Source: Patiria miniata
Lineage: Eukaryota
Length of the DNA stretch: 64,000 nt
Assembly (NCBI RefSeq): GCF_015706575.1
Contig: NW_024037060.1
Location: forward strand, 1,009,983-1,073,982
Reading direction: 5' to 3'
Part shown: positions 1-64,000 of the stretch, piece by piece
Position numbering within the stretch: the stretch's first letter is position 1
Layout of the letters: the number at the start of each line of letters is the position of its first letter
Notes under the pieces: model-generated
Seen by the model: only the letters and a program-made list of their open reading frames with translations
Database searches by the model: none
What the model was told of the DNA's origin: nothing
Made by a program: the position numbers and the translations under genes

Positions 1-661
1 TTTTCGTGCAAGCAGAAGACAGTTCGACTATCTATTTTAGTTTTAAAAACCTGTAATTTGTTGAAACCATAATAATTATAACATCTTTACTTTTTCGATG
101 TTTTATAACAGGAAATGAACTTCTAAATATTTATGAAGGCTTCATTACAAGAGAGAAGCGAACTACGGAATTCTTAAAAATAAATTCAAAATGTGTACTA
201 CACTTTTTGTTCTTACTATAATGGTTGTTCTTCACAACCAGTGATCTGACAAGACAGGCAACTAGAGCTGGCGCCAGACTTAGTCACAAGTGAGTCAGTC
301 AGTGGGTCAGTCAATGATGTACAAAGAGGACACTAGACTAGTAGACTGGCCCCGTAGAACCATTTTTTTTTATTTTGGCCCCAGTCCCAACCCCACAACC
401 AAATATTTATACCCACAAGACCAACGGATCGCCGAATTTCATGATATGGGATTTCCCTCGCATGTGCAAGGACTGTAACATGAGGACATGATGGGTCAGG
501 GATCACACCTAACGAAGCCAGACCAAACTAGCATCATGGTAGACAGGGTTCCAGACCCTTCATCTTCGTTCTGACCCATATATATAGCCAGAGGGAGGGA
601 ACGGCAACTAGTCTAGCTTCGCGGTGACTTCAAGCCAATTACCACGATTTCGAGTTCAAAT

Positions 662-925
662 CATGGGCGTCGCGAGGGGGGGGGGGGCAAGGGGGGCACT
701 TGCCCCCCCCCCCCCCCCTGGAAAAGCAAAAAAAAAGATGAAGAAGAAGAAGAAAAAAAAGAGAAAAAAGGAAAATAAAAAGAGGCGCGACGACAAAGTG
801 GTGTAAATTTAATGAGTTGGGGGGGGGGGGGGCAAAATGTCCCTTCCCCCTCTAAAACTGATAAATCGAGAATATGTTGAGAAATTTTTGCCCCCCTCTT
901 GAAAAAATCCTGGCGACGCCCATGA
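662..925. mobile_element. Related MITE (TIR CATGGGCGTCGCGAGG / CCTGGCGACGCCCATG) with poly-G/C + poly-A/AG core
   Basis: inverted termini at ~662-677 and ~910-925; flanking 7-8 bp direct repeat (g/a)TTCAAAT; TIR core GGGCGTNGC shared with 4668-4912 family. Confidence 0.65.
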
Positions 926-1739
926 TTCAAATACAGAGATTATATGACACTGTAAATAGCCATTAACCATGTATATCTCCAAAACATGCATGAAAGGTCA
1001 AGATCCTATAACATGGCGGATGGCGCAAGCAAACATTGACGAAACTAATGCTTAGTTTTATAGTACCACCTGTCTATTTCTGTGCGCTAATGGGATGAAT
1101 TGCAATGAAGGTATTTTCCACTGCGTCCGTGATCTTTGCTGCGTTATGTAAATATGAGGTGATTATGATCGGGAATGAATATCCGTTTGTACTTCGTACT
1201 TTATCCTATCCTATCTCTATGTAGACTGCTGATGTATGTACATGTAATTTTGATTCGTCCAATTCATGTTTTCAATTGTATATAGCCAACTATTTTTTGT
1301 TTAATTGTAACTATACCCCGTAGCATTTAAGATAAACCTTCGAGCGAGATAAGGACATGAATTGCAGCAAATAGGCCTAGCCTTGTCTATTATGGTTGGA
1401 AATACCACGAGAATTTTAACCCTATCAGAATCGAGGTTTTTGGTGGGGGGGGGGGCCGGGGGGGGGGGGGCGCCCCCCCCCATCTTAATTTTCGTATGCA
1501 ACAGCCGATTTTCCTAAAATTTGGCAGGAATGTAGGTTGGCCTATAGTATACACACTACGTCATTAAGGTTGCTTTCGGTGACTGTAAGAGGGCTCTTTA
1601 TTTAGTTTCTTGCCCATTTTGAGACAAAAACAGTATTTTACGCATGCGCAATGGTTTCCCCCGCGTCGTCGGCTTGCAAACAGCGGTAGCAGACGACGCA
1701 CTGAACGATTGTCTGGTTTTCATGTCTTATAGTCGGGTT

Positions 1740-1870
1740 GCATACGGTTGGAATCGTGACCGACTGGTCCAAAGCACCAAACTTGGCAGCATGATAGCCT
1801 GATTCTTATAGCCCCAGAGAAGATATTTAGAAGGGGTGACACCTGAAATTCTTTTGGGAAGAGTGCCTAA
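1740..1870 (-). repeat. ~190-bp dispersed repeat family (copies at 1740-1870 inverted, 2596-2790, 4915-5100, 7562-7747)
   Basis: shared core ..gcaaatt(a/t)ggcac(c/t)cttcccaaaagaatttcagg(t)gtcaccccttcaaaatatcttc(c/t)ctaaggctataacaacatat.tgc.aagtttggtgctttggaccagttggtcacgatctt. Confidence 0.8.
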
Positions 1871-2595
1871 TTTGCATAAAGCGTTATTCCCTGTCATGTA
1901 ATATATCTATTCCCATATTTGGGTAGATTTTTTTATTTTTGAAAAGTATATTTTGGGAATTTACTTACATATCCTTACTTAAATAACATTTTCTAAAGAA
2001 TATCGGAGACTTGAAGATTATAGGACATTATAAAGATCCATTTCCTTTTCCCTCAGATATTATCAAGTAGTTCAAAACCTCAGTATTGATGAACTTCAAA
2101 TTCACAAAGTTACTTAATGACATAGTTATCCTAACAAAAATAAATGGGAAATCATGTGAAAAATTAATCATCTTGATATTTAGCCCACAAAAACAAAAAG
2201 GGGGAAAATAAGGTGTCCGTAAATTGGGCTAAAAATTACTTGAAGCCTGACGTGGAGGACTTGATCAAGCTCCCCGTTTTTGTGTTCTGGGCTAAATATC
2301 ACAATGTTGTTGTCCACATGATTTTCCATGAAGTCTTAATCGAGTTACTATCCCAGTAAGCAACGGGTGAATTTGAAGCTCATCAATACTATTTGGCAAG
2401 ACTACTTGGTTATATCTGGAGACAAGGTTAATGAGCGCAACTTTAGAGTATAATAGTAGACATTTTGAATCGTTACTATGTCCTCATAATTATCCAGTCA
2501 GTCTTAAATGCTTTAGAACATGTTATTGAAGTAAGGATGTGTAATCCACAAAATATACTTTTCAAAAAAAAAAATGTACTCAAATGTCGGAATAA

Positions 2596-2790
2596 ATGTA
2601 TTACACGGTAGGGATGAATGATTTAAGCAAATTTGGCACTCTTCCCACAAGAATTTCAGGGTCACCCCTTCAAAATATCTTCTCTAAGGCTATAACAACA
2701 TATCTGCCAAGTTTGGTGCTTTGGACCAGTTGGTCACGATCTTATCAGAAATTGGGTCTAAGCCACCTGACTATCATGAGGGGAAAAGAA
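2596..2790 (+). repeat. ~190-bp dispersed repeat, copy 2
   Basis: see 1740-1870. Confidence 0.8.
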
Positions 2791-4667
2791 TAGGCAGGAA
2801 AGTCGAAAATACAGACGCACACTTTGACACATGCTTAGCTTTGGAGAGTCCCAGACGGTGTATAATCTGTGCTCGCTCGGTCCAATATTTGAATATAATT
2901 TTGTAAGTTTAGAAGAGAAATCGGTCCTCGGATAGGGCAATCATCACCCAATGAATAGTACATGGAAGCGCACATTATCAGAAACAGTGCATACTTTGGT
3001 GACAGCATTGTCTTGGTTCTCCAAGAAGAAAGCGAGGTAAAAGACAATACATACATTCATAAATCGTAAAACACATTTGCGTTTATACTCACGTAGTATT
3101 AGTATACCGGGCGTAAATGATTTTAATCATAAATGGCATAAAGCTAATAATAATTTACTAAATTTGTAAAGTTTTGATATTGTTTATCAATTTATAATAA
3201 CAAAAAATGGTTCCGGGTTATTTTGAACCGGGTACATGTGCTAGCAATGTAAATGCAGTGCCAGGGAAGTACCGAGCCTAGAGACAACTATATGCCATTA
3301 CAACGCTACATAATTATTTTAACCGATTGTGACCGCTTCTCATTAACCGACGCAAACCGCAGCAGCACAAACCGACAACGTTGTGCCCTACGATCACTGC
3401 GCAAATATCGTTTCAACTGGTGTGGGTCGTTATTCCCTTGAATTTCGGTTTCATCAAAAACATGTGCATGTATTGAGAAAATCAAATCAACAACGCACAC
3501 GCGACTCCTGCAGCACATGTGCATGCATGCGAATAAATAAAGCAAACTGTGGCGAGGCGTTGTGAACGAGATCCCGGTCCCCCTCCTAATTATCTATGCA
3601 TGAGCATGAGCAATATCACCAATGAGTCCGTATTTCATAAAACCTAAATTCATGCTGCACCGGCTGTGGCAGGGATGAACCGTGAGGTGAAGCAGAAGCG
3701 GTAAGGTAAAGGAGATTTAAGTTATCCTCTCGAGTTTGGACATAAAAGGTCGCCTGGTTTTTTTTGCCCCGCCCACCCTCCTCAGCAAGGTTGCTTGTTC
3801 GGACTCTGGTTTCTACGCTCGATTCTTTCTTCCCCATAGGCAGGGTGTGCATGGACTTATAAAAAGCCTATAGGGTCATTTGCTTTTCATGCATATTGGT
3901 TGTTTCCAATAATAAAACGGGTAACACCACTCAAATTCTGTTGAAGTTTCAGCTCAGTGGATATTACACTTTTCGAGAAAACAAAAACAATACACATGAT
4001 CGCGACACACGATTTCGTCAATAGCACTCTTTTTCAAAAGTCAGTTAATATTAACTGATCGTTGGGATTCACCTACAATAAATTTCACGGGGTGTACGGT
4101 ACTAGTCTAAAGTCCAAGACTTAGTAAGCTTGTCGATAATTAGTCGATATTTACTTTTCGGATAAATGCAAATGATATATGCCTTTAACAAACGACATTG
4201 GTAACATACGAGACATTTCGATGTACGGTACTTTATCACGGATAATTATGAGGGGGAAAGTGTGGCTAAAATAAACGGAAATAAGTTTTTATTGTGTTTG
4301 ATGTTTCCCCTTAAATTCTGTTTGTGTCATTACTGACCTCTTTGCGGCTGGTTTTGTATGAGAAAACAAAACTGTAGAAAGGACCAAAGGTGGGTAAAAT
4401 AAACGGAAATAAATTTGGATGTGTTTGATGTTTCCTCTTAAATTCCTTTCCTGTAATGTGACTTATTCCGTTTGTCATGTAACTCCCATCTTGGCTGCTT
4501 TTTTTTTTTTTTTAAGTATTATCGATACATGTGACATGCCTCCCCTCAACATTGAAGTGGCATCATCATCATTGAATTATGTCAACACATACGAGGAAAC
4601 CAAGTGAAAAGAAAATATATGTATGTGCCAACTTGCACAGTTGAGGATAGACCAACTTCATTATGTA

Positions 4668-4912
4668 CAGTGGCGTAGCCAGGGGGGGGGGGGGGGGGGG
4701 GGGGGGGCGACAGCCTCCCCCCCCCCCATGAAAACTTGTCGCCCCCAGTCGCCCCCCCCCCCCCCACTGAGATTTTGAGTTTCTAAAAAAAATATCATTG
4801 ATCTACATGACGCCCCCCCAGGATATGTTCTAGCCCCCCCCCCCCCCCCAGCGCCCCCCCCCCCAGCCCCCCCCCCCCCCCCCCTCATGACAAATTCCTG
4901 GCTACGCCACTG
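4668..4912. mobile_element. hAT-like MITE (TIR CAGTGGCGTAGCCAGG, 8-bp TSD ATTATGTA, poly-G/poly-C core); second copy at 7323-7562 inside duplicated unit
   Basis: cagtggcgtagccagg...cctggctacgccactg terminal inverted repeats flanked on both sides by attatgta; interior is G/C homopolymer runs. Confidence 0.75.
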
Positions 4913-4914
4913 AT

Positions 4915-5100
4915 TATGTATTACACATTAGGGATTAACGATTTATGCAAATTAGGCACCCTTCCCAAAAGAATTTCAGGTGTCACCCCTTCAAAATATC
5001 TTCCCTAAGGCTATAACAACATATTTGCTAAGTTTGGTGCTTTGGACCAGTTGGTCACGATCTTGTCAAATATTGGGTCTAAGCCACCTGACTATTAAAA
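4915..5100 (+). repeat. ~190-bp dispersed repeat, copy 3 (abuts MITE); copy 4 at 7562-7747
   Basis: see 1740-1870. Confidence 0.8.
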
Positions 5101-7322
5101 TGTATCCTTCTCAAACGTAGACCAAGTGAACAAAGTAGACCAAGTGAACAAAGATATAAATTGTCTCTACAGTGTGGTAACGGCGCTAAAAACCTTTTCA
5201 AATAAAAGAAAAATAATAATTAGGACAAAAAACGTACAAAATGAAAAGGAAAAACATCGTTCGCTTTTGAGTTTGGTTTACACATTTGGACAATTTGCCG
5301 GGTTTACCTTAGATCAGCCGTAGTACCATCGGAAAGGATGATAGATTATTTTCATTTTACAGGTGATTTGATGTAAGAAGGAAACCTGTCGCTTATAAAA
5401 ATCGTCATTTTTCGAGTAAACCCATTTTGAAACCTTCGTGCACAAATACACTGGTCCCAGTGCCCTCTAGGATCGTACTTAACTGCTTTTCAGGGGCGGG
5501 AACCAGTCAGTTGTAAATCGTTTCAGTTAAATGTATACATTTCCAACGCGTCGAAAGATTACAAACGGAGCGCCGCGGCGCGTGGCGTGTGGCTAGCCAT
5601 CCAGTGTTTACGGGCCAGATTCCAGGGTCTGTGTACACGTACGTGCACACTAACGTTACATTCAACGAAAAAAACGTATAACGTGAGACCTTACTTTTCT
5701 CATTGAAACGGTTTCCGACTAATTAAATTATATTTATACATCGCACTTCCCGTGGCATCCTTTACCATTTTTCAGTGAAGACAAGGGCAAGATTACCATA
5801 TGCGAAGTTCACTTATTTTCCTCTGTTTTGACTAACAAGCCCCCAGATAGCAATTTCATGTCATCAAAGTCAATTTCAGCAGTGAGAAAATACAAGCATT
5901 TTCTTAGAAAACACTTAGAATTTTTCAGTCCAATCTCATAGGGTTTGTACACAGGTTGTTGAGTGAACTTCGTATATGGAAATCTTTCCAAGACAAGTTT
6001 ACAATTACTCGGCAAAATTGAAAAATTATCCCCTAAACTGTCGCCTGTTTTGAATTTGTGACCCAATACTTTCGTATTACACGACACGGAAAAACAAAAA
6101 CAAAATGCATCAAATACTCTGTTTTTTGCGCTAAGGTTTGCAAAAGTGACTTTGATTGCCTTAAATTGCCTTAAACTGTGGCGAGGCGTTGTGAACGAGA
6201 TCCCGGTCCCCCTCCTAATTATCTATGCACGAGCATGGGCAATATCACCAATGAGTCCGTATTTCATAAAACCTAAATTCATGCTGCACCGGCTGTGGCA
6301 GGGATGAACCGTGAGGTGAAGCAGAAGCGGTAAGGTAAAGGAGATTTAAGTTATCCTCTCGAGTTTGGACATAAAAGGTCGCCTGGTTTTTTTTGCCCCG
6401 CCCACCCTCCTCAGCAAGGTTGCTTGTTCGGACTCTGGTTTCTACGCTCGATTCTTTCTTCCCCATAGGCAGGGTGTGCATGGACTTATAAAAAGCCTAT
6501 AGGGTCATTTGCTTTTCATGCATATTGGTTGTTTCCAATAATAAAACGGGTAACACCACTCAAATTCTGTTGAAGTTTCAGCTCAGTGGATAGTACACTT
6601 TTCGAGAAAACAAAAATAATACACATGATCGCGACACACGATTTCGTCAATAGCACTCTTTTTCAAAAGTCAGTTAATATTAACTGATCGTTGGGATTCA
6701 CCTACAATAAATTTCACGGGGTGTACGGTACTAATCAATAATCCAAGACTTAGTAAGCTTGTCGATAATTAGTCGATATTTACTTTTCGGATAAATGCAA
6801 ATGATATATGCCTTTAACAAACGACATTGGTAACATACGAGACATTTCGATGTACGGTACTTTATCACGGATAATTATGAGGGGGAAAAAAGACATTTGG
6901 AGAGTACCAAGTGTGGCTAAAATAAACGGAAATAAGTTTTTATTGTGTTTGATGTTTCCCCTTAAATTCTGTTTGTGTCATTACTGACCTCTTTGCGGCT
7001 GGTTTTGTATGAGAAAACAAAACTGTAGAAAGGACCAAAGGTGGGTAAAATAAACGGAAATAAATTTGGATGTGTTTGATGTTTCCTCTTAAATTCCTTT
7101 CCTGTAATGTGACTTATTCCGTTTGTCATGTAACTCCCATCTTGGCTGCTTTTTTTTTTTTTTTTTTTAAGTATTATCGATACATGTGACATGCCTCCCC
7201 TCAACATTGAAGTGGCATCATCATCATTGAATTATGTCAACACATACGAGGAAACCAAGTGAAAAGAAAATATCTGTATGTGCCAACTTGCACAGATGAG
7301 GATAGACCAACTTCATTATGTA

Positions 7323-7562
7323 CAGTGGCGTAGCCGGGGGGGGGGGCGTGGGGGCGACAGCCCCCCCCCCCCCCCCCATGAAAACTTGTCGCCCCCAGTC
7401 GCCCCCCCCCCCCCTCCCCCCCACCCAGATTTCGAGTTTCTAAAAAAAATATCATTGATCTACATGACGACCCCCAGGATATGTTCTAGCCCCCCCCCCC
7501 CAGCGGCCCCCCCCAGCCCCCCCCCCCCCCCCCCTCATGACAAATTCCTGGCTACGCCACTG
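7323..7562. mobile_element. hAT-like MITE, copy in tandem unit 2
   Basis: same TIRs and TSD as 4668-4912; homopolymer lengths differ. Confidence 0.75.
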
Positions 7563-9094
7563 ATTATGTATTACACATTAGGGATTAACGATTTATGCAA
7601 ATTAGGCACCCTTCCCAAAAGAATTTCAGGTGTCACCCCTTCAAAATATCTTCCCTAAGGCTATAACAACATATTTGCTAAGTTTGGTGCTTTGGACCAG
7701 CTGGTCACGATCTTGTCAAATATTGGGTCTAAGCCACCTGACTATTAAAATGTATCCTTCTCAAACGTAGACCAAGTGAACAAAGTAGACCAAGTGAACA
7801 AAGATATAAATTGTCTCTACAGTGTGGTAACGGCGCTAAAAACCTTTTCAAATAAAAGAAAAATAATAATTATGGACAAAAAACGTACAAAATGAAAAGG
7901 AAAAACATCATTCGCTTTTGAGTTTGGTTTACACATTTGGACAATTTGCCGGGTTTACCTTAGATCAGCCGTAGTACCATCGGAAAGGATGATAGATTAT
8001 TTTCATTTTACAGGTGATTTGATGTAAGAAGGAAACCTGTCGCTTATAAAAATCGTCATTTTCCATTTTGAAACCTTCGTGCACAAATACACTGGTCCCA
8101 GTGCCCTCTAGGATCGTACTTAACTGCATTTCAGGGGCGGGAACCAGTCAGTTGTAAATCGTTTCAGTTAAATGTATACATTTCCAACGCGTCGAAAGAT
8201 TACAAACGGAGCGCCGCGGCGCGTGGCGTGTGGCTAGCCATCCAGTGTTTACGGGCCAGATTCCAGGGTCTGTGTACACGTACGTGCACACTAACGTTAC
8301 ATTCAACGAAAAAAACGTATAACGTGAGACCTTACTTTTCTCATTGAAACGGTTTCCGACTTAAATAATATTTATACATCGCACTTCCCGTGGCATCCTT
8401 TACCATTTTTCAGTGAAGACAAGGGCAAGATTACCATATGCGAAGTTCACTAATTTTCCTCTGTTTTGACTAACAAGCCCCCAGATAGCAATTTCATGTC
8501 ATCAAAGTCAATTTCAGCAGTGAGAAAATACAAGCATTTTCTTAGAAAACACTTAGAATTTTTCAGTCCAATCTCATAGGGTTTGTACACAGGTTGTTGA
8601 GTGAACTTCGTATATGGAAATCTTTCCAAGAAAAGTTTACAATTACTCGGCAAAATTGAAAAATTGTCCCCTAAACTGTCGCCTGTTTTGAATTTGTGAC
8701 CCAATACTTTCGTACTACACGACACGGAAAAACAAAAACAAATTGCATCAAATACTCTGTTTTTTTGCGCTAAGGTTTGCAAATGTGACTTTGATTGCCT
8801 TAAATTCTTGTCCACGTGGAAAGAAAAAATTATCAAAGTTTGTTTTGTTTGCACCCTCATTTATAAAAAATCAAACTCCGCCCACAAAATGGGCAAGATC
8901 CAGGATGGGTCCCGATCTTAAAATGATTTCTAGCCCATTTTGACCCCACCTGCCAAGGTTCATGCTTTTACCACAAAGTGCACGATTTTGGCCAAAAATG
9001 GACCTAAGCAGCTCCACTATATAACTTAACGTGAAGAGGTTCGCGCGCGCATGCGCATATGACATAAGTCACTATCAGCCACAGCGAAATTGAA

Positions 9095-9230
9095 ATTGTT
9101 CGTTTCACGAAGTGACCTATCTGGATAGGTCGCCGTTCGCGCGCATGAAATATGAAAAATTAATTTTCACGAAGTGACCTATCTAGATAGGTCGCCGTTC
9201 GCGCGCATAATGAGTTTTTGCCTTAAAAAA
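9095..9230. repeat. ~75-bp tandem duplicate carrying palindrome GTGACCTATCTAGATAGGTCGC followed by GCGCGC-rich segment
   Basis: cacgaagtgacctatct(g/a)gataggtcgccgttcgcgcgcat repeated twice; inverted TGACCT/AGGTCA half-sites with 8-bp spacer. Confidence 0.6.
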
Positions 9231-10858
9231 AAAATTAAAATCATAATTCAACTATCCAACTTTATCATGTATAAAAACTGAGTCAATAAAAAATTGTGTT
9301 GTGGGTGAAAGGGTGGATGCAAAAAAGGCCCAACTTCAAACGCGTTTTTCTCGAAATGACACAAACTGAGATAGGTCAGTTCGTGGTACGATCGACGAAT
9401 TATATCTACAAGCAATTAAGTTCTGTTGGTATTTGTATTGGTTTCCCGTCAATTGTATCATTGTAAAATCTGTGGACAGATACCTCTACTTTCGTTCTAG
9501 AACTTCCCTGGGCCGGGTACTAGATCTTTTGCTCTCTGTGATTTTTGTCTTCGTTTGAAACGAAATTGTAAAAAGTCGCAAGAAGGGTACGTAACAAAAA
9601 ATATGTTGAACTTTCGGTTCGGTTGATAATGTACATTTTGAGAAACAGAGACTGAGCCTATGGACACATTTTTTTGGATCTCGAGTGGATTCAGATAATA
9701 GCGCTTCCGATTCAAAAGTTGCCGATTTCGTTTGGCAAAATGAGACGAAACTCAGCACAGGCTGTTGTGGAGAATATTTTTTTTAAAAAAATGAAAAAAT
9801 GAAGAAAAAAAAGAAAATCGAAGGGGTGATTTGTTTTCGATTTTCAGATTGATATTTCCATCTTTGATATGTCTGTGAAATATTTGTTTGCATGTTTGTG
9901 AAATATTATCCACTCTTATTTTCTTCTGTTAAAAAGGGTTATATATTCACGTTTTCGTTGACTGTTTCTAATTCTATGTATGTGAACAGATTGAACAGGA
10001 AAATTATGCATGGAGACCTCACCCCAAATACTGCATCTTGAATGTTGTATAGCTTTAAAGTGTCAGATTTAATCCCCCAGGATTTCCCACCAAGTAAAAT
10101 GAACGTACATGATATGGTATAAGGACTCAACCACTTAAAATAATCAGAAAAAAACATCACCACAAATCTATAGCTGTTTCATTCAATACAACGCTTTCCT
10201 CATAAAGACGAACACGCGGAAACTAGGACGAATTACTGTATAATAATGAAATGTAATAATGAAATGCATTCTTGAAAATTTGAAATTGGAAATATAGGCT
10301 AAGGTCAAACGGTGCAAAATTTGTTAAAGCATCTTTTCATCAAACTGAAACAATAATCGGGAAATCCTGTGTAAGCCATAAAATTAAGAAAATACGCTGC
10401 AGTTATGTGCAATGGTTTGTAGATGTGCACACATTCATGAATTCTATACAAGAAAGAAAGCAGACGGTTGATCCCTTCTTGCCCAAATGAAAATTGTAAT
10501 AATGAAAGGGGATTCTAACCAACAATCTTCGTCATACCGCACTATAACGTTCTACCAACATTTTCCTGTTTTCTTTAATACTTCAATACGTCGGCGAAGG
10601 GTAAAACCCATTGGTGAAACTGAAGGCCAAAACGCATTATTGAATTTACATCACTCCGACGCCAATTCCGTCTTATGAATAGTTCTGTAATACACTTTTT
10701 ATACAACACTGCTCAAGTTACTCTTGCCTTGTAGCAATTTTTCCACCACTATAATAGAGTTGTTCACAAACAAATGCCCAGCTGAAAGATAGAATCAACG
10801 AAAAGAAATTACCACATCAACATTAATGTCATTAATCTGTAAAAAAAAAAATCGCTTA

Positions 10859-11225
10859 GGCCAAAAAAAAAAAGTCTCCGGTTTCTGGTATGCGCGCGCG
10901 TCGCCGTAGCCATGCGCGTCGGCAAAATGAAAAAGTTTTTTTTCAATGAAAGATGATGTCTCAAAACCGCCAAACTCACTGGTTTGACTGGAATCCAGCT
11001 GCTGCACAATTTTAACGTGTTTTTAGAATGGGTTATGGTCGAGAATAAGCTTTATGTGGCCTCTCTGGACTCCCATATATTTGTACTAAGTTTAGTCGGG
11101 CACCATTTGCAGTCATCAGCCGACATTTGAAGCAAAAAATCAGGTAAAAAAAAAAAAAATCCGCGTCGCCGCACCACTTTTTGGGCAAGCTCCATACCAG
11201 AAACCGAAGACTTTTTTTTTTGGCC
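10859..11225. mobile_element. ~370-bp element bounded by ~35-bp terminal inverted repeats (MITE/foldback candidate)
   Basis: ggccaaaaaaaaaaagtctccggtttctggtatg (10859-) vs cataccagaaaccgaagacttttttttttttggcc (-11225). Confidence 0.6.
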
Positions 11226-14200
11226 TTAGAGTCTACCCTTTGATTCCCAAAGAGAGAAAATTCACTCCATTGGACCAGACGTTTTAGAGTGAAAATCATT
11301 CAATTAGATCGAGTTTTCACTCACATGTTAATAAAGAACATGTTTTTACAACTTACTAAATTTTCTCACTTACCGTTTCTGGTTGAAATTGTCTTAAAGT
11401 CGTCGACACGAGTACAGCTATGATGAAGTTAGATGTACTTTGGGCTTTAATTCCTTCCAGGTGTAAGACGAATTTCTTGCTTGCGAGGAGAAGAAATTAT
11501 CCTCTCTTTTCAAGGCCGTTAAATTTCCCCGCAAAAACTGCTGGTATTTCTCACCCCTCGGTTTTATTGTACCGCACCCCTTATAGACTCGCGCCCTTAT
11601 ACGATCCTTGTACCACTCATCTGATAACAACCACAATTAATACCAAGGTTTTTTTTTCAGAGATCGTTTGCGCCATATTTCAATGAATCTGTCGGGTCCT
11701 TTTTAGACTTTGGAGGCGGCGATTTTTGAAAATTGGTCCCAAAGTCCGTCACTGAAAGGGCGGGTCCTATGTTGCTAGATCACATGTGGCTGCAGCCGAG
11801 TCCCATCGTGCGCATGTCCAGGTGACGGTGGTGGTGGTGGTTGCTAAGCACATGCGTCTGTTTCCATAGCCAGCAAGGTATGCGTGCGTGCGTGCTCACT
11901 GTCATAATTTCTGACAGCATGTGGTTTTACTGCTGAGAAATAATTATGGTCTGGACCGTGTGCTTTGGAAAACACAGGGTTTATTTGAATGAACTGAAGC
12001 AATGATATTAGGTTTCGGATATTTAGGCGTGTATATCGTCAGAAACGCGTATGTAAAAACTAGCGGAGGTTTTTACTTCGGGAGGTGTTTTGATTTATGG
12101 TGACAAACGAAGGACTTGGTGTGATCCGAAAATCGGCAGGCTAAATGATAGATACTGAGCATTTATTATTTTCCGTCGTTAAAGCTGCAATCTCGTCCGG
12201 TTATTCTTTTTGTCAAAGAATTTGCAAGACTCGGACTAGGGCTATTATATAACTAATAAGCTTACTTTATTTTTAGTCTGAAAATTTGAGGACAATTACA
12301 GTCCAGTTCTGCTGGCACAATGCAGTTTTGTGATTTATCATAGAGCAAGAAACTTCCAAAATTACAGGACACAGACCACTGATCTCTTGTCCATTGCCCT
12401 TATCTTGGTTGTAAACTCTGCTCGGGCTATCGGTGGGATAGACCCATTTATTATGTCTCCTCTTGAATCTCCACTGAACAAATATCATTAATAACCAAAA
12501 TACACAAGAGTAAGTTTATATACATTTCCGATAGATAACCTTCCATTCAATCCCGCTGATTAAAAGCGCATACTTAATCAAATGAACTGTAGGTGTGAGT
12601 GGGAGCGGCCACAAAGATTTGCATTCCTTTGCGTGGTTTATTGGTTGTTCCCTTTTTAAATTTATTTCATGAGATTAGCGGCACCTCCGGTATGACCACA
12701 GCTAAAATGGAGTGGCGCCCACCCCTACTATATGAATTTCCTCTCAATTTTGAATCTTCATTGAAAACTTCGCATAAAAATGACAGTAACATAAAAAACG
12801 TAATTTAAAAAAAAAATTTTTTAACAATAATAACGTCCCTTATAGTCCCCGCCCCCCCCCCCTCCCGTGTCCCGGTATCCCCTCCCCTCCCTCCGCCTTT
12901 GAAACTTTTTCCCAGGATCCCAGGGACATTTTGTGGAGTTTGTGTTTGAGAAACGTTGAGTGTTTTGCCCAAATTGAGGAAAAAGTTCGCAGTGACGCAG
13001 TAATATTGTCTGCTGCATGAGTGGCGGGGGGGGGGGATTCAAGCCTACATTGTTAGGATCAGCAGTGATGGAACAGCAAGGCGGACAGTCGGGGTGTTTT
13101 ACCAATACCGACCTGCAAACTATACACTGTAATAACATCTAGTTCGATTCTAGAAAACAGTTCAACTTGTACCCAGCTGACTACAGCTAGGGTCAGGTGG
13201 TCAGAGGGATAATCCCCCTCCTGAAAGCCAGATCCGCCCCTGGCGAGGTGGAGGGATGGGGATCGAACTATCTGATTCAATGGGGGCGCTGTTCAAAGCG
13301 GGCAATCTATTGTAAATATACGTTCTGAAAATTAAATCTACCACTACCAAGCGGGGGAGGCTATTACTAGGACCTAGTACAACAAGTTTGAACATCTGTT
13401 CCTTGCTCTATGGTTTGAAGTTGCTTGTGCTTTCATTTCCCTAATAATAATAAATAATAGGCGTTACTAGACCTATTATTTTGTAGGACGTGGCTCATCC
13501 GGTGTCATGATAATACGTATTATACTCTACTTGGAAAAAGAGTGATGAGTTTCATCCCAGTTTGGCTATTGCAAGTCTAATTTCTATTCTTATTTTGATT
13601 GTACGTCAGCTAATTGACATAACTAAGGGGTGAGGGGTTTCTGGCCTGTGCTCCCTTGCCCCCCCCCCCCCCCCAACTTGTTTCCGGCTCCATCCATTCA
13701 GCTGATGACGAAAGGACCAATAACAAGTCTAAAAGGCTTCCCTTGTATTTCAAGTCTGACACCATGAAAAAGTTTACGTGAGTTTTAGTTATGTTGTCTT
13801 AGAGAACCAGACCTCTGTTGAAAGTGGGTGGTGCAACCGCCGGCAATGCGGGTCGTTTGGTGGTGCAATACATCGTTGTCTTGGTTTTGTTTTTTACCAA
13901 ATTGCAAGTCAGCAATAAAGAGAATTCATGAGACAGAAGATTCCAGAAGTGATGAGGCTGAGAATGAGATGATGACAGTGTTTGCAATTTGTCGGGTACT
14001 TTTAAGTAGCTAGCTAGGCCAGACATGCCAGATAGAGTGCGGCTGTATCTGTGACTGTGTATCATTTAATCGTCGCTTGTTGCATGCACGAAGCTGAGCT
14101 AGGAAGTACACTGCACTGTCACTAGGAATAGGATTGCTAACGTTCTGTGTAGGTAATTTTGCTTTTTCCCCCCTTCTTATTTTGCTGTGCACTAGTTCGA

Positions 14201-14407
14201 GTTTTATTGAAACCTACAAAATTCCTTTTTTAATATTTGGATGTGATGATCACATCGAAATGTAAAAAAAAACACAAATGATTTGTGGGAGCAAGTAAAA
14301 CTAGTTGTAGGCCTAGCTAGGCCTATACTATAAATACGGTGTGCAATGCAGTTTGTAGAAGTAGCTCAGCCTCAGCTGGCCATGTCAGCCTCAGCCTCAA
14401 GCCTTGG

Positions 14408-14632
14408 GAAAGAATGTTGCAACCTGATTCTGCTTTATTTCTTCATATATCATGTCAATCATGTCAATAAAGGTCAGTCATTGCAAAAATGATGATAAGA
14501 CATAAATCTAGGACTGAGTTAAACATTTCCAATTTTGTTAGGAAATACTTTGAAAATGTTATTGACTCTCCATAGACATGATAGACTTTGTACACAACCG
14601 CTGAAGTGGCGTCAGGTTGCAACATTCTTTCC
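14408..14632. repeat. 20-bp perfect inverted repeat pair (gaaagaatgttgcaacctga / tcaggttgcaacattctttc) separated by ~185 bp, ~300 bp upstream of TEP1 ATG
   Basis: seen directly at 14408-14427 and 14613-14632. Confidence 0.7.
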
Positions 14633-14902
14633 AACAAGCTTTGAAATGGATTTATGTTGAGCATGGTTAGGTCTATGTTTAACTCAAATGTCATTCAGTA
14701 TGGAGATAAACAGGAAACAATGATCATGAGTAAAGCAGCAACGCGTACATACATGAACATTACTTAAGAAAGAAAAAAAACGAAGTAAAAATGGTCTCCT
14801 AACAATCCCCAGGATGCAACTGACTCAACTTATTTTGTGTCAAACACAGGTAAATGTGCTCCTGAAGTACAAGTTGGAAGGTAGAATTGTCGAAGTTCCA
14901 CC

Positions 14903-15610
14903 ATGAAGACGGAACTCCGTCAGCGTTTAGACAATCCCCTTCTTGCGTCGAGTCTCACTGGAAAGGGAGGTCCTGGCGCAGGCATCGGAAAAAGCTCTTC
15001 TCTTTTGCTCAGCAACCCCCTTCTGCAGACAAGCAAGACCAAGGATGCACCGACCACGGGGACCAGGGACAAGAATGTTCTGGGTTCCCATGCAGCATCC
15101 AAGCCGGTGTCTGTCAGTATGAAGCAGGAGAGCCTAAGCCTTCGGCACAACCGTCTCCTGCTTGGCTCTAATCTGACCCCCTTGACGTCATCCTCTTCAC
15201 TGAGTAGCACATCGTCGAAGCTAGGAAGCCTGTTTGGCAAACCACCAACATCGGCAGTCTCCAGCAAGTCGACACTTCTCTCAGCGAAGAGTCCACGTCT
15301 GCCAACAAGCAGTACCCTGACCAAAGAAGTATCTTCCAGAGCTCAGGCCAGGCTAGTAAAACATCGCCCTGTTCATCGCCAGATACCGTCACAGCATCCA
15401 CGTCCAGCCCAGCATAAGAAAGTTGCAGAGAGCAGCGTACATCTAGCCGAGCTAGCCGCAGACTTTGAGATTCCTGAGTACAACTTTCACGGTGATTTCG
15501 GGGATGCGGAGGACCAATTCTGGGACTTGGATGACGAGACGTGCTTTGAGGCTGTTGATCCGGAGGTCTTGTCACTTATGATCTCATCTGAAGATGCCAA
15601 GTCTAAAAAG
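14903..15610 (+). CDS. TEP1: TEP1 exon 1: start codon, S/T-rich N-terminus and acidic tail
   Basis: Kozak ccaccATGa; ORF 14903-15790; donor AAG|gtgagt at 15611; peptide [14 protein letters not shown]...[15 protein letters not shown]...EDAKSKK. Confidence 0.75.
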
Positions 15611-18600
15611 GTGAGTCCTCATACAGACAGTTCAGAATGTCACATCTATTTTATAATTCTTAGGCACTCCTTTATGCAGTCATCCTCCGAGAGTTATTAT
15701 GAAGAGCAAATTATCCACCCAACAAATAAAAATTCATTTGAAGTTATTCTTGATGATACCTCAATGGCAAATTACAAAGTACCAAGGTAACAGGGACGGG
15801 AAAAATGCCTCACATTGGACCCTCAATTTATAGAATGGTCCCATACGCACTGTGTATTGGCACTGGACATAATGTAAGTGAATTTATGTTTTTTTACAAT
15901 AAATATAGGTGTATAGAGTGATTTTGATTTGTCATTATTGAGAATATGTTCAATTAAGATATCAATATTTGGGTCAAACTCTCTACAGTTCACCCCACAC
16001 TATGCATTTTTACTCTTGCAGAAAAATTAAGAAATTCCACTATATATTTTTTTGGAGAAAAATACTATTAAGAATGGACAGTGGTAGTCAGCCCACCCCC
16101 CACCCCCCCCCCCAAAAAAATCTGCCCATGAAGCAAGGCTTTTCAAAGACAAATGTATAAGTAATTTGCATGAACTTAGTCATGAGCTTCTTTCAGTATT
16201 TCACTATGTTGCATCATTGGTCACTTTTTCTGATGATGCAGCATTTATTTGCTTATCTGCACGATGAGTCACCTCCTAACCTTACAACAATACAAGCACA
16301 AGTACATGAAGTGTAGCGCTGTGTTTACACCAAGTAACCAGGCTTGGAGAACCATGGGAGAACATACATGTTTGTTTTTATAATACTACATAACATACAT
16401 CAAAAAACAAAACTACCAAATTATTATGGAATACCTCACTTGACTGTAAGTGAATAATAGTCTCAAGCATCCTGTGAAATCACGGCACCTGGTGTGCTGT
16501 CATTTTCAAGAAAAGTGAAATGTTTGTATCTATTTCCAATGATGGTTGGCCAACCATCGTTAAAAAAAAAATGACTTTTTTCAAATACTACCTCCAATTT
16601 ACCAAATTTAGTTACCTGATTATTACCTGCATACCTGATTATTAGGTTTTAATAATAATCCTTCCGTGAAATTCTATGTAGGCTAACTTTGTTTGTTTTT
16701 AACTCATTTCTTGACAGACATCCTTGATCAATCTCGTCAGTTCTTCCCTGGTCAACAATCCCAGCTTCAAAAAGCCAAAGGATGAAACCAGAATAGCTCT
16801 CGTGAAGAATGCAGACTCAGTCATCCAAATAGACCCTGAGTTTTTGCTGAAGGTTTGTGACTTTGGGATGTTGTTTGTTTGTTTGTTTGTTTGCTTGTTT
16901 GTTTTATGGAAGTTGCCCAATGTGCACTGCATTGTGAATAGCCTAAATTCACAACATGTGAAAAATATTGCAAACTGATGATTACAATAAAATAATAAAT
17001 GATGACCCCAAGTTCCATTTAAAAGATCTCACAGATCTGCAACAATGAGTAAATTCTAATACCGGAGTCTGTGACAAAACTAGTCAGTGTCTGATACCAA
17101 GACATTCGCATGGAAAATGAATGTGAAGTTGGGAGACTTGCACACTCGTTTATTCAGTGACAGGTTTTATTTTCCATTTCCATTGTGCACAGGTTGCGTT
17201 GTACACCAGGAAGGATCTGAACATTCGTAGCACGGCCAACTTCCTGTTGGCATTGGCTTCTAACCGTCGGGAATGCCGACCCTACCTGAAGAAGTACTAC
17301 AAGCTGTCCATAGCCCTGCCATCAGATTGGGCCCATGTCGCCGATCTGTACCTTGTAAGCAACACCCCCAGGTTTATTCATAACGCTTCACTACCGTTTT
17401 TTGGCAACTTCCAAGTTAAATTGCTAATTTTCTTGCAAACCTTATTACATGAGATGAGTGCATAAAGTTAAAATACAATGCTTTTGAAAGACTATTCTGA
17501 GTATCAGACTTTCACTTAAAGGGAATATACAACATTTGCAAACATCGAAAAATAAAACTACCAAGTTTTGCGAAATACCTTAATAGGATGTTGGTAAATG
17601 ACAGTCTAAAGCATCCTGTAAAATTATGGCACCTGGTATACTGTCATTTTCAAGAAAAGTGGTATTTTTGTATCAATTTCCAACGCTGATCGGCCGATCA
17701 GCGTTGGAAACAACTGGCTTTTTTTTCAAATACTGGCCCCAATTGACCATTGCACTTGTTTGCAATCGATTACAAACCTATGAACGGGTACGAGCCAGCT
17801 AGACTGGTTCCCTGACCTTACAATTCCCAAATGTATGTAAACTGCTCTGTTTCTTCTTATATGGAGTCAGGGAACCAGACTACAGGAAAATGATCGTTTT
17901 TCTTGGTTTTTATAGCATTTTCGAACCCAAAACCTCCAAAAAGTCAGTGTAACTATATTTGCTTTATATTTCCAACCCCCCAATTCCATCCATTTCTGAA
18001 AATTACAGCAAAAGCAAATGATGTATATTCCCTTTAACAAGAGCCACACGACGAACGTCTGATATATCCTTGCAGGGCAAATTTTTTGCAACTCCGCGTG
18101 CAGCTTATCGGAGTCAACGTTAGAAATTGTGACGTCAGTTCGATCAGACATGTGGACTAAGCTGTTGATTGGTCAATTTGGCTACCATGTATTTGTAGTA
18201 CATCAACAGGTTGCAGAGGACACTCGTGATAGAAGGCGATCAAGACGCGGTGTTCTTTTGCATGATTAAATTCCACTGGTACACATAATCTTGAGACTGT
18301 TTTCATAAAATGTAAACCCCTTTTTTTTTTATGGGATTGTGTGTTTCTATTTTCTGTTGCTTTGTTTTCCTGCAGTCATTTCAAGATAAGGAACTGAGCT
18401 ACAGATCACTACCGTCTGCTCTGAGGAAGGTCATGGTGGCAAAGTTCCCGGACTTCGATACTTATCAACTGGGTAAGTAACCAAAACACACAGGCACTTC
18501 TCGTCTTTTCAAGATCACTCACATTTTTAGATTATTCTTACTGGAAAAACGCTATCTGGATTATCCATATGCTGGATGATTAGCTATTCCAATATTTGAT

Positions 18601-21600
18601 GTATTTGGCACAGCCCTATTTGTCGTACATCCTCCGCTCAGTACGTGCAGGAATCAGCATGCATGATCCCCTTCTCCCCCCCCCCCCATTAAATTCTTGT
18701 GAAGGGTCACAAAGTGGCATCTACTGTCCATAAACGTCTTAAAAGTAAATCCCCTCCTCCCTCATCTTTATGAAGGCAAATACAACAAGACCAAGAAGCC
18801 CAAGAAGAAGAAGATCGACCGTAAGAAAAAGAAGAGCCAAAGCAAGGAGGAGGATCACCAAGACGACAAGGACGAGGACGACAGCGAGGGTGATGACGAT
18901 GAACATTATAAGATGGCATGTCATCTTCCTCTTCATCATGAACATGATGAAGAGGAAGATGACGCGGAGAAGATAGAACCAGAGCCAGTGGAGGAGGACC
19001 ACTATCAGGACGAGCATGGATTCTGCGACAGTTACACCCTCAAGCAGCTTATCAGGAAACTCCACGTTATGGAGCCTGTGGAGAGCGTCATGTGCCTTGT
19101 TGGCAAGAAGTAAGTGAGATATTGTTGTTCGGTGTATCTGCTTTTACATCACGTCCATTATGGCCTAGGGTTGATTTCATGACATTTATTGTAACTTGTG
19201 AACCAACATAGAGTATAGTTAAGGATCCAAAATTGGAATATTCTGTATATTCAGCACAGCCCTAATAGTCCCTGAATATGTGACCTACTGAGGCAAAATG
19301 AGGAATGTCCCCCAAAACTTTGTTTTGAGCAATCAACGCCTGAAGTCGGATATACTAGAAAAATCATGTGAAAAATCGTTTTTGATTGTTTTGTATTTTT
19401 GTGTTTTGTATTTTTGAGTAGCCAAGGTATCCAAGATTCACACTATGCATTTTTGTTGGGAAAAAATAACCCAAAAAGTGGAAAGAATAAAGAACATTTC
19501 TCACTGCCGTTGGCTGCGCAATGCATGACTTTTTTTTCAAAGCCGTTTTTCACAAAATGAGGTTAGAGAAACTTGGCAGGACACTGTTGAAGTTCCTGCG
19601 TCATATCTTTGGAATAAATTAAGCTATATAGCAATAAATTTGGTATCATTGGAAAGCCAATGATTTGCGCTTTAACATGATGTATATAAAACGTGAAAAG
19701 TCAAAGGTGAGGGTTATTCCTCATTATGCTATGGCAGGTCACATATTGCAAAATCCACCACAAACATTTGGCATATCTTATTCTCCAGGTACCCTGACAG
19801 TCTGGAGGCTTTCTACAAGACTCGCCTACCGGGGACCTGGGACCCAGACCGTGCAGGCAAGCGCATGAAACTGCCTACCCCAGAGACTTGGGAGACCCAA
19901 GTGTCACTGAAGGGAAACAAGGCCTCTACATGGGAGGACTTAATAGGTGGGTCAGAGGTCACATCTTCATTACATATATGTGAAGTTATCAGTAAACCTT
20001 GGTTAAAGACATATAGGATCATTAGCTTTTCATGCATGTTGTTCGTTTCCAATAATAACACCACTTATACCTGTTGAAGTTTGAGCTCAGTGGGTATTAA
20101 TTTTCTTGGGAAAACAGTGAAAACCTTGCAAAACCTTTAGATCACGAAACGCTATTTCTTTGGTAGCTCTCTTTATTAAACAAAATCAGTCAATTGACTA
20201 GCCATTGGAATTCACCTACATTTCTTCGAAATGACAGCAAGCCAGACAATTAATTTCACCAGGCCAAGTAAGCTTTTTTGAAAATAGTTTGGTAGATTAC
20301 TTTTGTGCAAGTGATCCTATGCCTTTATGGGAACCTCTGATTAATGATTAATGTAGTTTGTGCCTTACGTCAGCATTTCCAAATATCATTTCCTTAAAGA
20401 CTCGATACTTTTATTTTTATTGCAGACCACAAGAAACTGCCCTTCATGGCCATGTTGAGAAACCTACGTAACATGCTACAGGCGGGGGTCGGGCCAAAAT
20501 ACCATGCTTCCATCCTCCGCAGGCTCACCGATGAAAAGTCTGTCATCAACAGCAGGCAGTTCCCTGTCCGATTCTTCTCTGCTTACGACGTGCTGGATAC
20601 TATGCAGCTCAATCTGGAAATGCAGGAAAAACTAGGTTGATTTATTTTCTTTGTCAGTACAGCAATGAAGGATTTGTCATCTGCACTTGATACAATGATG
20701 GCGTTTTCCATTTTTGGGCTTCCAAACTTGCTTTGAAGTGATCAGGACATTTGCCTCAATGTTGCAATTTGGTCCATCGTAGGTCCTAATTAGTCCTCCA
20801 GTTTGAAGTCAAGTCACAGTCTATTCTAGTGAACTGTGACTCGGACATTCCTTTGTTATGGTTCATCATCTGTTAATACTTGTAAAAGAACTTGTGAGTT
20901 ACTTTTGACCAGACTTGTGACGGAGTTGTACCGGACTCGACTTCAATTCTCTTGCCTCGACGCAGCAGTTGATTTTGGCCAGGTTCGGCCAGACTATAAT
21001 CTTGGACACCATGTAATAGTCATCTAGACTGATGTAAAGCTCCATTTTGTGCTGTTTTTAGAAATGTTTAAATATGGTGCTGAATCATTGTACCATTTGC
21101 CATCAGTGAAATTGTGCACAGAAACAAATACCAACAAGTACCAACATCCTTTTTTTCCTTTTTTTTTTTTAGATTGTTAAAATTTGTTGTTGCATTTCTT
21201 TATTGTTGCATTTTTTCCCTACAGCTTCAGGTGAGATCCAACCTGAGGAGGATGACTTGGGCTATGGACGAGGTCGTGGGCGAGGTCGTGGGCGCGGCCG
21301 TGGGCGTGGTCGCGGGCGAGGTCGCGGGCGTGGTGCTGGCGGGCGTGGTGGCAGAGGTCGGGGTCAATGGGGAAACCGAAATGTTGGAAAACCAACGTGA
21401 GTAACCTGATTTACGTTAAAATCTAAGAATCTGTTAACTGAATCCAGATGTCATCCATTAGGAATCAAAATAAAAACGTGATTGTGTTCAACACAAATGC
21501 CAGAAAAATCATTGTCGTTACAAGTCACTGAATTGTGTGTAGTCAAGTCAAATCATTCTAAGGCAGCAACTCAAATTGAGTGAGTCATGTATTTTTAAGG

Positions 21601-24600
21601 GCTTCATGTTGATGAGCCTTTGATTCTAGTCTGTTGTTTACCGTGACTTGGGCTGTCATGTCTCAAGTTGAGTTGAGTTACCAACAAAAACACGACTCAA
21701 GTCAGAATTGAGTGAATTGAGTGACTCGAGGCTTTACAAGTTTGGCTATAATAAAAACATGTTTTTTCAATGTTATGAAAATAAGATTTTTAACAATTTG
21801 TCCCTTTCTGATTAGGGGTTAGAGTAATGCGCAATGTCAAGTATACATGTGTGTAATAAGTGATTTGAAAAACTCGCCGTGTCTATCGACCGTACAGAAA
21901 AACTCAATCATACAACCGTTTCATGACTAACTGTTTGTTTGTTTTTAAATATAGAGAGCTCAAGTACACCAAGGAGTTACTGGTTCGTTACCGCAAGGCA
22001 CTGGACACTGCCGTCAAGATAGCCACACGTCACAACATCAAACCCATCCGGGGTAAAACCTACTTACTCTGTGACATCGGGCCCAAGATGGATATGTATA
22101 CTGGTGGATCTGGAATGGACAAGGTACAGTGTGGTTCGCCTGTGGATGTTTGAAAACTCAGTCAGCCATGGATTCCTCATGACCTTTGAAACGGGGTAAA
22201 AAAGACCCCCCCCCCCCCGGTCAGTTGTGACGACATTTGAGTAGAGTGCCATGGCCTCGTGGTCTGCAGCATTGAATTATATTTCCATATTGTAGAGGGA
22301 TCGCGCATTCTTGACAAAAAAAATGTTAATACAAGACCTGACATGTAGGAGATAACGCGAGTGCATGTAGGGCGTGCAGCCTTCGAAATATGCGCCCAGT
22401 ACGCTCTGAATAGGGTCATTCTATAAATTTGGGGTCCAAAGTGTGACATTTATCCCGTCCCTGTTACCTTGGTACTTTGTAATTTGCCATTCAAGCATCA
22501 TTAAAAGTGACTTCAAATGACTGTTTATTTGTTGGGTAGGTAGTTTGCTATTCATAATCACTCTTGGAGGATGACTGCATTAAAGAGTGCATCAGAATTA
22601 TACAATCATAGATGTCAGATGTAACAGGGACGGGAAAAAAAGTGAACCCCAAATTTAAAGAATGACGCAATAGTCAATCAGCATCGGTTTCGTATTCTGC
22701 ACAGCCAGGGGTTAGTGAAGGAACATACAAACAGCCCATGTAGTTGAGTTTGCTCCTGATGAGTAGCACAAACAATTTGCTCTGCGATATTTTCTTCTCA
22801 AGAGCTTTGGTTACTTCTTGTTTTTCTCCTAGACTAGAGAGAACGGCCTCCTGCTGGGTCTTATGTGTAAACACTCTTGCGAGGAGTGCATCTTGGTCAG
22901 CTATGGGGTCAACGACCAGAAGGTCATTGAACTGGAGAAGGGAACGCTCCTGGACAATGTCAAAAGCATCGTTGAATATGCAAAGGTAATTCAAGACAAA
23001 TAAACACAATATGTGACCGGATTCCACGAAATAGGAGTAATACATTGTTCAAATTGAGTGCCTGTGGCTGCAAATTGTAAAGATGGCGATACAGTTTTCA
23101 TTTTCATTTTTTCGTTTCTTTACAATATACAGGTATATATAGGTAGGTAGGAATATAATTCATGTACACATGCATTCCGGGCCCCTTCCTCCAATAGGAA
23201 TACCAAAATGCATGTGCGCCTCGTCTTTAAGAACGCATGAAGCATGCGCGTGAGCGTCACACCACCGCAGTAAAAGCTTCTATGATGAGATTTGAAGGTT
23301 TGCATGGTGGAAAGATACTAAGACAAGATAAGTTTGCGGTAGCACCATGTGAATAAATCTCTTTTGTGAGTATGTGTGGTTCTGAAAAGAACCGGAGGGA
23401 CTCAACGTTTCGAACAGTATGCTCTGCCCATCGTCAGGAGAATGAGGGATTCCAACGATGATGCGATGATCAGCATTCCAACATCGCATCATTGTTGGAA
23501 TCCCTCATTCTCCTGACGACAGGCAGAGCATACTGTTCGAAACGTTGAGTCCCTCCGGTTCTTTTCAGAACCTCACATACTCAGGAAAGAGATTTATTCA
23601 CATGGTGCTACCGCAAACTTATCTTGTCTTAAAAGCTTCTAATTCTGGTCGCTGGATTCCTCTATACATGTATGTGTAAATCAGACTTGATTGTAAAAAA
23701 ATCGGGAAACTTGCTTAACTCAAACTCCGAATACCTAAAAAATTGTATCCATTCCCTTGAGATTTGACTTGACGAGAGTTTACTGTACTTGTGACTGGAC
23801 TCATGATTGACTTGTTGATGAATTTGACAACAATCAGTAATGCATTAAGCATTGAGTTTTACTTCACAGGCTGCTGATGGTGACATGGAGGACCACTGGA
23901 ATGCCCCGCCCAGCAAGTTAAACATGACCACCTTGTACGAGGCGCTGCGCGACCGCGTCCACATCGACAACCTGATCATTGTCGGGCAGGACTACACGGA
24001 GGACGGGACGGGCTGGAATGAGATGGAGGACTTTGTGGCCAAGTACCGTCAGCTGGTCAACCCCAACCTGATGTATGTCCAGATTGATCTGACCTCCTCT
24101 TATTCCTGGTAAGATTGTCTCTATATTTGCTCTACTATTTTGGTTTCAGACTGGATTTTGGTTTGTTCCCGAAACGCAGCACATATGTTCCCATCGTACT
24201 ATGTCAAAGATCCATGTGACCGCCCGGTTTACTCATGGTCAGCCACCATTGCAGTGTGCCAGCATTTGGTTAGCAACTACGTCGTGTGTTGTGAACCAGA
24301 CAGTAGGGCTTATTTTCACTTAAATATGCTAATACTTAACCAAATGGCAATATGGTCACTACGTGTGCCCTTGAAGGTTTTCATAATCATTTAGTACTCA
24401 ACCCAATAAATGCTTAGCACACTTCACAGGTGTGCCTTAACTTGAGTATATCGCACATGAGGTACGCTCACAATTCCTTCGGTTCGTAGAAGCCGAGTTA
24501 CGAGGCGGATGGAACCAAAAAGTCTCTAAAAGAACCAAAGAGTCAGTGGTTGAGCAGGAAGAAGACCACATGGGCCTTATCACAAATACTCAGACAATTT

Positions 24601-27600
24601 TCACATTGGCGAGTTTGGCCAAAAAGTATTGTTTGAAGGGAAAGGTCACAAAAAAGACACATCATTCGTATTGATCCTAAAAGTATCCTACCAAATCATT
24701 GGGTGCACCACGAACTAACGTATCGTCTGTGGACTTTGTGCACACGATACGTCACTTTGTGGTGTGACTGACGAAATTGTTATAAAAAATCGCTTTCTTG
24801 GATTAAAATCATACTGGCAATAAACACCGCATGAATTATTCCATCTGACTTGCTGTCGTTTAGGAGAAATCAAGAAGTGTAGGTGATATCCAACAAGTCA
24901 GACAATTGACTGACTTAATGTTGAGTACCGTTGACAAAATCGTGTTTTGTGATCAAAAAGTTGTGCATGATTTTTCACTTTTTTCTTGCAAAATGTAATA
25001 TCCACTGATCTGAAACTTTAGCAGGTTCTTCTTTGGATTTTGAAAAGTGATATTATTGGAAATAATTGGAAAAGAAAAGAAAGCCAAAGAAAGCAACTGA
25101 TCTGATATGCCTTTAAACTATATTTGTGATTTTTTTTAGACTTTTTTTTTTAAACCCTGAAGGAAGGAAAAGCCAGCTAAAAAGCCCAGCCACCCAAATG
25201 ACATCAGTGTGACTGGTTACAGCGATAACATCCTGCGATTCATAGCTGAGCGAGGCGACAGCGGCCAACTGAATCACGTGGAGAACATTGACAAGGCCTA
25301 TGGTCTCCGAGAACTTCAGGTATGTTCTTACTTTACATTGACACATATTGAAGTTTTCCATTAAAATGAAGCAATTTCTTTGTTATTCATAAGATGGAGT
25401 TGTTGGATTTTGTTATTCATAAAATGGAATTGTTGGATTTCTTTGTTGTTTCTGAAGTGGAGATTGTACAAACTAACATGATAACTTTTTTGAAACCACT
25501 ACTTTTTTCGGTCGTACATTATTTTTAGTCTGGTTCCCTGACTGATTCCCTGACTTGCTGCTGAAACTTTTGAATGTCCTTGATGTTGACTGATTCGTCC
25601 CCCCCCCCCACACACCCTCCTACACCCCCCTCCTACACCCCCCTCCCTACACCCCCCCCCAAAAAAAAAAAATTAATAAATATATCAATAAATAAAATAA
25701 AACAAATACATACAATTAAAAAAGATTTCCTTTTGCTACAACCTTGTCCAGTTCCGTCTGATTTTGCAAGAACCTGTCATGAATGAAAAAAAAATTGCAC
25801 AATAAATCTACAATCTTGTAAAACTTTAGGCAAGCTAGTGAAATGGTAAGAGATATTTGAGCACAGGGTTTAGCTGAAGTACTCAAGAAACACAGACCCT
25901 TTCACTAGGTTAAAAGACATAGGGTTTAAAGTCTGATTTCTAGATTCTGTCACTCAACGGTGTTTTTTTTCCGTTTGTGTTGTTATTCTACTCAGGTTGC
26001 AGCAATTGGACGTACTGATTCCAACCAAGCATCTGCTGCCACCAGTCCAGAGACCCCACTGCCCATTGCTGCCCCTGTACACAGGTCAGAAAATCTAAGA
26101 ACTCTCTGAGCGATCCCTGTTTGCTATTTCCCAAGTTTGCGACATTGCTTATATTGCTAGCATCATGACTTTAGGGCGTGATCCCTGACTGGTTATGGTG
26201 GCTTTTCAGCGTTTATTCAGTGTGAAAGTTGTCCCTGTATAATCAGTATCCTAGTTGCTTTCTTGCAACCACCTCTTGAGTTCCCTGCAACCTTGTTAAA
26301 GAGAAAATATTTCTCATGGAATTTTGGAAAACTCAGCAAATTTTGTTTTTATGATGTGTAGGGAACCCTTCAAACAATGCACATTGACCGATATAGGTCA
26401 CCACTTTTGTTCATGGTAGGCATGTCAATTTCGTGCGTTAGCACTATGAGAAATGCTCACACGCCAAAGTTGGGCAGGGCATGTAGCCAATCCAGAATGG
26501 CCCAGTGTGTGGTGTTACATGCTATTAAAAAAGATTACAGGGTAAACCAGCCCAAAATCCTGCTTGACGGTGATTCTTTTGTTTGCTTGTTAGATGGCGG
26601 ACGGCTCGCGTGTTCATCTCCTCCACGTTCCGTGACATGCACGGCGAGCGTGACCTGCTGACCCGCTTTGTCTTCCCTGAGTTGCGGGCTCGGGCCAAGA
26701 AGCTCTTCCTCAATGTGTATGAGGTGGATCTGAGATGGGGCGTGACTGAAGAGGAGACGAGGCAAAACAGGTAGGTGGGCCTAAAATGGAAGTATCTGTG
26801 TTCTGCACAGATCGCTTCAGGTTGCTAGTAACTTACAGTTGACTAGAGACCTGGGCTTGATTTTATGGAACTCCATGCATAGATAGCACATTGTTCTTCG
26901 TTACCACCAATAGACCTTTATCATGCTGCCACCATTTCAGTCATGTTTTTTGTATCCAATAACAGTACTGAAGGATAATGTTTTTGTGCAAAAAGGAGCC
27001 AGACTATTTTTCCTTCCAGCCTCGCTTTGGTTACATTGATGGAGACATGGCTGCCTTATGATAATGGTCTATGGGGAAGACAGAGTGCTTGGGCACGCAC
27101 ATGACACATGTCGGCAGGAAGTACGCACACCTGAGTTTATAATTCCAAATGAGTGACAATGATTCAAGAATTGTCATTCCTTTACACCACTAGATAATGG
27201 CAAATTGTGTCAAACTTCTCTTACTTACAGATCGCTGGAGATTTGCCTGACAGAGGTGTCTCGCTGCAACTACTTCATCGGAATCTTGGGGAAGCGTTAC
27301 GGCTTCTGCCCAGAGGCCTACACGGCGCCGGCCACGGAGGAGTTTGATTGGCTGCAGGACTACCCGGCCGGGCGTTCCATCACTGAGCTTGAGATGCAGC
27401 ACGCGGCGCTGTGCGACCCGCAGATGGCTGTGGGAAGGGCGTTCTTCTACTTCAGAAACAGTGATTTTATGGCGTAAGTCATAACTGAAGGTTACTTCCT
27501 GTGCCTCCCAAAAGCACAGCACTGTGTGATATTATTGGTTCATCAAGGAATTAATACAGTGTAACACATTTTTGTGAAAGTACTAATGGGCAAAGTTGAC

Positions 27601-30600
27601 CAAAAAAATTTCGACTCCAGAAAATTCGGATGATTTAACATACAGTGTGCTAGGAATTTGCCTTGAAGAGAACATTTTTCAATGTCAAAGTCGACATTCT
27701 GCATATATGGTCTTAACATCAGTCTCAATGTTTCACGTGGTACCATGCAAACCAAAATGCAGTTCATTTAGAAACCTCTGTTATTATCAAAAAATGATCC
27801 CCCAGGAAAAACATAAAAATCATGAATCGTTTTTCCTTTGTACAAAATAGATACCATTTGAGAAAGTATGCAAAAGAACATTGATATTTTCCCAAGAGAC
27901 ACTACTGGTACCGGTTTTCATATTACCAAGTCTCTCTTCTTAAAAAAAAATTGTTTATCAAAAGTATTTAACACTTTTGCCACCAAATTCTTGGAGTTTA
28001 TAGTTGGAAAGTGGAACTAGTACTTTTATGTCCTTTTTTTGAAAGCCCTGATCACCATCTTCTTTAAGTTTGAGTGACATGATTCAAAGAATTGAACAGA
28101 AACGTCAAGTTACCTTGATTGTTCCCTACAAATCAAGTATTGGTTGACAAGCTAAAACAGACCATGTAGTATCTGGCAAGCTACGTTTTATCTGTGTTTT
28201 TTATTGGTTTGGTGTTTGTCCTTCATTTTTCAGTGAGGTTCCCTCTTCCTGCCAGTCAGCATTCCAAGCTGAGTCAAACGCAGCATCAGAGAAGATAGAG
28301 AATCTCAAGCAGCGAGTGCGATGCAGCGGGCTGGAGGTCTTTGATGGGTAAGATGTCTTCAATTTGTTTTTACAAATGGAACTTCCTTGGCTCCCCCCAA
28401 AAATTATTTTTGTTTCAAAAAGCCAAGGAAAAAATAACATTGGCTTCATTTTCTGTGACTTGCCAAACTGGTTGTCAAATTTTGGTCTACAGTTGTAGAC
28501 TTTTTTACAAATTCAATTTGGATGTAGAAAGCTGTGGTAAACTTGTTTATGTATTTGACATTCTCAAACTCTAGAATTTTGTTTGGATCATTTAAACATC
28601 ACAAACTTGAGTGTGAAGCATTTTTATGATGTATCTTCTTGCAGCAGTTCTGTTGCCAACTTGACATTAGATATTGATAAAACGAATAATAACCTCAAAC
28701 TTTTTTTGAATATTTTTCTCTCATAAATTAGTTTTTTTCCAGCAAATGTCTAAATAAGCTAACAATCACATATGTTGGGAAAGTGGACAAGCCTTCACAG
28801 TAATTCTTCCTGCTAAGATATTCATAAATACCTCATAAAGACTGTCTGCTCCATTACAACATGTATCCCCATATCTCTCTCTTTCCAGATATCCGTGCCG
28901 GTTTGGTGGGGTCGTGGACCACAAACCCGTTACCACCAACTTGGAAGAGATGGGTATGCGCGTCGTCAACAACTTGTGGAACTCATTCGTCAAACATTTT
29001 CCTGAAGAGGTAAACAAGGCCAAACTTTTGTAGAAATATTTCCAATTAAAGAAAACTGCTGATTGTAGCTGATGTTTTCTTTCACTTGTAAATGCCCAAA
29101 CAAAGGCCAAGAACTACTGAAGGTGAGGGTTACAAATTAAAATTAAAAAAAAGAGCAAATAGGAGTCAAAGTGACAGGATATCCTTTCAGATTGCTTAAG
29201 AATTAGCCAGTTTGGTATCTCTATGAAGTAGTCCAGGTCAAAGGTCATTCGGGCTAAAATAGCTTACGGAATGTTACATGTTACGTTATTTTACACAAAT
29301 GCCCGCTCTGGTTGTAATTAACATGCGAGCGTCTTGTGCCCATCTCCCTGCGCCGTCTCTCTGTGCGTTCATGCGCATGGCATATCCTCAAACTTCTCCC
29401 AAATTATACTCACCATATCTTTGTCTTTGAATCATCCAGGAAGCCTTCTTGGACGAGCTGTCACACGAGGGAGCCCTCCATCAGGCCTTCCTGGAGGCCC
29501 ACGTCGCCGGCTTCAGCGGCCGTAAGACCCAGCTGCGGCAGTGCCTGGACCTGATGGACGCCTGCCACAAAGGGCTGATGGTCATCTGCGGAAAGAGCGG
29601 CTGTGGAAAGACTGCCCTCACAGTAAGGAAAAAGAAGAAAGAATAAATGAAGACATTGCAAAAATGCCATTTACCCATTAGCACATGAACTACATTGTAT
29701 GACATTGTATGACATTGTATGACATTGTACTACATTGTATGACATTGTATGACATTGTATGACATTGTATGACATTGTATGACATTGTATGACATTGTAT
29801 GACATTGTACGACATTGTATGACATTGTACGACATTGTATGACATTGTATGACATTGTACTACATTGTATGACATTGTATGACATTGTACTAGATTGTAT
29901 GACATTGTATTACATTGTATTACATTGTATGACATTGTATGACATTGTATTACATTGTATTACATTGCATTACATTGTATTTATTCCCTGATGAATCCAT
30001 AAAACCATACAGTGCTGGGGCGGTTTGGGGCAGTACAGAGAGTAACAGGCTGGATGTTGGGGACAATTCATTTTTTTCAACCAAAGATAGGAATTCACAT
30101 TTGATTTGATGAGTATTTAACAAAACTTTCACGAGCTGTTTAAATGTTTAGCCAACACTAAACAAAGGCTGGCACCAGTTACTGTGCAGTTCCACATAAG
30201 TCGTAAATGTATTCTAATTTCTTGTTGAAGTTTGAAAACACTACCTCCATTGTTTTCCCTTGTGAGTTAGTTTATGATTTATTCCCTTGATGCATATTTG
30301 TTATTTTTTTGTTTTCTTTTCATGTTTTTCCTCCCAGTCCTGCCTGGCCCAGCGCTACAAGAACAAGATATTGGAGTCTGACGGTAACCACGTCTTGGTT
30401 CACTTTGTGGGTGCAGCGGTGGGATCCAGCAACGTCCTGGCCGTGCTGCGACGCCTGTGCCTGGAGCTCAAGAAGCGATTTGCTCTCACTCTCACCATAC
30501 CAGAAGACTTCAAGTGAGTGCTGTGCTCTTTCTGGTATCGTGTTCTAAATTTCAGTGCAAGTAATTCTTGCAAAATTATCCAGCGAAGGTGGTGTTCTCT

Positions 30601-33600
30601 CTCTAAACATAGCCAAGATTCTTTTTGTTAACTCCACAACCTGCATATTGTTCTCCAAACAAACCTGGTGTCATTATTGTTCTAATTACAGCAAACTGGT
30701 GACCAAGTTCCCTGAGTTCCTGAAGGGTGCTGCAGTGCATTGTGGGAGTTCCCCGTTGGTGATATTTCTGGACGGGCTTGATCAGATGGAGGAGGCGTAT
30801 CAGGCCAACAACATGGAATGGCTGCCAAAGGATATCCCAAAGGTAGAATTCATTTTCCTTAGCTGAAACTTCCAACTTTTTTAAAGTTGCACTCTCCATG
30901 TTCTTCAACTAATTTATTTTTTTTACCGAATACATTTTCAACTTGTTTGTTTTGTTCCAACAAAAAAAAAAAATCCTTTTTTTTCTTTCTTGGACATCTG
31001 CAACCCTCTGGTGTTTTGGGCTCAAACAGATCCACTTTGCCAGCAGACTGGTCCGTACATTATCAGTTCTGATCACACATCACTGAATTATTCTCCCAAA
31101 CCCACGGCCAGACTGCATCGTAGAAATACAAGTTCCATTACAGATGACACGTTCAGAGGATTAGTTCAGGCGTTGTATAAAGCAAATAATAATAAAAAAA
31201 AAAAGGTTTCATATTAGTGTGATAGAAGAAAATTAATTTCATTCGGAGACTGAAATTACTCTTACCATTGCACTAATAAACATTCATTATCTGTATAATG
31301 TACCAGCTTATATTTCAGCATAAGACACAGAATAGGCTCAACTACAAACGTGGTAAAAACGTACGATTTTGTTGTTGCTTCCCCCACCAGGATGTGATGT
31401 TTGTGGTCAGCACCGTCGTGGACAGTCAATCCCACAAGGCACTGCTTCGCCGTAACCCCTCAACTCTGACCCTTGGCCCACTTGACCTGCTGGACAAGGC
31501 CACCGTGGTGAGACGCATGCTGGCCGTCCACCGTAAGACACTGGATGAGTCCCCGTTCAACAACCAGGCAAGAACATGACTTTTTTTTATTGAGAGAGAA
31601 GAAAATGCCTATAGTGTCCCTGGAATTCAGTGTCAAATTAGGCTTTACCCTTCACCGACGTATAAACACTGTATACTCAGTGTGTTACCTCCCGAATGAA
31701 AGTTGGACAAAATCACTCGTGTGGGACTCGAACCCACGACCTCCTGCTTTCTAGTGCAGATGTCTTACCACTCGACTACCGAGCTAACAGGATCGGTTGG
31801 CTGGTTCGAATCTGATGTACATAGCAGCGGGTACTATTAACTATTCATAAGATGGAATTCAATTATCACATTTATTTCAGGGTTCCCACAGCCATGGAAA
31901 ATCCTGAAAAATGCTGTTATTTCAAACTATCATTGAAGCTCACGGAAAAGTTATGGAATTTTGTTAATTTACAAGGAGTCCTGGACAGTTGATACTCCAA
32001 GAAAAAAGCCAAGGAATTCTGTAGAACCCGTATCTGATGATGTGTAATAAATGGCTGTGGCAGTCTTCCAATTTGCATTCTGGTTTACTACACTCCCTCT
32101 CTAGATGCAAATATCATGTAAAATCTAAACAAATAAATAAACATACTTATATTTATAGTTGAAGCATTGAGGGTAATTTTAATTATTACATGTAGAATAG
32201 AGTATAGCGCTGTTAAAGTCAGCAGAGCCTACAGACAACACACAAAGACAGACTAAGAATACTTGGCAAAATTCATCATTTGAACTTTTTGATTCACTCT
32301 TTGCAGATGAAGTTACTGGTTGCCAAGAGAGAAGCCAACTTACCATTGTTCCTCACTCTGGCCTGCGAAGAACTGCGTGTCTTTGGAGTCTTTGAGCAGG
32401 TAATTGAAGATAAATCACTCAAAAAAGAAAATTGGAAAAGTACTCTGTGTTCCTTAATACAACTAAGGTCTTACAGGTTAATGCCAATCAATCACATCCA
32501 GTTTCAGCTCATGTAACAAGCTGTTGAATTGTCGTAGTCATTGCTCCCCCTTGTTACTTGTAGCTGACTTGAGATTTGACCTTTCATTTTACTTATGATT
32601 TGACTTTTGACTCAATATTTGTTTCATGACTGACTTGTGATTGATTTGTGATTGACTTGTGATTGACTTGTGATTTGTGATTGACTTGTGATTGACTTGT
32701 GATTTGACCTGTGATTTGACCTGTGATTTGACCTGTGATTTGACTTGTGATTGGCTTGTGATTTGACTTGTGATTGACTTGTGATTTGACTTGTGATTTG
32801 ACTTGTGATTGACTTGTGATTTGACTTCTGATTGACCTTGTCATTTGACTTGCGATTGACCTGTGATATAACTTGTAATTAAACATCAGGTAGGTCTTGT
32901 GATTGAATTTGTGATATGACTTGTGGTTAAAGTTGTTAACGAACTTGTGATTTGACTTGTTGTTTCACTTGTGATTGGACATGTGATTGATTTGTGATTT
33001 GACTGATGATTGACCAGGTATCTGAGAGGCTGAAGCGGATGTCTCACACCATCAGCGCCTTGCTGCAGGAGGTCATGCAGAGGCTGGAGATGGATCATGG
33101 CAAGGAGTTACTGGCTACAGCCCTGGCATTGCTGGTGTGTGCAAGAGACGGTAAGTAGGCATTGGTATAAATCTTATCAGTTTTTAAACTAAGAATAAGG
33201 TTTATATTTATAACTCTAAAAGGGCAATTCATTTTTCAGATCATTGCCGCTCATTATGAACTTGTGATTTGGCTTGAGATTGACTTGTGATTGACTTGTA
33301 AAGTTGTGATTTGACTTGTGATTTTACATGGTTATTTCGGGGAAGAAGGGCAAAATTAGTGATTTATTTGTGTTGACTCATTTGACTACCTCCATTCACT
33401 TCGCCTCATGAGGTCGTCAAATCAGTCAACTTTTCACGCTTCTTACTTTCTTCCAACCGTAACATGATGTTGCTTCATCACGGATTTATCCAGGTCTCCT
33501 TGAGGATGAGCTGCACAGTCTCCTGAGTCTTCACACCCTTCTGGGAGGCAGCAAGTATCGTCTTGAAGACATCAAGAACGTCCGTCTGACCGCTGAGCAC

Positions 33601-36600
33601 ATGCTGCCCCAGGCTGTCTTTGCTCAGCTGCTGAGGAGCCTGCAGGGGTTCTTGCGCCCTGTCGGGGAACAGAGGTAAGAGGGAATTAGATCTCTTTCAA
33701 AACACCAATCTGAAAAAAAGGTTGTGTCGTTTAACAGGTTTCGCATGTGAAGGGATATGCGTATGCATAGTTTTAGTTATCCGTAACAGTCATTGGCAAT
33801 CCAGTTGTTCGTGTACAGATATGCAAACAATTAGATAGTCGAACCAAGCAGTAATTCAAAATTTTAAAGTGCGCTTGTTCATGGAGTCCCTGGGAAGTTA
33901 ATGAATTCAATATCTCATTGTGTTTTTCACAGTGTTAACCACCTCAGCCTGGCCCACGGTGACATCAATAAGGCTGTCAGACAGCGTTACATGAAGGGCT
34001 CTGGGGCAGAGTCTGAAGCCAGACTACATGCGCTGCTTGCAGGTTAGTAGAGACTGCATTTGTGGCAAACGTGACTTACTGTGGTAATATTGATGGAAAT
34101 GAATGTAATATTGTTTTGCAGTATCAGCTCCCATTGGTATCGGGAGTCGATAAACGGGCTCTTTCAGCTTCTTGGGAACTACGTCGCCAACTTCCAGTAC
34201 CTCAGGGAGCTTATACCTACCCTTAGTAGCCCTGTTCTTGCTGATAAAATTGAAAGCCATCTCAGCAGTTAAATCAATCAAATGACAGTGTTTACAGTTC
34301 GGAACCCTATGCCTACATAAAGCAAGTTCGACTGGCTGTGACAGTTTATTGAATTTGATACAACTGTGCTTTGACTGTAGGTGATTGATATGCCAGTTAT
34401 ACCTGCCAGTTACTTGCTTTTGTCTATTGATGGAATTTAAACAGTTACAACTAAAAATATGATCTGACTGTTAATAACTAACCTGTGTATAAAGACATGG
34501 GGGGGGATTGATTAAAATTTTGACAGTCTTTGACTGCTCAGACAGCAGGAGGGTTCAGCGATGTTTAATTTGTAAAATAAGGCTGCAATTTTATTTCATT
34601 GTAGGCTACTTCTTGCAAGAGGCAGACCCTCTGCGAGACTGCTCCTGGGCCGGTCGGAAGCCGCGCGCCTTCAGCGAGGTCTCCTATCACCTCTCACGCA
34701 CCGCGGCCTACGCAGAGCTGCAGTCGGCGCTGTGCAGCCTGCCGTTCATCTACGCCAAGTGTAGGATGGGTCTGGCCTCAACGCTACTGGACGATTTTGT
34801 CGGGGATAGTGGGTCTGGGGCAGCAGCAACCAACAGAGCTGCTCTTAGGGACAGGGAGAAGTTTCTGGCCAAGCCGCAGGTGCAGGTGGGTCAAGTGTAT
34901 TTGTCGTTTTAAGGCAGGTTCCTTCAAGAACCATGGATAAAGGCACGTAGGAACATTTGTAATTACCTGAAAAGGAACATATGATTTTGATGAGAAAAAT
35001 CTTGTTCAAAGTGAAGATAGAGATAGTACCAAATACCCTGTGAAATTATTTCGCCTAAAGCTTCAGATTTCACTTAATTTTTTTGAGATCAAGAACCAAT
35101 TGTAAGGTAGTATTCTTTTCTTTCTTTTTTTAACCTGAAATGGAATAAGATTATGTAAAAAGTAGCAAGGCAGTATAACATTGAGTTGGGTTGGAAAACC
35201 TTAGCAGGGTGACATGAATGTTTTGCTGGGCATCCAGCCCGTCCCAAACCTTGCGTGAAGAGCACCATAATCTGAACTTTTTTTTCAGATAACGGGGTTT
35301 TTTTTTAATCTGTTTACAGGAATTCCGTTCCTTTGTGTCCCGCAACCTGCACATCGTTTCCAACCTGCCGGCCCTGACCTGGCAACAAGCGGCCAATGAG
35401 CCGTCGGAATCGGCCGTCTGTCAGTCCATGAAGGGCATGATTGACAGCGGGGGCGGGGCTTCTCGTCAGAGTCTGGTGGTCTGGAAGAACAAGAGGGAGG
35501 AGCAGGAGGATTGCGCAATGACCATCACGGGATTCACTCAGGTGAATACAAAACAGAATTGTTTGTATTTATATTAGTCCGTTATTTGAAACTGACTTTT
35601 GGAGTATGTAAAGAAAAAACCTTAACAGCTTCAACTGATAAAGATTGACCCCAAAACTACCTGAACAAAATGAAATACAGTGTATCTCGATAAGTCAAAC
35701 CTCAAGGGAATGAGCTCAAATTTTGAGTTAAGCAGAGTTTGAGTTAGCAAATGGATTTTCTTTTTAACAATTGACGGGAATAAGTTCTTACTTTGAGTTA
35801 GCAGGGTTTTTGATTTAGCAGGTTTTGACTTATCAAGATTTCACTGTAGCACAATCAATTTTCGCTTCTGCATACTGTTTCAAATTCTTTTCTAGCCAAG
35901 AGTATGCTTGCAGTAATAAACTTGACTGTTGTGATCAGAAAATGTCTCATATCTTGGAGACAGGCTTGATAATTTTTTTCCATGAAGAGGTCAACATCTG
36001 CGTGTAGAACTGTATCGCCCTGCACGCCCAGATGCAGCTGTTTTTACTGTCTATTTTATATCGCATGAGATTAAAGTTGGAATTTTTGTGTGAAAAATGA
36101 TATATTTTTTTGGTTTCAATTGTATTGTCTTAATTCTGGTAATGCACAGGAAAGCTAGGTGAATAACTGTAGGTTGATTTAACAAGGATGTCAACCATGA
36201 AGTTAAAAAGTAGATACTTTGGCCATGTAATCAGCCATAGTATATTTTATTGCAGGCTGTAACATGTTTGGCCATTTCAAGCGACGGTGCCTTTGTGGCT
36301 TGCGGTAATGAAGACTGCACAGTGAAACTGTTTGAGCGTGAGACAGCTAAGGTAAGATATCAAGGACAGATCTAACCCATTAATCCCTGCACTGCCCCAA
36401 ACCACCCTGCCTCTTACCCCTTATGCCGGCCCAAACACTCTACGGTTTTCCTGATTCATCGAGGAGTAAATGCAATGTAATACAGTGTAGTACAAGCGCT
36501 AATGGTTAAATACAGTAAAATCCATACGTAATGATCACAAACAACAAAATTGTTTTCATCAATTTTTTATTTTGTATACTACTATGTGTTTGTTTGTTTG

Positions 36601-48600: not shown

Positions 48601-48890
48601 GTCTTTATTCAAGGACGCTTGTCAGAAGCCATACACTTTTAGTCAATTTCATTGTCCAAATTTTAAAAAAAATTATAGATTTTTATCATAGATTCCTATT
48701 TGTCTTGAATGTTGAGAATGACTGATGTTTATAATTTTGTATCTTTCAGGTGGGACAGTTTTACTGCAAGGCTCCCGTTACTACGGTAACTGCATCCCCG
48801 GCCCCAGACAGCACGGAGCTCATATGCGGAGACAAACTGGGGAACGTCTACTTCCTGGAGTGGCGCAGCAAATCTGTAGAGAAATTCTAA
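14903..48890 (+). CDS. TEP1: Gene-level span of TEP1 (telomerase-associated protein 1 / vault protein) ortholog: 48 coding exons, 2708 aa; TROVE, DUF4062, NACHT and a WD40 array
   Basis: Exon peptides align block by block with recalled human TEP1 (e.g. [30 protein letters not shown]; [22 protein letters not shown]; [17 protein letters not shown]; GNVYFLEW at C-term). All splice phases consistent; total CDS 8127 nt. Confidence 0.88.
16718..16852 (+). CDS. TEP1: TEP1 exon 2 (TROVE N-terminal part)
   Basis: acceptor ttgacag|, donor AAG|gtttgt; [27 protein letters not shown] (cf. human LLSLLCSTLV..LEPEFILK); phase 0. Confidence 0.8.
17190..17354 (+). CDS. TEP1: TEP1 exon 3 (TROVE)
   Basis: acceptor tgtgcacag|, donor CTT|gtaagc; [54 protein letters not shown] (cf. 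human ASLYARQQLNVRNVANNILAIAA..LPSDWIQVAELY). Confidence 0.88.
18376..18472 (+). CDS. TEP1: TEP1 exon 4 (TROVE)
   Basis: acceptor ttcctgcag|, donor G|gtaagt; [32 protein letters not shown] (cf. human LPACLRTAMTDKFAQFDEYQL). Confidence 0.85.
18776..19109 (+). CDS. TEP1: TEP1 exon 5 (Lys-rich basic stretch then acidic stretch)
   Basis: acceptor tctttatgaag|, donor AA|gtaagt; [62 protein letters not shown] (cf. human KYNPRKHRAKRHPRRPP..KKLVQRLHIHKP). Confidence 0.82.
19789..19946 (+). CDS. TEP1: TEP1 exon 6 (TROVE)
   Basis: acceptor ttctccag|, donor G|gtgggt; [52 protein letters not shown] (cf. human [39 protein letters not shown]). Confidence 0.9.
20426..20635 (+). CDS. TEP1: TEP1 exon 7 (TROVE)
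   Basis: acceptor ttattgcag|, weak donor G|gttgat; [60 protein letters not shown] (cf. human [40 protein letters not shown]). Confidence 0.85.
21225..21396 (+). CDS. TEP1: TEP1 exon 8: Gly-Arg dipeptide repeat (RG-box-like) insertion
   Basis: acceptor ttttttccctacag|, donor AC|gtgagt; [57 protein letters not shown]; required for phase continuity between exons 7 and 9/10. Confidence 0.7.
21955..22123 (+). CDS. TEP1: TEP1 exon 9 (vWA-like part of TROVE module)
   Basis: acceptor ttttaaatatag|, donor AAG|gtacag; [42 protein letters not shown] (cf. human EMLNRYRQALETAVNLSVKHSLPLLPGRTVLVYLTD). Confidence 0.85.
22833..22985 (+). CDS. TEP1: TEP1 exon 10
   Basis: acceptor ttttctcctag|, donor AAG|gtaatt; [51 protein letters not shown] (cf. 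human YALLLIGMMITRAEQVDVVLCGGD..EGILKTAIKL); larger antisense ORF judged spurious. Confidence 0.78.
23300..23645. repeat. Long near-perfect palindrome (arms ~150 bp, centre ~23468) in TEP1 intron 10
   Basis: ..gaaaagaaccggagggactcaacgtttcgaacagtatgctctgcc..ccaacgatgatgcgatg ATCAGC attccaacatcgcatcattgttgg..ggcagagcatactgttcgaaacgttgagtccctccggttctttt..; outer arms also match. Confidence 0.85.
23870..24108 (+). CDS. TEP1: TEP1 exon 11
   Basis: acceptor acttcacag|, donor TG|gtaaga; [74 protein letters not shown]. Confidence 0.82.
25163..25319 (+). CDS. TEP1: TEP1 exon 12
   Basis: acceptor aaccctgaag|, donor CAG|gtatgt; [52 protein letters not shown] (cf. human PNDVTLSGCTDAILKFIAEHGASHLLEHVGQMDKIF). 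Confidence 0.85.
25996..26084 (+). CDS. TEP1: TEP1 exon 13 (linker before DUF4062)
   Basis: acceptor ttctactcag|, donor AG|gtcaga; [29 protein letters not shown] (cf. human EEDTPSPLAPVSQQG). Confidence 0.78.
26594..26770 (+). CDS. TEP1: TEP1 exon 14 (DUF4062, N-terminal half)
   Basis: acceptor ttgcttgttag|, donor CAG|gtaggt; [58 protein letters not shown], near-identical motif to human TEP1 [37 protein letters not shown]. Confidence 0.92.
27231..27473 (+). CDS. TEP1: TEP1 exon 15 (DUF4062, C-terminal half)
   Basis: acceptor cttacttacag|, donor GC|gtaagt; [59 protein letters not shown] (cf. human [42 protein letters not shown]). Confidence 0.9.
28234..28347 (+). CDS. TEP1: TEP1 exon 16
   Basis: acceptor cttcatttttcag|, donor GG|gtaaga; [37 protein letters not shown] (cf. 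human [29 protein letters not shown]). Confidence 0.8.
28889..29009 (+). CDS. TEP1: TEP1 exon 17
   Basis: acceptor ctctctttccag|, donor GAG|gtaaac; [40 protein letters not shown] (cf. human [37 protein letters not shown]). Confidence 0.85.
29440..29622 (+). CDS. TEP1: TEP1 exon 18 (NACHT Walker A / P-loop)
   Basis: acceptor tgaatcatccag|, donor ACA|gtaagg; [61 protein letters not shown]; P-loop GKSGCGKT. Confidence 0.9.
29688..29990. repeat. 10-bp microsatellite (ATGACATTGT/TACATTGTAT)n, ~30 units, in TEP1 intron 18
   Basis: direct tandem repeats; spurious - strand [13 protein letters not shown].. is a repeat artefact. Confidence 0.9.
30338..30513 (+). CDS. TEP1: TEP1 exon 19 (NACHT)
   Basis: acceptor tttcctcccag|, donor AA|gtgagt; [58 protein letters not shown] (cf. 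human FLASLVSAL..APLVFFHFSGARPDQGLALTLLRRLC). Confidence 0.88.
30692..30842 (+). CDS. TEP1: TEP1 exon 20 (NACHT Walker B)
   Basis: acceptor tctaattacag|, donor AAG|gtagaa; [50 protein letters not shown]; Walker-B hhhhDG (LVIFLDGLD; cf. human VLIIDGADRL). Confidence 0.88.
31391..31567 (+). CDS. TEP1: TEP1 exon 21 (NACHT); followed by a GC-AG intron
   Basis: acceptor cccccaccag|; non-canonical donor CAG|gcaaga (GC-AG class); [59 protein letters not shown] matches human GPLEASARARLVREELALYGKRLEESPFNNQ across the junction. Confidence 0.75.
31615..31800 (-). mobile_element. tRNA-derived SINE in TEP1 intron 21 (tRNA-like head on minus strand)
   Basis: minus-strand read GCTCGGTAGTCGAGTGGTAAGACATCTGCACTAGAAAGCAGGAGGTCGTGGGTTCGAGTCCCACA + non-tRNA tail; related partial copy at 59340-59480 (+). 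Confidence 0.65.
32307..32399 (+). CDS. TEP1: TEP1 exon 22
   Basis: acceptor ctctttgcag|, donor CAG|gtaatt; [31 protein letters not shown] (human MRLLLVKRESGRPLYLRLVTDHLRLFTLYEQ). Confidence 0.9.
32590..33000. repeat. 11-12 bp minisatellite (TGATTTGACTTG / TGATTGACTTG)n in TEP1 intron 22; short recurrence 33250-33320 in intron 23
   Basis: direct tandem units visible; spurious ORFs 32593-32886(-) and 32886-33098(-) are repeat artefacts. Confidence 0.9.
33018..33150 (+). CDS. TEP1: TEP1 exon 23
   Basis: acceptor tgattgaccag|, donor G|gtaagt; [44 protein letters not shown] (human VSERLRTLPATVPLLLQHILSTLEKEHGPDVLPQALTALEVTRSG). Confidence 0.88.
33494..33674 (+). CDS. TEP1: TEP1 exon 24
   Basis: acceptor ggatttatccag|, donor AG|gtaaga; [60 protein letters not shown]. 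Confidence 0.82.
33933..34042 (+). CDS. TEP1: TEP1 exon 25
   Basis: acceptor tgtttttcacag|, donor G|gttagt; [37 protein letters not shown]; phase joins directly to exon 26. Confidence 0.78.
34605..34885 (+). CDS. TEP1: TEP1 exon 26
   Basis: acceptor tttcattgtag|, donor CAG|gtgggt; [76 protein letters not shown] (human RSCPPEALGDLPYHLLQSGNRGLLSKFLTNLHVVAAHLELGL). Confidence 0.82.
35320..35541 (+). CDS. TEP1: TEP1 exon 27 (start of WD40 region)
   Basis: acceptor tctgtttacag|, donor CAG|gtgaat; [46 protein letters not shown] (human FRTFLRQQASILSQYPRLLPQQAANQPLDSPLC). Confidence 0.85.
36256..36351 (+). CDS. TEP1: TEP1 exon 28 (WD40)
   Basis: acceptor ttttattgcag|, donor AAG|gtaaga; [32 protein letters not shown]. 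Confidence 0.85.
36994..37118 (+). CDS. TEP1: TEP1 exon 29 (WD40)
   Basis: acceptor ttttcaccag|, donor AG|gtacgt; [41 protein letters not shown]. Confidence 0.85.
37512..37767 (+). CDS. TEP1: TEP1 exon 30 (WD40)
   Basis: acceptor gatgtaatag|, donor GGG|gtgagt; [78 protein letters not shown] (human [24 protein letters not shown]). Confidence 0.88.
37770..38170. repeat. C/A-rich low-complexity tract (degenerate CCCCAA / CCCAAC / CCCTAA-like) in TEP1 intron 30
   Basis: ccccatcccccaaccgcaacccccacccaacccccaaccccaatcccaacc...ccaaccctaacccaacc. Confidence 0.8.
38287..38406 (+). CDS. TEP1: TEP1 exon 31 (WD40)
   Basis: acceptor ttttgtag|, donor CAG|gtatgt; [40 protein letters not shown]. Confidence 0.88.
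38707..38805 (+). CDS. TEP1: TEP1 exon 32 (WD40)
   Basis: acceptor caaccaatcag|, donor AAG|gtaagg; [33 protein letters not shown]. Confidence 0.85.
39211..39474 (+). CDS. TEP1: TEP1 exon 33 (WD40)
   Basis: acceptor ctttaaattccag|, donor ATG|gtgagt; [61 protein letters not shown] (human VQVWSGSLGRPRGHLGSLSLSPALSVALSPDGDRVAVGYRADGIRIY). Confidence 0.9.
40322..40488 (+). CDS. TEP1: TEP1 exon 34 (WD40)
   Basis: acceptor ataaaccccag|, donor AC|gtaagt; [55 protein letters not shown]. Confidence 0.82.
40835..40937 (+). CDS. TEP1: TEP1 exon 35 (WD40)
   Basis: acceptor tttcttgcacag|, donor GCG|gtaaga; [34 protein letters not shown] (human GHEGPVSCCSFSTDGGSLATGGRD). Confidence 0.85.
41353..41490 (+). 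CDS. TEP1: TEP1 exon 36 (WD40)
   Basis: acceptor ttcgttgtacag|, donor CTG|gtaagt; [46 protein letters not shown] (human FPACHRDWVTGCAWTKDNLL). Confidence 0.88.
41443..41716 (+). repeat. Three tandem copies (~107 bp) of the 3' 47 nt of TEP1 exon 36 plus its GTAAGT donor and intron start; copies 2-3 are intronic pseudo-donors
   Basis: cataaggactggatcactgc(a/t)ctatgctggtctgatagcaatgatttcctg|gtaag.. at 41443, 41552 and 41661. Confidence 0.85.
41720..42190. repeat. 11-bp minisatellite (CATCACAAGTC-like) plus ~170-bp internal duplication in TEP1 intron 36
   Basis: caagtccatcacaagtcctcactagtccatcgctagtccatcac.. repeated; 41930-42000 and 42100-42180 near-identical. Confidence 0.8.
42338..42445 (+). 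CDS. TEP1: TEP1 exon 37 (WD40)
   Basis: acceptor ccttttgatag|, donor AGT|gtaagc; [36 protein letters not shown] (human ISCSSDGSVGLWDPESGQRLGQFLGHQSAVSAVAAV). Confidence 0.88.
43041..43179 (+). CDS. TEP1: TEP1 exon 38 (WD40)
   Basis: acceptor ccccattttag|, donor GAGA|gtaagt; [46 protein letters not shown] (human VVSVSRDGTLKVWDHQGVELTSIPAHSGPISHC); frame differs from the long + ORF 42724-43203. Confidence 0.82.
43720..43913 (+). CDS. TEP1: TEP1 exon 39 (WD40)
   Basis: acceptor gtaatacag|, donor CAG|gttagt; [64 protein letters not shown]. Confidence 0.82.
44210..44329 (+). CDS. TEP1: TEP1 exon 40 (WD40)
   Basis: acceptor tgtctccag|, donor AAG|gtaaca; [40 protein letters not shown] (human THTLLGHSGPVRAAAVSETSGLMLTASEDGSVRLWQVPK). 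Confidence 0.88.
44456..44547 (+). CDS. TEP1: TEP1 exon 41 (WD40)
   Basis: acceptor tttttccttacag|, donor CG|gtacgt; [30 protein letters not shown]. Confidence 0.82.
45059..45140 (+). CDS. TEP1: TEP1 exon 42 (WD40)
   Basis: acceptor ttattttgtgcag|, donor AAG|gtaaca; [27 protein letters not shown] (human GNQAGELILWQEAKAV). Confidence 0.8.
45471..45601 (+). CDS. TEP1: TEP1 exon 43 (WD40)
   Basis: acceptor tttttctttgcag|, donor CA|gtgagt; [43 protein letters not shown]. Confidence 0.82.
45826..45981 (+). CDS. TEP1: TEP1 exon 44
   Basis: acceptor tgtgtttcctcag|, donor AG|gtaatc; [51 protein letters not shown]. Confidence 0.8.
46572..46677 (+). CDS. TEP1: TEP1 exon 45
   Basis: acceptor ttgtttcttcag|, donor CTG|gtacgt; [35 protein letters not shown]. 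Confidence 0.8.
47213..47449 (+). CDS. TEP1: TEP1 exon 46
   Basis: acceptor tttcttcttcag|, donor AAG|gtatgc; [79 protein letters not shown]. Confidence 0.82.
48045..48149 (+). CDS. TEP1: TEP1 exon 47 (WD40)
   Basis: acceptor ttcttcaaaacag|, donor CAG|gtacgg; [35 protein letters not shown] (human SVTALHVLPELLVTASKDRDVKLWERPSMQ). Confidence 0.88.
48258..48570. mobile_element. SINE-like dispersed repeat in TEP1 intron 47; inverted copy at 61690-61900
   Basis: 48400-48460 ggtgaccgttagaggctaaggttctttccaagtgtcccaaccattttggccgggattgtaagtgc is reverse-complement of 61690-61760; tRNA-like T-loop GTTCAAACCCCGC at 48500-48560. Confidence 0.65.
48750..48890 (+). CDS. TEP1: TEP1 exon 48 (last coding exon, stop TAA)
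   Basis: acceptor gtatctttcag|; [46 protein letters not shown] (human LQLAVGDVQGNVYFLNWE*); possible ATTAAA polyA signals at ~48889 and ~49003. Confidence 0.88.
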   Translation: MGQFYCKAPVTTVTASPAPDSTELICGDKLGNVYFLEWRSKSVEKF

Positions 48891-50404
48891 ATTAAAGAAG
48901 ATATATAGTGTGTCATGCTTAAAACTTTATTGATGATTTGAAACTTTGAGATTTATGTTCACATAGTAGGTAGGCAACAGTGCCAACGTTTAATTATTGA
49001 GGTATTAAATGGAAAAAAAAATATTGCAAATACTTACTGAGTTTAAAGATAACTCTAAAAGTATCAAATGTTCTGAGTGTGTATCTTGTACCGCATGCTA
49101 TAAGTTTCATGGAAACAAAAATATTCAAGTTTGTATTATTAAGTAGATTATGATATTTTTTTTCTTCAAAATTTGCTTTCCCGAAAGAAAAGAAGTAGTA
49201 TTCTGGGTTTGTTTGGAATAGATTGAAAAATGAGTTTATCTAAAACTGTTGGTAAAGCAAAGAATGTTGGCAATTTTTGAGTCTAATATTTATTGCCAAA
49301 ATGTTCAAACAGCTAACTGTGTACAATGTGAAAATTTATTAAGATCATTTTATCATACACTGTGTAACAAATGCAAGGAATTTCTAATGTAAAAAAGTTT
49401 AGGTAAGAAAGCGCACATTACTTTGTCATAATGCAATGTCAATCAGTTATCTTGGGAATAATGTACAAGATTCCAATATTTTTTGGAGTTTGGGTTTGTT
49501 TCAAGGTTTGTTGTCACAAAATTTTTAATTTTTTTTATTTGATTGGATATAATAGCTAGAATTAAAGAAAAGTGTATTTCAGAGCAGAGAAAATGTGTTT
49601 GGAGTTGAGCGTTTTATACCGCTCCACAAGGTTAATAAATATTACAAATTCTACCAAGATACCTAGATAAAGAACCGTGTTGAATGTAATTTTATCGAGA
49701 TTGTAAGAAAGCACTAACAATTGAGAAATCACTGATCATGTGTTTGGGAATAATGAGTAAACTCGGATTCTCGGTATATTTTAAGAATAGTTAGGTCGTT
49801 GAACAGAATAAGAACCAACCCAAATACGTGATATAATATGTCTTCTGTATGTTAAATACGGTCTCTTTCCTTTTTCTGAATTTCATATTTTTGTGAGGTT
49901 TGTCACAATAGTGTATTAACCCGTTAAGTATTATCATTGTCTGAATAAAAATATTGGAGGGAAGAAACGAAACGCATTTTCAATAAGGTGGTCGTGGGAA
50001 ATATTTTTGTATAATCTTTGTATAATTCTGGCATATTACTTTATAGCTTGTATTTTAGTCTGAAATATTACTTATGAAGTGTAGATGGATATAAGAGATC
50101 GCTATAACAATTTTATTCAAAAGAAACTACTTTTATTTCACTCTGTTGTCTCAGATGATCGCAATGTTGTTGCAATTCTATTAATAAAAAATTGATTAAG
50201 AGCCACTTTTGTCCGAGGTAGCTATTCATTTAGATTTGAGATTTCCTGTCTTGTTGGCAAAAACGTTGAAGTTTTCGAATGTTGTTGAGTGAACACATTT
50301 AAAGTTTCAGCCCTGCGTGTTATTAAATTAAAACAATGAATGCAGTTTACCTTATAAAAAGGTTTATAAATATCAATTATGTTTTAAATTCTATCTTTGG
50401 ATTG

Positions 50405-50595
50405 ATTGTGGGGCTGTTCCCAGCTACAGTGCTATACTGGGTCAACCCATGGTCAGGGAAGCAAGCTTCGCCAAGACCCGGTTACAAAAATCGCGTGAAT
50501 AACATCGCAGCTGCGCTGTGGCAACTGCCGTCAGATGTTAAGCTGACGAGAACAGATACTCTCACATGATCTTAGCCAGGAGACCGAGAAGCGAT
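50405..50595 (-). ncRNA. U2: U2 snRNA-like gene, copy A (in ~1.4 kb tandem unit)
   Basis: minus-strand read ATCGCTTCTCGGTCTCCTGGCTAAGATCATGTGAGAGTATCTGTTCTCGTCAGCTTAACATCTGA..GAGATTTTTGTAACC (Sm site); TATA box ctatataaagg ~30 bp upstream (+strand 50625-50635). Confidence 0.75.
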
Positions 50596-51819
50596 ACCCT
50601 GAAATGTGTTCTGCTCCCCTTTATATAGGGACAGACGAGGCAAAACGTCCGGTAACCGCAAGCACGCAACTGTAAAACGTTGAGTCAACGATCGTTCGTA
50701 GACGTCATAGCATGGTTCTAAAACGTTTTGTTTGTGGGCGTCTTCACACTTTTGACATGACACGGGTGAATGATTGAACACTAAGGTAGGTCAAATACTT
50801 TGTGACATGCGAGGAATTTCTAAAAAATCAACAACAACAAAACTTCAGGTAACAAAGATCAAGTAACAAAGCTCACATTGTGGGAGCAACTATGTACAGT
50901 TGCAATATTTGTTGCAATGTGTCTGGGTTAGTTCAAGGCTTGCTCAGGCTGCCACAAATTTTAGAATTGTTTTGATTCGATTGTTGGATATAATAGCTAT
51001 AATTAAAGAACAGAGTATTTCAGAGAAAATATTTTCAGGGATAGGAATTATAATACATTCTAGCAAGATATAGATAAAGAATCATGTTGAATGTAATCAT
51101 GGTTTTTTTTTTTAAATTGTAAGGAAGCACCACAAATTGATAAATCTACAGGACTATATCATGATCATGTCTTGGAGAATAATGAGTAAATTTTGTGAAT
51201 CAGATTCTCGGTGCATGTTAAGGATAGTTTGGTTTAACAAAATAAAACCCACCTTAAGTGAAATAAGTTAACTTCTGCATTTACTTTGTCGCTTCCCTGT
51301 TTCTGAATTTCTTATTTTTCCGGGTGTTCGCTCATAATACTCATTTTCGGAATGAAATATGAGGAAAGAGGAGTGCATTTTCACTAAGGCTGTCATTATG
51401 GAGTATATTTTGTATAATCTTTGTAAAATTCTGGCATATAACTTCATAGCTTGTATACGAAGTGTAGATTGATGTAATTAGATTTCTCTATCGAGATTTT
51501 TGTTCAAAAGAAAATGTACTGTTATTTCATTATGTTGTCTTTTGATGATGATTGCAATCATGTAGTGGTAATTGTATTGATGATTTTTTAAAGACCGGTG
51601 AACAGCGTGTTTTTCGGAGGGATTCATTTAGATTTTAAGTTTTGTCTTGGCCAGAATGTGAAGATGCTGAAAGAACACATTTAGAGAAATTATAGGACTT
51701 TCTTAAGTTCATGCATCCTATTTTGAAAAGAAAATTTAAAAAGTTCATTAGGTTTTGTTTTATGAAAACAATATATATAATTCTTCGGTTATTTTCGTAT
51801 TCTATCTTTGGATTGATTG

Positions 51820-52008
51820 TGTGGGCTGTTCCCAGCTACAGTGCTATACTGGGTCAACCCATGGTCAGGGAAGCAAGCTTCGCCAAGACCCGGTTACAAA
51901 AATCTCGTGAATAACATCGCAGCTGCGCTGTGGCAACTGCCGTCAGATGTTAAGCTGACGAGAACAGATACTCTCACATGATCTTAGCCAGGAAGGCCGA
52001 GAAGCGAT
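51820..52008 (-). ncRNA. U2: U2 snRNA-like gene, copy B (second tandem unit)
   Basis: minus-strand read ATCGCTTCTCGGCCTTCCTGGCTAAGATCATGTGAGAGTATCTGTTCTCGTCAGC..; TATA ctatataaagg upstream (+strand ~52035-52045); flanks ~90% identical to copy A. Confidence 0.75.
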
Positions 52009-53378
52009 GCCCTAAAATGAGTTCTGCTCCCCTTTATATAGGGACAGACGAGACAAAACGTCTGGTAAACGTAAGCACGCACCGCGACGTTGAGTCAACG
52101 ATTGTTCGTATAGTGACGTCATTGTGCGCTTCAGAAACATTTTGTTTGTGGGCGTCACCATCCCGTAATCCTCTGACGTATGACGCGGGTGACAGAATAC
52201 GTAATGAGGATGCAAGCTTCGCTGATGCAACATAACACACTACCAAACGATTGTTCTGTTGATGTATGAAATAATTCAAGTTACTTCCGACTTATTATAT
52301 TCCGAAAGTGACTTTCGACAGCACCCCAATTTTGTGTATTACATGTATATGCGCACCTCAGTAAATGATACATTACAAGCGTAAACAACTGAAGCAAAGT
52401 TGACTCATCATCATCTTGGCTTGTCTTTTGGAAACGTCGCCTATAAGTCGAAAACTTTGCCTGTCGTCAGCAAGTATTCCTGCCTCCGTCACGGTCTCAT
52501 TCCCAATCTTTGGGCATGTTCCCATCTCCATGTTGGGCTCCGGTCAGTCTTCGCTTTCATTTTAGCCTTGCCTCCAAGATATGTCTCTCTTATAGTAGTC
52601 ATAGCGCTTCAAAATTAATGACCAATATTCTGGAGTTCAATTTGATGGTATATTCAACACCCAGTCAGGTTTAAGTTCTTTATTAGCAGTGTGTCCTCAC
52701 GTCTTCGATGGTATTCCGATCATCTATGTACAGCAATTCATTTCAAAAGTTCTGATTTTTGTTGGTCATTTTCTGCTTGTTGTAATTTAGAGATCCAACT
52801 CCAACTTATCTAGATAGTCAAAGTTCAACCAACCTGTCTGTAGCCATCCTGTCCGGTTAATAATAAACAGTGAATAATTATACAGCTTGTAACAAATGTG
52901 GTTTCGGGTCACTTCTGACATTTCCACTATCTGCTCACTAACTCACATTGTCACAACGGCAACGACGAAAAGATCTACTTTTTGTGATTTTTTTAAATTT
53001 ACTTTTTGAGTGTAATTATCGCATAATTCGGCACAAGGTAATATTATCTTCAATTATTCCCAAATTAAAGCCAAAGAAAATTAAAGGTTGAAAATTGAAT
53101 ATGCGTCTGTTTGATCTCAATATGTTGAAGAAATGTCATGGCAAAAAAAAAAAATTAAACTGAATGTTGGTGATAAATGTCCGTTGAAAATTATGAAATG
53201 CGTTTCGTTAAAAAAAAATTCAAGGTAGTTTGCACTTACGGTACAATGGGTCATCGCATCCGACGCGTGCTCGTTGCGTCAGCTTAAAACGTTCAACCCA
53301 CGTCTGTATCTGTATCGTTGACAAAACGTTTAGGTCCCAAAATTCTCTATAAAAGATCGAGCAGAACCGTTCCATAGC

Positions 53379-53567
53379 ATCGCTTCTCGGCCTTCGTGGC
53401 TAAGATCATGTGAGAGTATCTGTTCTCGTCAGCTTAACATCTGACGGTAGTTGCCACAGCGCAGCTGCGATGTTATTCACGAGATTTTTGTAACCGGGTC
53501 TTGGCGAAGCTTGCTTCCCTGACCATGGGTTGACCCAGTATAGCACTGTAGCTGGGAACAGCCCCAC
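53379..53567 (+). ncRNA. U2: U2 snRNA-like gene, copy C (inverted relative to A/B)
   Basis: ATCGCTTCTCGGCCTTCGTGGCTAAGATCATGTGAGAGTATCTGTTCTCGTCAGCTTAACATCTGACGG..CACGAGATTTTTGTAACCGGG; TATA ctctataaaag at 53345-53355; shared 3' flank AATCAATCCAAAGATAGAA (3'-box candidate). Confidence 0.75.
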
Positions 53568-55243
53568 AATCAATCCAAAGATAGAATCTGAAAATAAGGG
53601 AAGAATTATATATATACTTTTCATAAACAAAACCTAATGAACTGTTTAAATTTTCCTTTCAAACTTGGATGCATGAATTTGAGATGCATGAAATGTGTTC
53701 TTTCAGCATCGTTCATATTCAGGCCAACAAAGAAAACAACAGCCCCCACAATCAATCCAAAGACAGATCTTGAACACTTTTTGAAACAGATTCAACCCTA
53801 ATAGAGCCGCTTTATATGGGAATTGGTTTTTAGGTATTTGGCTTTAGACAGGAAAGAAATAGGAGACATTGACCGGAGATATCTACCAAGTTGACGTTTA
53901 GTTGTTGAGTAATTGCTTAACGAATTTCGAATTATTTGTGACCCGACAGTAACTCATCCGCATATTTTTTTTTGGATGCTTTTGAAGAGCAATAGCTACA
54001 CAAAGTTAAACAATTTAATATTGCAGGCGTCGAAACAGAAAAAGAAGGTGTTTTTCTAATTAAAATATACAAAACGTGAATACTTGTTTAAAGAGCAACT
54101 TTTCTGCCAACCATATGATTTCATGCTTATTTTGTACTATCATTAAAATATCTGACATTTAAGTATAACATTTGAAGGAATTGATTTCCAGTGGATATAT
54201 ATTTTTTTCTTTGTAGTTCAGTAAACAGTTTTGAAGTTTCACAAAATTTGTCACATACGTTCTACAAAAGAAAATCCAATTAATCATAATTCAAATAATC
54301 AAAAAACACTTCTCAACATTTTACCAAAGGATTACGTCAAACTGCCTTGTAACTTGTTTACATTTAATTCAATGGCATAATGCAGAAATTTTGGAATGAC
54401 AAGAAATTGGACAAAAATATAATACTTGTTTGGAATTTATAAAATATATGAATAAGATATATAGTCATTGAATATGAATAAGATATACAGTCATTGAAAT
54501 TCCAGCATTTCCAATTTAAAGCATTATACACATTAATAATGAAAAATAATTTAACAAAATTATGCCCTCAATATTACTCTTTGGTTGGGACTTAGTACGC
54601 GGGAATACAAGGTTAATACGAGTTTTCAAAGATTGTCAGTCGCCCACATGTCCACTAATTATGGGGGGGGGGGGACACGTATTTTTACATTAGATAATGC
54701 TGCATTAAACTTGATATACTACAAACTACAAGGTCTACGAGGTTATATAAAAGTAATACTGTCAAAACGTGGGAATGATCGAGTCACTCCAATTCAAAAG
54801 TTAAATCAAATTATAACTCCTTAATACTGTATGCAGATTTGTTTTGTGCAACATCTCACTGGCAAGCACATAAATATATTTGATAAGAGAAACTTGTGAT
54901 GATTAAAAAAAACTTCTTGCCAGAAAAAACATTGACCATGAGGCCACAGTGTTTGGAAGGGCTCTGGAGAATAATACAAATGTTTAAATATGTGATCATT
55001 AATAGAATATCCGAGTATAGCATTTATTTATTTTTGCCTCTAATATTCGAAAAATGTGAGTGGTCTGGAGAAAAAAATCAATGTGTTGTTTTAGTCCAAG
55101 TATTGTAGTTGTGCGATTTTTTGTTTGTCAGAAGCCAATGTTGCGCATGATTGCAGAGCTGCATGAGATATAATTACCTCAAATTTCTTCTTTTAAAATT
55201 GGTGAAATATCAGTCATTTTGCCACCTTTTTAAACATAATTTT

Positions 55244-55571
55244 AATCAAGGGCGGATCCAGGGGGGCCAAAGGGGGCCATGCCCCCCCCCCCAAAAAAAA
55301 CAACAACCCGAAACCAATTTTTTTTTTTTTTATGTGACATCGCAATAAAGGCAGGCAATGAGTACACCACCATCTTTTCCTCAAAAAAACGTTGGTTAAA
55401 GTGGTCAGAAATTGCCTCAGATCGCACCACAGAGCATCTAGAATCCAACATTTTTTCGGGGCCCTTAAGCGGGCCCCGAACCCCACGCCGTAATTTTTTT
55501 GACCCACTTTTTGGGGGGACCAAATTTTTTTTTGGCCCCCCAAAAAATTGTGTTCTAGATCTGCCCTTGAT
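55244..55571. mobile_element. MITE with TIR AATCAAGGGC(G/A)GATC and G/C-homopolymer interior, just 3' of DIRC2 stop
   Basis: aatcaagggcggatcc (55244-55259) vs gatctgcccttgatt (55557-55571) inverted; interior gggggggcc/ccccccccc runs. Confidence 0.6.
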
Positions 55572-55745
55572 TTTAATAAGCTCTTTGTCAATTATTAACA
55601 AATGCAGGCGCATACAAATCCGGATCTGCAGCCTGTTTAGGCCGGTGCACATTAAGTTTGATCAGCTCATTACGAATATTTGTCCCATTTAGAATAATCG
55701 AACTCTAAATTATTTCAAAATGCGCAGCCTTCGAAGAATACTTTA

Positions 55746-55879
55746 TCATTTGTTATCCTCTTTGGATATACTTTCCGTCATATCTTCATCCAGACGATTG
55801 TAATGCTCCTTATACATCATGAGAAGAGGCAAGCACACGAAGACGGAACCTAGAAGGAGCCAGTTCATCCAAATCACAC
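55746..55879 (-). CDS. DIRC2: DIRC2-like exon 11 (last coding exon, stop TGA)
   Basis: acceptor ctttgttcgcag|; SVIWMNWLLLGSVFVCLPLLMMYKEHYNRLDEDMTESISKEDNK* (human [29 protein letters not shown]). Confidence 0.85.
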
Positions 55880-58800
55880 CTGCGAACAAAGCGGAAAATA
55901 TCAGTCACGCGAAGATGATGTGGCTTTCTGAGGCACATTCATAATAAAAAATAGTCGTGCGGCGAACTTCGCATTTAAACGGGCATGAATTACGTGTATA
56001 TGCGGTGTGGCCGTCCATGGGCTTTCGACAGAAAAAAAACCCATCCTGTCTTGTTTACGCAAGAAGCCCATTTCCGAATCTTGAACTTACTTAGATTTGG
56101 AATCATCGGCAGCAACAGGAATATCAGAGCAGTCACATTATTCATGAATGTCAGCACCATTGTTATGTTGCTTTCCGAGACAGGATACATGCCCTCGACC
56201 GTGATCTCAAAGTATATGGGCACGCAGGCGTTGATGAAAAGTCCAATGAAGATACATGCAATGTAGACGCTCACTGCAATCAAAAATCACCAAAATCAAT
56301 CATGGGTAAATTTCCACTGAACAATTTCCTCAAACTAACATTCAAAAGAAGTTGTAATGTTTGTCTGGTATGACCTTAAAACTTGGGCGAAACCTGGATG
56401 ACTGTCATATTTCATTTTGTTGTTGGAGTTACTGCTACAATTTAACAATCTTTCCAGACAATAAAAGAATATATCCACTCCATTGTTGAAAGGAAAATTT
56501 GGACCTTACGTTACTTGTGGAGATTGTGTAACCATGGTGACATCATGGCCACAAAAGCAAAACTGTGCATTACATTGTTTTACAAGACTATCTCATGTTA
56601 CTCACCTAAACTGTATGAGATATACTTCATTGAGAGTAGAACACACCATACACAGCTAACGAAGGCTGCCAGGGTGAGTGAAATCAATACTGCCTTCATC
56701 CTACCGCCAAGGATGTCTACAAGTCTGGTGAAGTCACACAAAGAAGGAGAGATAAAATAGTCAACAAGAGTTTAAGACCAGAATTTGTCAAAAGCTATGG
56801 TCTCACATCCAGGGCCTCTACCTCGTCCCCAATGCTTACTTCATTCCCGACTTCGTTTCCAATAGGCCCTGGACAGGAAACTTTCTTCCTGTATCCTAAT
56901 TCGTTACCACAATTGGAAAGCAATGGATTTATATCGTGTATTTGGTGTTGTTATTTCCAACGTGCATATTTCGTGTTTTCACGTTCATTGTATAATTATT
57001 TCATCCACACCTTCTTAAAAATATTCATTTCCTTTCCAATTTTTTTCATATTAATATGAAATGTGATACTGAATATTGTCTGAATAAAGTGCGAGTAAAA
57101 GAGTATAATATTTCTACTGAAATGATATCGTTTACGTTATTCTATCACCCACCTTGAAACTATCAAGCCTCCCAGCATCCCGGCAATATTGGAGATGAAT
57201 CCAATCCAACCAACAGTTTCCTGAAATAAAACAAGACCAAATTATATTAGAAATTGAACTTTAAGCACCAATTGAGCAAAACTCAACAAACACATAACAT
57301 TTAACATGATGGCATATTGGACAGGGGCACACCTTTGCTCGGCCAAACGTACATCAATTAAGAACATTTTAGTACTGGGATTGTTACCTGTCCTATGTTC
57401 AAAGTAGTCTTGAAAATTGTGTCTAGTTGCGTATTCCAGCCATCGTAAACTCCTGTTGATATGCTGTAGGCTGCCGCAGGAAGCCAAAAATGTATGTTCC
57501 TTCAATCAAATATTTAAAAAATATTTGTTTTACTCGTGAGCTGATAAAGAGTTAACGGTTGTGATAACATAAAATAAAAGAAATGGACAAAAAGGTCGGC
57601 TATCCTGACTTGAAATCAGAGGATCAGGGGTTTACAATCAGCTAATTCACGCTCAGCACATCAACTTCCTTAACAGTTTTCTGTCTGCCCAGGGACATTC
57701 AAACGGACAGTTTACCAATTCCTATAGGTCAAGAGCCAGTCACGTGGCCGAACGTAAACGGTTGATAAAACACAGGCTGGCTAGTCCTAGACACTGCGCC
57801 ACATCGCGCAGCCAGTGTGCACAACGCGCTCCAACTTGTCTCCTTATTTTTCACAGATTTTTGGACAGTTGTCTCAAGACTTACTTGATTATCTTCAGGG
57901 CTCCATCTTTGAAGCTTTCCCGAGGTTTGGTGGCAGATAAGCTGGGTGAGGTTGGCGGCTTCTCAGGGAAGTACAGTAGAGCCGCGATGACCACGACGGC
58001 CACAGCTCCACATTCTGGAAAAAAAAACACACAAAGACTAGAGCAATATGTCTGTTCATGAACAGAAACTACTGGCTTTTCCGTTAAAGGCCTACATGTT
58101 CACATTTAGTGCTATTGAGTATTGATGATATCATAACGCCGGACAACTTGCTCACAATTTTAACATTGACATGCCGAACTTATGGTAAACAAATCAGTAT
58201 GTTCTGTTTGTATTATATGGTGAAAAAATATTGAAATTAAAAAATCCATCACAATAACAAATTAGTTGATGACGTCACCATGATGTCATTTCAACTTACA
58301 CATTAACACCCTATTTACGTTGTACAAGCAAAGAAAGTTTCAATGCAGTCGGACTTCTCTCGATATAATATGAGACATTAAAAAGTGCGCCTTGAAGGTG
58401 ACATCACTTGACACGTGATTGCCTGGATTGACATGGAATATAGTAGGACCTTTGTTCCAGCAAAATTCTGTTTGCCTTAACAGAAGTCCTCTGACGTTTT
58501 TGAAAGACAATAGTAAGTACATACCTATGTACATTAACTTCATTATTTCTTTGAAGTACAGTGCTTTCTCCTTTGGGTCTATGGATTCTGCATTTGAACT
58601 GAAATAAAATTAAAGTTGGTGTGCATCATTTGTCATTTGTGCAGTTTGTTTTCGTTTAAAGCGACAAAATCTGAAGAAGGGTGCTTACTATCTTTAAACC
58701 AAGTATTTTCGTCAGTTACTTTTTTGATAGCTGCAAATGACTCTGCCTTTAAACAAGTATGGTGAAAGTGTCGGGACCTTCAGTGGAAAAGTTTACTAAT

Positions 58801-60905
58801 AATACTTCAATCAAACATAAATACATCATGCAATGTGGTAGATGTGTTCTGTTTCTATTGATGAACAAAACACACATTGTAACTTTATGGATGAAGGGAA
58901 TCGGCCAATTAAAAAAAATAACACAATATGCTATTTTAAAATACAATTGAATTTACAAATATCCATTTTTTCGTAAAAAGAAATTAACTTTTCATAACCA
59001 AAAGACAACTTTAAAAAAAAATGTTTTCCTCTTTCTCATAACCTATGGCTTCAAATACAGACCAAATAAAATGAGAAAAAAAATTACCTTGAATTTGGCG
59101 GAAGACTTGTGACTACTAACGGCCCCACCAGATACGACAAGGACATGCCAAAAAATGCTGAGGTAGAAGATATAGCCGTGGAGGTGGTCCGTTGGTGAGG
59201 CGGGAACCAGACCGCTGATAATTCAGTTGGTGCTGACATCATAACGGGACCAGCTATGCCAATTAAAATGTGGCCAGCGTTCATTGTCCTGGAAGAAACA
59301 AACTGGCCTTAAATCTTTGAAAACAATAGTAAAGGTAGAAGTAGCATGGCCTAAAATCACCTCGGCCGACCCGACAAGCTCGGTGGTCGAGTGGCGAGAC
59401 GTCTGCGCTACTATAGCAAGCCGGGTCGTGGGTTCGAGTCTCGAGTAAGTTTGTAAATTGTTTTTCGCCAGCCCGAGGACAACACAAAGTGTTTATTATT
59501 ATTACCATATCGACTTTACATGCATCTTCCTTAAAAAAAAAAAATCATATTTAAGAAAACAAAAACACATCTTTTTTGCCTTGCCTAATTTTTCTTACCA
59601 CTTCACGTTTTCTATACCGACAGGAATGCACCGAATAGCGACTCCCATTAGGAAGATCAAGGAACTGCATAAGACGCAATACCTGAGACCTATAAAGGAT
59701 GAGAAAATGAAACAAATGTTTTACAAATTATCTTGCATTAGTTCTGTTTTTTTTTGCTTAAAACATGTTAAAACAATTTAATGTCTTAAATCTGCACTAA
59801 AAAAAAAATCGTTTTCAAATTTACCCAAAACAAAACACACATTCTTGTTCCGTAACTGTGGGGACTACACACGAGTTGTCCCATGGTACTATGGGGACCG
59901 AAGACGCTATGGGGACAGCAGAAAGTCCCCACAACTCGGTCCGCCTGGCAATGAAAAACTTCCCCCATAGCCCCCACCCACCCACCCACACACGTTCACC
60001 CACGGTCGTGTATTACTATATATATTTCTGAGGACCTTTATTGTTCCCCTTTCTTCCCAGGACTTGGGCTCAGGTCCTAGGGTTTATTGTTATTGTTGGT
60101 AACCCACTTTCCTGAAAGTCCTCAGACGTATAGGACAACAAAATCACGACCAAAAAAATTACAAAACAACACATGAAAAACATGAGATCATCGTGCGATG
60201 GTTTTCTTACCTTTGATAAGAAATAGATAGGAAAACATAAAAGCGGTGATAATGAATGTGATGCAACCCCAGTTAGCCAACAGGGCTATGTCACCATCCG
60301 TCCAGTCTAGTACAACCTTGGCTGGAAATCAGATGAAAAACAAAGAATTACTGCTCCAGATCCAATCATCAACTATAATCTTTCTATGGTGTCTACAATT
60401 ATTGAGCACTCCTGATATTAAATTATTATAAATTCAATTCTTAATATTTCTCTTTCATAAAGCTCTTAAAGAGCTTGTCATGGTTATAGCGAGGAATTTG
60501 GCGTACACGCACAATGTACATCTCAATGCCGTAACTTGACTAAGGATTTTGTGCTTACTGGGCTAGCAGAGTGATTGTAAGCGCGGATTTCTGTGGTTAG
60601 TAGCGCCATGAAATTGGGCCTATCATTGCATTCTATCTCATATCTGCAAGTGACAAACCTGTGTCGGCGATGGGACCCCATGTGTTCCACGCTGCTGCTT
60701 GCAAAACACAAAGTAGCGAGAAGACGGCCAGAATGAACCATCTTGCTTTGTACACTACGTGTTCTCCTGCCATGGGCTTTCCATTCTTCAAGCTTTTCGT
60801 CGGAAGAGATGGGTTCTCCGCACTTAGGATGTCTCCGTTGACAGAATCACACTTGTTGATGCTTGAGTTTGAAACTCTGGGCAACAGGGGGTCGGTTTCA
60901 GCCAT
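55746..60905 (-). CDS. DIRC2: Gene-level span of MFS transporter DIRC2/SLC49A4 ortholog, 11 coding exons, 489 aa
   Basis: Exon peptides match recalled human DIRC2 blocks: [80 protein letters not shown]; WFNW. Phases consistent, 1470 nt. Confidence 0.85.
56091..56273 (-). CDS. DIRC2: DIRC2-like exon 10
   Basis: acceptor tttgattgcag|, donor CTAA|gtaagt; VSVYIACIFIGLFINACVPIYFEITVEGMYPVSESNITMVLTFMNNVTALIFLLLPMIPNL. Confidence 0.88.
56606..56724 (-). CDS. DIRC2: DIRC2-like exon 9
   Basis: acceptor gacttcaccag|, donor TAG|gtgagt; RLVDILGGRMKAVLISLTLAAFVSCVWCVLLSMKYISYSL. Confidence 0.8.
57153..57220 (-). CDS. DIRC2: DIRC2-like exon 8
   Basis: acceptor ttttatttcag|, donor AAG|gtgggt; ETVGWIGFISNIAGMLGGLIVS (human [22 protein letters not shown]). 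Confidence 0.82.
57388..57499 (-). CDS. DIRC2: DIRC2-like exon 7
   Basis: acceptor tttgattgaag|, donor CAG|gtaaca; KNIHFWLPAAAYSISTGVYDGWNTQLDTIFKTTLNIGQ (human [37 protein letters not shown]). Confidence 0.8.
57885..58014 (-). CDS. DIRC2: DIRC2-like exon 6
   Basis: acceptor tttttttttccag|, donor CAA|gtaagt; ECGAVAVVVIAALLYFPEKPPTSPSLSATKPRESFKDGALKIIK (human [28 protein letters not shown]). Confidence 0.82.
58525..58598 (-). CDS. DIRC2: DIRC2-like exon 5 (small exon)
   Basis: acceptor ttttatttcag|, donor TAG|gtatgt; SSNAESIDPKEKALYFKEIMKLMYI; 74 nt restores the phase between exons 4 and 6 (human ..HIKDRIEAVLYAEFGVV). Confidence 0.65.
59088..59288 (-). CDS. DIRC2: DIRC2-like exon 4
   Basis: acceptor tttcttccag|, donor AG|gtaatt; WTMNAGHILIGIAGPVMMSAPTELSAVWFPPHQRTTSTAISSTSAFFGMSLSYLVGPLVVTSLPPNS. 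Confidence 0.88.
59340..59480 (+). mobile_element. tRNA-derived SINE fragment in DIRC2 intron 3
   Basis: GCTCGGTGGTCGAGTGGCGAGACGTCTGCGCTACTATAGCAAGCCGGGTCGTGGGTTCGAGTCTCGA, same family as 31615-31800. Confidence 0.6.
59600..59690 (-). CDS. DIRC2: DIRC2-like exon 3
   Basis: acceptor cctttatag|, donor GTG|gtaaga; GLRYCVLCSSLIFLMGVAIRCIPVGIENVK (human [30 protein letters not shown]). Confidence 0.82.
60211..60321 (-). CDS. DIRC2: DIRC2-like exon 2
   Basis: acceptor ctgatttccag|, donor AAAG|gtaaga; AKVVLDWTDGDIALLANWGCITFIITAFMFSYLFLIK (human [37 protein letters not shown]). Confidence 0.85.
60659..60905 (-). CDS. DIRC2: DIRC2-like exon 1 (start codon, TM1)
   Basis: Kozak gaaaccATGg; [51 protein letters not shown]; donor ACAG|gtttgt. 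Confidence 0.82.
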
Positions 60906-61689
60906 GGTTTCTTGGTCAGTGATGTGCAAACTTAGTATCTTGATGACCGGTCTCTTATCATGCCTGAAATATGTTGATTCCCAGGACTAGTGCACCTTAA
61001 GCAGGGAGGGTGATCCGTGCCACTTATTAAGACGCACCAGTTTGCAGAGGATATTTTGTTCTGAGATAAACGTGATAAATGTCTGTGAATGTCCAACGTC
61101 TGACAGTAATTTCACCTTTTGAAGAGAACGTAACGAGTTGAACTAGTCTGGGTTCTGAAAATGACACTTTTACCAACCAATCAGTTTCTGGTTCAGGCCT
61201 ATTTGACAAGGCTTCATAGGCTTGTCTATCAGGCTACCAATAGCAAGTTTTCAGCTCAGATGACCATGCTCCGATGCTCCATACGCTTTGCTGACTGACG
61301 TACATAAGGACTGTTTAGGCCTAGTTTAATGTTGCACATTGTTGGAAGTGCTGTCGGCAGTTCCGATCCATTACACCAAGTGGAGCTAAGAGGAAAAGGG
61401 ATTATTAAATTTTAGAACAATTTTTTTTTATCAAGTTCACACTGGCTGGTTAGTGCGATTGTGTACGGACCCCTTAAACTCAGCCAACTATATTCTATAG
61501 TCAGCAATATTTAAAGCCAACAAAAATATCGTGGATACTAGGGCAGGGTTTGGATATTTTGAAGGAAATGTTTGGGTAAAACGACGATGCAGATGATAAA
61601 ATGTAACACGAAATTAAAGATGATGATTATATACCGCGACAAACCTGAAATATATATCATCTAGACCATGCAGGTATGAGGCGCTATAA

Positions 61690-61900
61690 AACTATAGCTA
61701 CAATCCCGGCCAAAGTGTTTGGGACACTTGGAAATAACCGTAGCCTCCCACGGTCACCCACTCCCCTGTTCCCCCGGTCAATGTTGTTCTCTCCAGCTGA
61801 TGGAGCACACACCGCGCACTGAGAGACAACATTAAGCGGGGGCCGGGGGTTGGGGGCCCCGCGAGATTTGGCCAGGATTGTAACTGCTATAGCTGGTACA
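61690..61900. mobile_element. Inverted copy of the 48258-48570 repeat family
   Basis: see 48258-48570. Confidence 0.65.
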
Positions 61901-62727
61901 ACCGACCAACATGACCAGAGAAAAATATAAAAGCAGTACATGCGCCCCAGTTAATTACTGAGTCTAAATTATAATGTACAAAACCATAGATTCGCATGCT
62001 GTCGACTGAAAAAAAAATATATTACATTTTCTAACAAAAGATTCTGTTCAAAATTTCAAATAGGCCCCCTACGTGCCCTTTGGAATGTAGGTTCATTAAA
62101 AAGAATACTTATTTTTACTTTAGGTGGCAGAAGTCATTCTGGAGTGAAGGACCAAAACGACGTGAGAGAAGCCCACAGCTACACAATCGCCCAGGGTGTA
62201 TCACGGGAGAGGCAGGACAGTAAAAATACTTATCTGTTCATTGTGCTGTGTTATTTAATATTGACTTTGTGAATGCGGACTTCGTACTGTAGGCAGAGGG
62301 GGCAACTCCAATATAATAGTGCATGATGAAAATTGTACGTGTACAAAACTGGACTTAATCGTCCCAGATCGCCATATGATTCCATGGTCCGTCACGTGCA
62401 AGTTATTTTGAGGTATTTTATCGTAATAAAAACATTGTATTTACGGAACTTGTGGTTAAGAACATATTCTGCAGCTTTTATTTGTTTTGGTTCAATACGT
62501 GTGAAGAGTACGCTTTTTTAAGGAAAACTTTGTCGTTTCTTGGGCTGACCGGCCGAACGGACGCACACATTTAATCTAGCAGTGGGCTGTGTTTTGCCTT
62601 ATTTGGGCCATCCCATTTACATGTGCATTAATTGCGCTCCGTGAATTATGGTGAAACTTAAACACCGATTGTTACACTAACAAGAAAAAAAACCACAACA
62701 CATCAACTAGAAATCAATTCTTTCACA

Positions 62728-63180
62728 TACTACTATGTTTTATTTGAATGTGGAACGCCGCTATACCGAACACCGCTATACCGAACATTCGGCTATACCG
62801 AACATCATCCTTGGCTCCCGGTTTTAATGTACAAAACGTACAGAACATTGTTGTTGTAAAAAGTCAACAGATTAACAAAAAAATCTACCGGTTGTATTCA
62901 ACGTTATTTGGGCCACTTTTAATGCCTGAACATCAAACGACCCATAGTTATATATTGTGTTTGAATGTTGAAGAGCGATAGATGGCTAGTGTTTCCCCAA
63001 GGAATAAAAGGGAAAACCACCCGTTGGTCGCGTGCAGCCGCGGGATGTGAGAAATGCTAGTTCACTATTGGTTAAATAGAAATCGCTATACCGAACGATC
63101 GTTATTACGAACACTTTCTGTGGATCCCGTGATGTTCGTTATAGCAGCGTTCCACTGTACTACCATGTTTTATTTGAATG
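62728..63180. mobile_element. Candidate small non-autonomous element: 22-bp direct repeats (CTAC(T/C)ATGTTTTATTTGAATGT) immediately outside inverted termini GGAACGC(C/T)GCTATA(C/A)CGAACA; internal (CGCTATACCGAACA)x3
   Basis: 62728-62749 and 63159-63180 direct; 62750-62775 vs 63127-63147 inverted. Confidence 0.45.
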
Positions 63181-63474
63181 TCAGTTTTTGTAAGGATAGT
63201 CATAAATTAATACGACTCACACCGGGCAGAAAAGTGATTGTACTTTAGTATTATATCACAAATTTGACATAATTAGCCTATCGTTGTTTATTGTCATAAC
63301 AAGAGAAAAAGAAAAGAAAATAAGATTCCATCCAAATGAACTCAACGCAGCCATTGTTTAATATAACAACAATTTATAACATTTTTTAACACCTTGCAAA
63401 GCCTTAGGCCCCTAATGCCGTACATTTTTCTTAATTTTGTGCTCGAGAATTTCACTTTACTTATTAAGTAAACG

Positions 63475-64000
63475 CTTCAGATTTCAAATATGCACTTGTT
63501 ATTTTTCGAGGCTGGGTTGGGGCAACCTTGAAATTATGAAGCAAATAATTCTGCGCAACTAAAGTACTGCATTTATTAATGTTATTCGCGAAAAATTAAT
63601 ATTAACAAAGTTCATATAGTACAAATGATACCAGTTGGTATGAATAAAACATGGCCATTTGCTTTTACTACCGAAATTTCAGCATTTATGCATCAGTTCT
63701 GTATGAGTACGTTGTAAATTTAAGCAAACACTTTAATCAAAACCATTTGCTAAAATCTGATTAGTTTGCTGCACTATTAGCGTTTACTTCGTTTCGTACG
63801 AATAATAAAAAAAGGAGTATATATTTGCTGCAGAGTTCAACTAATATATTTCAAAGCTGGATTGTGGCTTCCTTGAAGATATAAAAGCAAATACTTTTGC
63901 GCAAAAACTACTACGTTTAAAAATGTGGATCGCGAAAAATTAATATACAAAAGTTCATAAAGTACAAATAATACCATATATCGTATGAATAAATACTGGC
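63475..64000. repeat. Tandem satellite-like repeat, unit ~350 bp (at least 1.5 units to window end)
   Basis: 63520-63660 (..ggcaaccttgaaattatgaagcaaataattctgcgcaactaaagtactgcatttattaatgttattcgcgaaaaattaatattaacaaagttcatatagtacaaatgatacc) recurs at 63870-64000 with ~85% identity. Confidence 0.6.

Follow-up and report, generated by a model that had tools for sequence, protein, structure and literature searches.

Probable hAT-type MITEs with long G/C runs in a 64-kb window of Patiria miniata

The window, that is, the whole 64-kb stretch of Patiria miniata DNA that was analysed, contains a NACHT/WD40 (TEP1/NWD-like) gene with WD40 and DUF4062-type exons, to which metagenome proteins were 63-75% identical, U2 genes surrounded by long inverted repeats, and four short elements designated E1, E2, E3 and E4. 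The whole window was scanned at thresholds of at least 12/14 TIR matches plus an 8-bp TSD with at most one mismatch. These four elements were the complete yield of this unbiased scan apart from matches in the U2 region, which lay only at points inside those long inverted repeats. Shuffled windows gave 0-1 matches each, with a mean of 0.15 (20 shuffles). The features are as follows.

654-661, no strand: left TSD of E1, GTTCAAAT, a 7/8 match to the right copy (scan and direct reading)
662-924, + strand: E1, MITE of 263 bp, TIRs at 662-677 (CATGGGCGTCGCGAGG) and 909-924 (CATGGGCGTCGCCAGG)
676-718: sub-terminal palindrome of E1, G12-CAA-G6-CACTTG-C16
Within E1: right sub-terminal part, TTTTTGCCCCCC...AAAAAATCCTGG
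925-932, no strand: right TSD of E1, ATTCAAAT (scan and direct reading)
3544-8806, no strand: two-copy tandem duplication carrying E2 and E3 (3544-6167 and 6173-8806), with copies of about 2.63 kb and 96.5% identity when gaps are counted
4660-4667, no strand: left TSD of E2, ATTATGTA (scan and direct reading)
4668-4912, + strand: E2, MITE of 245 bp, perfect 16-bp TIRs CAGTGGCGTAGCCAGG at both ends; G26 after the left TIR (4682-4707), plus six C runs of 7-18 nt
4913-4920, no strand: right TSD of E2, ATTATGTA (scan and direct reading)
7323-7562, + strand: E3, MITE of 240 bp, duplicate of E2; TSD ATTATGTA at 7315-7322 and 7563-7570
13200-13242, + strand: putative right end of a related element, in decayed form (...ATCCCCCTCCTGAAAGCCAGATCCGCCCCTG), weak assignment
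55239-55246, no strand: left TSD of E4, ATTTTAAT (scan)
55247-55569, + strand: E4, MITE of 323 bp, left TIR CAAGGGCGGATCCAGG, right TIR CAAGGGCAGATCTAGA, the two agreeing at 12 of their first 14 nt
Within E4: sub-terminal layout G6-CCAAA-G5-CCATG-C11
55570-55577, no strand: right TSD of E4, ATTTTAAT (scan)

The TSDs of E2/E3 and E4 were perfect and did not extend to 9 bp, and that of E1 matched at 7/8 positions; TTCAAAT, which had been proposed as a target duplication, corresponded to an 8-bp TSD at 7 of its 8 positions. The core GGCGT(A/C)GC(C/G)AGG was found six times in the window, compared with 0.13 expected, and the wider pattern CADKGGCGKMKCSAGG eight times, compared with 0.57 expected. 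The original prediction of a common TIR core was thus borne out, but its GGGCGT form fitted only E1, as E2 reads TGGCGT, and the predicted CAGTG termini were confined to E2/E3, since E1 starts with CATGG and E4 with CAAGG. Coding capacity was absent from these elements of 240-323 bp. The ORFs across them were Pro/Gly/Lys homopolymer translations, and the spurious Gly/Pro-rich ORFs that had been anticipated were present in the form of a Pro/Gly-rich ORF at 7278-7658 through E3 and three ORFs through E4. The end at 13200-13242 had three mismatches to the TIR pattern, a level at which about six matches are expected by chance, and neither a partner TIR nor a TSD was found for it. No further copies were detected in the window by end-profile HMMs (nhmmer), no further elements by a relaxed TIR/TSD scan around 15 orphan G/C runs, and no Rfam family match inside the elements.

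E2 and E3 represent one insertion, because they occupy the same position in both tandem copies and have one TSD in common. The number of independent insertions is three; E3 arose by segmental duplication, and a separate insertion is excluded. Hence, the at least three TIR and TSD elements originally predicted were recovered as four bounded elements, of which E2 and E3 are not independent. The differences between E2 and E3 were almost confined to G/C run lengths, with 6/7 runs differing, and their flanks differed at 24/2384 positions (about 1%). The TIR identities were 12/16 between E1 and E2, 12/16 between E4 and E2, and 11/16 between E1 and E4, and the interiors of E1, E2 and E4 could not be aligned with one another. 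E1, E2 and E4 are sub-families, three in number and equally distant, with CAnnGGCGnnnCnAGG common to all. E4 had been regarded as a different TIR family, yet E1 was just as distinct. Paralogues of the repeat next to E2 (4916-5095) were present without a MITE at 2596-2774 and 1753-1892; homology ended at the insertion point and was not regained upstream, and the paralogue at 2596 did not provide a clean empty site.

G/C runs of at least 5 nt made up 44% of E2, 42% of E3, 22-25% of E1 and 10-11% of E4. Long poly-G and poly-C runs are present, reaching G26 in E2, but the description of the interiors as almost pure G/C was overstated: such runs accounted for about 50% of the E2/E3 interior and far less in E1, the interior of which is for the most part A/G-rich, and in E4. 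In line with the proposed self-folding, single strands gave better folds than shuffled sequences did (z = -5.4, -5.5 and -4.9). On the minus strand of E2 (4834-4884), runs of G18, G11 and G16 spaced by 2-4 nt read as a textbook G-quadruplex motif. Across the window, 18/33 G/C runs of at least 7 nt and 15/26 of at least 10 nt were located within elements. The homopolymer cores thus explain about 55-60% of the G/C tracts rather than all of them; the 11 remaining runs of at least 10 nt (10-16 nt) lie outside the elements in unrelated unique sequence, where 0.01 would be expected from base composition. Orphan runs, including the cluster G11-CC-G13-CG-C9 at 1445-1481, could not be assigned to an element family.

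We found that CAGTGGCGTAGCCAGGGGG, the 19-nt end of E2, was present in at least 120 metagenome contigs. Among the matches listed, a partner TIR was present within 1.5 kb in 37 contigs, and 22 contigs contained complete small elements with an 8-bp TSD with at most one mismatch; the TIR and TSD structure, together with the G-run, accordingly recurs elsewhere. An E1-type end, CATGGGCGTCGG, was found on a 189-bp element with an 8-bp TSD (L057). The left ends of the lineage are laid out as TIR, G-run, short palindromic spacer and C-run, and the right ends as T-run, G(T)C-run, 4-7 nt, AAATTCC and TIR. The G-run, palindrome and C-run inside the left TIR were observed in 76/106 distinct left ends from many genomes among the matches listed. 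Comparison with more than 100 relatives shows this asymmetric sub-terminal layout to be that of the lineage. The G-run after the TIR was 5-6 nt long in 90 of the at least 120 relatives, with a maximum of 14 among the matches listed, compared with 26, 12 and 11 in the window; the metagenome pattern demanded at least five G after the TIR, and the comparison set is therefore skewed to G-run-bearing elements. In the 22 complete relatives among the matches listed, the longest G/C run was 5-11 nt. A homopolymer-compressed alignment of the window interiors to 19 metagenome elements gave only weak similarity (z of about 2-6 compared with mononucleotide shuffles), and hence no interior homology beyond the sub-terminal parts. 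The viral-contig scan for the TIR gave 0 matches. When the whole window was compared with the metagenome loci by BLAST, no contig of the same species appeared; the matches were confined to L001, which is a fragment of an orthologous gene, and one match limited to a TIR.

The metagenome contigs L121 and L124 carried the same element in two different flanks, with homology beginning exactly at CAGTGG, and the left terminus of E2 was identical to theirs over 19 nt. In L121, an ATG is positioned 194 bp inside the element end, and the ORF of about 848 aa contained the domains DUF4371 (E = 1e-37) and Dimer_Tnp_hAT (31 bits compared with a cut-off of 21.4). P0013, a protein near-identical to this ORF, contained PF14291, PF27073 (RNase-H-like) and PF05699, and the L122 transposase P0014 was 53% identical. 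Upstream of the L122 ORF, at a distance of about 700 bp, lay CAGTGACGGAACCAGG-G8-CAC-G7-CACTG-C7, a layout like that of the E1 left end and a diverged form of the E2-type terminus. L044 contained a TIR and a hAT C-terminal remnant. All transposases found directly inside ends of this type were of the hAT class (four contigs, three different elements), and those of L121/L124, L122 and L123 combined DUF4371, RNase-H-like and hAT-dimerisation domains; in databases, such transposases are annotated as 'zinc finger MYM-type protein 1-like' or 'TTF-type domain-containing'. E2 has its terminus in common with hAT-transposase-encoding elements, which were found in other genomes only. None of the transposase-bearing relatives yielded a right end, since contigs L121-L124 break off within GA-rich repeat sequence, and an autonomous element complete with two TIRs and a TSD was accordingly not seen among them; a tblastn search with the L121 transposase likewise revealed no autonomous hAT copy in the window.

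The TIRs of hAT elements are about 10-25 bp long and start with YARNG. The TIRs of the window elements are 16 bp long, and CAGTG (E2/E3) and CAAGG (E4) fit this start, whereas CATGG (E1) has a T at the R position. The TSD consensus is nTnnnnAn for Ac and nnnTAnnn for Buster. Of the three TSDs in the window, two agree with nTnnnnAn; the 11 perfect TSDs from the window and its relatives were without a clear consensus and without a clear bias to either pattern.

In their small size, TIRs and 8-bp TSD, the window elements resemble the Pegasus MITE of Anopheles gambiae, reportedly described by Besansky and co-workers in 1996. Other counterparts are the silkworm families BmMITE-13, -14, -15 and -16, named 'Pegasus-like' (Han et al. 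2010, PMC2997013); these are 263-431 bp long, with 55-65% A+T and an unspecific 8-bp TSD. BmMITE-13 has the TIR CAAGGGCGGATCCAG, an 8-bp TSD and a length of 263 bp, and BmMITE-14, -15 and -16 have the TIRs CAGTGGCGGATT and CAGTGGCGTACCTA (CAGTGGCGTACCTA in BmMITE-15), with the TIR type CAGTGGCG(G/T)A... (PMC2997013). The RepeatMasker class name 'hAT-Pegasus' also serves as a TE class label (PMC8730325). The left TIR of E4 equalled that of BmMITE-13 at 15/15 positions in a comparison of ends and TSD, and the E2 TIR matched BmMITE-15 at 12/14 positions. The silkworm families and the window elements are alike in their small size and 8-bp TSD of no fixed sequence; they differ in the animal and in base composition, as E2/E3 contain 68% G+C because of the expanded G/C runs. 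Elsewhere in the literature, exact TIR strings gave primer coincidences only. Compared with the hAT transposon relatives, which are about 3 kb or longer, coding and from other organisms, the window elements are short and non-coding; the purine-rich (GA) tract downstream of the relatives' ORF is reminiscent of the E1 interior. The runs themselves are similar to (G)n/(C)n mononucleotide microsatellites in their lengths of 10-26 nt, in the length differences between recent paralogues and in the eleven further examples outside elements; unlike plain microsatellites, they are seeded at fixed positions by the conserved sub-terminal G/C motifs of the transposon.

Because of the extreme run lengths, the E2/E3 run-length differences and the eleven long runs outside elements, the expansion was most likely caused by replication slippage, in which short ancestral sub-terminal G/C runs (typically 5-10 nt), kept by the relatives at the same sites, would have been lengthened to 11-26 nt. 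The tracts outside the elements suggest that the genome as a whole tends to carry long G/C runs, and such a tendency is a likelier cause of the MITE runs than a consequence of them. Assembly error may be responsible for part of the homopolymer lengths, in which case the apparent expansion and the E2/E3 differences would both be overestimated. A stronger version of this idea, in which the MITEs are real but their run lengths are for the most part errors of sequencing or assembly and the true runs are as short as in the relatives, would account for runs of 5-14 nt in the relatives (among the matches listed) against up to 26 nt here, and for two copies that differ almost only where homopolymer miscalling would act. 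We consider it unlikely, though worth bearing in mind: the eleven G/C runs in unrelated unique sequence mean that any artefact would need to be general, even if they equally fit real mononucleotide microsatellites, and the interrupted runs of E3 (G11-CGT-G5 and C13-T-C7) resemble real sequence rather than miscalling.

An 8-bp TSD by itself does not distinguish hAT from P or Merlin elements, and the CATGG start of E1 is atypical for hAT. Nevertheless, membership in either of those superfamilies is extremely improbable, given that only hAT transposases were found directly inside such ends and that the 16-bp TIRs begin with CAG or CAA. The G/C palindromic structure could alternatively serve a selected host function (regulatory, G-quadruplex/i-motif or small-RNA hairpin) instead of being neutral debris, which would suit its frequency among left ends, the significant folding of its strands and the G-quadruplex motif of E2. 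This is very unlikely, as the TIR-adjacent conservation in autonomous elements (L121 and L122) is what one would expect of a transposon cis-element rather than of a host function, E1, E2 and E4 have unrelated interiors, Rfam matches are absent from the elements, the runs did not keep their lengths between E2 and E3, and the three insertions, all of them in intergenic or intronic DNA, follow no positional pattern. Somewhat less remote, yet still doubtful, is the idea that the G-run, palindrome and C-run constitute a hitherto undescribed, structure-forming cis-element (hairpin/cruciform) required by the transposase and kept from plant- to animal-associated genomes, and that its expansion here produces G-quadruplex/i-motif hotspots destabilising neighbouring DNA; if so, the 2.6-kb tandem duplication around E2/E3 would be a candidate example of hotspot-driven instability.

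We regard it as highly probable that E1, E2/E3 and E4 are hAT MITEs of the group for which 'Pegasus-like' is the silkworm name and whose ends follow the pattern CA(nn)GGCG(nnn)C(n)AGG, with runs expanded by slippage and with three insertions plus a tandem copy of E2. The predicted hAT affiliation with 8-bp TSDs is thus supported by both the hAT transposase elements with the same terminus and the published silkworm MITEs. By analogy with the known mechanism of the family, a hAT transposase acting in trans would recognise the 16-bp TIRs and sub-terminal sequence and cut the element out, and re-insertion with a staggered 8-bp cut would generate the 8-bp TSDs seen here; later, a tandem duplication copied E2 together with 2.6 kb of DNA around it, giving E3. 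The elements belong to a widespread, already described type, their only unusual feature being the very long G/C runs, and the current understanding of MITEs is unaltered by these findings. For annotation, the elements should be masked as a source of Pro/Gly-rich pseudo-ORFs and of about 60% of the bases in the window's long G/C tracts, and E2 and E3 should not be tallied as two transpositions. The E2/E3 pair provides an internal gauge of G/C-run change against point substitution (6/7 runs compared with about 1% flank divergence). The 19-nt hAT end and the adjacent G/C palindrome are nearly unchanged in many unrelated eukaryotic contigs, and together they may therefore serve as a handy probe for the hAT lineage and are a candidate cis-element for transposase binding.

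The whole window was scanned for inverted 14-mers (at least 12/14 matching) located 60-3000 bp apart, with direct repeats of 8 bp on either side that could differ at no more than one position. Apart from points within long U2-associated inverted repeats, the scan revealed exactly four elements:

TIR/TSD-bounded elements in the window
662-924: E1, 263 bp; TIRs CATGGGCGTCGCGAGG / CATGGGCGTCGCCAGG; TSD GTTCAAAT / ATTCAAAT (7/8)
4668-4912: E2, 245 bp; TIRs CAGTGGCGTAGCCAGG, perfect; TSD ATTATGTA
7323-7562: E3, 240 bp; TIRs as in E2; TSD ATTATGTA
55247-55569: E4, 323 bp; TIRs CAAGGGCGGATCCAGG / CAAGGGCAGATCTAGA; TSD ATTTTAAT

Shuffled versions of the window (n = 20) gave a mean of 0.15 such structures. 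The 12-nt core GGCGT(A/C)GC(C/G)AGG occurred 6 times in the window compared with 0.13 expected, and the 16-nt degenerate TIR 8 times compared with 0.57 expected. According to the original prediction, the elements fold on themselves and produce spurious Gly/Pro-rich ORFs, and both claims were correct: DNA folding gave z = -5.4, -5.5 and -4.9 relative to dinucleotide shuffles, and a Pro/Gly-rich ORF (7278-7658) passes through E3. No transposase was found in the window. Additionally, C-rich stretches at 12840-12901 and 13200-13242 end in TIR-like CCTCCCTCCGCCTTTG and GCCAGATCCGCCCCTG, respectively; related elements may have left these as decayed right ends, with a mismatch level that is within chance expectation.

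The four elements represent three independent insertions, because E2 and E3 occupy equal positions, with identical TSDs, in the two copies of a tandem duplication (3544-6167 and 6173-8806; ~2.63 kb per copy, 96.5% identity including gaps) and are a single insertion. The duplication also contains sub-repeats of ~128 bp (4257-4318 / 4386-4445), and its copies differ by an indel of 22 bp at 4257/6887. A foldback of ~1 kb was observed at 1753-2040 and 2466-2740, its arms, each of ~290 bp, showing 81% complementarity at a distance of ~425 bp; its outer 180 bp recur with 91% identity at 4916-5095 and 7566-7745, adjoining E2 and E3. The foldback is probably another repeat family, and E2 appears to have inserted into or beside one. 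The element at 55244-55571 (E4) had been assigned to a different TIR family, which did not hold, as the three TIR types were found to be equidistant (identities of 12/16, 12/16 and 11/16). No alignment was found between their interiors. By their TIRs, E1, E2/E3 and E4 are best described as three sub-families of one group with the consensus CAnnGGCGnnnCnAGG, the TIR strings for the sub-families being CAGTGGCGTAGCCAGG, CATGGGCGTCGC and CAAGGGCGGATCCAGG.

The TIR+TSD structure recurs elsewhere, and the original prediction thus stands up to its own test: the 19-mer CAGTGGCGTAGCCAGGGGG was found in at least 120 metagenome contigs. Among the matches listed, 37 contigs carried a partner TIR within 1.5 kb, and 22 of those 37 had an 8-bp TSD with at most one mismatch (element sizes 168-1341 bp). 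The left ends lead from the TIR through G5-14 and a short spacer, itself palindromic, to C4-10 (76/106 distinct left ends among the matches listed), and the right ends begin with a T-run and continue through G(T)C5-11 and another 4-7 nt to AAATT(C/T)CTGGCTACGCC(A/C)CTG; E1, E2 and E4 conform to this asymmetric layout. An E1-type element of 189 bp with an 8-bp TSD, beginning CATGGGCGTCGG, was present in contig L057. At least one contig looks plant-derived: L065 bears a DNA-binding domain of the GeBP-like type, a plant family. In two of the MITEs, L108 and L115, GA-rich tracts were observed close to the right end.

The hAT-like MITE classification proposed originally was right. Ends of this type are shared with the hAT-transposase elements of contigs L121 and L124. 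These are two copies of one element with different flanks, and their homology starts precisely at CAGTGG. A reading frame of ~848 aa, with two in-frame TGA codons, begins 194 bp inside the end of L121 and contains DUF4371 (E = 1e-37) and a hAT dimerisation domain (31 bits, cut-off 21.4). P0013, a database protein near-identical to that of L121, contains PF14291, PF27073 (RNase-H-like) and PF05699, and homologues with a name, which share ~30% identity, are annotated either as 'zinc finger MYM-type protein 1-like' or as 'TTF-type domain' proteins. Contig L122 codes for a 53%-identical transposase and shows, ~700 bp upstream of the ORF, CAGTGACGGAACCAGG-G8-CAC-G7-CACTG-C7, a layout equal to CATGGGCGTCGCGAGG-G12-CAA-G6-CACTTG-C16 of E1. 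In another contig, L044, a TIR is followed by a hAT C-terminal domain remnant. Contigs L121-L124 stop within a GA-rich repeat, so that none of them yielded the right end of a coding element.

The TGA codons of L121 are located at 761-763 and 2549-2551; the L124 frame is split at the first site and open through the second. Decay of the gene, an intron that escaped recognition or reassignment of TGA in the host could account for them. All four transposase-bearing contigs finish in a purine-rich (GGGAGAAAAAA)n-like repeat 3' of the ORF (L121 2880-3200; the 3' ends of L122, L123 and L124), and the E1 interior (window 726-783) is likewise A/G-rich; the purine-rich tract may be a 3' feature common to the lineage.

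Han et al. (2010; PMC2997013) described MITE families of the silkworm whose 8-bp TSDs are unspecific, and named them 'Pegasus-like'. These include BmMITE-13 (TIR CAAGGGCGGATCCAG, 263 bp), BmMITE-14 and BmMITE-16 (TIR CAGTGGCGGATT) and BmMITE-15 (TIR CAGTGGCGTACCTA) (PMC2997013), and 'hAT-Pegasus' has been used as a TE class label (PMC8730325). Upon comparison, the E4 TIR equalled that of BmMITE-13 at 15/15 positions. This kind of element is therefore already known, and the window sub-families are at most new members of it.

The window consists of nuclear DNA from an animal, has a G+C content of ~40% and holds the following further features:

Other features of the window
27200-45300 (+): exons of a large NACHT/WD40 gene
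27205-27477 (+): DUF4062-type N-terminal exon; homologues have PF13271, one called 'telomerase protein component 1'
34508-34912 (+): APAF1_C-like helical exon of the NACHT/WD40 gene
36.9-45.3 kb (+): WD40 exons of the NACHT/WD40 gene
50404-50595 (-), 51816-52008 (-), 53379-53571 (+): three full-length U2 snRNA genes, 116-122 bits
29683-29981, 32556-33015, 41440-42200: three minisatellite arrays
23353-23398 (-): histone 3' stem-loop match
31713-31785 (-), 48500-48572 (-): two tRNA-like matches
15642-15837 vs 22417-22615: dispersed inverted repeat pair, 86% identity
48278-48462 vs 61699-61882: dispersed inverted repeat pair, 89% identity

Contig L001 is an orthologous fragment of the NACHT/WD40 gene from a related species. 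Each U2 gene lies within a repeat of ~350 bp; these repeats share 92% identity, and two are direct and one inverted. The minisatellite at 29683-29981 has a ~10-bp period and gives an ORF that repeats a string of 10 residues. No obvious histone ORF (at least 70 aa) was seen upstream of the stem-loop match on the same strand, and the first tRNA-like match has an odd anticodon by ARAGORN; the stem-loop and tRNA-like matches may be SINE-like or pseudogene copies. Both dispersed inverted repeat pairs are other repeat families.

The description of the interiors as almost pure homopolymers was overstated. G/C runs of at least 5 nt make up 44% of E2 and 42% of E3, where they fill roughly half the interior. 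The share is 22% in E1, whose interior is chiefly A/G-rich, and 11% in E4. Likewise, the elements explain the G/C tracts of the window only in part, containing 18 of the 33 runs of at least 7 nt and 15 of the 26 of at least 10 nt, with the remainder elsewhere. Eleven runs of 10-16 nt lie outside the elements compared with 0.01 predicted by base composition, and end-profile HMMs and relaxed TIR/TSD scans of the window showed no tie between these orphan runs and the MITE family. One orphan cluster, G11-CC-G13-CG-C9 at 1445-1481, resembles the MITE sub-terminal palindrome, but neither a TIR nor a TSD can be recognised there; either a microsatellite of independent origin or a fragment left by decay could explain it.

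In the window elements, the TIR is followed by a G-run of 26, 12 or 11 nt. In 90 of the 120 relatives among the matches listed, found with a pattern that demanded a G-run of at least 5 nt, this run measures 5-6 nt, and its maximum in the 120 is 14; the longest G/C run per complete relative was 5-11 nt (22 among the matches listed). The flanks of E2 and E3 differ at 24/2384 positions (~1%), compared with ~16 columns and 4 indels inside the 245-bp MITE, nearly all in or beside G/C runs, and run length changed in 6 of the 7 runs. It seems unlikely that the conserved G/C palindrome inside the ends serves the hAT lineage as a structure with a function of its own, and that its expansion here creates G-quadruplex/i-motif instability hotspots. 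Given the shorter runs of the relatives, the E2/E3 run differences and the eleven orphan runs, the simplest account, for lengths as assembled (homopolymer lengths in assemblies can be wrong), is that the genome tolerates or promotes the lengthening of G/C mononucleotide runs, for which the MITEs' own short runs would have been the seed.

Follow-up and report, generated by a model that had tools for sequence, protein, structure and literature searches.

A probable invertebrate ortholog of telomerase protein component 1 (TEP1) with a predicted 48-exon structure

The mammalian TEP1 proteins (human and mouse) are built of TROVE, vWA, TIR-like NADase, NACHT and WD40 parts, in that order, and TEP1-like proteins of Lytechinus, Anneissia and Mizuhopecten have the order and length class (2526–2701 aa) of the gene described here. 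To our knowledge, Tetrahymena p80 and Ro60 have no TIR-like, NACHT or WD40 parts. What they share with this gene is the RNA-binding TROVE module and, after it, a vWA-like domain (PMC7916137). The STAND ATPases NWD1, NWD2, NPHP3 and APAF-1 are, like this gene, arranged as effector, NACHT or NB-ARC, helical domain and repeats, but unlike it they lack TROVE and vWA. APAF-1 carries a CARD domain in place of the TIR-like domain. NPHP3 is without the catalytic glutamate (bioRxiv 10.64898/2026.09.21.753143). In TEP1 itself, the DUF4062 domain is a TIR-like NADase that is active inside vaults; this activity requires E1008 and is lowered by R908A or R976A (bioRxiv 10.64898/2026.09.21.753143, 10.64898/2026.05.01.722283), and domains from human, mouse, zebrafish, sponge and Dictyostelium have all been shown to possess it (bioRxiv 10.64898/2026.09.21.753143). 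RNA binding by TEP1 and its vault roles have been reviewed (PMC7916137).

In this study, we relate a single locus to these systems. The window, by which we mean the whole stretch of DNA analysed (64,000 nucleotides), is eukaryotic DNA of about 40% GC; long bacterial-type ORFs are absent from it, and at 14.9–48.9 kb it holds many short open stretches on the + strand, whose translations resemble pieces of TROVE, DUF4062, NACHT and WD40 domains. Searching the window with TEP1 homologs (tblastn) returned matches on the + strand only, all colinear. The gene spans 14903–48890 on the + strand (34 kb), and its 48 exons form a coding sequence of 8124 nt that translates to 2707 aa with zero internal stops. 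On sequence grounds, we put the probability at roughly 95% that this gene is an intact TEP1 ortholog (telomerase protein component 1, the minor vault protein), probably present once in its invertebrate genome. Within a well-known family that is routinely predicted in invertebrate genomes, it is an ordinary invertebrate member, closest to the echinoderm versions.

An earlier note on this DNA had claimed a full-length, phase-consistent model of 48 exons and 2708 aa. We rebuilt the model independently of that exon list, combining an ab initio exon-chain program with a spliced aligner of our own making and manual inspection of junctions. The exon-chain dynamic program took codon log-odds, splice-site matrices and homology coverage as inputs, while the protein-to-genome spliced aligner was run with several references, of which P0287 (scallop) and P0297 and P0311 (sea urchin and crinoid) are full-length; each doubtful junction was inspected. 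Since the rebuild again has 48 exons, and 2707 against 2708 aa, the two models are essentially the same, and they share start and stop. The exons, with the basis for their boundaries, are:

14903..15610, + strand: exon 1 (708 nt), start codon, S/T-rich N-terminus, NPLL at aa 11 and 38, NRLL at aa 83, then an acidic stretch; donor 15610 common to the three full-length spliced alignments
16718..16852, + strand: exon 2, start of TROVE; exact with P0287, P0297 and P0311, splice sites inspected
17193..17354, + strand: exon 3, TROVE; exact in all spliced alignments, 74% identical to scallop TEP1-like
18376..18472, + strand: exon 4, TROVE; exact in spliced alignments
18776..19109, + strand: exon 5, TROVE, with a K-rich then D/E-rich insert and a weak AAG acceptor; exact with P0287, P0297, P0311, P0008 and P0043, split with a 93-nt gap by some references
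19789..19946, + strand: exon 6, TROVE; exact in spliced alignments
20426..20635, + strand: exon 7, carrying a 17-residue motif, weak donor being the last possible before a stop; spliced alignments, junction inspection
21225..21396, + strand: exon 8, RGG box (GYGRGRG...RGRGQW) in the TROVE linker, 12-nt microsatellite; strong splice sites, RGG frame in 6 of 9 references, exact with P0287
21955..22123, + strand: exon 9, end of TROVE; exact with P0008, P0092 and P0287, alternative acceptors 21957 and 21898
22833..22985, + strand: exon 10, DUF5920/vWA-like; spliced alignments
23870..24108, + strand: exon 11, DUF5920/vWA-like; spliced alignments
25163..25319, + strand: exon 12, DUF5920/vWA-like; spliced alignments
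25996..26084, + strand: exon 13, linker; exact in 4 of 4 earlier and 3 of 3 full-length spliced alignments
26594..26770, + strand: exon 14, DUF4062/TIR-like, R941 and RWG 975–977; spliced alignments, PDB alignment
27231..27473, + strand: exon 15, TIR-like, R1009 and the predicted catalytic Glu E1041 (codon GAG, 27391–27393); spliced alignments, PDB alignment
28234..28347, + strand: exon 16, TIR-like; spliced alignments, PDB alignment
28889..29009, + strand: exon 17, end of TIR-like domain; spliced alignments, PDB alignment
29440..29622, + strand: exon 18, NACHT, Walker A GKSGCGKT at aa 1197–1204; spliced alignments, Pfam
30338..30513, + strand: exon 19, NACHT; spliced alignments
30692..30842, + strand: exon 20, NACHT, Walker B VIFLDGLD; spliced alignments
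31391..31567, + strand: exon 21, NACHT, followed by the GC-AG intron (CAG/gcaaga); donor score 7.9, exact in the three full-length alignments once GC donors are allowed
32307..32399, + strand: exon 22; spliced alignments
33018..33150, + strand: exon 23, HTH_NWD1; spliced alignments, Pfam
33494..33674, + strand: exon 24, HTH_NWD1; spliced alignments
33933..34042, + strand: exon 25; spliced alignments
34605..34885, + strand: exon 26, APAF1_C-like helical region; spliced alignments, Pfam
35320..35541, + strand: exon 27; spliced alignments
36256..36351, + strand: exon 28, WD40; spliced alignments
36994..37118, + strand: exon 29, WD40; spliced alignments
37512..37767, + strand: exon 30, WD40; spliced alignments
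38287..38406, + strand: exon 31, WD40; spliced alignments
38707..38805, + strand: exon 32, WD40; spliced alignments
39211..39474, + strand: exon 33, WD40; splice-site scores favour donor 39474, P0164 favours 39493
40322..40488, + strand: exon 34, Beta-prop_TEP1_2nd; Pfam, spliced alignments
40835..40937, + strand: exon 35; spliced alignments
41353..41490, + strand: exon 36, 3′ end and donor duplicated in the intron; spliced alignments
42338..42445, + strand: exon 37; spliced alignments
43041..43179, + strand: exon 38; spliced alignments
43720..43913, + strand: exon 39, acidic/basic insert in a WD blade, shared with P0164; donor common to all alignments, ab initio acceptor, exact with P0297 and P0311
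44210..44329, + strand: exon 40; spliced alignments
44456..44547, + strand: exon 41; spliced alignments
45059..45140, + strand: exon 42; exact with P0164, P0297 and P0311
45471..45601, + strand: exon 43; exact with P0164 and P0287
45826..45981, + strand: exon 44; exact with P0164 and P0287
46572..46677, + strand: exon 45; exact with P0164 and P0287
47213..47449, + strand: exon 46; acceptor as in P0287, donor as in P0123, both ends together from no reference
48045..48149, + strand: exon 47, Beta-prop_TEP1_C; exact with P0123, Pfam match
48750..48890, + strand: exon 48, Beta-prop_TEP1_C, ...GNVYFLEW..., TAA stop; Pfam, spliced alignments

The first-pass ab initio model, with 54 exons and 2983 aa between the same start and stop, was over-predicted and was dropped after spliced alignment and junction inspection. 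Weighting by tblastn coverage had drawn in intron read-through at the 3′ end of exon 2 and the 5′ end of exon 6, as well as small false exons at 20263–20267, 20913–20982, 21816–21840, 31597–31718, 38592–38658 and 42606–42671. Per-residue BLAST coverage was too permissive as a filter for false exons. Run at a low intron penalty, the spliced aligner gave tiny spurious terminal exons, which were disregarded.

The gene model is complete and uninterrupted, its junctions being predicted ones. Translation would begin at the ATG at 14903, which an in-frame TAG precedes by 21 nt, and would stop at the TAA that ends at 48890. The introns, 46 of them GT-AG and one GC-AG, measure 126–1107 nt (median 541), and the splice-site consensus across the model is clear (MAG/GTRAGT donors, T-rich-CAG/G acceptors). 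Mean codon scores per 150 nt are +26 in exons versus −37 ± 16 in intron windows. With a codon table trained on exons 2–48, the model frame scores highest in 47 of the 48 exons, exon 8 being the exception; in exon 1, the model frame reaches +76.5 and the two alternatives −39 and −17.

Identification of the gene rests on its alignment to full-length relatives (2300–2950 aa), which were retrieved from the representatives library with exon 3 alone; three other homolog searches yielded proteins of at most 1384 aa. Eight full-length TEP1-like proteins each gave a single alignment with the model, spanning 2012–2331 columns at E = 0 and 40–48% identity, an agreement well outside what chance would give. 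These comparisons include Lytechinus pictus XP_063952437 (48.2% identity over 2120 columns in a single BLASTP alignment, E = 0), Anneissia japonica XP_033107315 (47.4%, E = 0) and Mizuhopecten yessoensis XP_021378535 (43.9%, E = 0), the last pairing model residues 454–2699 with 493–2699 of 2701 and reaching both C-termini; full-length proteins of Branchiostoma, Priapulus, Mya, Brachionus and Tigriopus also align. Colinearity with the TEP1-like proteins sets in near aa 110 and continues up to the final residues. Named full-length relatives are called 'telomerase protein component 1-like', 'telomerase component 1-like' or 'TEP1-like', and the closest named proteins, from Lytechinus, Anneissia, Mizuhopecten, Branchiostoma, Lingula and others, are 'telomerase protein component 1(-like)'. 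This agrees with the TEP1 orthology claimed in the earlier note, and the alignment to the full-length invertebrate forms is end-to-end at E = 0.

The spliced alignments tell the same story at the level of exons. That of the scallop protein P0287 has 48 exons, 42 of them identical to the model and the other six sharing one boundary with it; identical exons number 37 of 46 for sea urchin and 38 of 45 for crinoid, and the GC donor of exon 21 appears in each of the three. P0164, an 866-aa C-terminal ortholog with 39% identity over 917 columns, confirmed 13 exons of the WD region exactly. When the pieces of the N-terminal half were concatenated, they showed 49–57% identity to 'telomerase protein component 1' from Branchiostoma, Saccostrea, sharks and many others, and the NACHT region is 51% identical to a TEP1-like protein of Lingula.

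The model is 48% identical to the sea urchin and 47% to the crinoid protein, values close to the 46% between these two, with molluscs, amphioxus and priapulid slightly lower; this pattern points to a probable ambulacrarian source, either an echinoderm or a hemichordate. Identities of only 44–48% to Lytechinus, Anneissia and Mizuhopecten indicate a different lineage. Homolog searches did not return a near-identical protein; the highest identity, 79%, covers only a 98-aa TROVE piece. The model therefore offers a checked, full-length TEP1 for a lineage whose own TEP1 did not surface in those searches. The charged insert of exon 5 and the RGG insert are, in length and sequence, specific to this gene when compared with the invertebrate TEP1-like proteins. 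With mammalian TEP1, identity is about 34–54% in the compared blocks, and the N-terminal half is colinear with TEP1 fragments of deer, platypus and turtle; this gene differs in its RGG box within the TROVE linker and in having no TEP1_N 30-aa repeats, only three short N[PR]LL motifs. The colinearity with human TEP1 proposed earlier holds for the parts that were compared, namely the N-terminal fragments of deer and platypus and the human TIR-like domain (PDB 11gz).

At the domain level, the order TROVE, DUF4062, NACHT and WD40 given in the earlier note was recovered in full by Pfam profiles, together with DUF5920, HTH_NWD1 and TEP1-specific propellers. TROVE covers aa 229–692 (333.6 bits, cut-off 23), followed by the vWA-like DUF5920 at aa 721–892 (46.2 bits, cut-off 27) and, directly upstream of NACHT, DUF4062 at aa 933–1044 (59.7 bits). 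NACHT itself (aa 1193–1360) scores 28.1 bits, barely over its cut-off of 26.7; the region also matches AAA_16 (42.4 bits) and NPHP3_N (29.1 bits), and both the Walker A motif and the Walker B motif (approximately aa 1289–1296) are intact. The likeness to STAND ATPases continues in the winged-helix and helical part, with HTH_NWD1 at aa 1407–1533 and a weak APAF1_C match, and in a PDB search APAF-1 chains match aa 1575–1865. The WD40 region takes up aa ~1690–2700 (Pfam WD40, 319.9 bits in 10 stretches) and includes Beta-prop_TEP1_2nd (274.6 bits, cut-off 89) and Beta-prop_TEP1_C (215 bits, cut-off 32), whose whole profile (1–73) lies at aa 2628–2699. A PDB search with the whole protein found the TIR-like domain and generic WD40 or APAF-1 matches, and no full-length TEP1 structure.

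The TIR-like region aligns with chain A of PDB 11gz (11gz_A, human TEP1) at E = 5e-62, with 47.6% identity over 212 aa. Chain residues 15, 61, 83 and 115 correspond to human R908, R954, R976 and E1008 (offset 893), the active-site residues that the two preprints name, and R941, R987, R1009 and E1041 of the model are identical to them; the RWG loop is conserved too. The TEP1 architecture is intact, with its catalytic and P-loop residues conserved. This adds a further data point, expected and unsurprising, for conservation of the whole architecture, NADase catalytic residues included, in invertebrate deuterostome-like lineages.

The function we propose is transferred from vertebrate, sponge and amoeba proteins. 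By analogy, TROVE and vWA would bind small structured RNAs (vault RNA) and hold them in the vault (PMC7916137), and the TIR-like domain would hydrolyse NAD+, for which residue conservation is what is seen in this gene. As in STAND proteins of the APAF-1 type, the WD40 propellers might keep NACHT off until a signal permits oligomerisation, which would raise the local concentration of TIR domains and with it NADase activity. Such STAND-type gating by WD40 and NACHT was offered as speculation by the authors of the 2026 TEP1 preprint.

Could the model combine two adjacent genes, one of Ro/p80 type with TROVE-vWA and the other with TIR-like-NACHT-WD40? TROVE-only and DUF4062-NACHT-only proteins are common in databases, and the Branchiostoma records P0043 and P0030 are separate fragments. 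However, these fragments cluster with versions of 2574–2718 aa, exons 12–14 connect in phase and require neither a stop nor a start signal, the linker exon 13 is recovered by all references, and full-length proteins from several phyla cross the TROVE-vWA/TIR-like junction within one alignment, which makes a merger very improbable. We give equally little credence to an unexpressed or decaying copy, that is, an unprocessed TEP1 pseudogene: repeat-bearing introns and the partial duplication of exon 36 might be expected of one, but the frame is intact over all 8124 nt, canonical GT-AG or GC-AG ends delimit 47 of 47 introns, catalytic and P-loop residues are conserved, and codon bias is coding-like. 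Membership in the wider TeTIR-NACHT family as a paralog (NWD1-, NWD2- or NPHP3-like) would account for the NPHP3-like and TPR-containing relatives that appear among the weaker matches at 26–32% identity, some under the name 'telomerase protein component 1-like'. Those relatives, however, have TPR repeats and lack TROVE and vWA, whereas the model has TROVE, DUF5920 and both TEP1-specific propeller families and aligns end-to-end with TEP1-like proteins at 40–48%, so that this last explanation is hardly credible. An intact TEP1 ortholog is the reading we retain.

Within that reading, the true transcript may depart locally from our model, with exon 8 being alternative or no exon at all and acceptor 21957 in use, or with exon 5 split, which would leave the protein some tens of residues shorter. 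We consider this rather unlikely. A 12-nt microsatellite that stays open whichever frame is read underlies exon 8, the sole exon in which another frame outscores that of the model; three of nine references and the full-length crinoid alignment do not use it, and skipping it together with a shift from acceptor 21955 to 21957, two bases downstream, still preserves the frame. It was nonetheless retained because its splice sites are strong (acceptor 7.3, donor 4.0), reading on in frame from exon 7 produces an RGG box, oyster and several further orthologs have RG-rich stretches in this TROVE linker, and six of nine references, as well as the scallop, pick that frame, with both oyster and scallop references recovering the exon in it. 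As for exon 5, alignments to P0001, P0005, P0048 and P0092 split it, but the split needs a 93-nt intron, below every other intron of the gene. The remaining alternatives, acceptor 21957 or 21898 for 21955 and donor 39493 for 39474, change 1–19 residues. Exons 5, 8 and 21, which the earlier note had flagged as needing confirmation, coincide with the three non-standard features that we found, respectively an AAG acceptor with a highly charged, low-complexity insert, an RGG box within a microsatellite, and a GC donor.

The N-terminus was described earlier as S/T-rich, with two NPLL motifs in place of the vertebrate 30-aa TEP1 repeats. In line with this, serine and threonine account for 30% of residues 1–160, NPLL stands at aa 11 and 38 (with NRLL at aa 83), and Pfam TEP1_N gave no match even at E ≤ 10, while deer TEP1, as a control, scored 233 bits with 4 copies. 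Where we differ is on the word 'instead': the repeats are indeed absent, but the motifs are probably their conserved core and not a substitute. Other TEP1 N-termini show recurring NPLL, NRLL, NKLL or NRCL; the Lytechinus TEP1-like protein also starts with an NPLL motif (MSYLSNPLLT), and the mammalian 30-aa repeats each contain the motif, as SLENRCLATL. The 27 discovery proteins contain 24 copies of N[PRK][LC]L ahead of TROVE, where shuffled sequences give an expectation of 1.08, and 0 in the other 16,426 residues. Because the motif had been defined after viewing these 27, it was tested unchanged on 49 further representatives, a set not fully independent of the first, as a few of its proteins come from first-set species. 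That set has 30 occurrences where 1.85 are expected, spread over 19 of the 49 proteins, and only 4 in 63,160 residues elsewhere, an approximately 16-fold enrichment in TEP1 N-termini across animals, with occurrences in sea urchin, amphioxus, sharks, hagfish, barnacle, fluke and others.

Given this enrichment in both sets, the three motifs are best read as a widespread repeat core. We tentatively suggest, at somewhat less than even odds, that NPLL and NRLL are instances of one short linear motif, ~[L/x][E/x]N[P/R/K][L/C]L[S/T], which is conserved in the disordered N-termini of TEP1 across animals and forms the core (LENRCL) of the mammalian TEP1_N repeats. Should the motif be functional, docking would be a candidate role for it, with the vault shell or some other partner as an example; the mammalian repeats would then be its expanded form. 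A conserved N-terminal N[PRK]LL motif that links the mammalian N-terminal repeats to an animal-wide one is the mildly new point of this study.

Several minor features were seen in and beside the introns. Tandem repeats and SINE-like elements are carried by several of them, and a 105-nt tandem duplication (41519–41716) copies the 3′ end of exon 36 and its donor into the intron. A match to the histone stem-loop in intron 10 was set aside; it sits in an inverted duplicate, without an adjoining histone ORF. Right after the TAA stop, an ATTAAA begins at 48891.

The N-terminus of the TEP1 model carries three copies of the motif N[PRK][LC]L, at aa 11, 38 and 83 (14933-15160), and the same motif is found in the TEP1 reference proteins P0043 (a Branchiostoma fragment), P0024, P0297, P0348 and P0370, among others. 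Across animal TEP1 N-termini it is strongly enriched before the TROVE domain. In a second set of 49 TEP1 proteins, separate from the first except that a few of them belong to species the first also sampled, we counted 30 copies in the pre-TROVE N-termini against 1.85 expected, and 4 in the 63,160 aa outside them. In mammals this motif makes up the core of the TEP1_N repeats.

Within the TROVE linker, a (GGTCGT)-like microsatellite with a 12-nt unit in about six copies codes for the RGG box of exon 8 (21225-21396). Oyster TEP1 has an RG-rich stretch at the same linker position, and similar stretches occur in the TROVE linker of several protist and metagenomic TEP1/p80-like proteins.

Repeats are also found in the introns, where none of the following three arrays overlaps an exon:

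29692-29980, intronic satellite, 10-nt unit x 29, ACATTGTATG
32631-33011, intronic satellite, 12/35-nt unit x 32
37790-37974, intronic CCCAA-rich array, P/T-rich translation in all frames

In intron 36, a 105-nt tandem duplication (41519-41716; 1.9 copies, 96% identical) copies the end of exon 36, both its final ~55 nt and the donor site (|gtaagt). Of the copies, the first alone is in frame with exon 36, and 11-nt satellite arrays follow at 41739-42200. Upstream of the gene, 3544-8860 is tandemly duplicated with a repeat unit of roughly 2.64 kb and copies 93-100% identical; neither Pfam nor Rfam gave a match within it.

Three introns contain matches to structured RNAs:

23353-23398, minus strand, histone 3'-UTR stem-loop match in intron 10 (Rfam, 40.5 bits), GGTTCTTTTCAGAACC
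31713-31785, minus strand, tRNA-like sequence in intron 21 (Rfam tRNA, 44 bits)
48500-48572, minus strand, tRNA-like sequence in intron 47 (Rfam tRNA, 40 bits)

No histone ORF was found beside the stem-loop, which looks like a piece of a foldback repeat, because the surrounding ~200 nt recur inverted at about 23470-23676. Both tRNA-like sequences are probably tRNA-derived SINEs; ARAGORN left the anticodon of the intron 21 copy undetermined.

Just 3' of TEP1, U2 snRNA is matched over its full length three times within 3.2 kb (Rfam, 116-122 bits; about 92% pairwise identity):

50404-50595, minus strand, U2 snRNA
51816-52008, minus strand, U2 snRNA
53379-53571, plus strand, U2 snRNA

In all three, AUGUGAGAGUAUCUG stands in place of the AAGUGUAGUAUCUG of the Rfam consensus, and the branch-point-binding GUAGUA is therefore altered in each; the Sm site is intact. 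These may be variant or pseudogene copies.

Farther along are exon-like open stretches resembling a major-facilitator transporter:

55993-56286, minus strand
59087-59308, minus strand
60636-60986, minus strand

Their translations include VYKARWFILAVFSLL and GIAGPVMMSAPTELSAVWFPP, and Pfam MFS_1 matches at E = 2e-4, under the family cut-off. They probably represent a neighbouring gene, convergent with TEP1.

Follow-up and report, generated by a model that had tools for sequence, protein, structure and literature searches.

TEP1 is still poorly understood, and the work on it has been almost entirely mammalian. Mammalian TEP1 binds vault and telomerase RNA and associates with vaults, forms a ribonucleoprotein with vault RNA and is required for the stability of this RNA, and its p80-homology (TROVE) region is sufficient for the RNA association (PMC12547018 and its references 10-12). 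According to a recent study, TEP1 also has enzymatic activity as a TIR-like NADase, built on a STAND/NACHT scaffold (bioRxiv 10.64898/2026.05.01.722283). Uninterrupted Gly-Arg stretches are known from the tails of SmD1, SmD3 and LSm4, which extend the Sm fold as free C-termini and for which methylation by PRMT5 is proven, as are SMN and Cajal-body roles (PMC5909452). The usual substrates of PRMT enzymes are GAR motifs (RGRG, RGGRGG) in disordered regions (PMC10212539). Among the papers that could be searched, none ties TEP1 to RGG motifs or to arginine methylation.

The window analyzed here is a stretch of 64,000 nucleotides of Patiria miniata DNA (contig NW_024037060.1). An earlier note, made from the letters of the window, had recognized a TEP1 orthologue in it, with an exon encoding about 14 Gly-Arg dipeptides in the TROVE region, and each part of this claim was borne out. 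Exons 1-12 assemble in one frame with GT-AG sites throughout, and tblastn with full-length TEP1 orthologues gives continuous coverage from 16.7 to 48.9 kb. In the assembled protein the Pfam TROVE domain (PF05731, E = 1.2e-100) spans residues 229-601, and exon 8 falls within this envelope, after position 367 of the profile and before position 412. Positions 412-442 resume directly after it, in exon 9, and are followed by a vWA-like domain, which is matched by DUF5920 (PF19334, E = 2.6e-12 and 1.6e-13). Further downstream, DUF4062, the TIR-like NADase, was found in an exon at 27205-27477 (PF13271, E = 2.9e-9), and exons at 36.9-39.5 kb match WD40 as well as the TEP1-specific families PF25047 and PF25048 of the C-terminal propellers. 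Single-exon translations at 30.3-31.6 kb, examined for a NACHT/STAND ATPase, gave no Pfam match, although the tblastn coverage continues through this interval, and exon 8 searched alone gave only noise (Keratin head, E = 0.46). The gene is about equidistant (48-50% identity) from the TEP1 of sea urchin, amphioxus and scallop, and the protein search, which returned proteins of at most about 634 residues, gave no match to it above about 80% identity. The metal-binding motif of the vWA domain looks degenerate in the window protein (LLCDIGPKM).

The features of the exon and its surroundings are as follows:

20426..20635, + strand: TEP1 exon 7, last conserved TROVE helices including LEMQEKL, with a phase-1 end at CTAG|gttgat
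21204..21224, + strand: exon 8 acceptor, polypyrimidine tract and AG, attttttccctacag
21225..21396, + strand: TEP1 exon 8, 172 nt, entry phase 1 and exit phase 2, encoding the TROVE-to-vWA linker
21227..21265, + strand: acidic lead-in, with an SGE start common to amphioxus (ESGEPLQ) and sea urchin (LASGIRPP)
21266..21334, + strand: uninterrupted (GR)11G run with a 12-nt DNA periodicity, GGG CGN GGT CGN
21335..21364, + strand: degenerate RG/RGG tail of 10 residues with 3 further RG
21365..21396, + strand: non-repeat tail of exon 8; the Trp after the basic tract is also found in molluscs (EWWLKKK, ENWWLDRKKK)
21397..21402, + strand: exon 8 donor GTGAGT, 8/9 consensus positions
21955..22123, + strand: TEP1 exon 9, whose first base completes the split codon, followed by a helix and the first strand of the vWA domain

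The preferred reading, with a probability of roughly 0.6, is that exon 8 is a constitutive TEP1 exon encoding an ancient, disordered and polycationic RG (GAR) box, which adjoins the RNA-binding ring and has been lengthened recently in this lineage.

Exon 8 encodes 14 RG dipeptides in a stretch of 40 residues, including an unbroken series of 11, at least three closely spaced RG or RGG being the mark of an RG/GAR motif, and the peptide given in the earlier note is an exact substring of its translation. The pattern (GGNCGN)4 has 8 overlapping matches at 21266-21330 and none elsewhere in the window, and it did not occur in 100 dinucleotide-preserving shuffles. The DNA had been described as an imperfect hexamer repeat. 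The repeat itself was confirmed by Tandem Repeats Finder, but its true unit is 12 nt long, the program reporting TGGGCGAGGTCG in 5.8 copies at 21265-21334 (86% matches, score 91). This unit corresponds to two GR pairs, in which the Gly codons strictly alternate between GGG and GGT. Periodicity and alternation together point to recent duplication of the unit, and the best explanation is that the box was lengthened recently in this lineage through tandem duplication of the 12-nt unit encoding GRGR. The periodicity also makes a polymorphism in repeat number, as proposed before, plausible. Within the (GR)11G run, which was picked for being uninterrupted, there are seven departures from the 12-nt consensus, all of them synonymous third-position changes, and the 23 codons show no non-synonymous change. 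This pattern is symmetric. In the antisense Pro-Arg frame every variable site is likewise a third position, and the synonymous-site argument therefore cannot choose the strand. A gene in the antisense (PR)n frame was rejected, as this frame is a stop-bounded stretch of 33 codons without ATG.

The comparison with TEP1 orthologues, for which the single-exon translation of exon 7 served as query of the homologue search, gave a divided picture, with the RG tract present in amphioxus, molluscs and some protists and absent in sea urchin, crinoid and vertebrates. In amphioxus (L002 9897-10059, 163 nt) and in the limpet Patella (L003 19985-20186, 202 nt) an exon was found whose flanking intron positions and phases are both the same as those of exon 8, and which encodes an RG box in each case. 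All three exon lengths, 172, 163 and 202 nt, are 1 mod 3, which is conserved because the phases of the flanking introns are. Furthermore, RG tracts lie at the same linker site in two bivalves, Solemya velum (9 RG) and Mizuhopecten (7), in three further eukaryotes (8-13) and in Gocevia and Cyanophora, and in Patella such tracts occupy two separate loops of TROVE.

The linkers of amphioxus (RefSeq model XP_078576926, which includes the orthologous exon), Mizuhopecten (XP_021378535), Solemya (KAL5022413) and the Patella vulgata locus resemble the one in the window in their site, between SRQFPFRFFSAY and YRKALDTAV, in their RG-rich basic core and in their non-repeat flanks, which align. They differ in that they contain 6-10 RG in RG/RGG mixtures with diversified codons, whereas the window has (GR)11 and 14 RG, which is the longest uninterrupted run seen and the only one with a clear 12-nt DNA periodicity. 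The RG boxes of amphioxus and Patella use mixed CGN/AGR codons for arginine, and DNA periodicity is absent from them.

Lytechinus, Anneissia and Mya lack the RG box, and so do all sampled vertebrates and most protist homologues; of the 158 linkers, 100 are without RG. The linkers of vertebrates, sea urchin and crinoid are rich in lysine and arginine and similar in length. Those of the sampled non-human vertebrates comprise 82-88 residues (85 in the window) with 0-2 RG, which agrees with the earlier statement that the corresponding human region has no RG repeat. The vertebrate linker, including mammal-like sequences, shares the position, the similar length and the net basic charge with the window but consists of K/R and hydrophobic residues (e.g., RKRLRAALGVPFIY), has no GAR motif and may be partly structured. 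The exon had been regarded as inserted. This view was abandoned, since an orthologous RG-coding exon with identical intron positions and phases exists in amphioxus and Patella, and since vertebrate linkers are equally long. Because RG exons or tracts are common to amphioxus, molluscs and protists and vertebrates have linkers of equal length, the RG box, judging from these sequences, seems to be old and to have been lost in vertebrates. The exon and its RG character would then predate the split of these animal lineages, and in vertebrates, as in a sea urchin and a crinoid, RG would have given way to a sequence rich in lysine and arginine.

The charge of the linker is more widespread than its RG content. 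In the densest 20-residue stretch of 154 homologue linkers the median is 8 K/R, vs. 4 in control segments of the same length, and at least 8 K/R per 20 residues are reached by 60% of the linkers vs. 7% of the controls, the window having 10 of 20. In the TEP1 family the linker nearly always bears a dense positive patch, which takes the form of an RG/GAR box here and likewise in amphioxus, in several molluscs and in some protists. Neutral low-complexity drift is the alternative which survives best, although it is unlikely. It assumes that the linker needs only flexibility and positive charge, and that RG arose from 12-nt slippage and has no RG-specific function. The periodicity and the alternating Gly codons, as signs of recent unit duplication, speak for it, and so do the linker length, which varies between about 10 and 163 residues, the dominance of lysine in 110 homologues (arginine in 40) and the absence of RG in close lineages such as sea urchin, crinoid and Mya. 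As many linkers are without RG, it is dispensable in evolution, which fits a generic need for charge and not an RG-specific role. Drift is opposed by the recurrence of RG boxes with diversified codons at one site, both among protists and across three animal phyla, and by the RG tracts in two TROVE loops of Patella. In addition, the purely synonymous nature of all seven repeat departures across the 23 codons, together with the mixed codons in amphioxus and Patella, is counted as protein-level constraint.

Under the preferred reading of an old RG box, exon 8 would encode a flexible linker that connects the vWA domain with the Ro60-like TROVE ring, which is built of helical repeats. A structure was modelled for the distant homologue P0110 with AlphaFold (pLDDT 83.8, pTM 0.82). 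In this model residues 324-379 are without secondary structure, and the lowest confidence falls exactly on the RG segment of P0110, RGLKRGRGGLRGGRRGSRRVR, which is a coil with pLDDT < 50. In the exon 8 core, 3 of 45 residues belong to the set A/V/I/L/M/F/W/C. From the model, the RG linker is highly likely to be a disordered basic linker. The P0110 model matches the Ro60-RNA complexes 1YVP, 2I91 and 9NEP with TM values of 0.6-0.7, and the TROVE+vWA module of the TEP1 family is predicted to have the fold of Ro60 (TROVE2) and of bacterial Rsr. The long basic linker sets it apart from both as a trait of the TEP1/p80 branch. A phmmer search of the window protein against the PDB linked no Ro60 chain at E <= 0.01 beyond two weak TROVE-domain matches at E = 1.1e-4, 9KOP and 9L5Y, the second of which is a Thermus phage Ro60.

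Like the RGG/GAR boxes of nucleolin, fibrillarin, FMRP and hnRNPs, the linker is predicted to be a disordered Arg/Gly segment, and it adjoins a folded RNA-binding module and has the PRMT motif (PMC10212539). Unlike them, it is almost pure RG with one RGG, and its aromatics are one Tyr and one Trp at the edges. As a member of this common motif class it is a normal example, that is, a fairly ordinary RNA-protein RG box. Such a box would act as an unstructured polycationic arm, whose non-specific contacts to the RNA backbone would help to capture or hold a small RNA ligand like vault RNA. The position at the Ro60-like ring and the conserved basic patch suggest direct contact of the RG box with RNA, at slightly less than even odds. 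Furthermore, the GAR box is a probable candidate substrate of PRMT enzymes; by analogy with their motif preference, the odds of arginine methylation are about even. Methylation could modulate the binding of RNA or attract readers with Tudor domains.

The closest sequence match among solved structures is the C-terminal (GR)9 tail of SmD1 (phmmer E = 1.2e-6). With the tails of SmD1, SmD3 and LSm4 the tract shares a long uninterrupted Gly-Arg run of similar length and the setting in a small-RNA ribonucleoprotein. An Sm-type GR tail was nevertheless rejected. The tract is internal, between TROVE and vWA, and no Sm domain is present, so that it is an analogue of the Sm tails and not a member of this group. 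It might still act as a docking site of the SmD1 kind, which would be dimethylated symmetrically by PRMT5 and read by Tudor domains (SMN or others), or would serve nuclear or nucleolar targeting, and would direct RNP assembly or localization and not contact RNA. In agreement with this, the GR repeats of SmB, SmD1 and SmD3 are Cajal-body targeting signals whose replacement by alanine spares snRNA association (PMC5909452), and methylated GAR motifs are read by Tudor domains (PMC10212539, PMC3281842). However, the tract is held between two folded domains and offers no free C-terminal tail, and many orthologues are rich in lysine at this site, which cannot be arginine-methylated. A docking function is thus considered improbable.

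The splice sites of exon 8 had been called excellent, and its length of 172 nt had been said to be needed for the frame of the following exons; both statements agree with the present data. Across the 20 scored bases of the acceptor the pyrimidine fraction amounts to 0.8, one of the best values among 10 exons scored. The interval of 20.6-21.95 kb holds 46 frame-compatible AG..GT candidates, among which exon 8 has the best splice scores. The others were rejected as substitutes linking exon 7 to exon 9, because, truncations of exon 8 aside, none is basic, similar to the orthologue linkers or equipped with comparable splice sites. A second possible acceptor lies 6 nt downstream (CAG|CTTCAG|GT) and also preserves the frame. 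The GC content of exon 8 is 66%, vs. 35-38% in the flanking introns. If exon 8 is skipped, the frame breaks and a premature stop follows about 30 codons later. Exon 8 is therefore, on sequence grounds, very probably a real and orthologous coding exon.

The possibility that the segment is not an exon, but a GC-rich intronic microsatellite which by chance lies between AG and GT, with the true linker exon elsewhere or the gene defective, is strongly disfavoured. The weak donor of exon 7 (5/9 consensus positions) would fit it. It conflicts with the splice scores, with the lack of a basic alternative, with the broken frame and with the intron positions and phases shared with amphioxus and Patella, and the flanks outside the repeat stay open and show homology with the orthologues, in the SGE start and in the Trp that follows the tract. 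Least probable of all is a regulated cassette, in which occasional skipping would control the amount of TEP1 through frameshift and nonsense-mediated decay, as the 1-mod-3 length and the sometimes poor splicing definition of repetitive exons would allow, since the splice sites are strong and this length is kept merely through the conserved flanking phases.

With the RG box read as an old linker element, the linker motif found in many invertebrates and some protists and the family-wide basic patch give a testable handle on how TEP1 holds its RNA ligand and possibly on how this is regulated, mammalian TEP1 being without the RG box. A more far-reaching version, in which the box would be an ancestral regulatory element whose methylation gates vault RNA loading and, through RNA-dependent clustering, the oligomerization-dependent TIR-like NADase, and which was lost in vertebrates with their Lys/Arg-rich linker, is very unlikely. 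If it were true, invertebrates with long RG boxes would be natural systems for seeing the control of an NADase enzyme by RNA binding.

The closest fragment that spans the linker, P0026, derives from a metagenome contig. Finally, the annotation of the amphioxus assembly breaks TEP1 precisely at the RG exon, and an older amphioxus model is without this exon. For annotation, the lesson is that low-complexity RG exons are easily missed by gene predictors.

The stretch at 21225-21396 is a true exon of TEP1, and it encodes an RG box. By cross-species comparison this box is no insertion specific to one lineage but an ancient and recurrent version of a basic linker that is conserved, expanded in this gene. 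The two features concerned are:

21225-21396, plus strand: TEP1 exon 8, 172 nt, with attttttccctacag directly 5′ and gtgagt directly 3′
21266-21334, plus strand: uninterrupted (GR)11G run by codon-by-codon reading, followed by a 10-residue stretch

The plus-strand exons from the ATG at 14903 to exon 12 were assembled with GT-AG sites and a frame unbroken through exon 8. The gene is identified by similarity as a TEP1 orthologue: the assembled protein matched the Pfam families TROVE (E = 1e-100) and DUF5920, exons further downstream matched DUF4062 and the TEP1-specific beta-propellers (Pfam), and full-length TEP1 proteins cover 16.7-48.9 kb of the window (tblastn). The end of exon 7 falls after the first base of a codon, and the first base of exon 9 completes another split codon, so that an exon of 1-mod-3 length is required between them; joining exon 7 in silico straight to exon 9 leads to a stop about 30 codons on. 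Among 46 frame-compatible AG..GT segments between these exons, splice scores are highest for 21225-21396. The sole comparable candidate is exon 8 begun 6 nt further on, at a tandem acceptor, and none of the other candidates screened is basic or like the linkers of orthologues. The earlier note was right that the length of 172 nt keeps the frame. The GC content of exon 8 is 66% vs. 35-38% in the flanking introns.

The tandem acceptor lies at 21225-21231 (ccctacag/CTTCAG/GTGAG), and use of its second AG would drop two residues (Ala-Ser) with the frame kept. Homology favours the first acceptor, as judged from ASG in sea urchin and SGE in amphioxus.

The Pfam TROVE profile is matched at positions 13-367 before exon 8 and at 412-442 directly after it, hence exon 8 encodes a poorly conserved stretch within the Pfam envelope. 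Structurally, its product is the linker from the helical-repeat ring to the vWA domain. A structure model was made for P0110, a complete but distant homologue (49-sequence alignment; pLDDT 83.8, pTM 0.82). Its residues 324-379, from the last ring helix to the helix before the first vWA strand, show no secondary structure, and the sole internal segment with a pLDDT < 50 is 336-356, the RG stretch RGLKRGRGGLRGGRRGSRRVR of the linker; the RG part is predicted to be disordered in this homologue. The adjoining module is modelled as a Ro60 fold, matching Ro60 and the Ro60-RNA complexes 1YVP, 2I91, and 9NEP with TM 0.6-0.7 over both domains. In exon 9 (22030-22060) the first vWA strand reads LLCDIGPKM vs. 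CDVSGSM, with the metal-binding DxSxS motif, in protist homologues, and the metal site of the Patiria miniata vWA domain appears degenerate.

Two word-indexed protein searches, which used the flanks as query and omitted the RG exon against bias, returned only fragments of at most ~634 residues and none above ~80% identity. Full-length TEP1 representatives were recovered exhaustively with translated exon 7 as the query. Using exon 7 and exon 9 motifs as anchors, the linker was located in 158 homologues, of which 100 have no RG and 16 have at least three. Examples are:

Branchiostoma XP_078576926: RG-rich, 10 RG
Solemya velum: RG-rich, 9 RG
Mizuhopecten yessoensis: RG-rich, 7 RG
Protists Gocevia and Cyanophora: RG-rich, 3 RG each
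Three further eukaryotes: RG-rich, 8-13 RG
Lytechinus (LASGIRPPQPRGKRARKED...), Anneissia, Mya, and Priapulus: RG-poor
All vertebrates sampled (lizard, characiform fish, paddlefish, lungfish, lamprey, caecilian): RG-poor, 0-2 RG

In the comparison of orthologues proposed by the earlier note, the tract is present in amphioxus, the two bivalve entries Solemya and Mizuhopecten and some protists, whereas the linkers of the vertebrates sampled and of the four genera above are RG-poor. The vertebrate linkers have a similar length, 82-88 residues vs. 85 in the window, and in the alignment the RG boxes lie in register and share their non-repeat flanks (SGE start, Trp after the basic tract).

The conserved property of the linker is a dense cationic patch, to which RG is one recurrent route. 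In 154 homologues the densest 20-residue stretch has a median of 8 K/R and a net charge of +7, while same-length control segments from the same proteins have 4; at least 8 K/R per 20 residues are reached by 60% of the linkers vs. 7% of the controls. Lysine is the dominant basic residue in 110 linkers and arginine in 40; the window linker has 10/20, all Arg.

Vault RNA and TEP1 are described as an RNP in which TEP1 stabilises the RNA, the TROVE (p80-homology) region being enough for association with the RNA (PMC12547018 and the references it cites). The typical substrates of PRMTs are GAR motifs located in disordered regions, whose methyl marks are read by Tudor domains (PMC10212539, PMC3281842). 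The GR tails of Sm proteins are signals for localisation and assembly (PMC5909452). The closest solved-structure sequence match of the window tract is the (GR)9 tail of SmD1. Lying next to the RNA-binding ring, the RG box could act as a flexible, polycationic arm that would help to capture or retain RNA; arginine methylation of the box is probable. In the main rival reading, nothing but charge and flexibility counts and the RG repeat is slippage-driven drift. In the literature searched, no report linking TEP1 to RGG motifs or arginine methylation was found; the RG box belongs to an established class of motifs, which has been undiscussed for TEP1 so far.

The age of the box was judged from the corresponding exons of Branchiostoma floridae (locus L002) and Patella vulgata (locus L003):

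L002 9897-10059: amphioxus linker exon, 163 nt, entered after the first base of a codon, with SGE directly following
L003 19985-20186: Patella linker exon, 202 nt, phases and positions as in window exon 8

The amphioxus exon is left two bases into a codon two residues ahead of LKY, so its intron positions and phases are identical to those of exon 8, and all three lengths are 1 mod 3. In both species the RG exons mix CGN and AGR codons for arginine and their DNA lacks periodicity, hence their RG character is old and was kept at the protein level. The window tract, with 13/14 CGN and 1/14 AGA codons and periodic DNA, indicates a recent expansion within an old RG box. The simplest history would be an ancient RG-type linker, swapped for K/R-rich sequence in several lineages including vertebrates; independent gains in different lineages are possible with this sampling. 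An "inserted" exon, as first described, does not agree with the orthology to the amphioxus and Patella exons.

In the annotation of L002 (GCA_000003815.2), TEP1 is split into three gene models with a break inside the RG exon, one model ending at 9978 and the next beginning at 10001, and the older protein model C3Z4J5 is entirely without it. RG exons are prone to mis-annotation, as this example illustrates.

In exon 8, two leading bases finish a split codon and a 56-residue reading follows, in which the previously noted Gly-Arg peptide is found letter for letter, with its RG dipeptides numbering 14. Tandem Repeats Finder reported a 12-nt unit (x5.8, 21265-21334, 86% matches), and (GGNCGN)4 occurs in the window only in this tract and in 0/100 dinucleotide-preserving shuffles. 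The Gly codons alternate between GGG and GGT, so that duplication involved a 12-nt unit (GRGR) and not the hexamer first proposed. All differences between repeats (7/7) are synonymous third-position changes, a pattern that fits an antisense (PR)n frame equally and is also influenced by the choice of run, so that the cross-species evidence bears the weight. Exon 8 is a plausible candidate for repeat-length polymorphism.

A second low-complexity TROVE loop follows KYNK in exon 5 (18776-19109), with a Lys-rich and then a long Asp/Glu-rich run. Its Patella counterpart (L003 15582-15641) has its own RG tract, so that in Patella two of the TROVE loops bear an RG box.

Upstream of TEP1, a tandem duplication of ~2.64 kb (3544-8660; 3544-6022 vs. 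6173-8660) has copies of 93-100% identity with identical 78-residue ORFs. Further repeats are:

29692-29980: intronic minisatellite, ACATTGTATG x29
32631-33011: intronic minisatellite, 12/35-nt array x32/x11
41739-42200: intronic minisatellite, nested 11/85/177-nt arrays
50382-50581, 51823-52010, 53377-53593: ~200-nt element, three copies of 98-99% identity, two in direct and one in inverted orientation

The last element, downstream of TEP1, looks like a transposon or MITE. Hydrophobic, transmembrane-looking ORFs on the minus strand (55990-56283, 60633-60929) suggest exons of a downstream membrane-transporter gene; their single-exon translations gave no Pfam match. Between WD40 exons, the intron stretch 37600-38210 is GC-rich, of low complexity, and gives long ORFs on either strand that are spurious (GVGVG.../PTPTPT...). 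Finally, a 105-nt tandem duplication (41519-41716, 96% identical) holds the 3′ end of a WD40 exon and its GT donor, and as the exon end with gtaagt is present twice, there are two equivalent donor sites.

Follow-up and report, generated by a model that had tools for sequence, protein, structure and literature searches.

A small cluster of U2 snRNA genes with an altered branch-point-recognition motif and conserved promoter and 3'-box elements

Introduction

The GUAGUA motif of U2 snRNA is among the most conserved RNA motifs of eukaryotes. By pairing with the branch site of the intron, it makes the branch adenosine available for the first catalytic step. To our knowledge, the motif is otherwise identical in U2 from yeast to humans. 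A natural homologue without canonical GUAGUA is the U2 snRNA of trypanosomatids, a protist lineage, which is strongly reduced and transcribed by Pol III; in the locus described here, by contrast, the type of promoter, like the remainder of the RNA, is typical of metazoans. U2 genes may be organized in concertedly evolving tandem arrays, for which the human RNU2 array and the sea urchin U2 repeats, the latter with a TATA box, are examples. The present locus resembles such arrays in its head-to-tail units of approximately 1.4 kb with one U2 gene each, a TATA box near -30, an upstream element and a 3' box, but it comprises only a pair of tandem units and a single inverted copy, and the spacers are strongly diverged.

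U2 paralogues which are altered in or beside the branch-point-recognition sequence have been described in humans (RNU2-xP variants U2-17P, -37P, -63P, and -70P), and some of these low-abundance variants enter snRNPs and spliceosomes (PMC8457000). They are dispersed, mostly single copies which differ by single bases or by a flanking deletion, whereas the three gene copies described here are 98% identical, have one substitution-plus-insertion in common and have kept promoter and 3' box. Engineered orthogonal U2 snRNAs, in which a changed branch-site reader redirects the pairing, can accumulate in human cells, where they splice matched reporters and alter the transcriptome (Stevers, Katzman and Jurica, NAR 2026, PMC13019295). 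These are laboratory constructs; the locus analyzed here is natural, multi-copy and apparently conserved. Single-base changes in the GUAGUA region of human RNU2-2 have been reported to be associated with neurodevelopmental disease (PMC12424890).

Results

Identification and arrangement of the U2 genes

The window, i.e., the whole stretch of 64 kb that was analyzed, was scanned with the Rfam model RF00004, the check named by the first-pass annotation. Three full-length U2 snRNA genes were accepted, each covering model positions 1-192 of 192, with scores of 116-122 bits (E<=8e-23) against a curated gathering threshold of 46 bits (Table 1). U12 or another snRNA was ruled out, as clan competition within Rfam retained U2. 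The proposed three genes, two in tandem and one inverted, were thus recovered in exactly this layout: the starts of copies A and B are separated by 1412 bp, with the direct repeats D1-D5 spaced by 1403-1441, and copy C is inverted, its arms (inverted repeats I1 and I2) being 98-99% complementary. Beside copy C lie the final ~12 nt of a U2 gene and its 3' box (CAGCCCCCACAATCAATCCAAAGACAGATC), a stretch shorter than Rfam can report, which from its sequence is a remnant of a further U2 unit. A canonical U2 gene was not found within the 64-kb window.

The array is placed between two convergent protein-coding genes, as had been proposed. One encodes a TEP1-like protein (TROVE/NACHT/WD40), whose exons matched Saccoglossus with up to 88% in one exon and Solemya and Patella with 56-60%; the other encodes an MFS-type transporter, an exon of which yielded protein matches of 47-69%. 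In both cases the exon queries led to distant relatives only. On the contig of a relative (L002), no U2 gene was present within 10 kb of the MFS gene. For a spurious ORF antisense to U2, no protein sharing words with the ORF was detected.

Table 1. Coordinates of the features in the window
Feature	Position	Strand	Remarks
TEP1-like gene	ends near 47506	+	flanks array
Two head-to-tail ~1.41 kb units with copies A and B	49480-52180	-	direct repeat families D1-D5
Copy A, 3'-box-like AAAGATAGA	50390-50398	-	alignment of copies
Copy A, U2 snRNA, tandem unit 1	50404-50595	-	RF00004 116.1 bits, E=8e-23
Copy A, altered branch-point-recognition region GUGAGAGUA	50557-50565	-	direct reading and Infernal alignment
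Copy A, promoter	50608-50648	-	GAGCAGAAC 50608-50616; TATATAAA 50620-50627; PSE-like ACGTTT 50643-50648
Copy B, 3'-box-like AAAGATAGA	51801-51809	-	alignment of copies
Copy B, U2 snRNA, tandem unit 2	51816-52008	-	RF00004 121.6 bits, E=4e-24
Copy B, altered branch-point-recognition region GUGAGAGUA	51969-51977	-	direct reading and Infernal alignment
Copy B, promoter	52021-52061	-	GAGCAGAAC 52021-52029; TATATAAA 52033-52040; ACGTTT 52056-52061
Copy C, promoter	53326-53367	+	ACGTTT 53326-53331; TATAAAAG 53348-53355; GAGCAGAAC 53359-53367
Copy C, U2 snRNA, inverted relative to A and B	53379-53571	+	RF00004 117.1 bits, model 1-192
Copy C, altered branch-point-recognition region GUGAGAGUA	53410-53418	+	direct reading and Infernal alignment
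Copy C, 3'-box-like AAAGATAGA	53577-53585	+	alignment of copies
U2 relic, end of gene and 3' box	53740-53769	+	read from sequence
MFS-type transporter gene	ends near 55993	-	flanks array

The altered branch-point-recognition motif

All three copies carry AUCAUGUGAGAGUAUCUGUUCU where the consensus reads AUCAAGUGU-AGUAUCUGUUCU. GUAGUA is thereby changed to the seven nucleotides GAGAGUA, which means that U34 is gone and one nucleotide is gained. The altered string GTGAGAGTA is present once per copy by direct reading, and Infernal aligned the motif to GUGU-AGUA with a single inserted base relative to GUGUAGUA, so that the change claimed by the first-pass annotation for every copy was seen in both ways. 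Three nucleotides upstream of the motif a further substitution (A30U) converts AUCAAG to AUCAUG. None of the copies thus has the GUAGUA hallmark of U2, and because GUAGUA is a functional hallmark and not a homology criterion, we class them not as canonical U2 but as homologues of U2 whose reader is atypical.

The canonical GUGUAGUA was found in all 128 sampled environmental U2 genes. An exact-pattern scan for the variant motif with its conserved flanks gave no match in metagenome, prokaryote-genome and viral contigs, and a lineage-specific 30-mer of stem-loop IV likewise had no match in prokaryote genomes and viral contigs. In literature searches with strings of the variant, unrelated primers were the only matches. 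The closest metazoan-type environmental U2 (locus L070) scored 165 bits, compared with 116-122 bits here. It resembles the window copies in the 5' end, stem-loop I, the U6-pairing GCUAAGAUC, stem-loops IIa, IIb, III and IV and the Sm site AUUUUUG, and also has the AUCAU and the CAGCUUAA loop; identity to the window copies is, however, only 75% over 167 nt. L070 shares A30U and yet has GUAGUA instead of GAGAGUA, and the copies in the window score approximately 45 bits lower.

Conserved and eroded parts of the RNA

In the Infernal alignment the 5' end and the U6-pairing segments (AUCGCUUCUCGG; GCUAAGAUC) match the consensus exactly. With the exception of the motif and A30U, the positions within the 5' 65 nt which Infernal marks as strongly conserved are unchanged or changed as in other U2 snRNAs. 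The Sm site AUUUUUG, which had been noted before, is intact and located between stem-loops IIb and III in all three copies (GAUUUUUG) and is preceded by the triplet GCG in copy A and GAG in copies B and C. Stem-loops I, IIa, IIb, III, and IV were all aligned, with intact loops in IIa and IV. Stem-loop III contains several non-standard pairs with respect to the model, and the segments GGUC/GACC, GG/CC, and GAAGC/GCUUC are able to pair. Differences between the copies occur in loops or linkers, or replace C-G by U·G, and pairs are preserved; in stem-loop I of copy A, for example, a C to U exchange gives a U·G pair. The score gap to L070 and the somewhat eroded stem-loop III are compatible both with a U2 that is generally derived across the lineage and with a slow joint decay of the copies.

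Promoter elements and 3' boxes

Three promoter blocks were found at matching distances from +1 in all copies: ACGTTT at -53, TATA at about -32 and GAGCAGAAC at -21, within -60 to -1 regions which are only ~60% identical between A/B and C. The TATA box, expected at about -30, occupies -32 to -25 in copies A and B and -31 to -24 in copy C. Downstream, the predicted common 3'-box-like motif was recovered as AAAGATAGA, identical in all three copies about 10-14 nt past the gene end. It fits what we take to be the AAARNNAGA part of the vertebrate snRNA 3'-box consensus. A TATA box is a mark of Pol III-transcribed snRNA genes in some animals. The Sm site provides a T5 run inside the gene, which speaks against Pol III transcription, and no T-run directly follows the gene; by these features the genes are candidates for transcription by Pol II.

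Conservation of the genes relative to their spacers

The genes of the three copies are 97.4-98.4% identical. Between units A and B, identity is 97.9% in the gene, 83% in the promoter (-110 to -1) and 52-65% in the spacers, and the probability that the gene drifted like the spacers (98% compared with 57%) is in the range of P ~1e-23 to 1e-40. The copies therefore look maintained, either under constraint or by gene-limited conversion, and the latter could mimic purifying selection. The earlier suggestion that the copies may be maintained by concerted evolution could apply to the gene bodies, which are alike (98%). Homogenization of whole units, on the other hand, does not apply, because the spacers are strongly diverged; concertedly evolving tandem arrays have many units and are homogeneous throughout, whereas only two such units are found here.

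Branch sites of introns in the window

In order to look for a counterpart of the motif in introns, 39 acceptors in the window were placed by tblastn, ORFs and a polypyrimidine score. The introns were assessed by counts of YTRAY vs. YTYAY and by best-pairing scores, the latter for the canonical reader and for three variant registers, with deep-intron and shuffled sequences as controls. Every z value fell between -1.7 and +0.1. In these 39 introns no branch-site signal was obtained for the canonical reader (z=0.13) or the variant registers (z=-0.5 to -1.7), and the test is without power, as the canonical model itself gave no signal.

Discussion

The genes described here are most likely functional variant U2 genes. 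As the likeliest single reading we propose, with a probability of roughly 45%, that they encode an expressed variant (paralogue) U2 alongside canonical U2 genes at other loci of this invertebrate-like metazoan genome. The sequence itself shows the identity of the genes, the variant motif, constraint on the sequence and the conserved blocks of promoter and 3' box; from it we infer transcription, snRNP assembly, an altered branch-site preference and the canonical copies elsewhere, the last of these as an assumption. Given that the motif change is absent from the three collections and from the 128 sampled U2 genes, a side form is favored over a replacement throughout the genome, which is a priori unlikely.

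With its other invariant parts intact, the variant RNA would fold and assemble as an ordinary U2. In the branchpoint-interacting stem-loop both strands would be unchanged, and the loop would be one base longer. The retained AGUA would pair with the intron bases that precede the branch A, and the base that follows it would still be paired with G33. U34 (pseudouridine-34), normally paired with the base immediately 5' of the branch A, would be replaced by a G and an extra A. This may place an A opposite the branch A or extend the helix over YUYU, and the preference would shift from CURAY-type branch sites to pyrimidine-rich UACUC(U)-A-Y sites. Nearest-neighbor duplex energies predict weaker pairing of the variant with UACUAAC (-2.5 vs. 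-5.2 kcal/mol) and stronger pairing with UACUCUAAC or UACUCUCAC.

Alternatively, GAGAGUA may be the standard and only U2 reader of the organism, to which branch-site recognition has co-evolved or with which it has relaxed. We regard such a lineage-wide change as unlikely, although several observations are in line with it: the change is present in all three intact copies and across two promoter contexts, the window is without any canonical copy, and the RNA is generally derived in comparison with the nearest environmental metazoan U2. The 39 introns have no excess complementarity to GUAGUA, which, within the limits of a test without power, would suggest that branch sites are degenerate and might tolerate the change; by the same test they have no excess complementarity to the variant either. 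Against a lineage-wide change speak the presence of GUAGUA in every sampled U2 gene, the canonical motif of L070 despite the common A30U, the lack of the variant in the metagenome, prokaryote-genome and viral collections scanned, and the reported disease link of motif changes in human RNU2-2 (PMC12424890).

We consider it equally improbable that the copies form a cluster of non-functional or decaying pseudogenes, in which gene conversion keeps the bodies alike and has spread the motif indel to all of them. Such a history would be compatible with the derived changes common to the copies and their lowered Rfam score, with the non-standard pairs of stem-loop III, with the truncated relic beside copy C as a trace of turnover at the locus, and with a homogenization which, if it occurs, is limited to the gene while the units as a whole have diverged. 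It accounts poorly for promoter blocks and 3' boxes held at fixed positions amid flanks of ~60% identity and for differences between copies that preserve the structure. Moreover, the Sm site is intact, as are the U6-pairing segments and the loops of IIa and IV, and among the invariant positions only the branch-site reader is affected. A retroposed pseudogene or SINE was ruled out by the promoters and 3' boxes and by the lack of poly(A). A sequencing or assembly artefact in the motif, for which no supporting point was found, is highly improbable, given an identical 9-nt string in three copies on both strands and in distinguishable units, a motif that is not a homopolymer, and the second substitution (A30U) nearby.

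If the copies were silent, the locus would be an unusually well-preserved pseudogene cluster. As an expressed paralogue, the variant could be a specialized U2 isoform which steers the choice of branch sites and 3' splice sites for a subset of introns. Were it instead the sole, remodeled U2, the organism could represent the first animal lineage with a change in the motif itself, and branch-point selection and the presentation of the branch adenosine would proceed via a helix geometry different from that of the other animals, fungi and plants examined. Either of the latter two readings would provide a natural test of the branch-helix geometry tolerated by the spliceosome and would complement the work on engineered orthogonal U2 snRNAs.

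Organization of the U2 snRNA gene cluster

For the identification of structural RNAs the entire window was scanned with Rfam, in which U2 is represented by family RF00004 with a gathering score of 46 bits. The first-pass annotation had described three U2 genes, two in tandem and one inverted, lying between two convergent protein-coding genes, and this description was borne out in every respect. All three genes, designated copies A, B and C, were accepted over the full length of the model with 116.1-121.6 bits and E-values of 8e-23 to 4e-24. Copies A and B form head-to-tail units 1412 bp apart, and copy C is inverted relative to them with arms that are 98-99% complementary. A relic consisting of the U2 3' end and the 3' box, located approximately 170 nt downstream of copy C, is evidence for a lost or truncated further unit. 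Further snRNAs were found neither in the Rfam scan of the window nor at a permissive threshold around the U2 locus.

The cluster is located between the 3' ends of a TEP1-like gene and a gene encoding an MFS-type transporter. At least 31 acceptors are recognisable in the TEP1-like gene, and one of its exons is 88% identical to the "telomerase protein component 1-like" of Saccoglossus kowalevskii. Best protein matches of the window exons derived from Saccoglossus (72-88%, two exons), Solemya and Patella, which indicates an invertebrate-like metazoan host with no close relative in the protein collection.

Features of the U2 cluster and of the surrounding sequence (window positions)
Feature	Position	Strand	Description
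U2 copy A	50404-50595	-	RF00004, 116.1 bits, model 1-192 of 192
U2 copy B	51816-52008	-	RF00004, 121.6 bits, model 1-192 of 192
U2 copy C	53379-53571	+	RF00004, 117.1 bits, model 1-192 of 192
U2 relic	53740-53769	+	30 nt, CAGCCCCCACAATCAATCCAAAGACAGATC
TEP1-like gene	14903-47506 (~14.9 to ~47.5 kb)	+	TROVE, vWA-like, DUF4062, NACHT and WD40 exons
MFS-type transporter gene	~60.9 to ~56.0 kb	-	
Histone 3' UTR stem-loop	23353-23398	-	Rfam, 40.5 bits (threshold 34)
tRNA-like sequence	31713-31785	-	Rfam, 43.6 bits
tRNA-like sequence	48500-48572	-	Rfam, 39.8 bits
Dispersed repeat	661-930, 4661-4888, 7237-7658, 12821-13138, 55214-55692	both	both flanks of the U2 cluster
ORF pair	3616-3852 / 6245-6481		identical or near-identical, ~2.6 kb apart
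ORF pair	5809-6087 / 8450-8860		identical or near-identical, ~2.6 kb apart
Minisatellite	29690-29935	-	coding-looking, TEP1-like intron
Minisatellite	32593-33098	-	coding-looking, TEP1-like intron

The histone stem-loop lies within a TEP1-like intron, and no obvious histone ORF of at least 70 aa was seen upstream of it on the same strand. Of the two tRNA-like sequences ARAGORN reports the first alone and leaves its anticodon undefined. The flanks cannot be aligned with each other, so that the pair does not represent copies of a single SINE; tRNA pseudogenes, or heads of different SINEs, are possible origins. The strands of the dispersed repeat encode ORFs of poly-proline and poly-glycine (PPPPPP / GGGGG), and the repeat is probably a transposable-element fragment. 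From the ORF pairs a local tandem duplication of ~2.6 kb can be deduced in the 3-9 kb region. One minisatellite encodes repeats of 10 protein letters, and the other encodes SQVKSQV / ITSQITGQ repeats.

An altered branch-point-recognition sequence

The 5' domain reads GCUAAGAUCAUGUGAGAGUAUCUGUUCU in all three copies, compared with the family consensus GCUAAGAUCAAGUGU-AGUAUCUGUUCU. As had been claimed, the segment that pairs with the intron branch site is GAGAGUA instead of GUAGUA in each of them, and its alignment to the U2 model by Infernal requires one inserted base. U34 (human numbering), the normal partner of the intron base that immediately precedes the branch adenosine, is missing, and an additional base is present; a second change nearby is A30 to U. 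The other strongly conserved positions of the model are intact, namely the 5' end, stem-loop I, the U6-pairing GCUAAGAUC, UAUCUGUUCU, the stem-loop IIa loop, the Sm site AUUUUUG, the GCUUGC loop of stem-loop III and the stem-loop IV loop. Homology identifies the genes as U2; judged by the functional hallmark of the family, they differ from canonical U2.

When the sequence is read against the branchpoint-interacting stem-loop of U2 (PMC13019295), both strands (GAUCA / UGUUC) are unchanged and the loop comprises 8 nt instead of 7. Upstream of the branch A, the retained AGUA could continue to pair with UACU or yU, and G33 with the pyrimidine that follows the branch A; between them G and A would replace U34. 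In one arrangement the extra A would lie opposite the branch A (UACUC-A-C, BP-1 being a pyrimidine); in the other the helix would be extended over YUYU ahead of a bulged A. Nearest-neighbour duplex energies of variant versus canonical motif were -2.5 versus -5.2 kcal/mol with UACUAAC, -7.8 versus -3.9 kcal/mol with UACUCUAAC and -14.2 versus -6.7 kcal/mol with UACUCUCAC; they agree in direction with the pairing shift in the branch-helix scheme that we infer. The 39 acceptors placed in the window were compared with deep-intron and shuffled controls. With so few introns and such degenerate branch sites the comparison cannot separate the two motifs: neither motif counts nor best-pairing scores exceeded the controls, with z = 0.13 for the canonical motif and z = -0.5 to -1.7 for three variant registers.

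Constraint on genes, promoters and 3' ends

Between the A and B units identity amounts to 97.9% in the gene, 83% in the promoter (-110..-1 relative to the gene start), 65% in the first 40 nt 3' of the gene and 52-62% in the remaining spacer; 190 of 194 identical gene columns would have P ~1e-23 to 1e-40 under spacer-like drift. Copies B and C share 98.4% of the gene and 84% of the 3' flank, and only 62% of -60..-1. In this diverged upstream flank, three blocks occupy the same positions relative to +1 in A, B and C: ACGTTT (-53..-48), a TATA box (about -32..-24) and GAGCAGAAC (-21..-13). Every gene is followed by AAAGATAGA; the TATA box at about -30 and the shared 3'-box-like motif of the first-pass annotation are both present. 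The few differences between copies are each in an unpaired position or pair-preserving: the loop of stem-loop I shows a one-base difference as well as a C/G change, C to U changes yield U·G in stem-loop I and at the base of stem-loop IIb, and one base each varies in the single-stranded stretch ahead of the Sm site and in the 3' tail. Each gene contains a T5 and is not followed by a T-run, from which transcription by Pol II and processing at the 3' box may be predicted.

The identity of genes versus spacers, the positioned promoter blocks, the 3' motif and the pair-preserving differences point to genes maintained by selection or, at the minimum, by conversion limited to the gene; they are not in accord with whole-unit concerted evolution or a fresh pseudogene. 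Simple pseudogenes are disfavoured by the constraint pattern. That the copies are pseudogenes maintained by conversion seems rather improbable, but the reduced Rfam score and the partial erosion of stem-loop III would agree with it.

Rarity of the variant and interpretation

For GCTAAGATCANGTGAGAGTATCTGTTCT, which combines the variant and the conserved sequence on either side of it, no exact match was obtained in metagenome contigs, in viral contigs or among 185,579 prokaryote species, whose genomes were covered in case of host contamination; in the searchable literature the string retrieved only unrelated primers. A looser pattern, in which GTG and AGTA could be separated by 1-3 bases, matched at least 120 loci; all 128 U2 matches among the loci listed have a single T at this point, as in GUGUAGUA. 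Six of them also have the AUCAU of the window U2. They include the closest among the matches listed, a metazoan-type U2 from the metagenome collection (L070; JAAUXW010076719.1, 1811-2002 (-), 165 bits) that is 75% identical to the window U2 over 167 nt. AUCAUGUG and the CAGCUUAA loop are common to L070 and the window copies, but L070 has the canonical GUAGUA. Its accession series adjoins that of the record with the best MFS-exon match (JAAUXV, GCA_013332995.1).

GAGAGUA might also be the standard U2 motif of this lineage, which we regard as unlikely. GUAGUA is near-universally conserved, L070 is canonical, and single-base changes in the same region of human RNU2-2 are reported to be associated with neurodevelopmental disorders (PMC12424890); a genome-wide replacement is therefore improbable a priori. 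An artefact can practically be dismissed, with the same motif in three copies.

Human variant U2 genes and engineered orthogonal U2 RNAs are among the closest analogues of the window U2, and trypanosomatid U2, which is not known to have GUAGUA, is a distant one. We tentatively regard the copies as a putative expressed variant paralogue of U2, with a probability of roughly 0.45. A precedent for such a paralogue exists in human cells, where low-abundance U2 variants with changes in the branch-point-recognition motif reach spliceosomes (PMC8457000).
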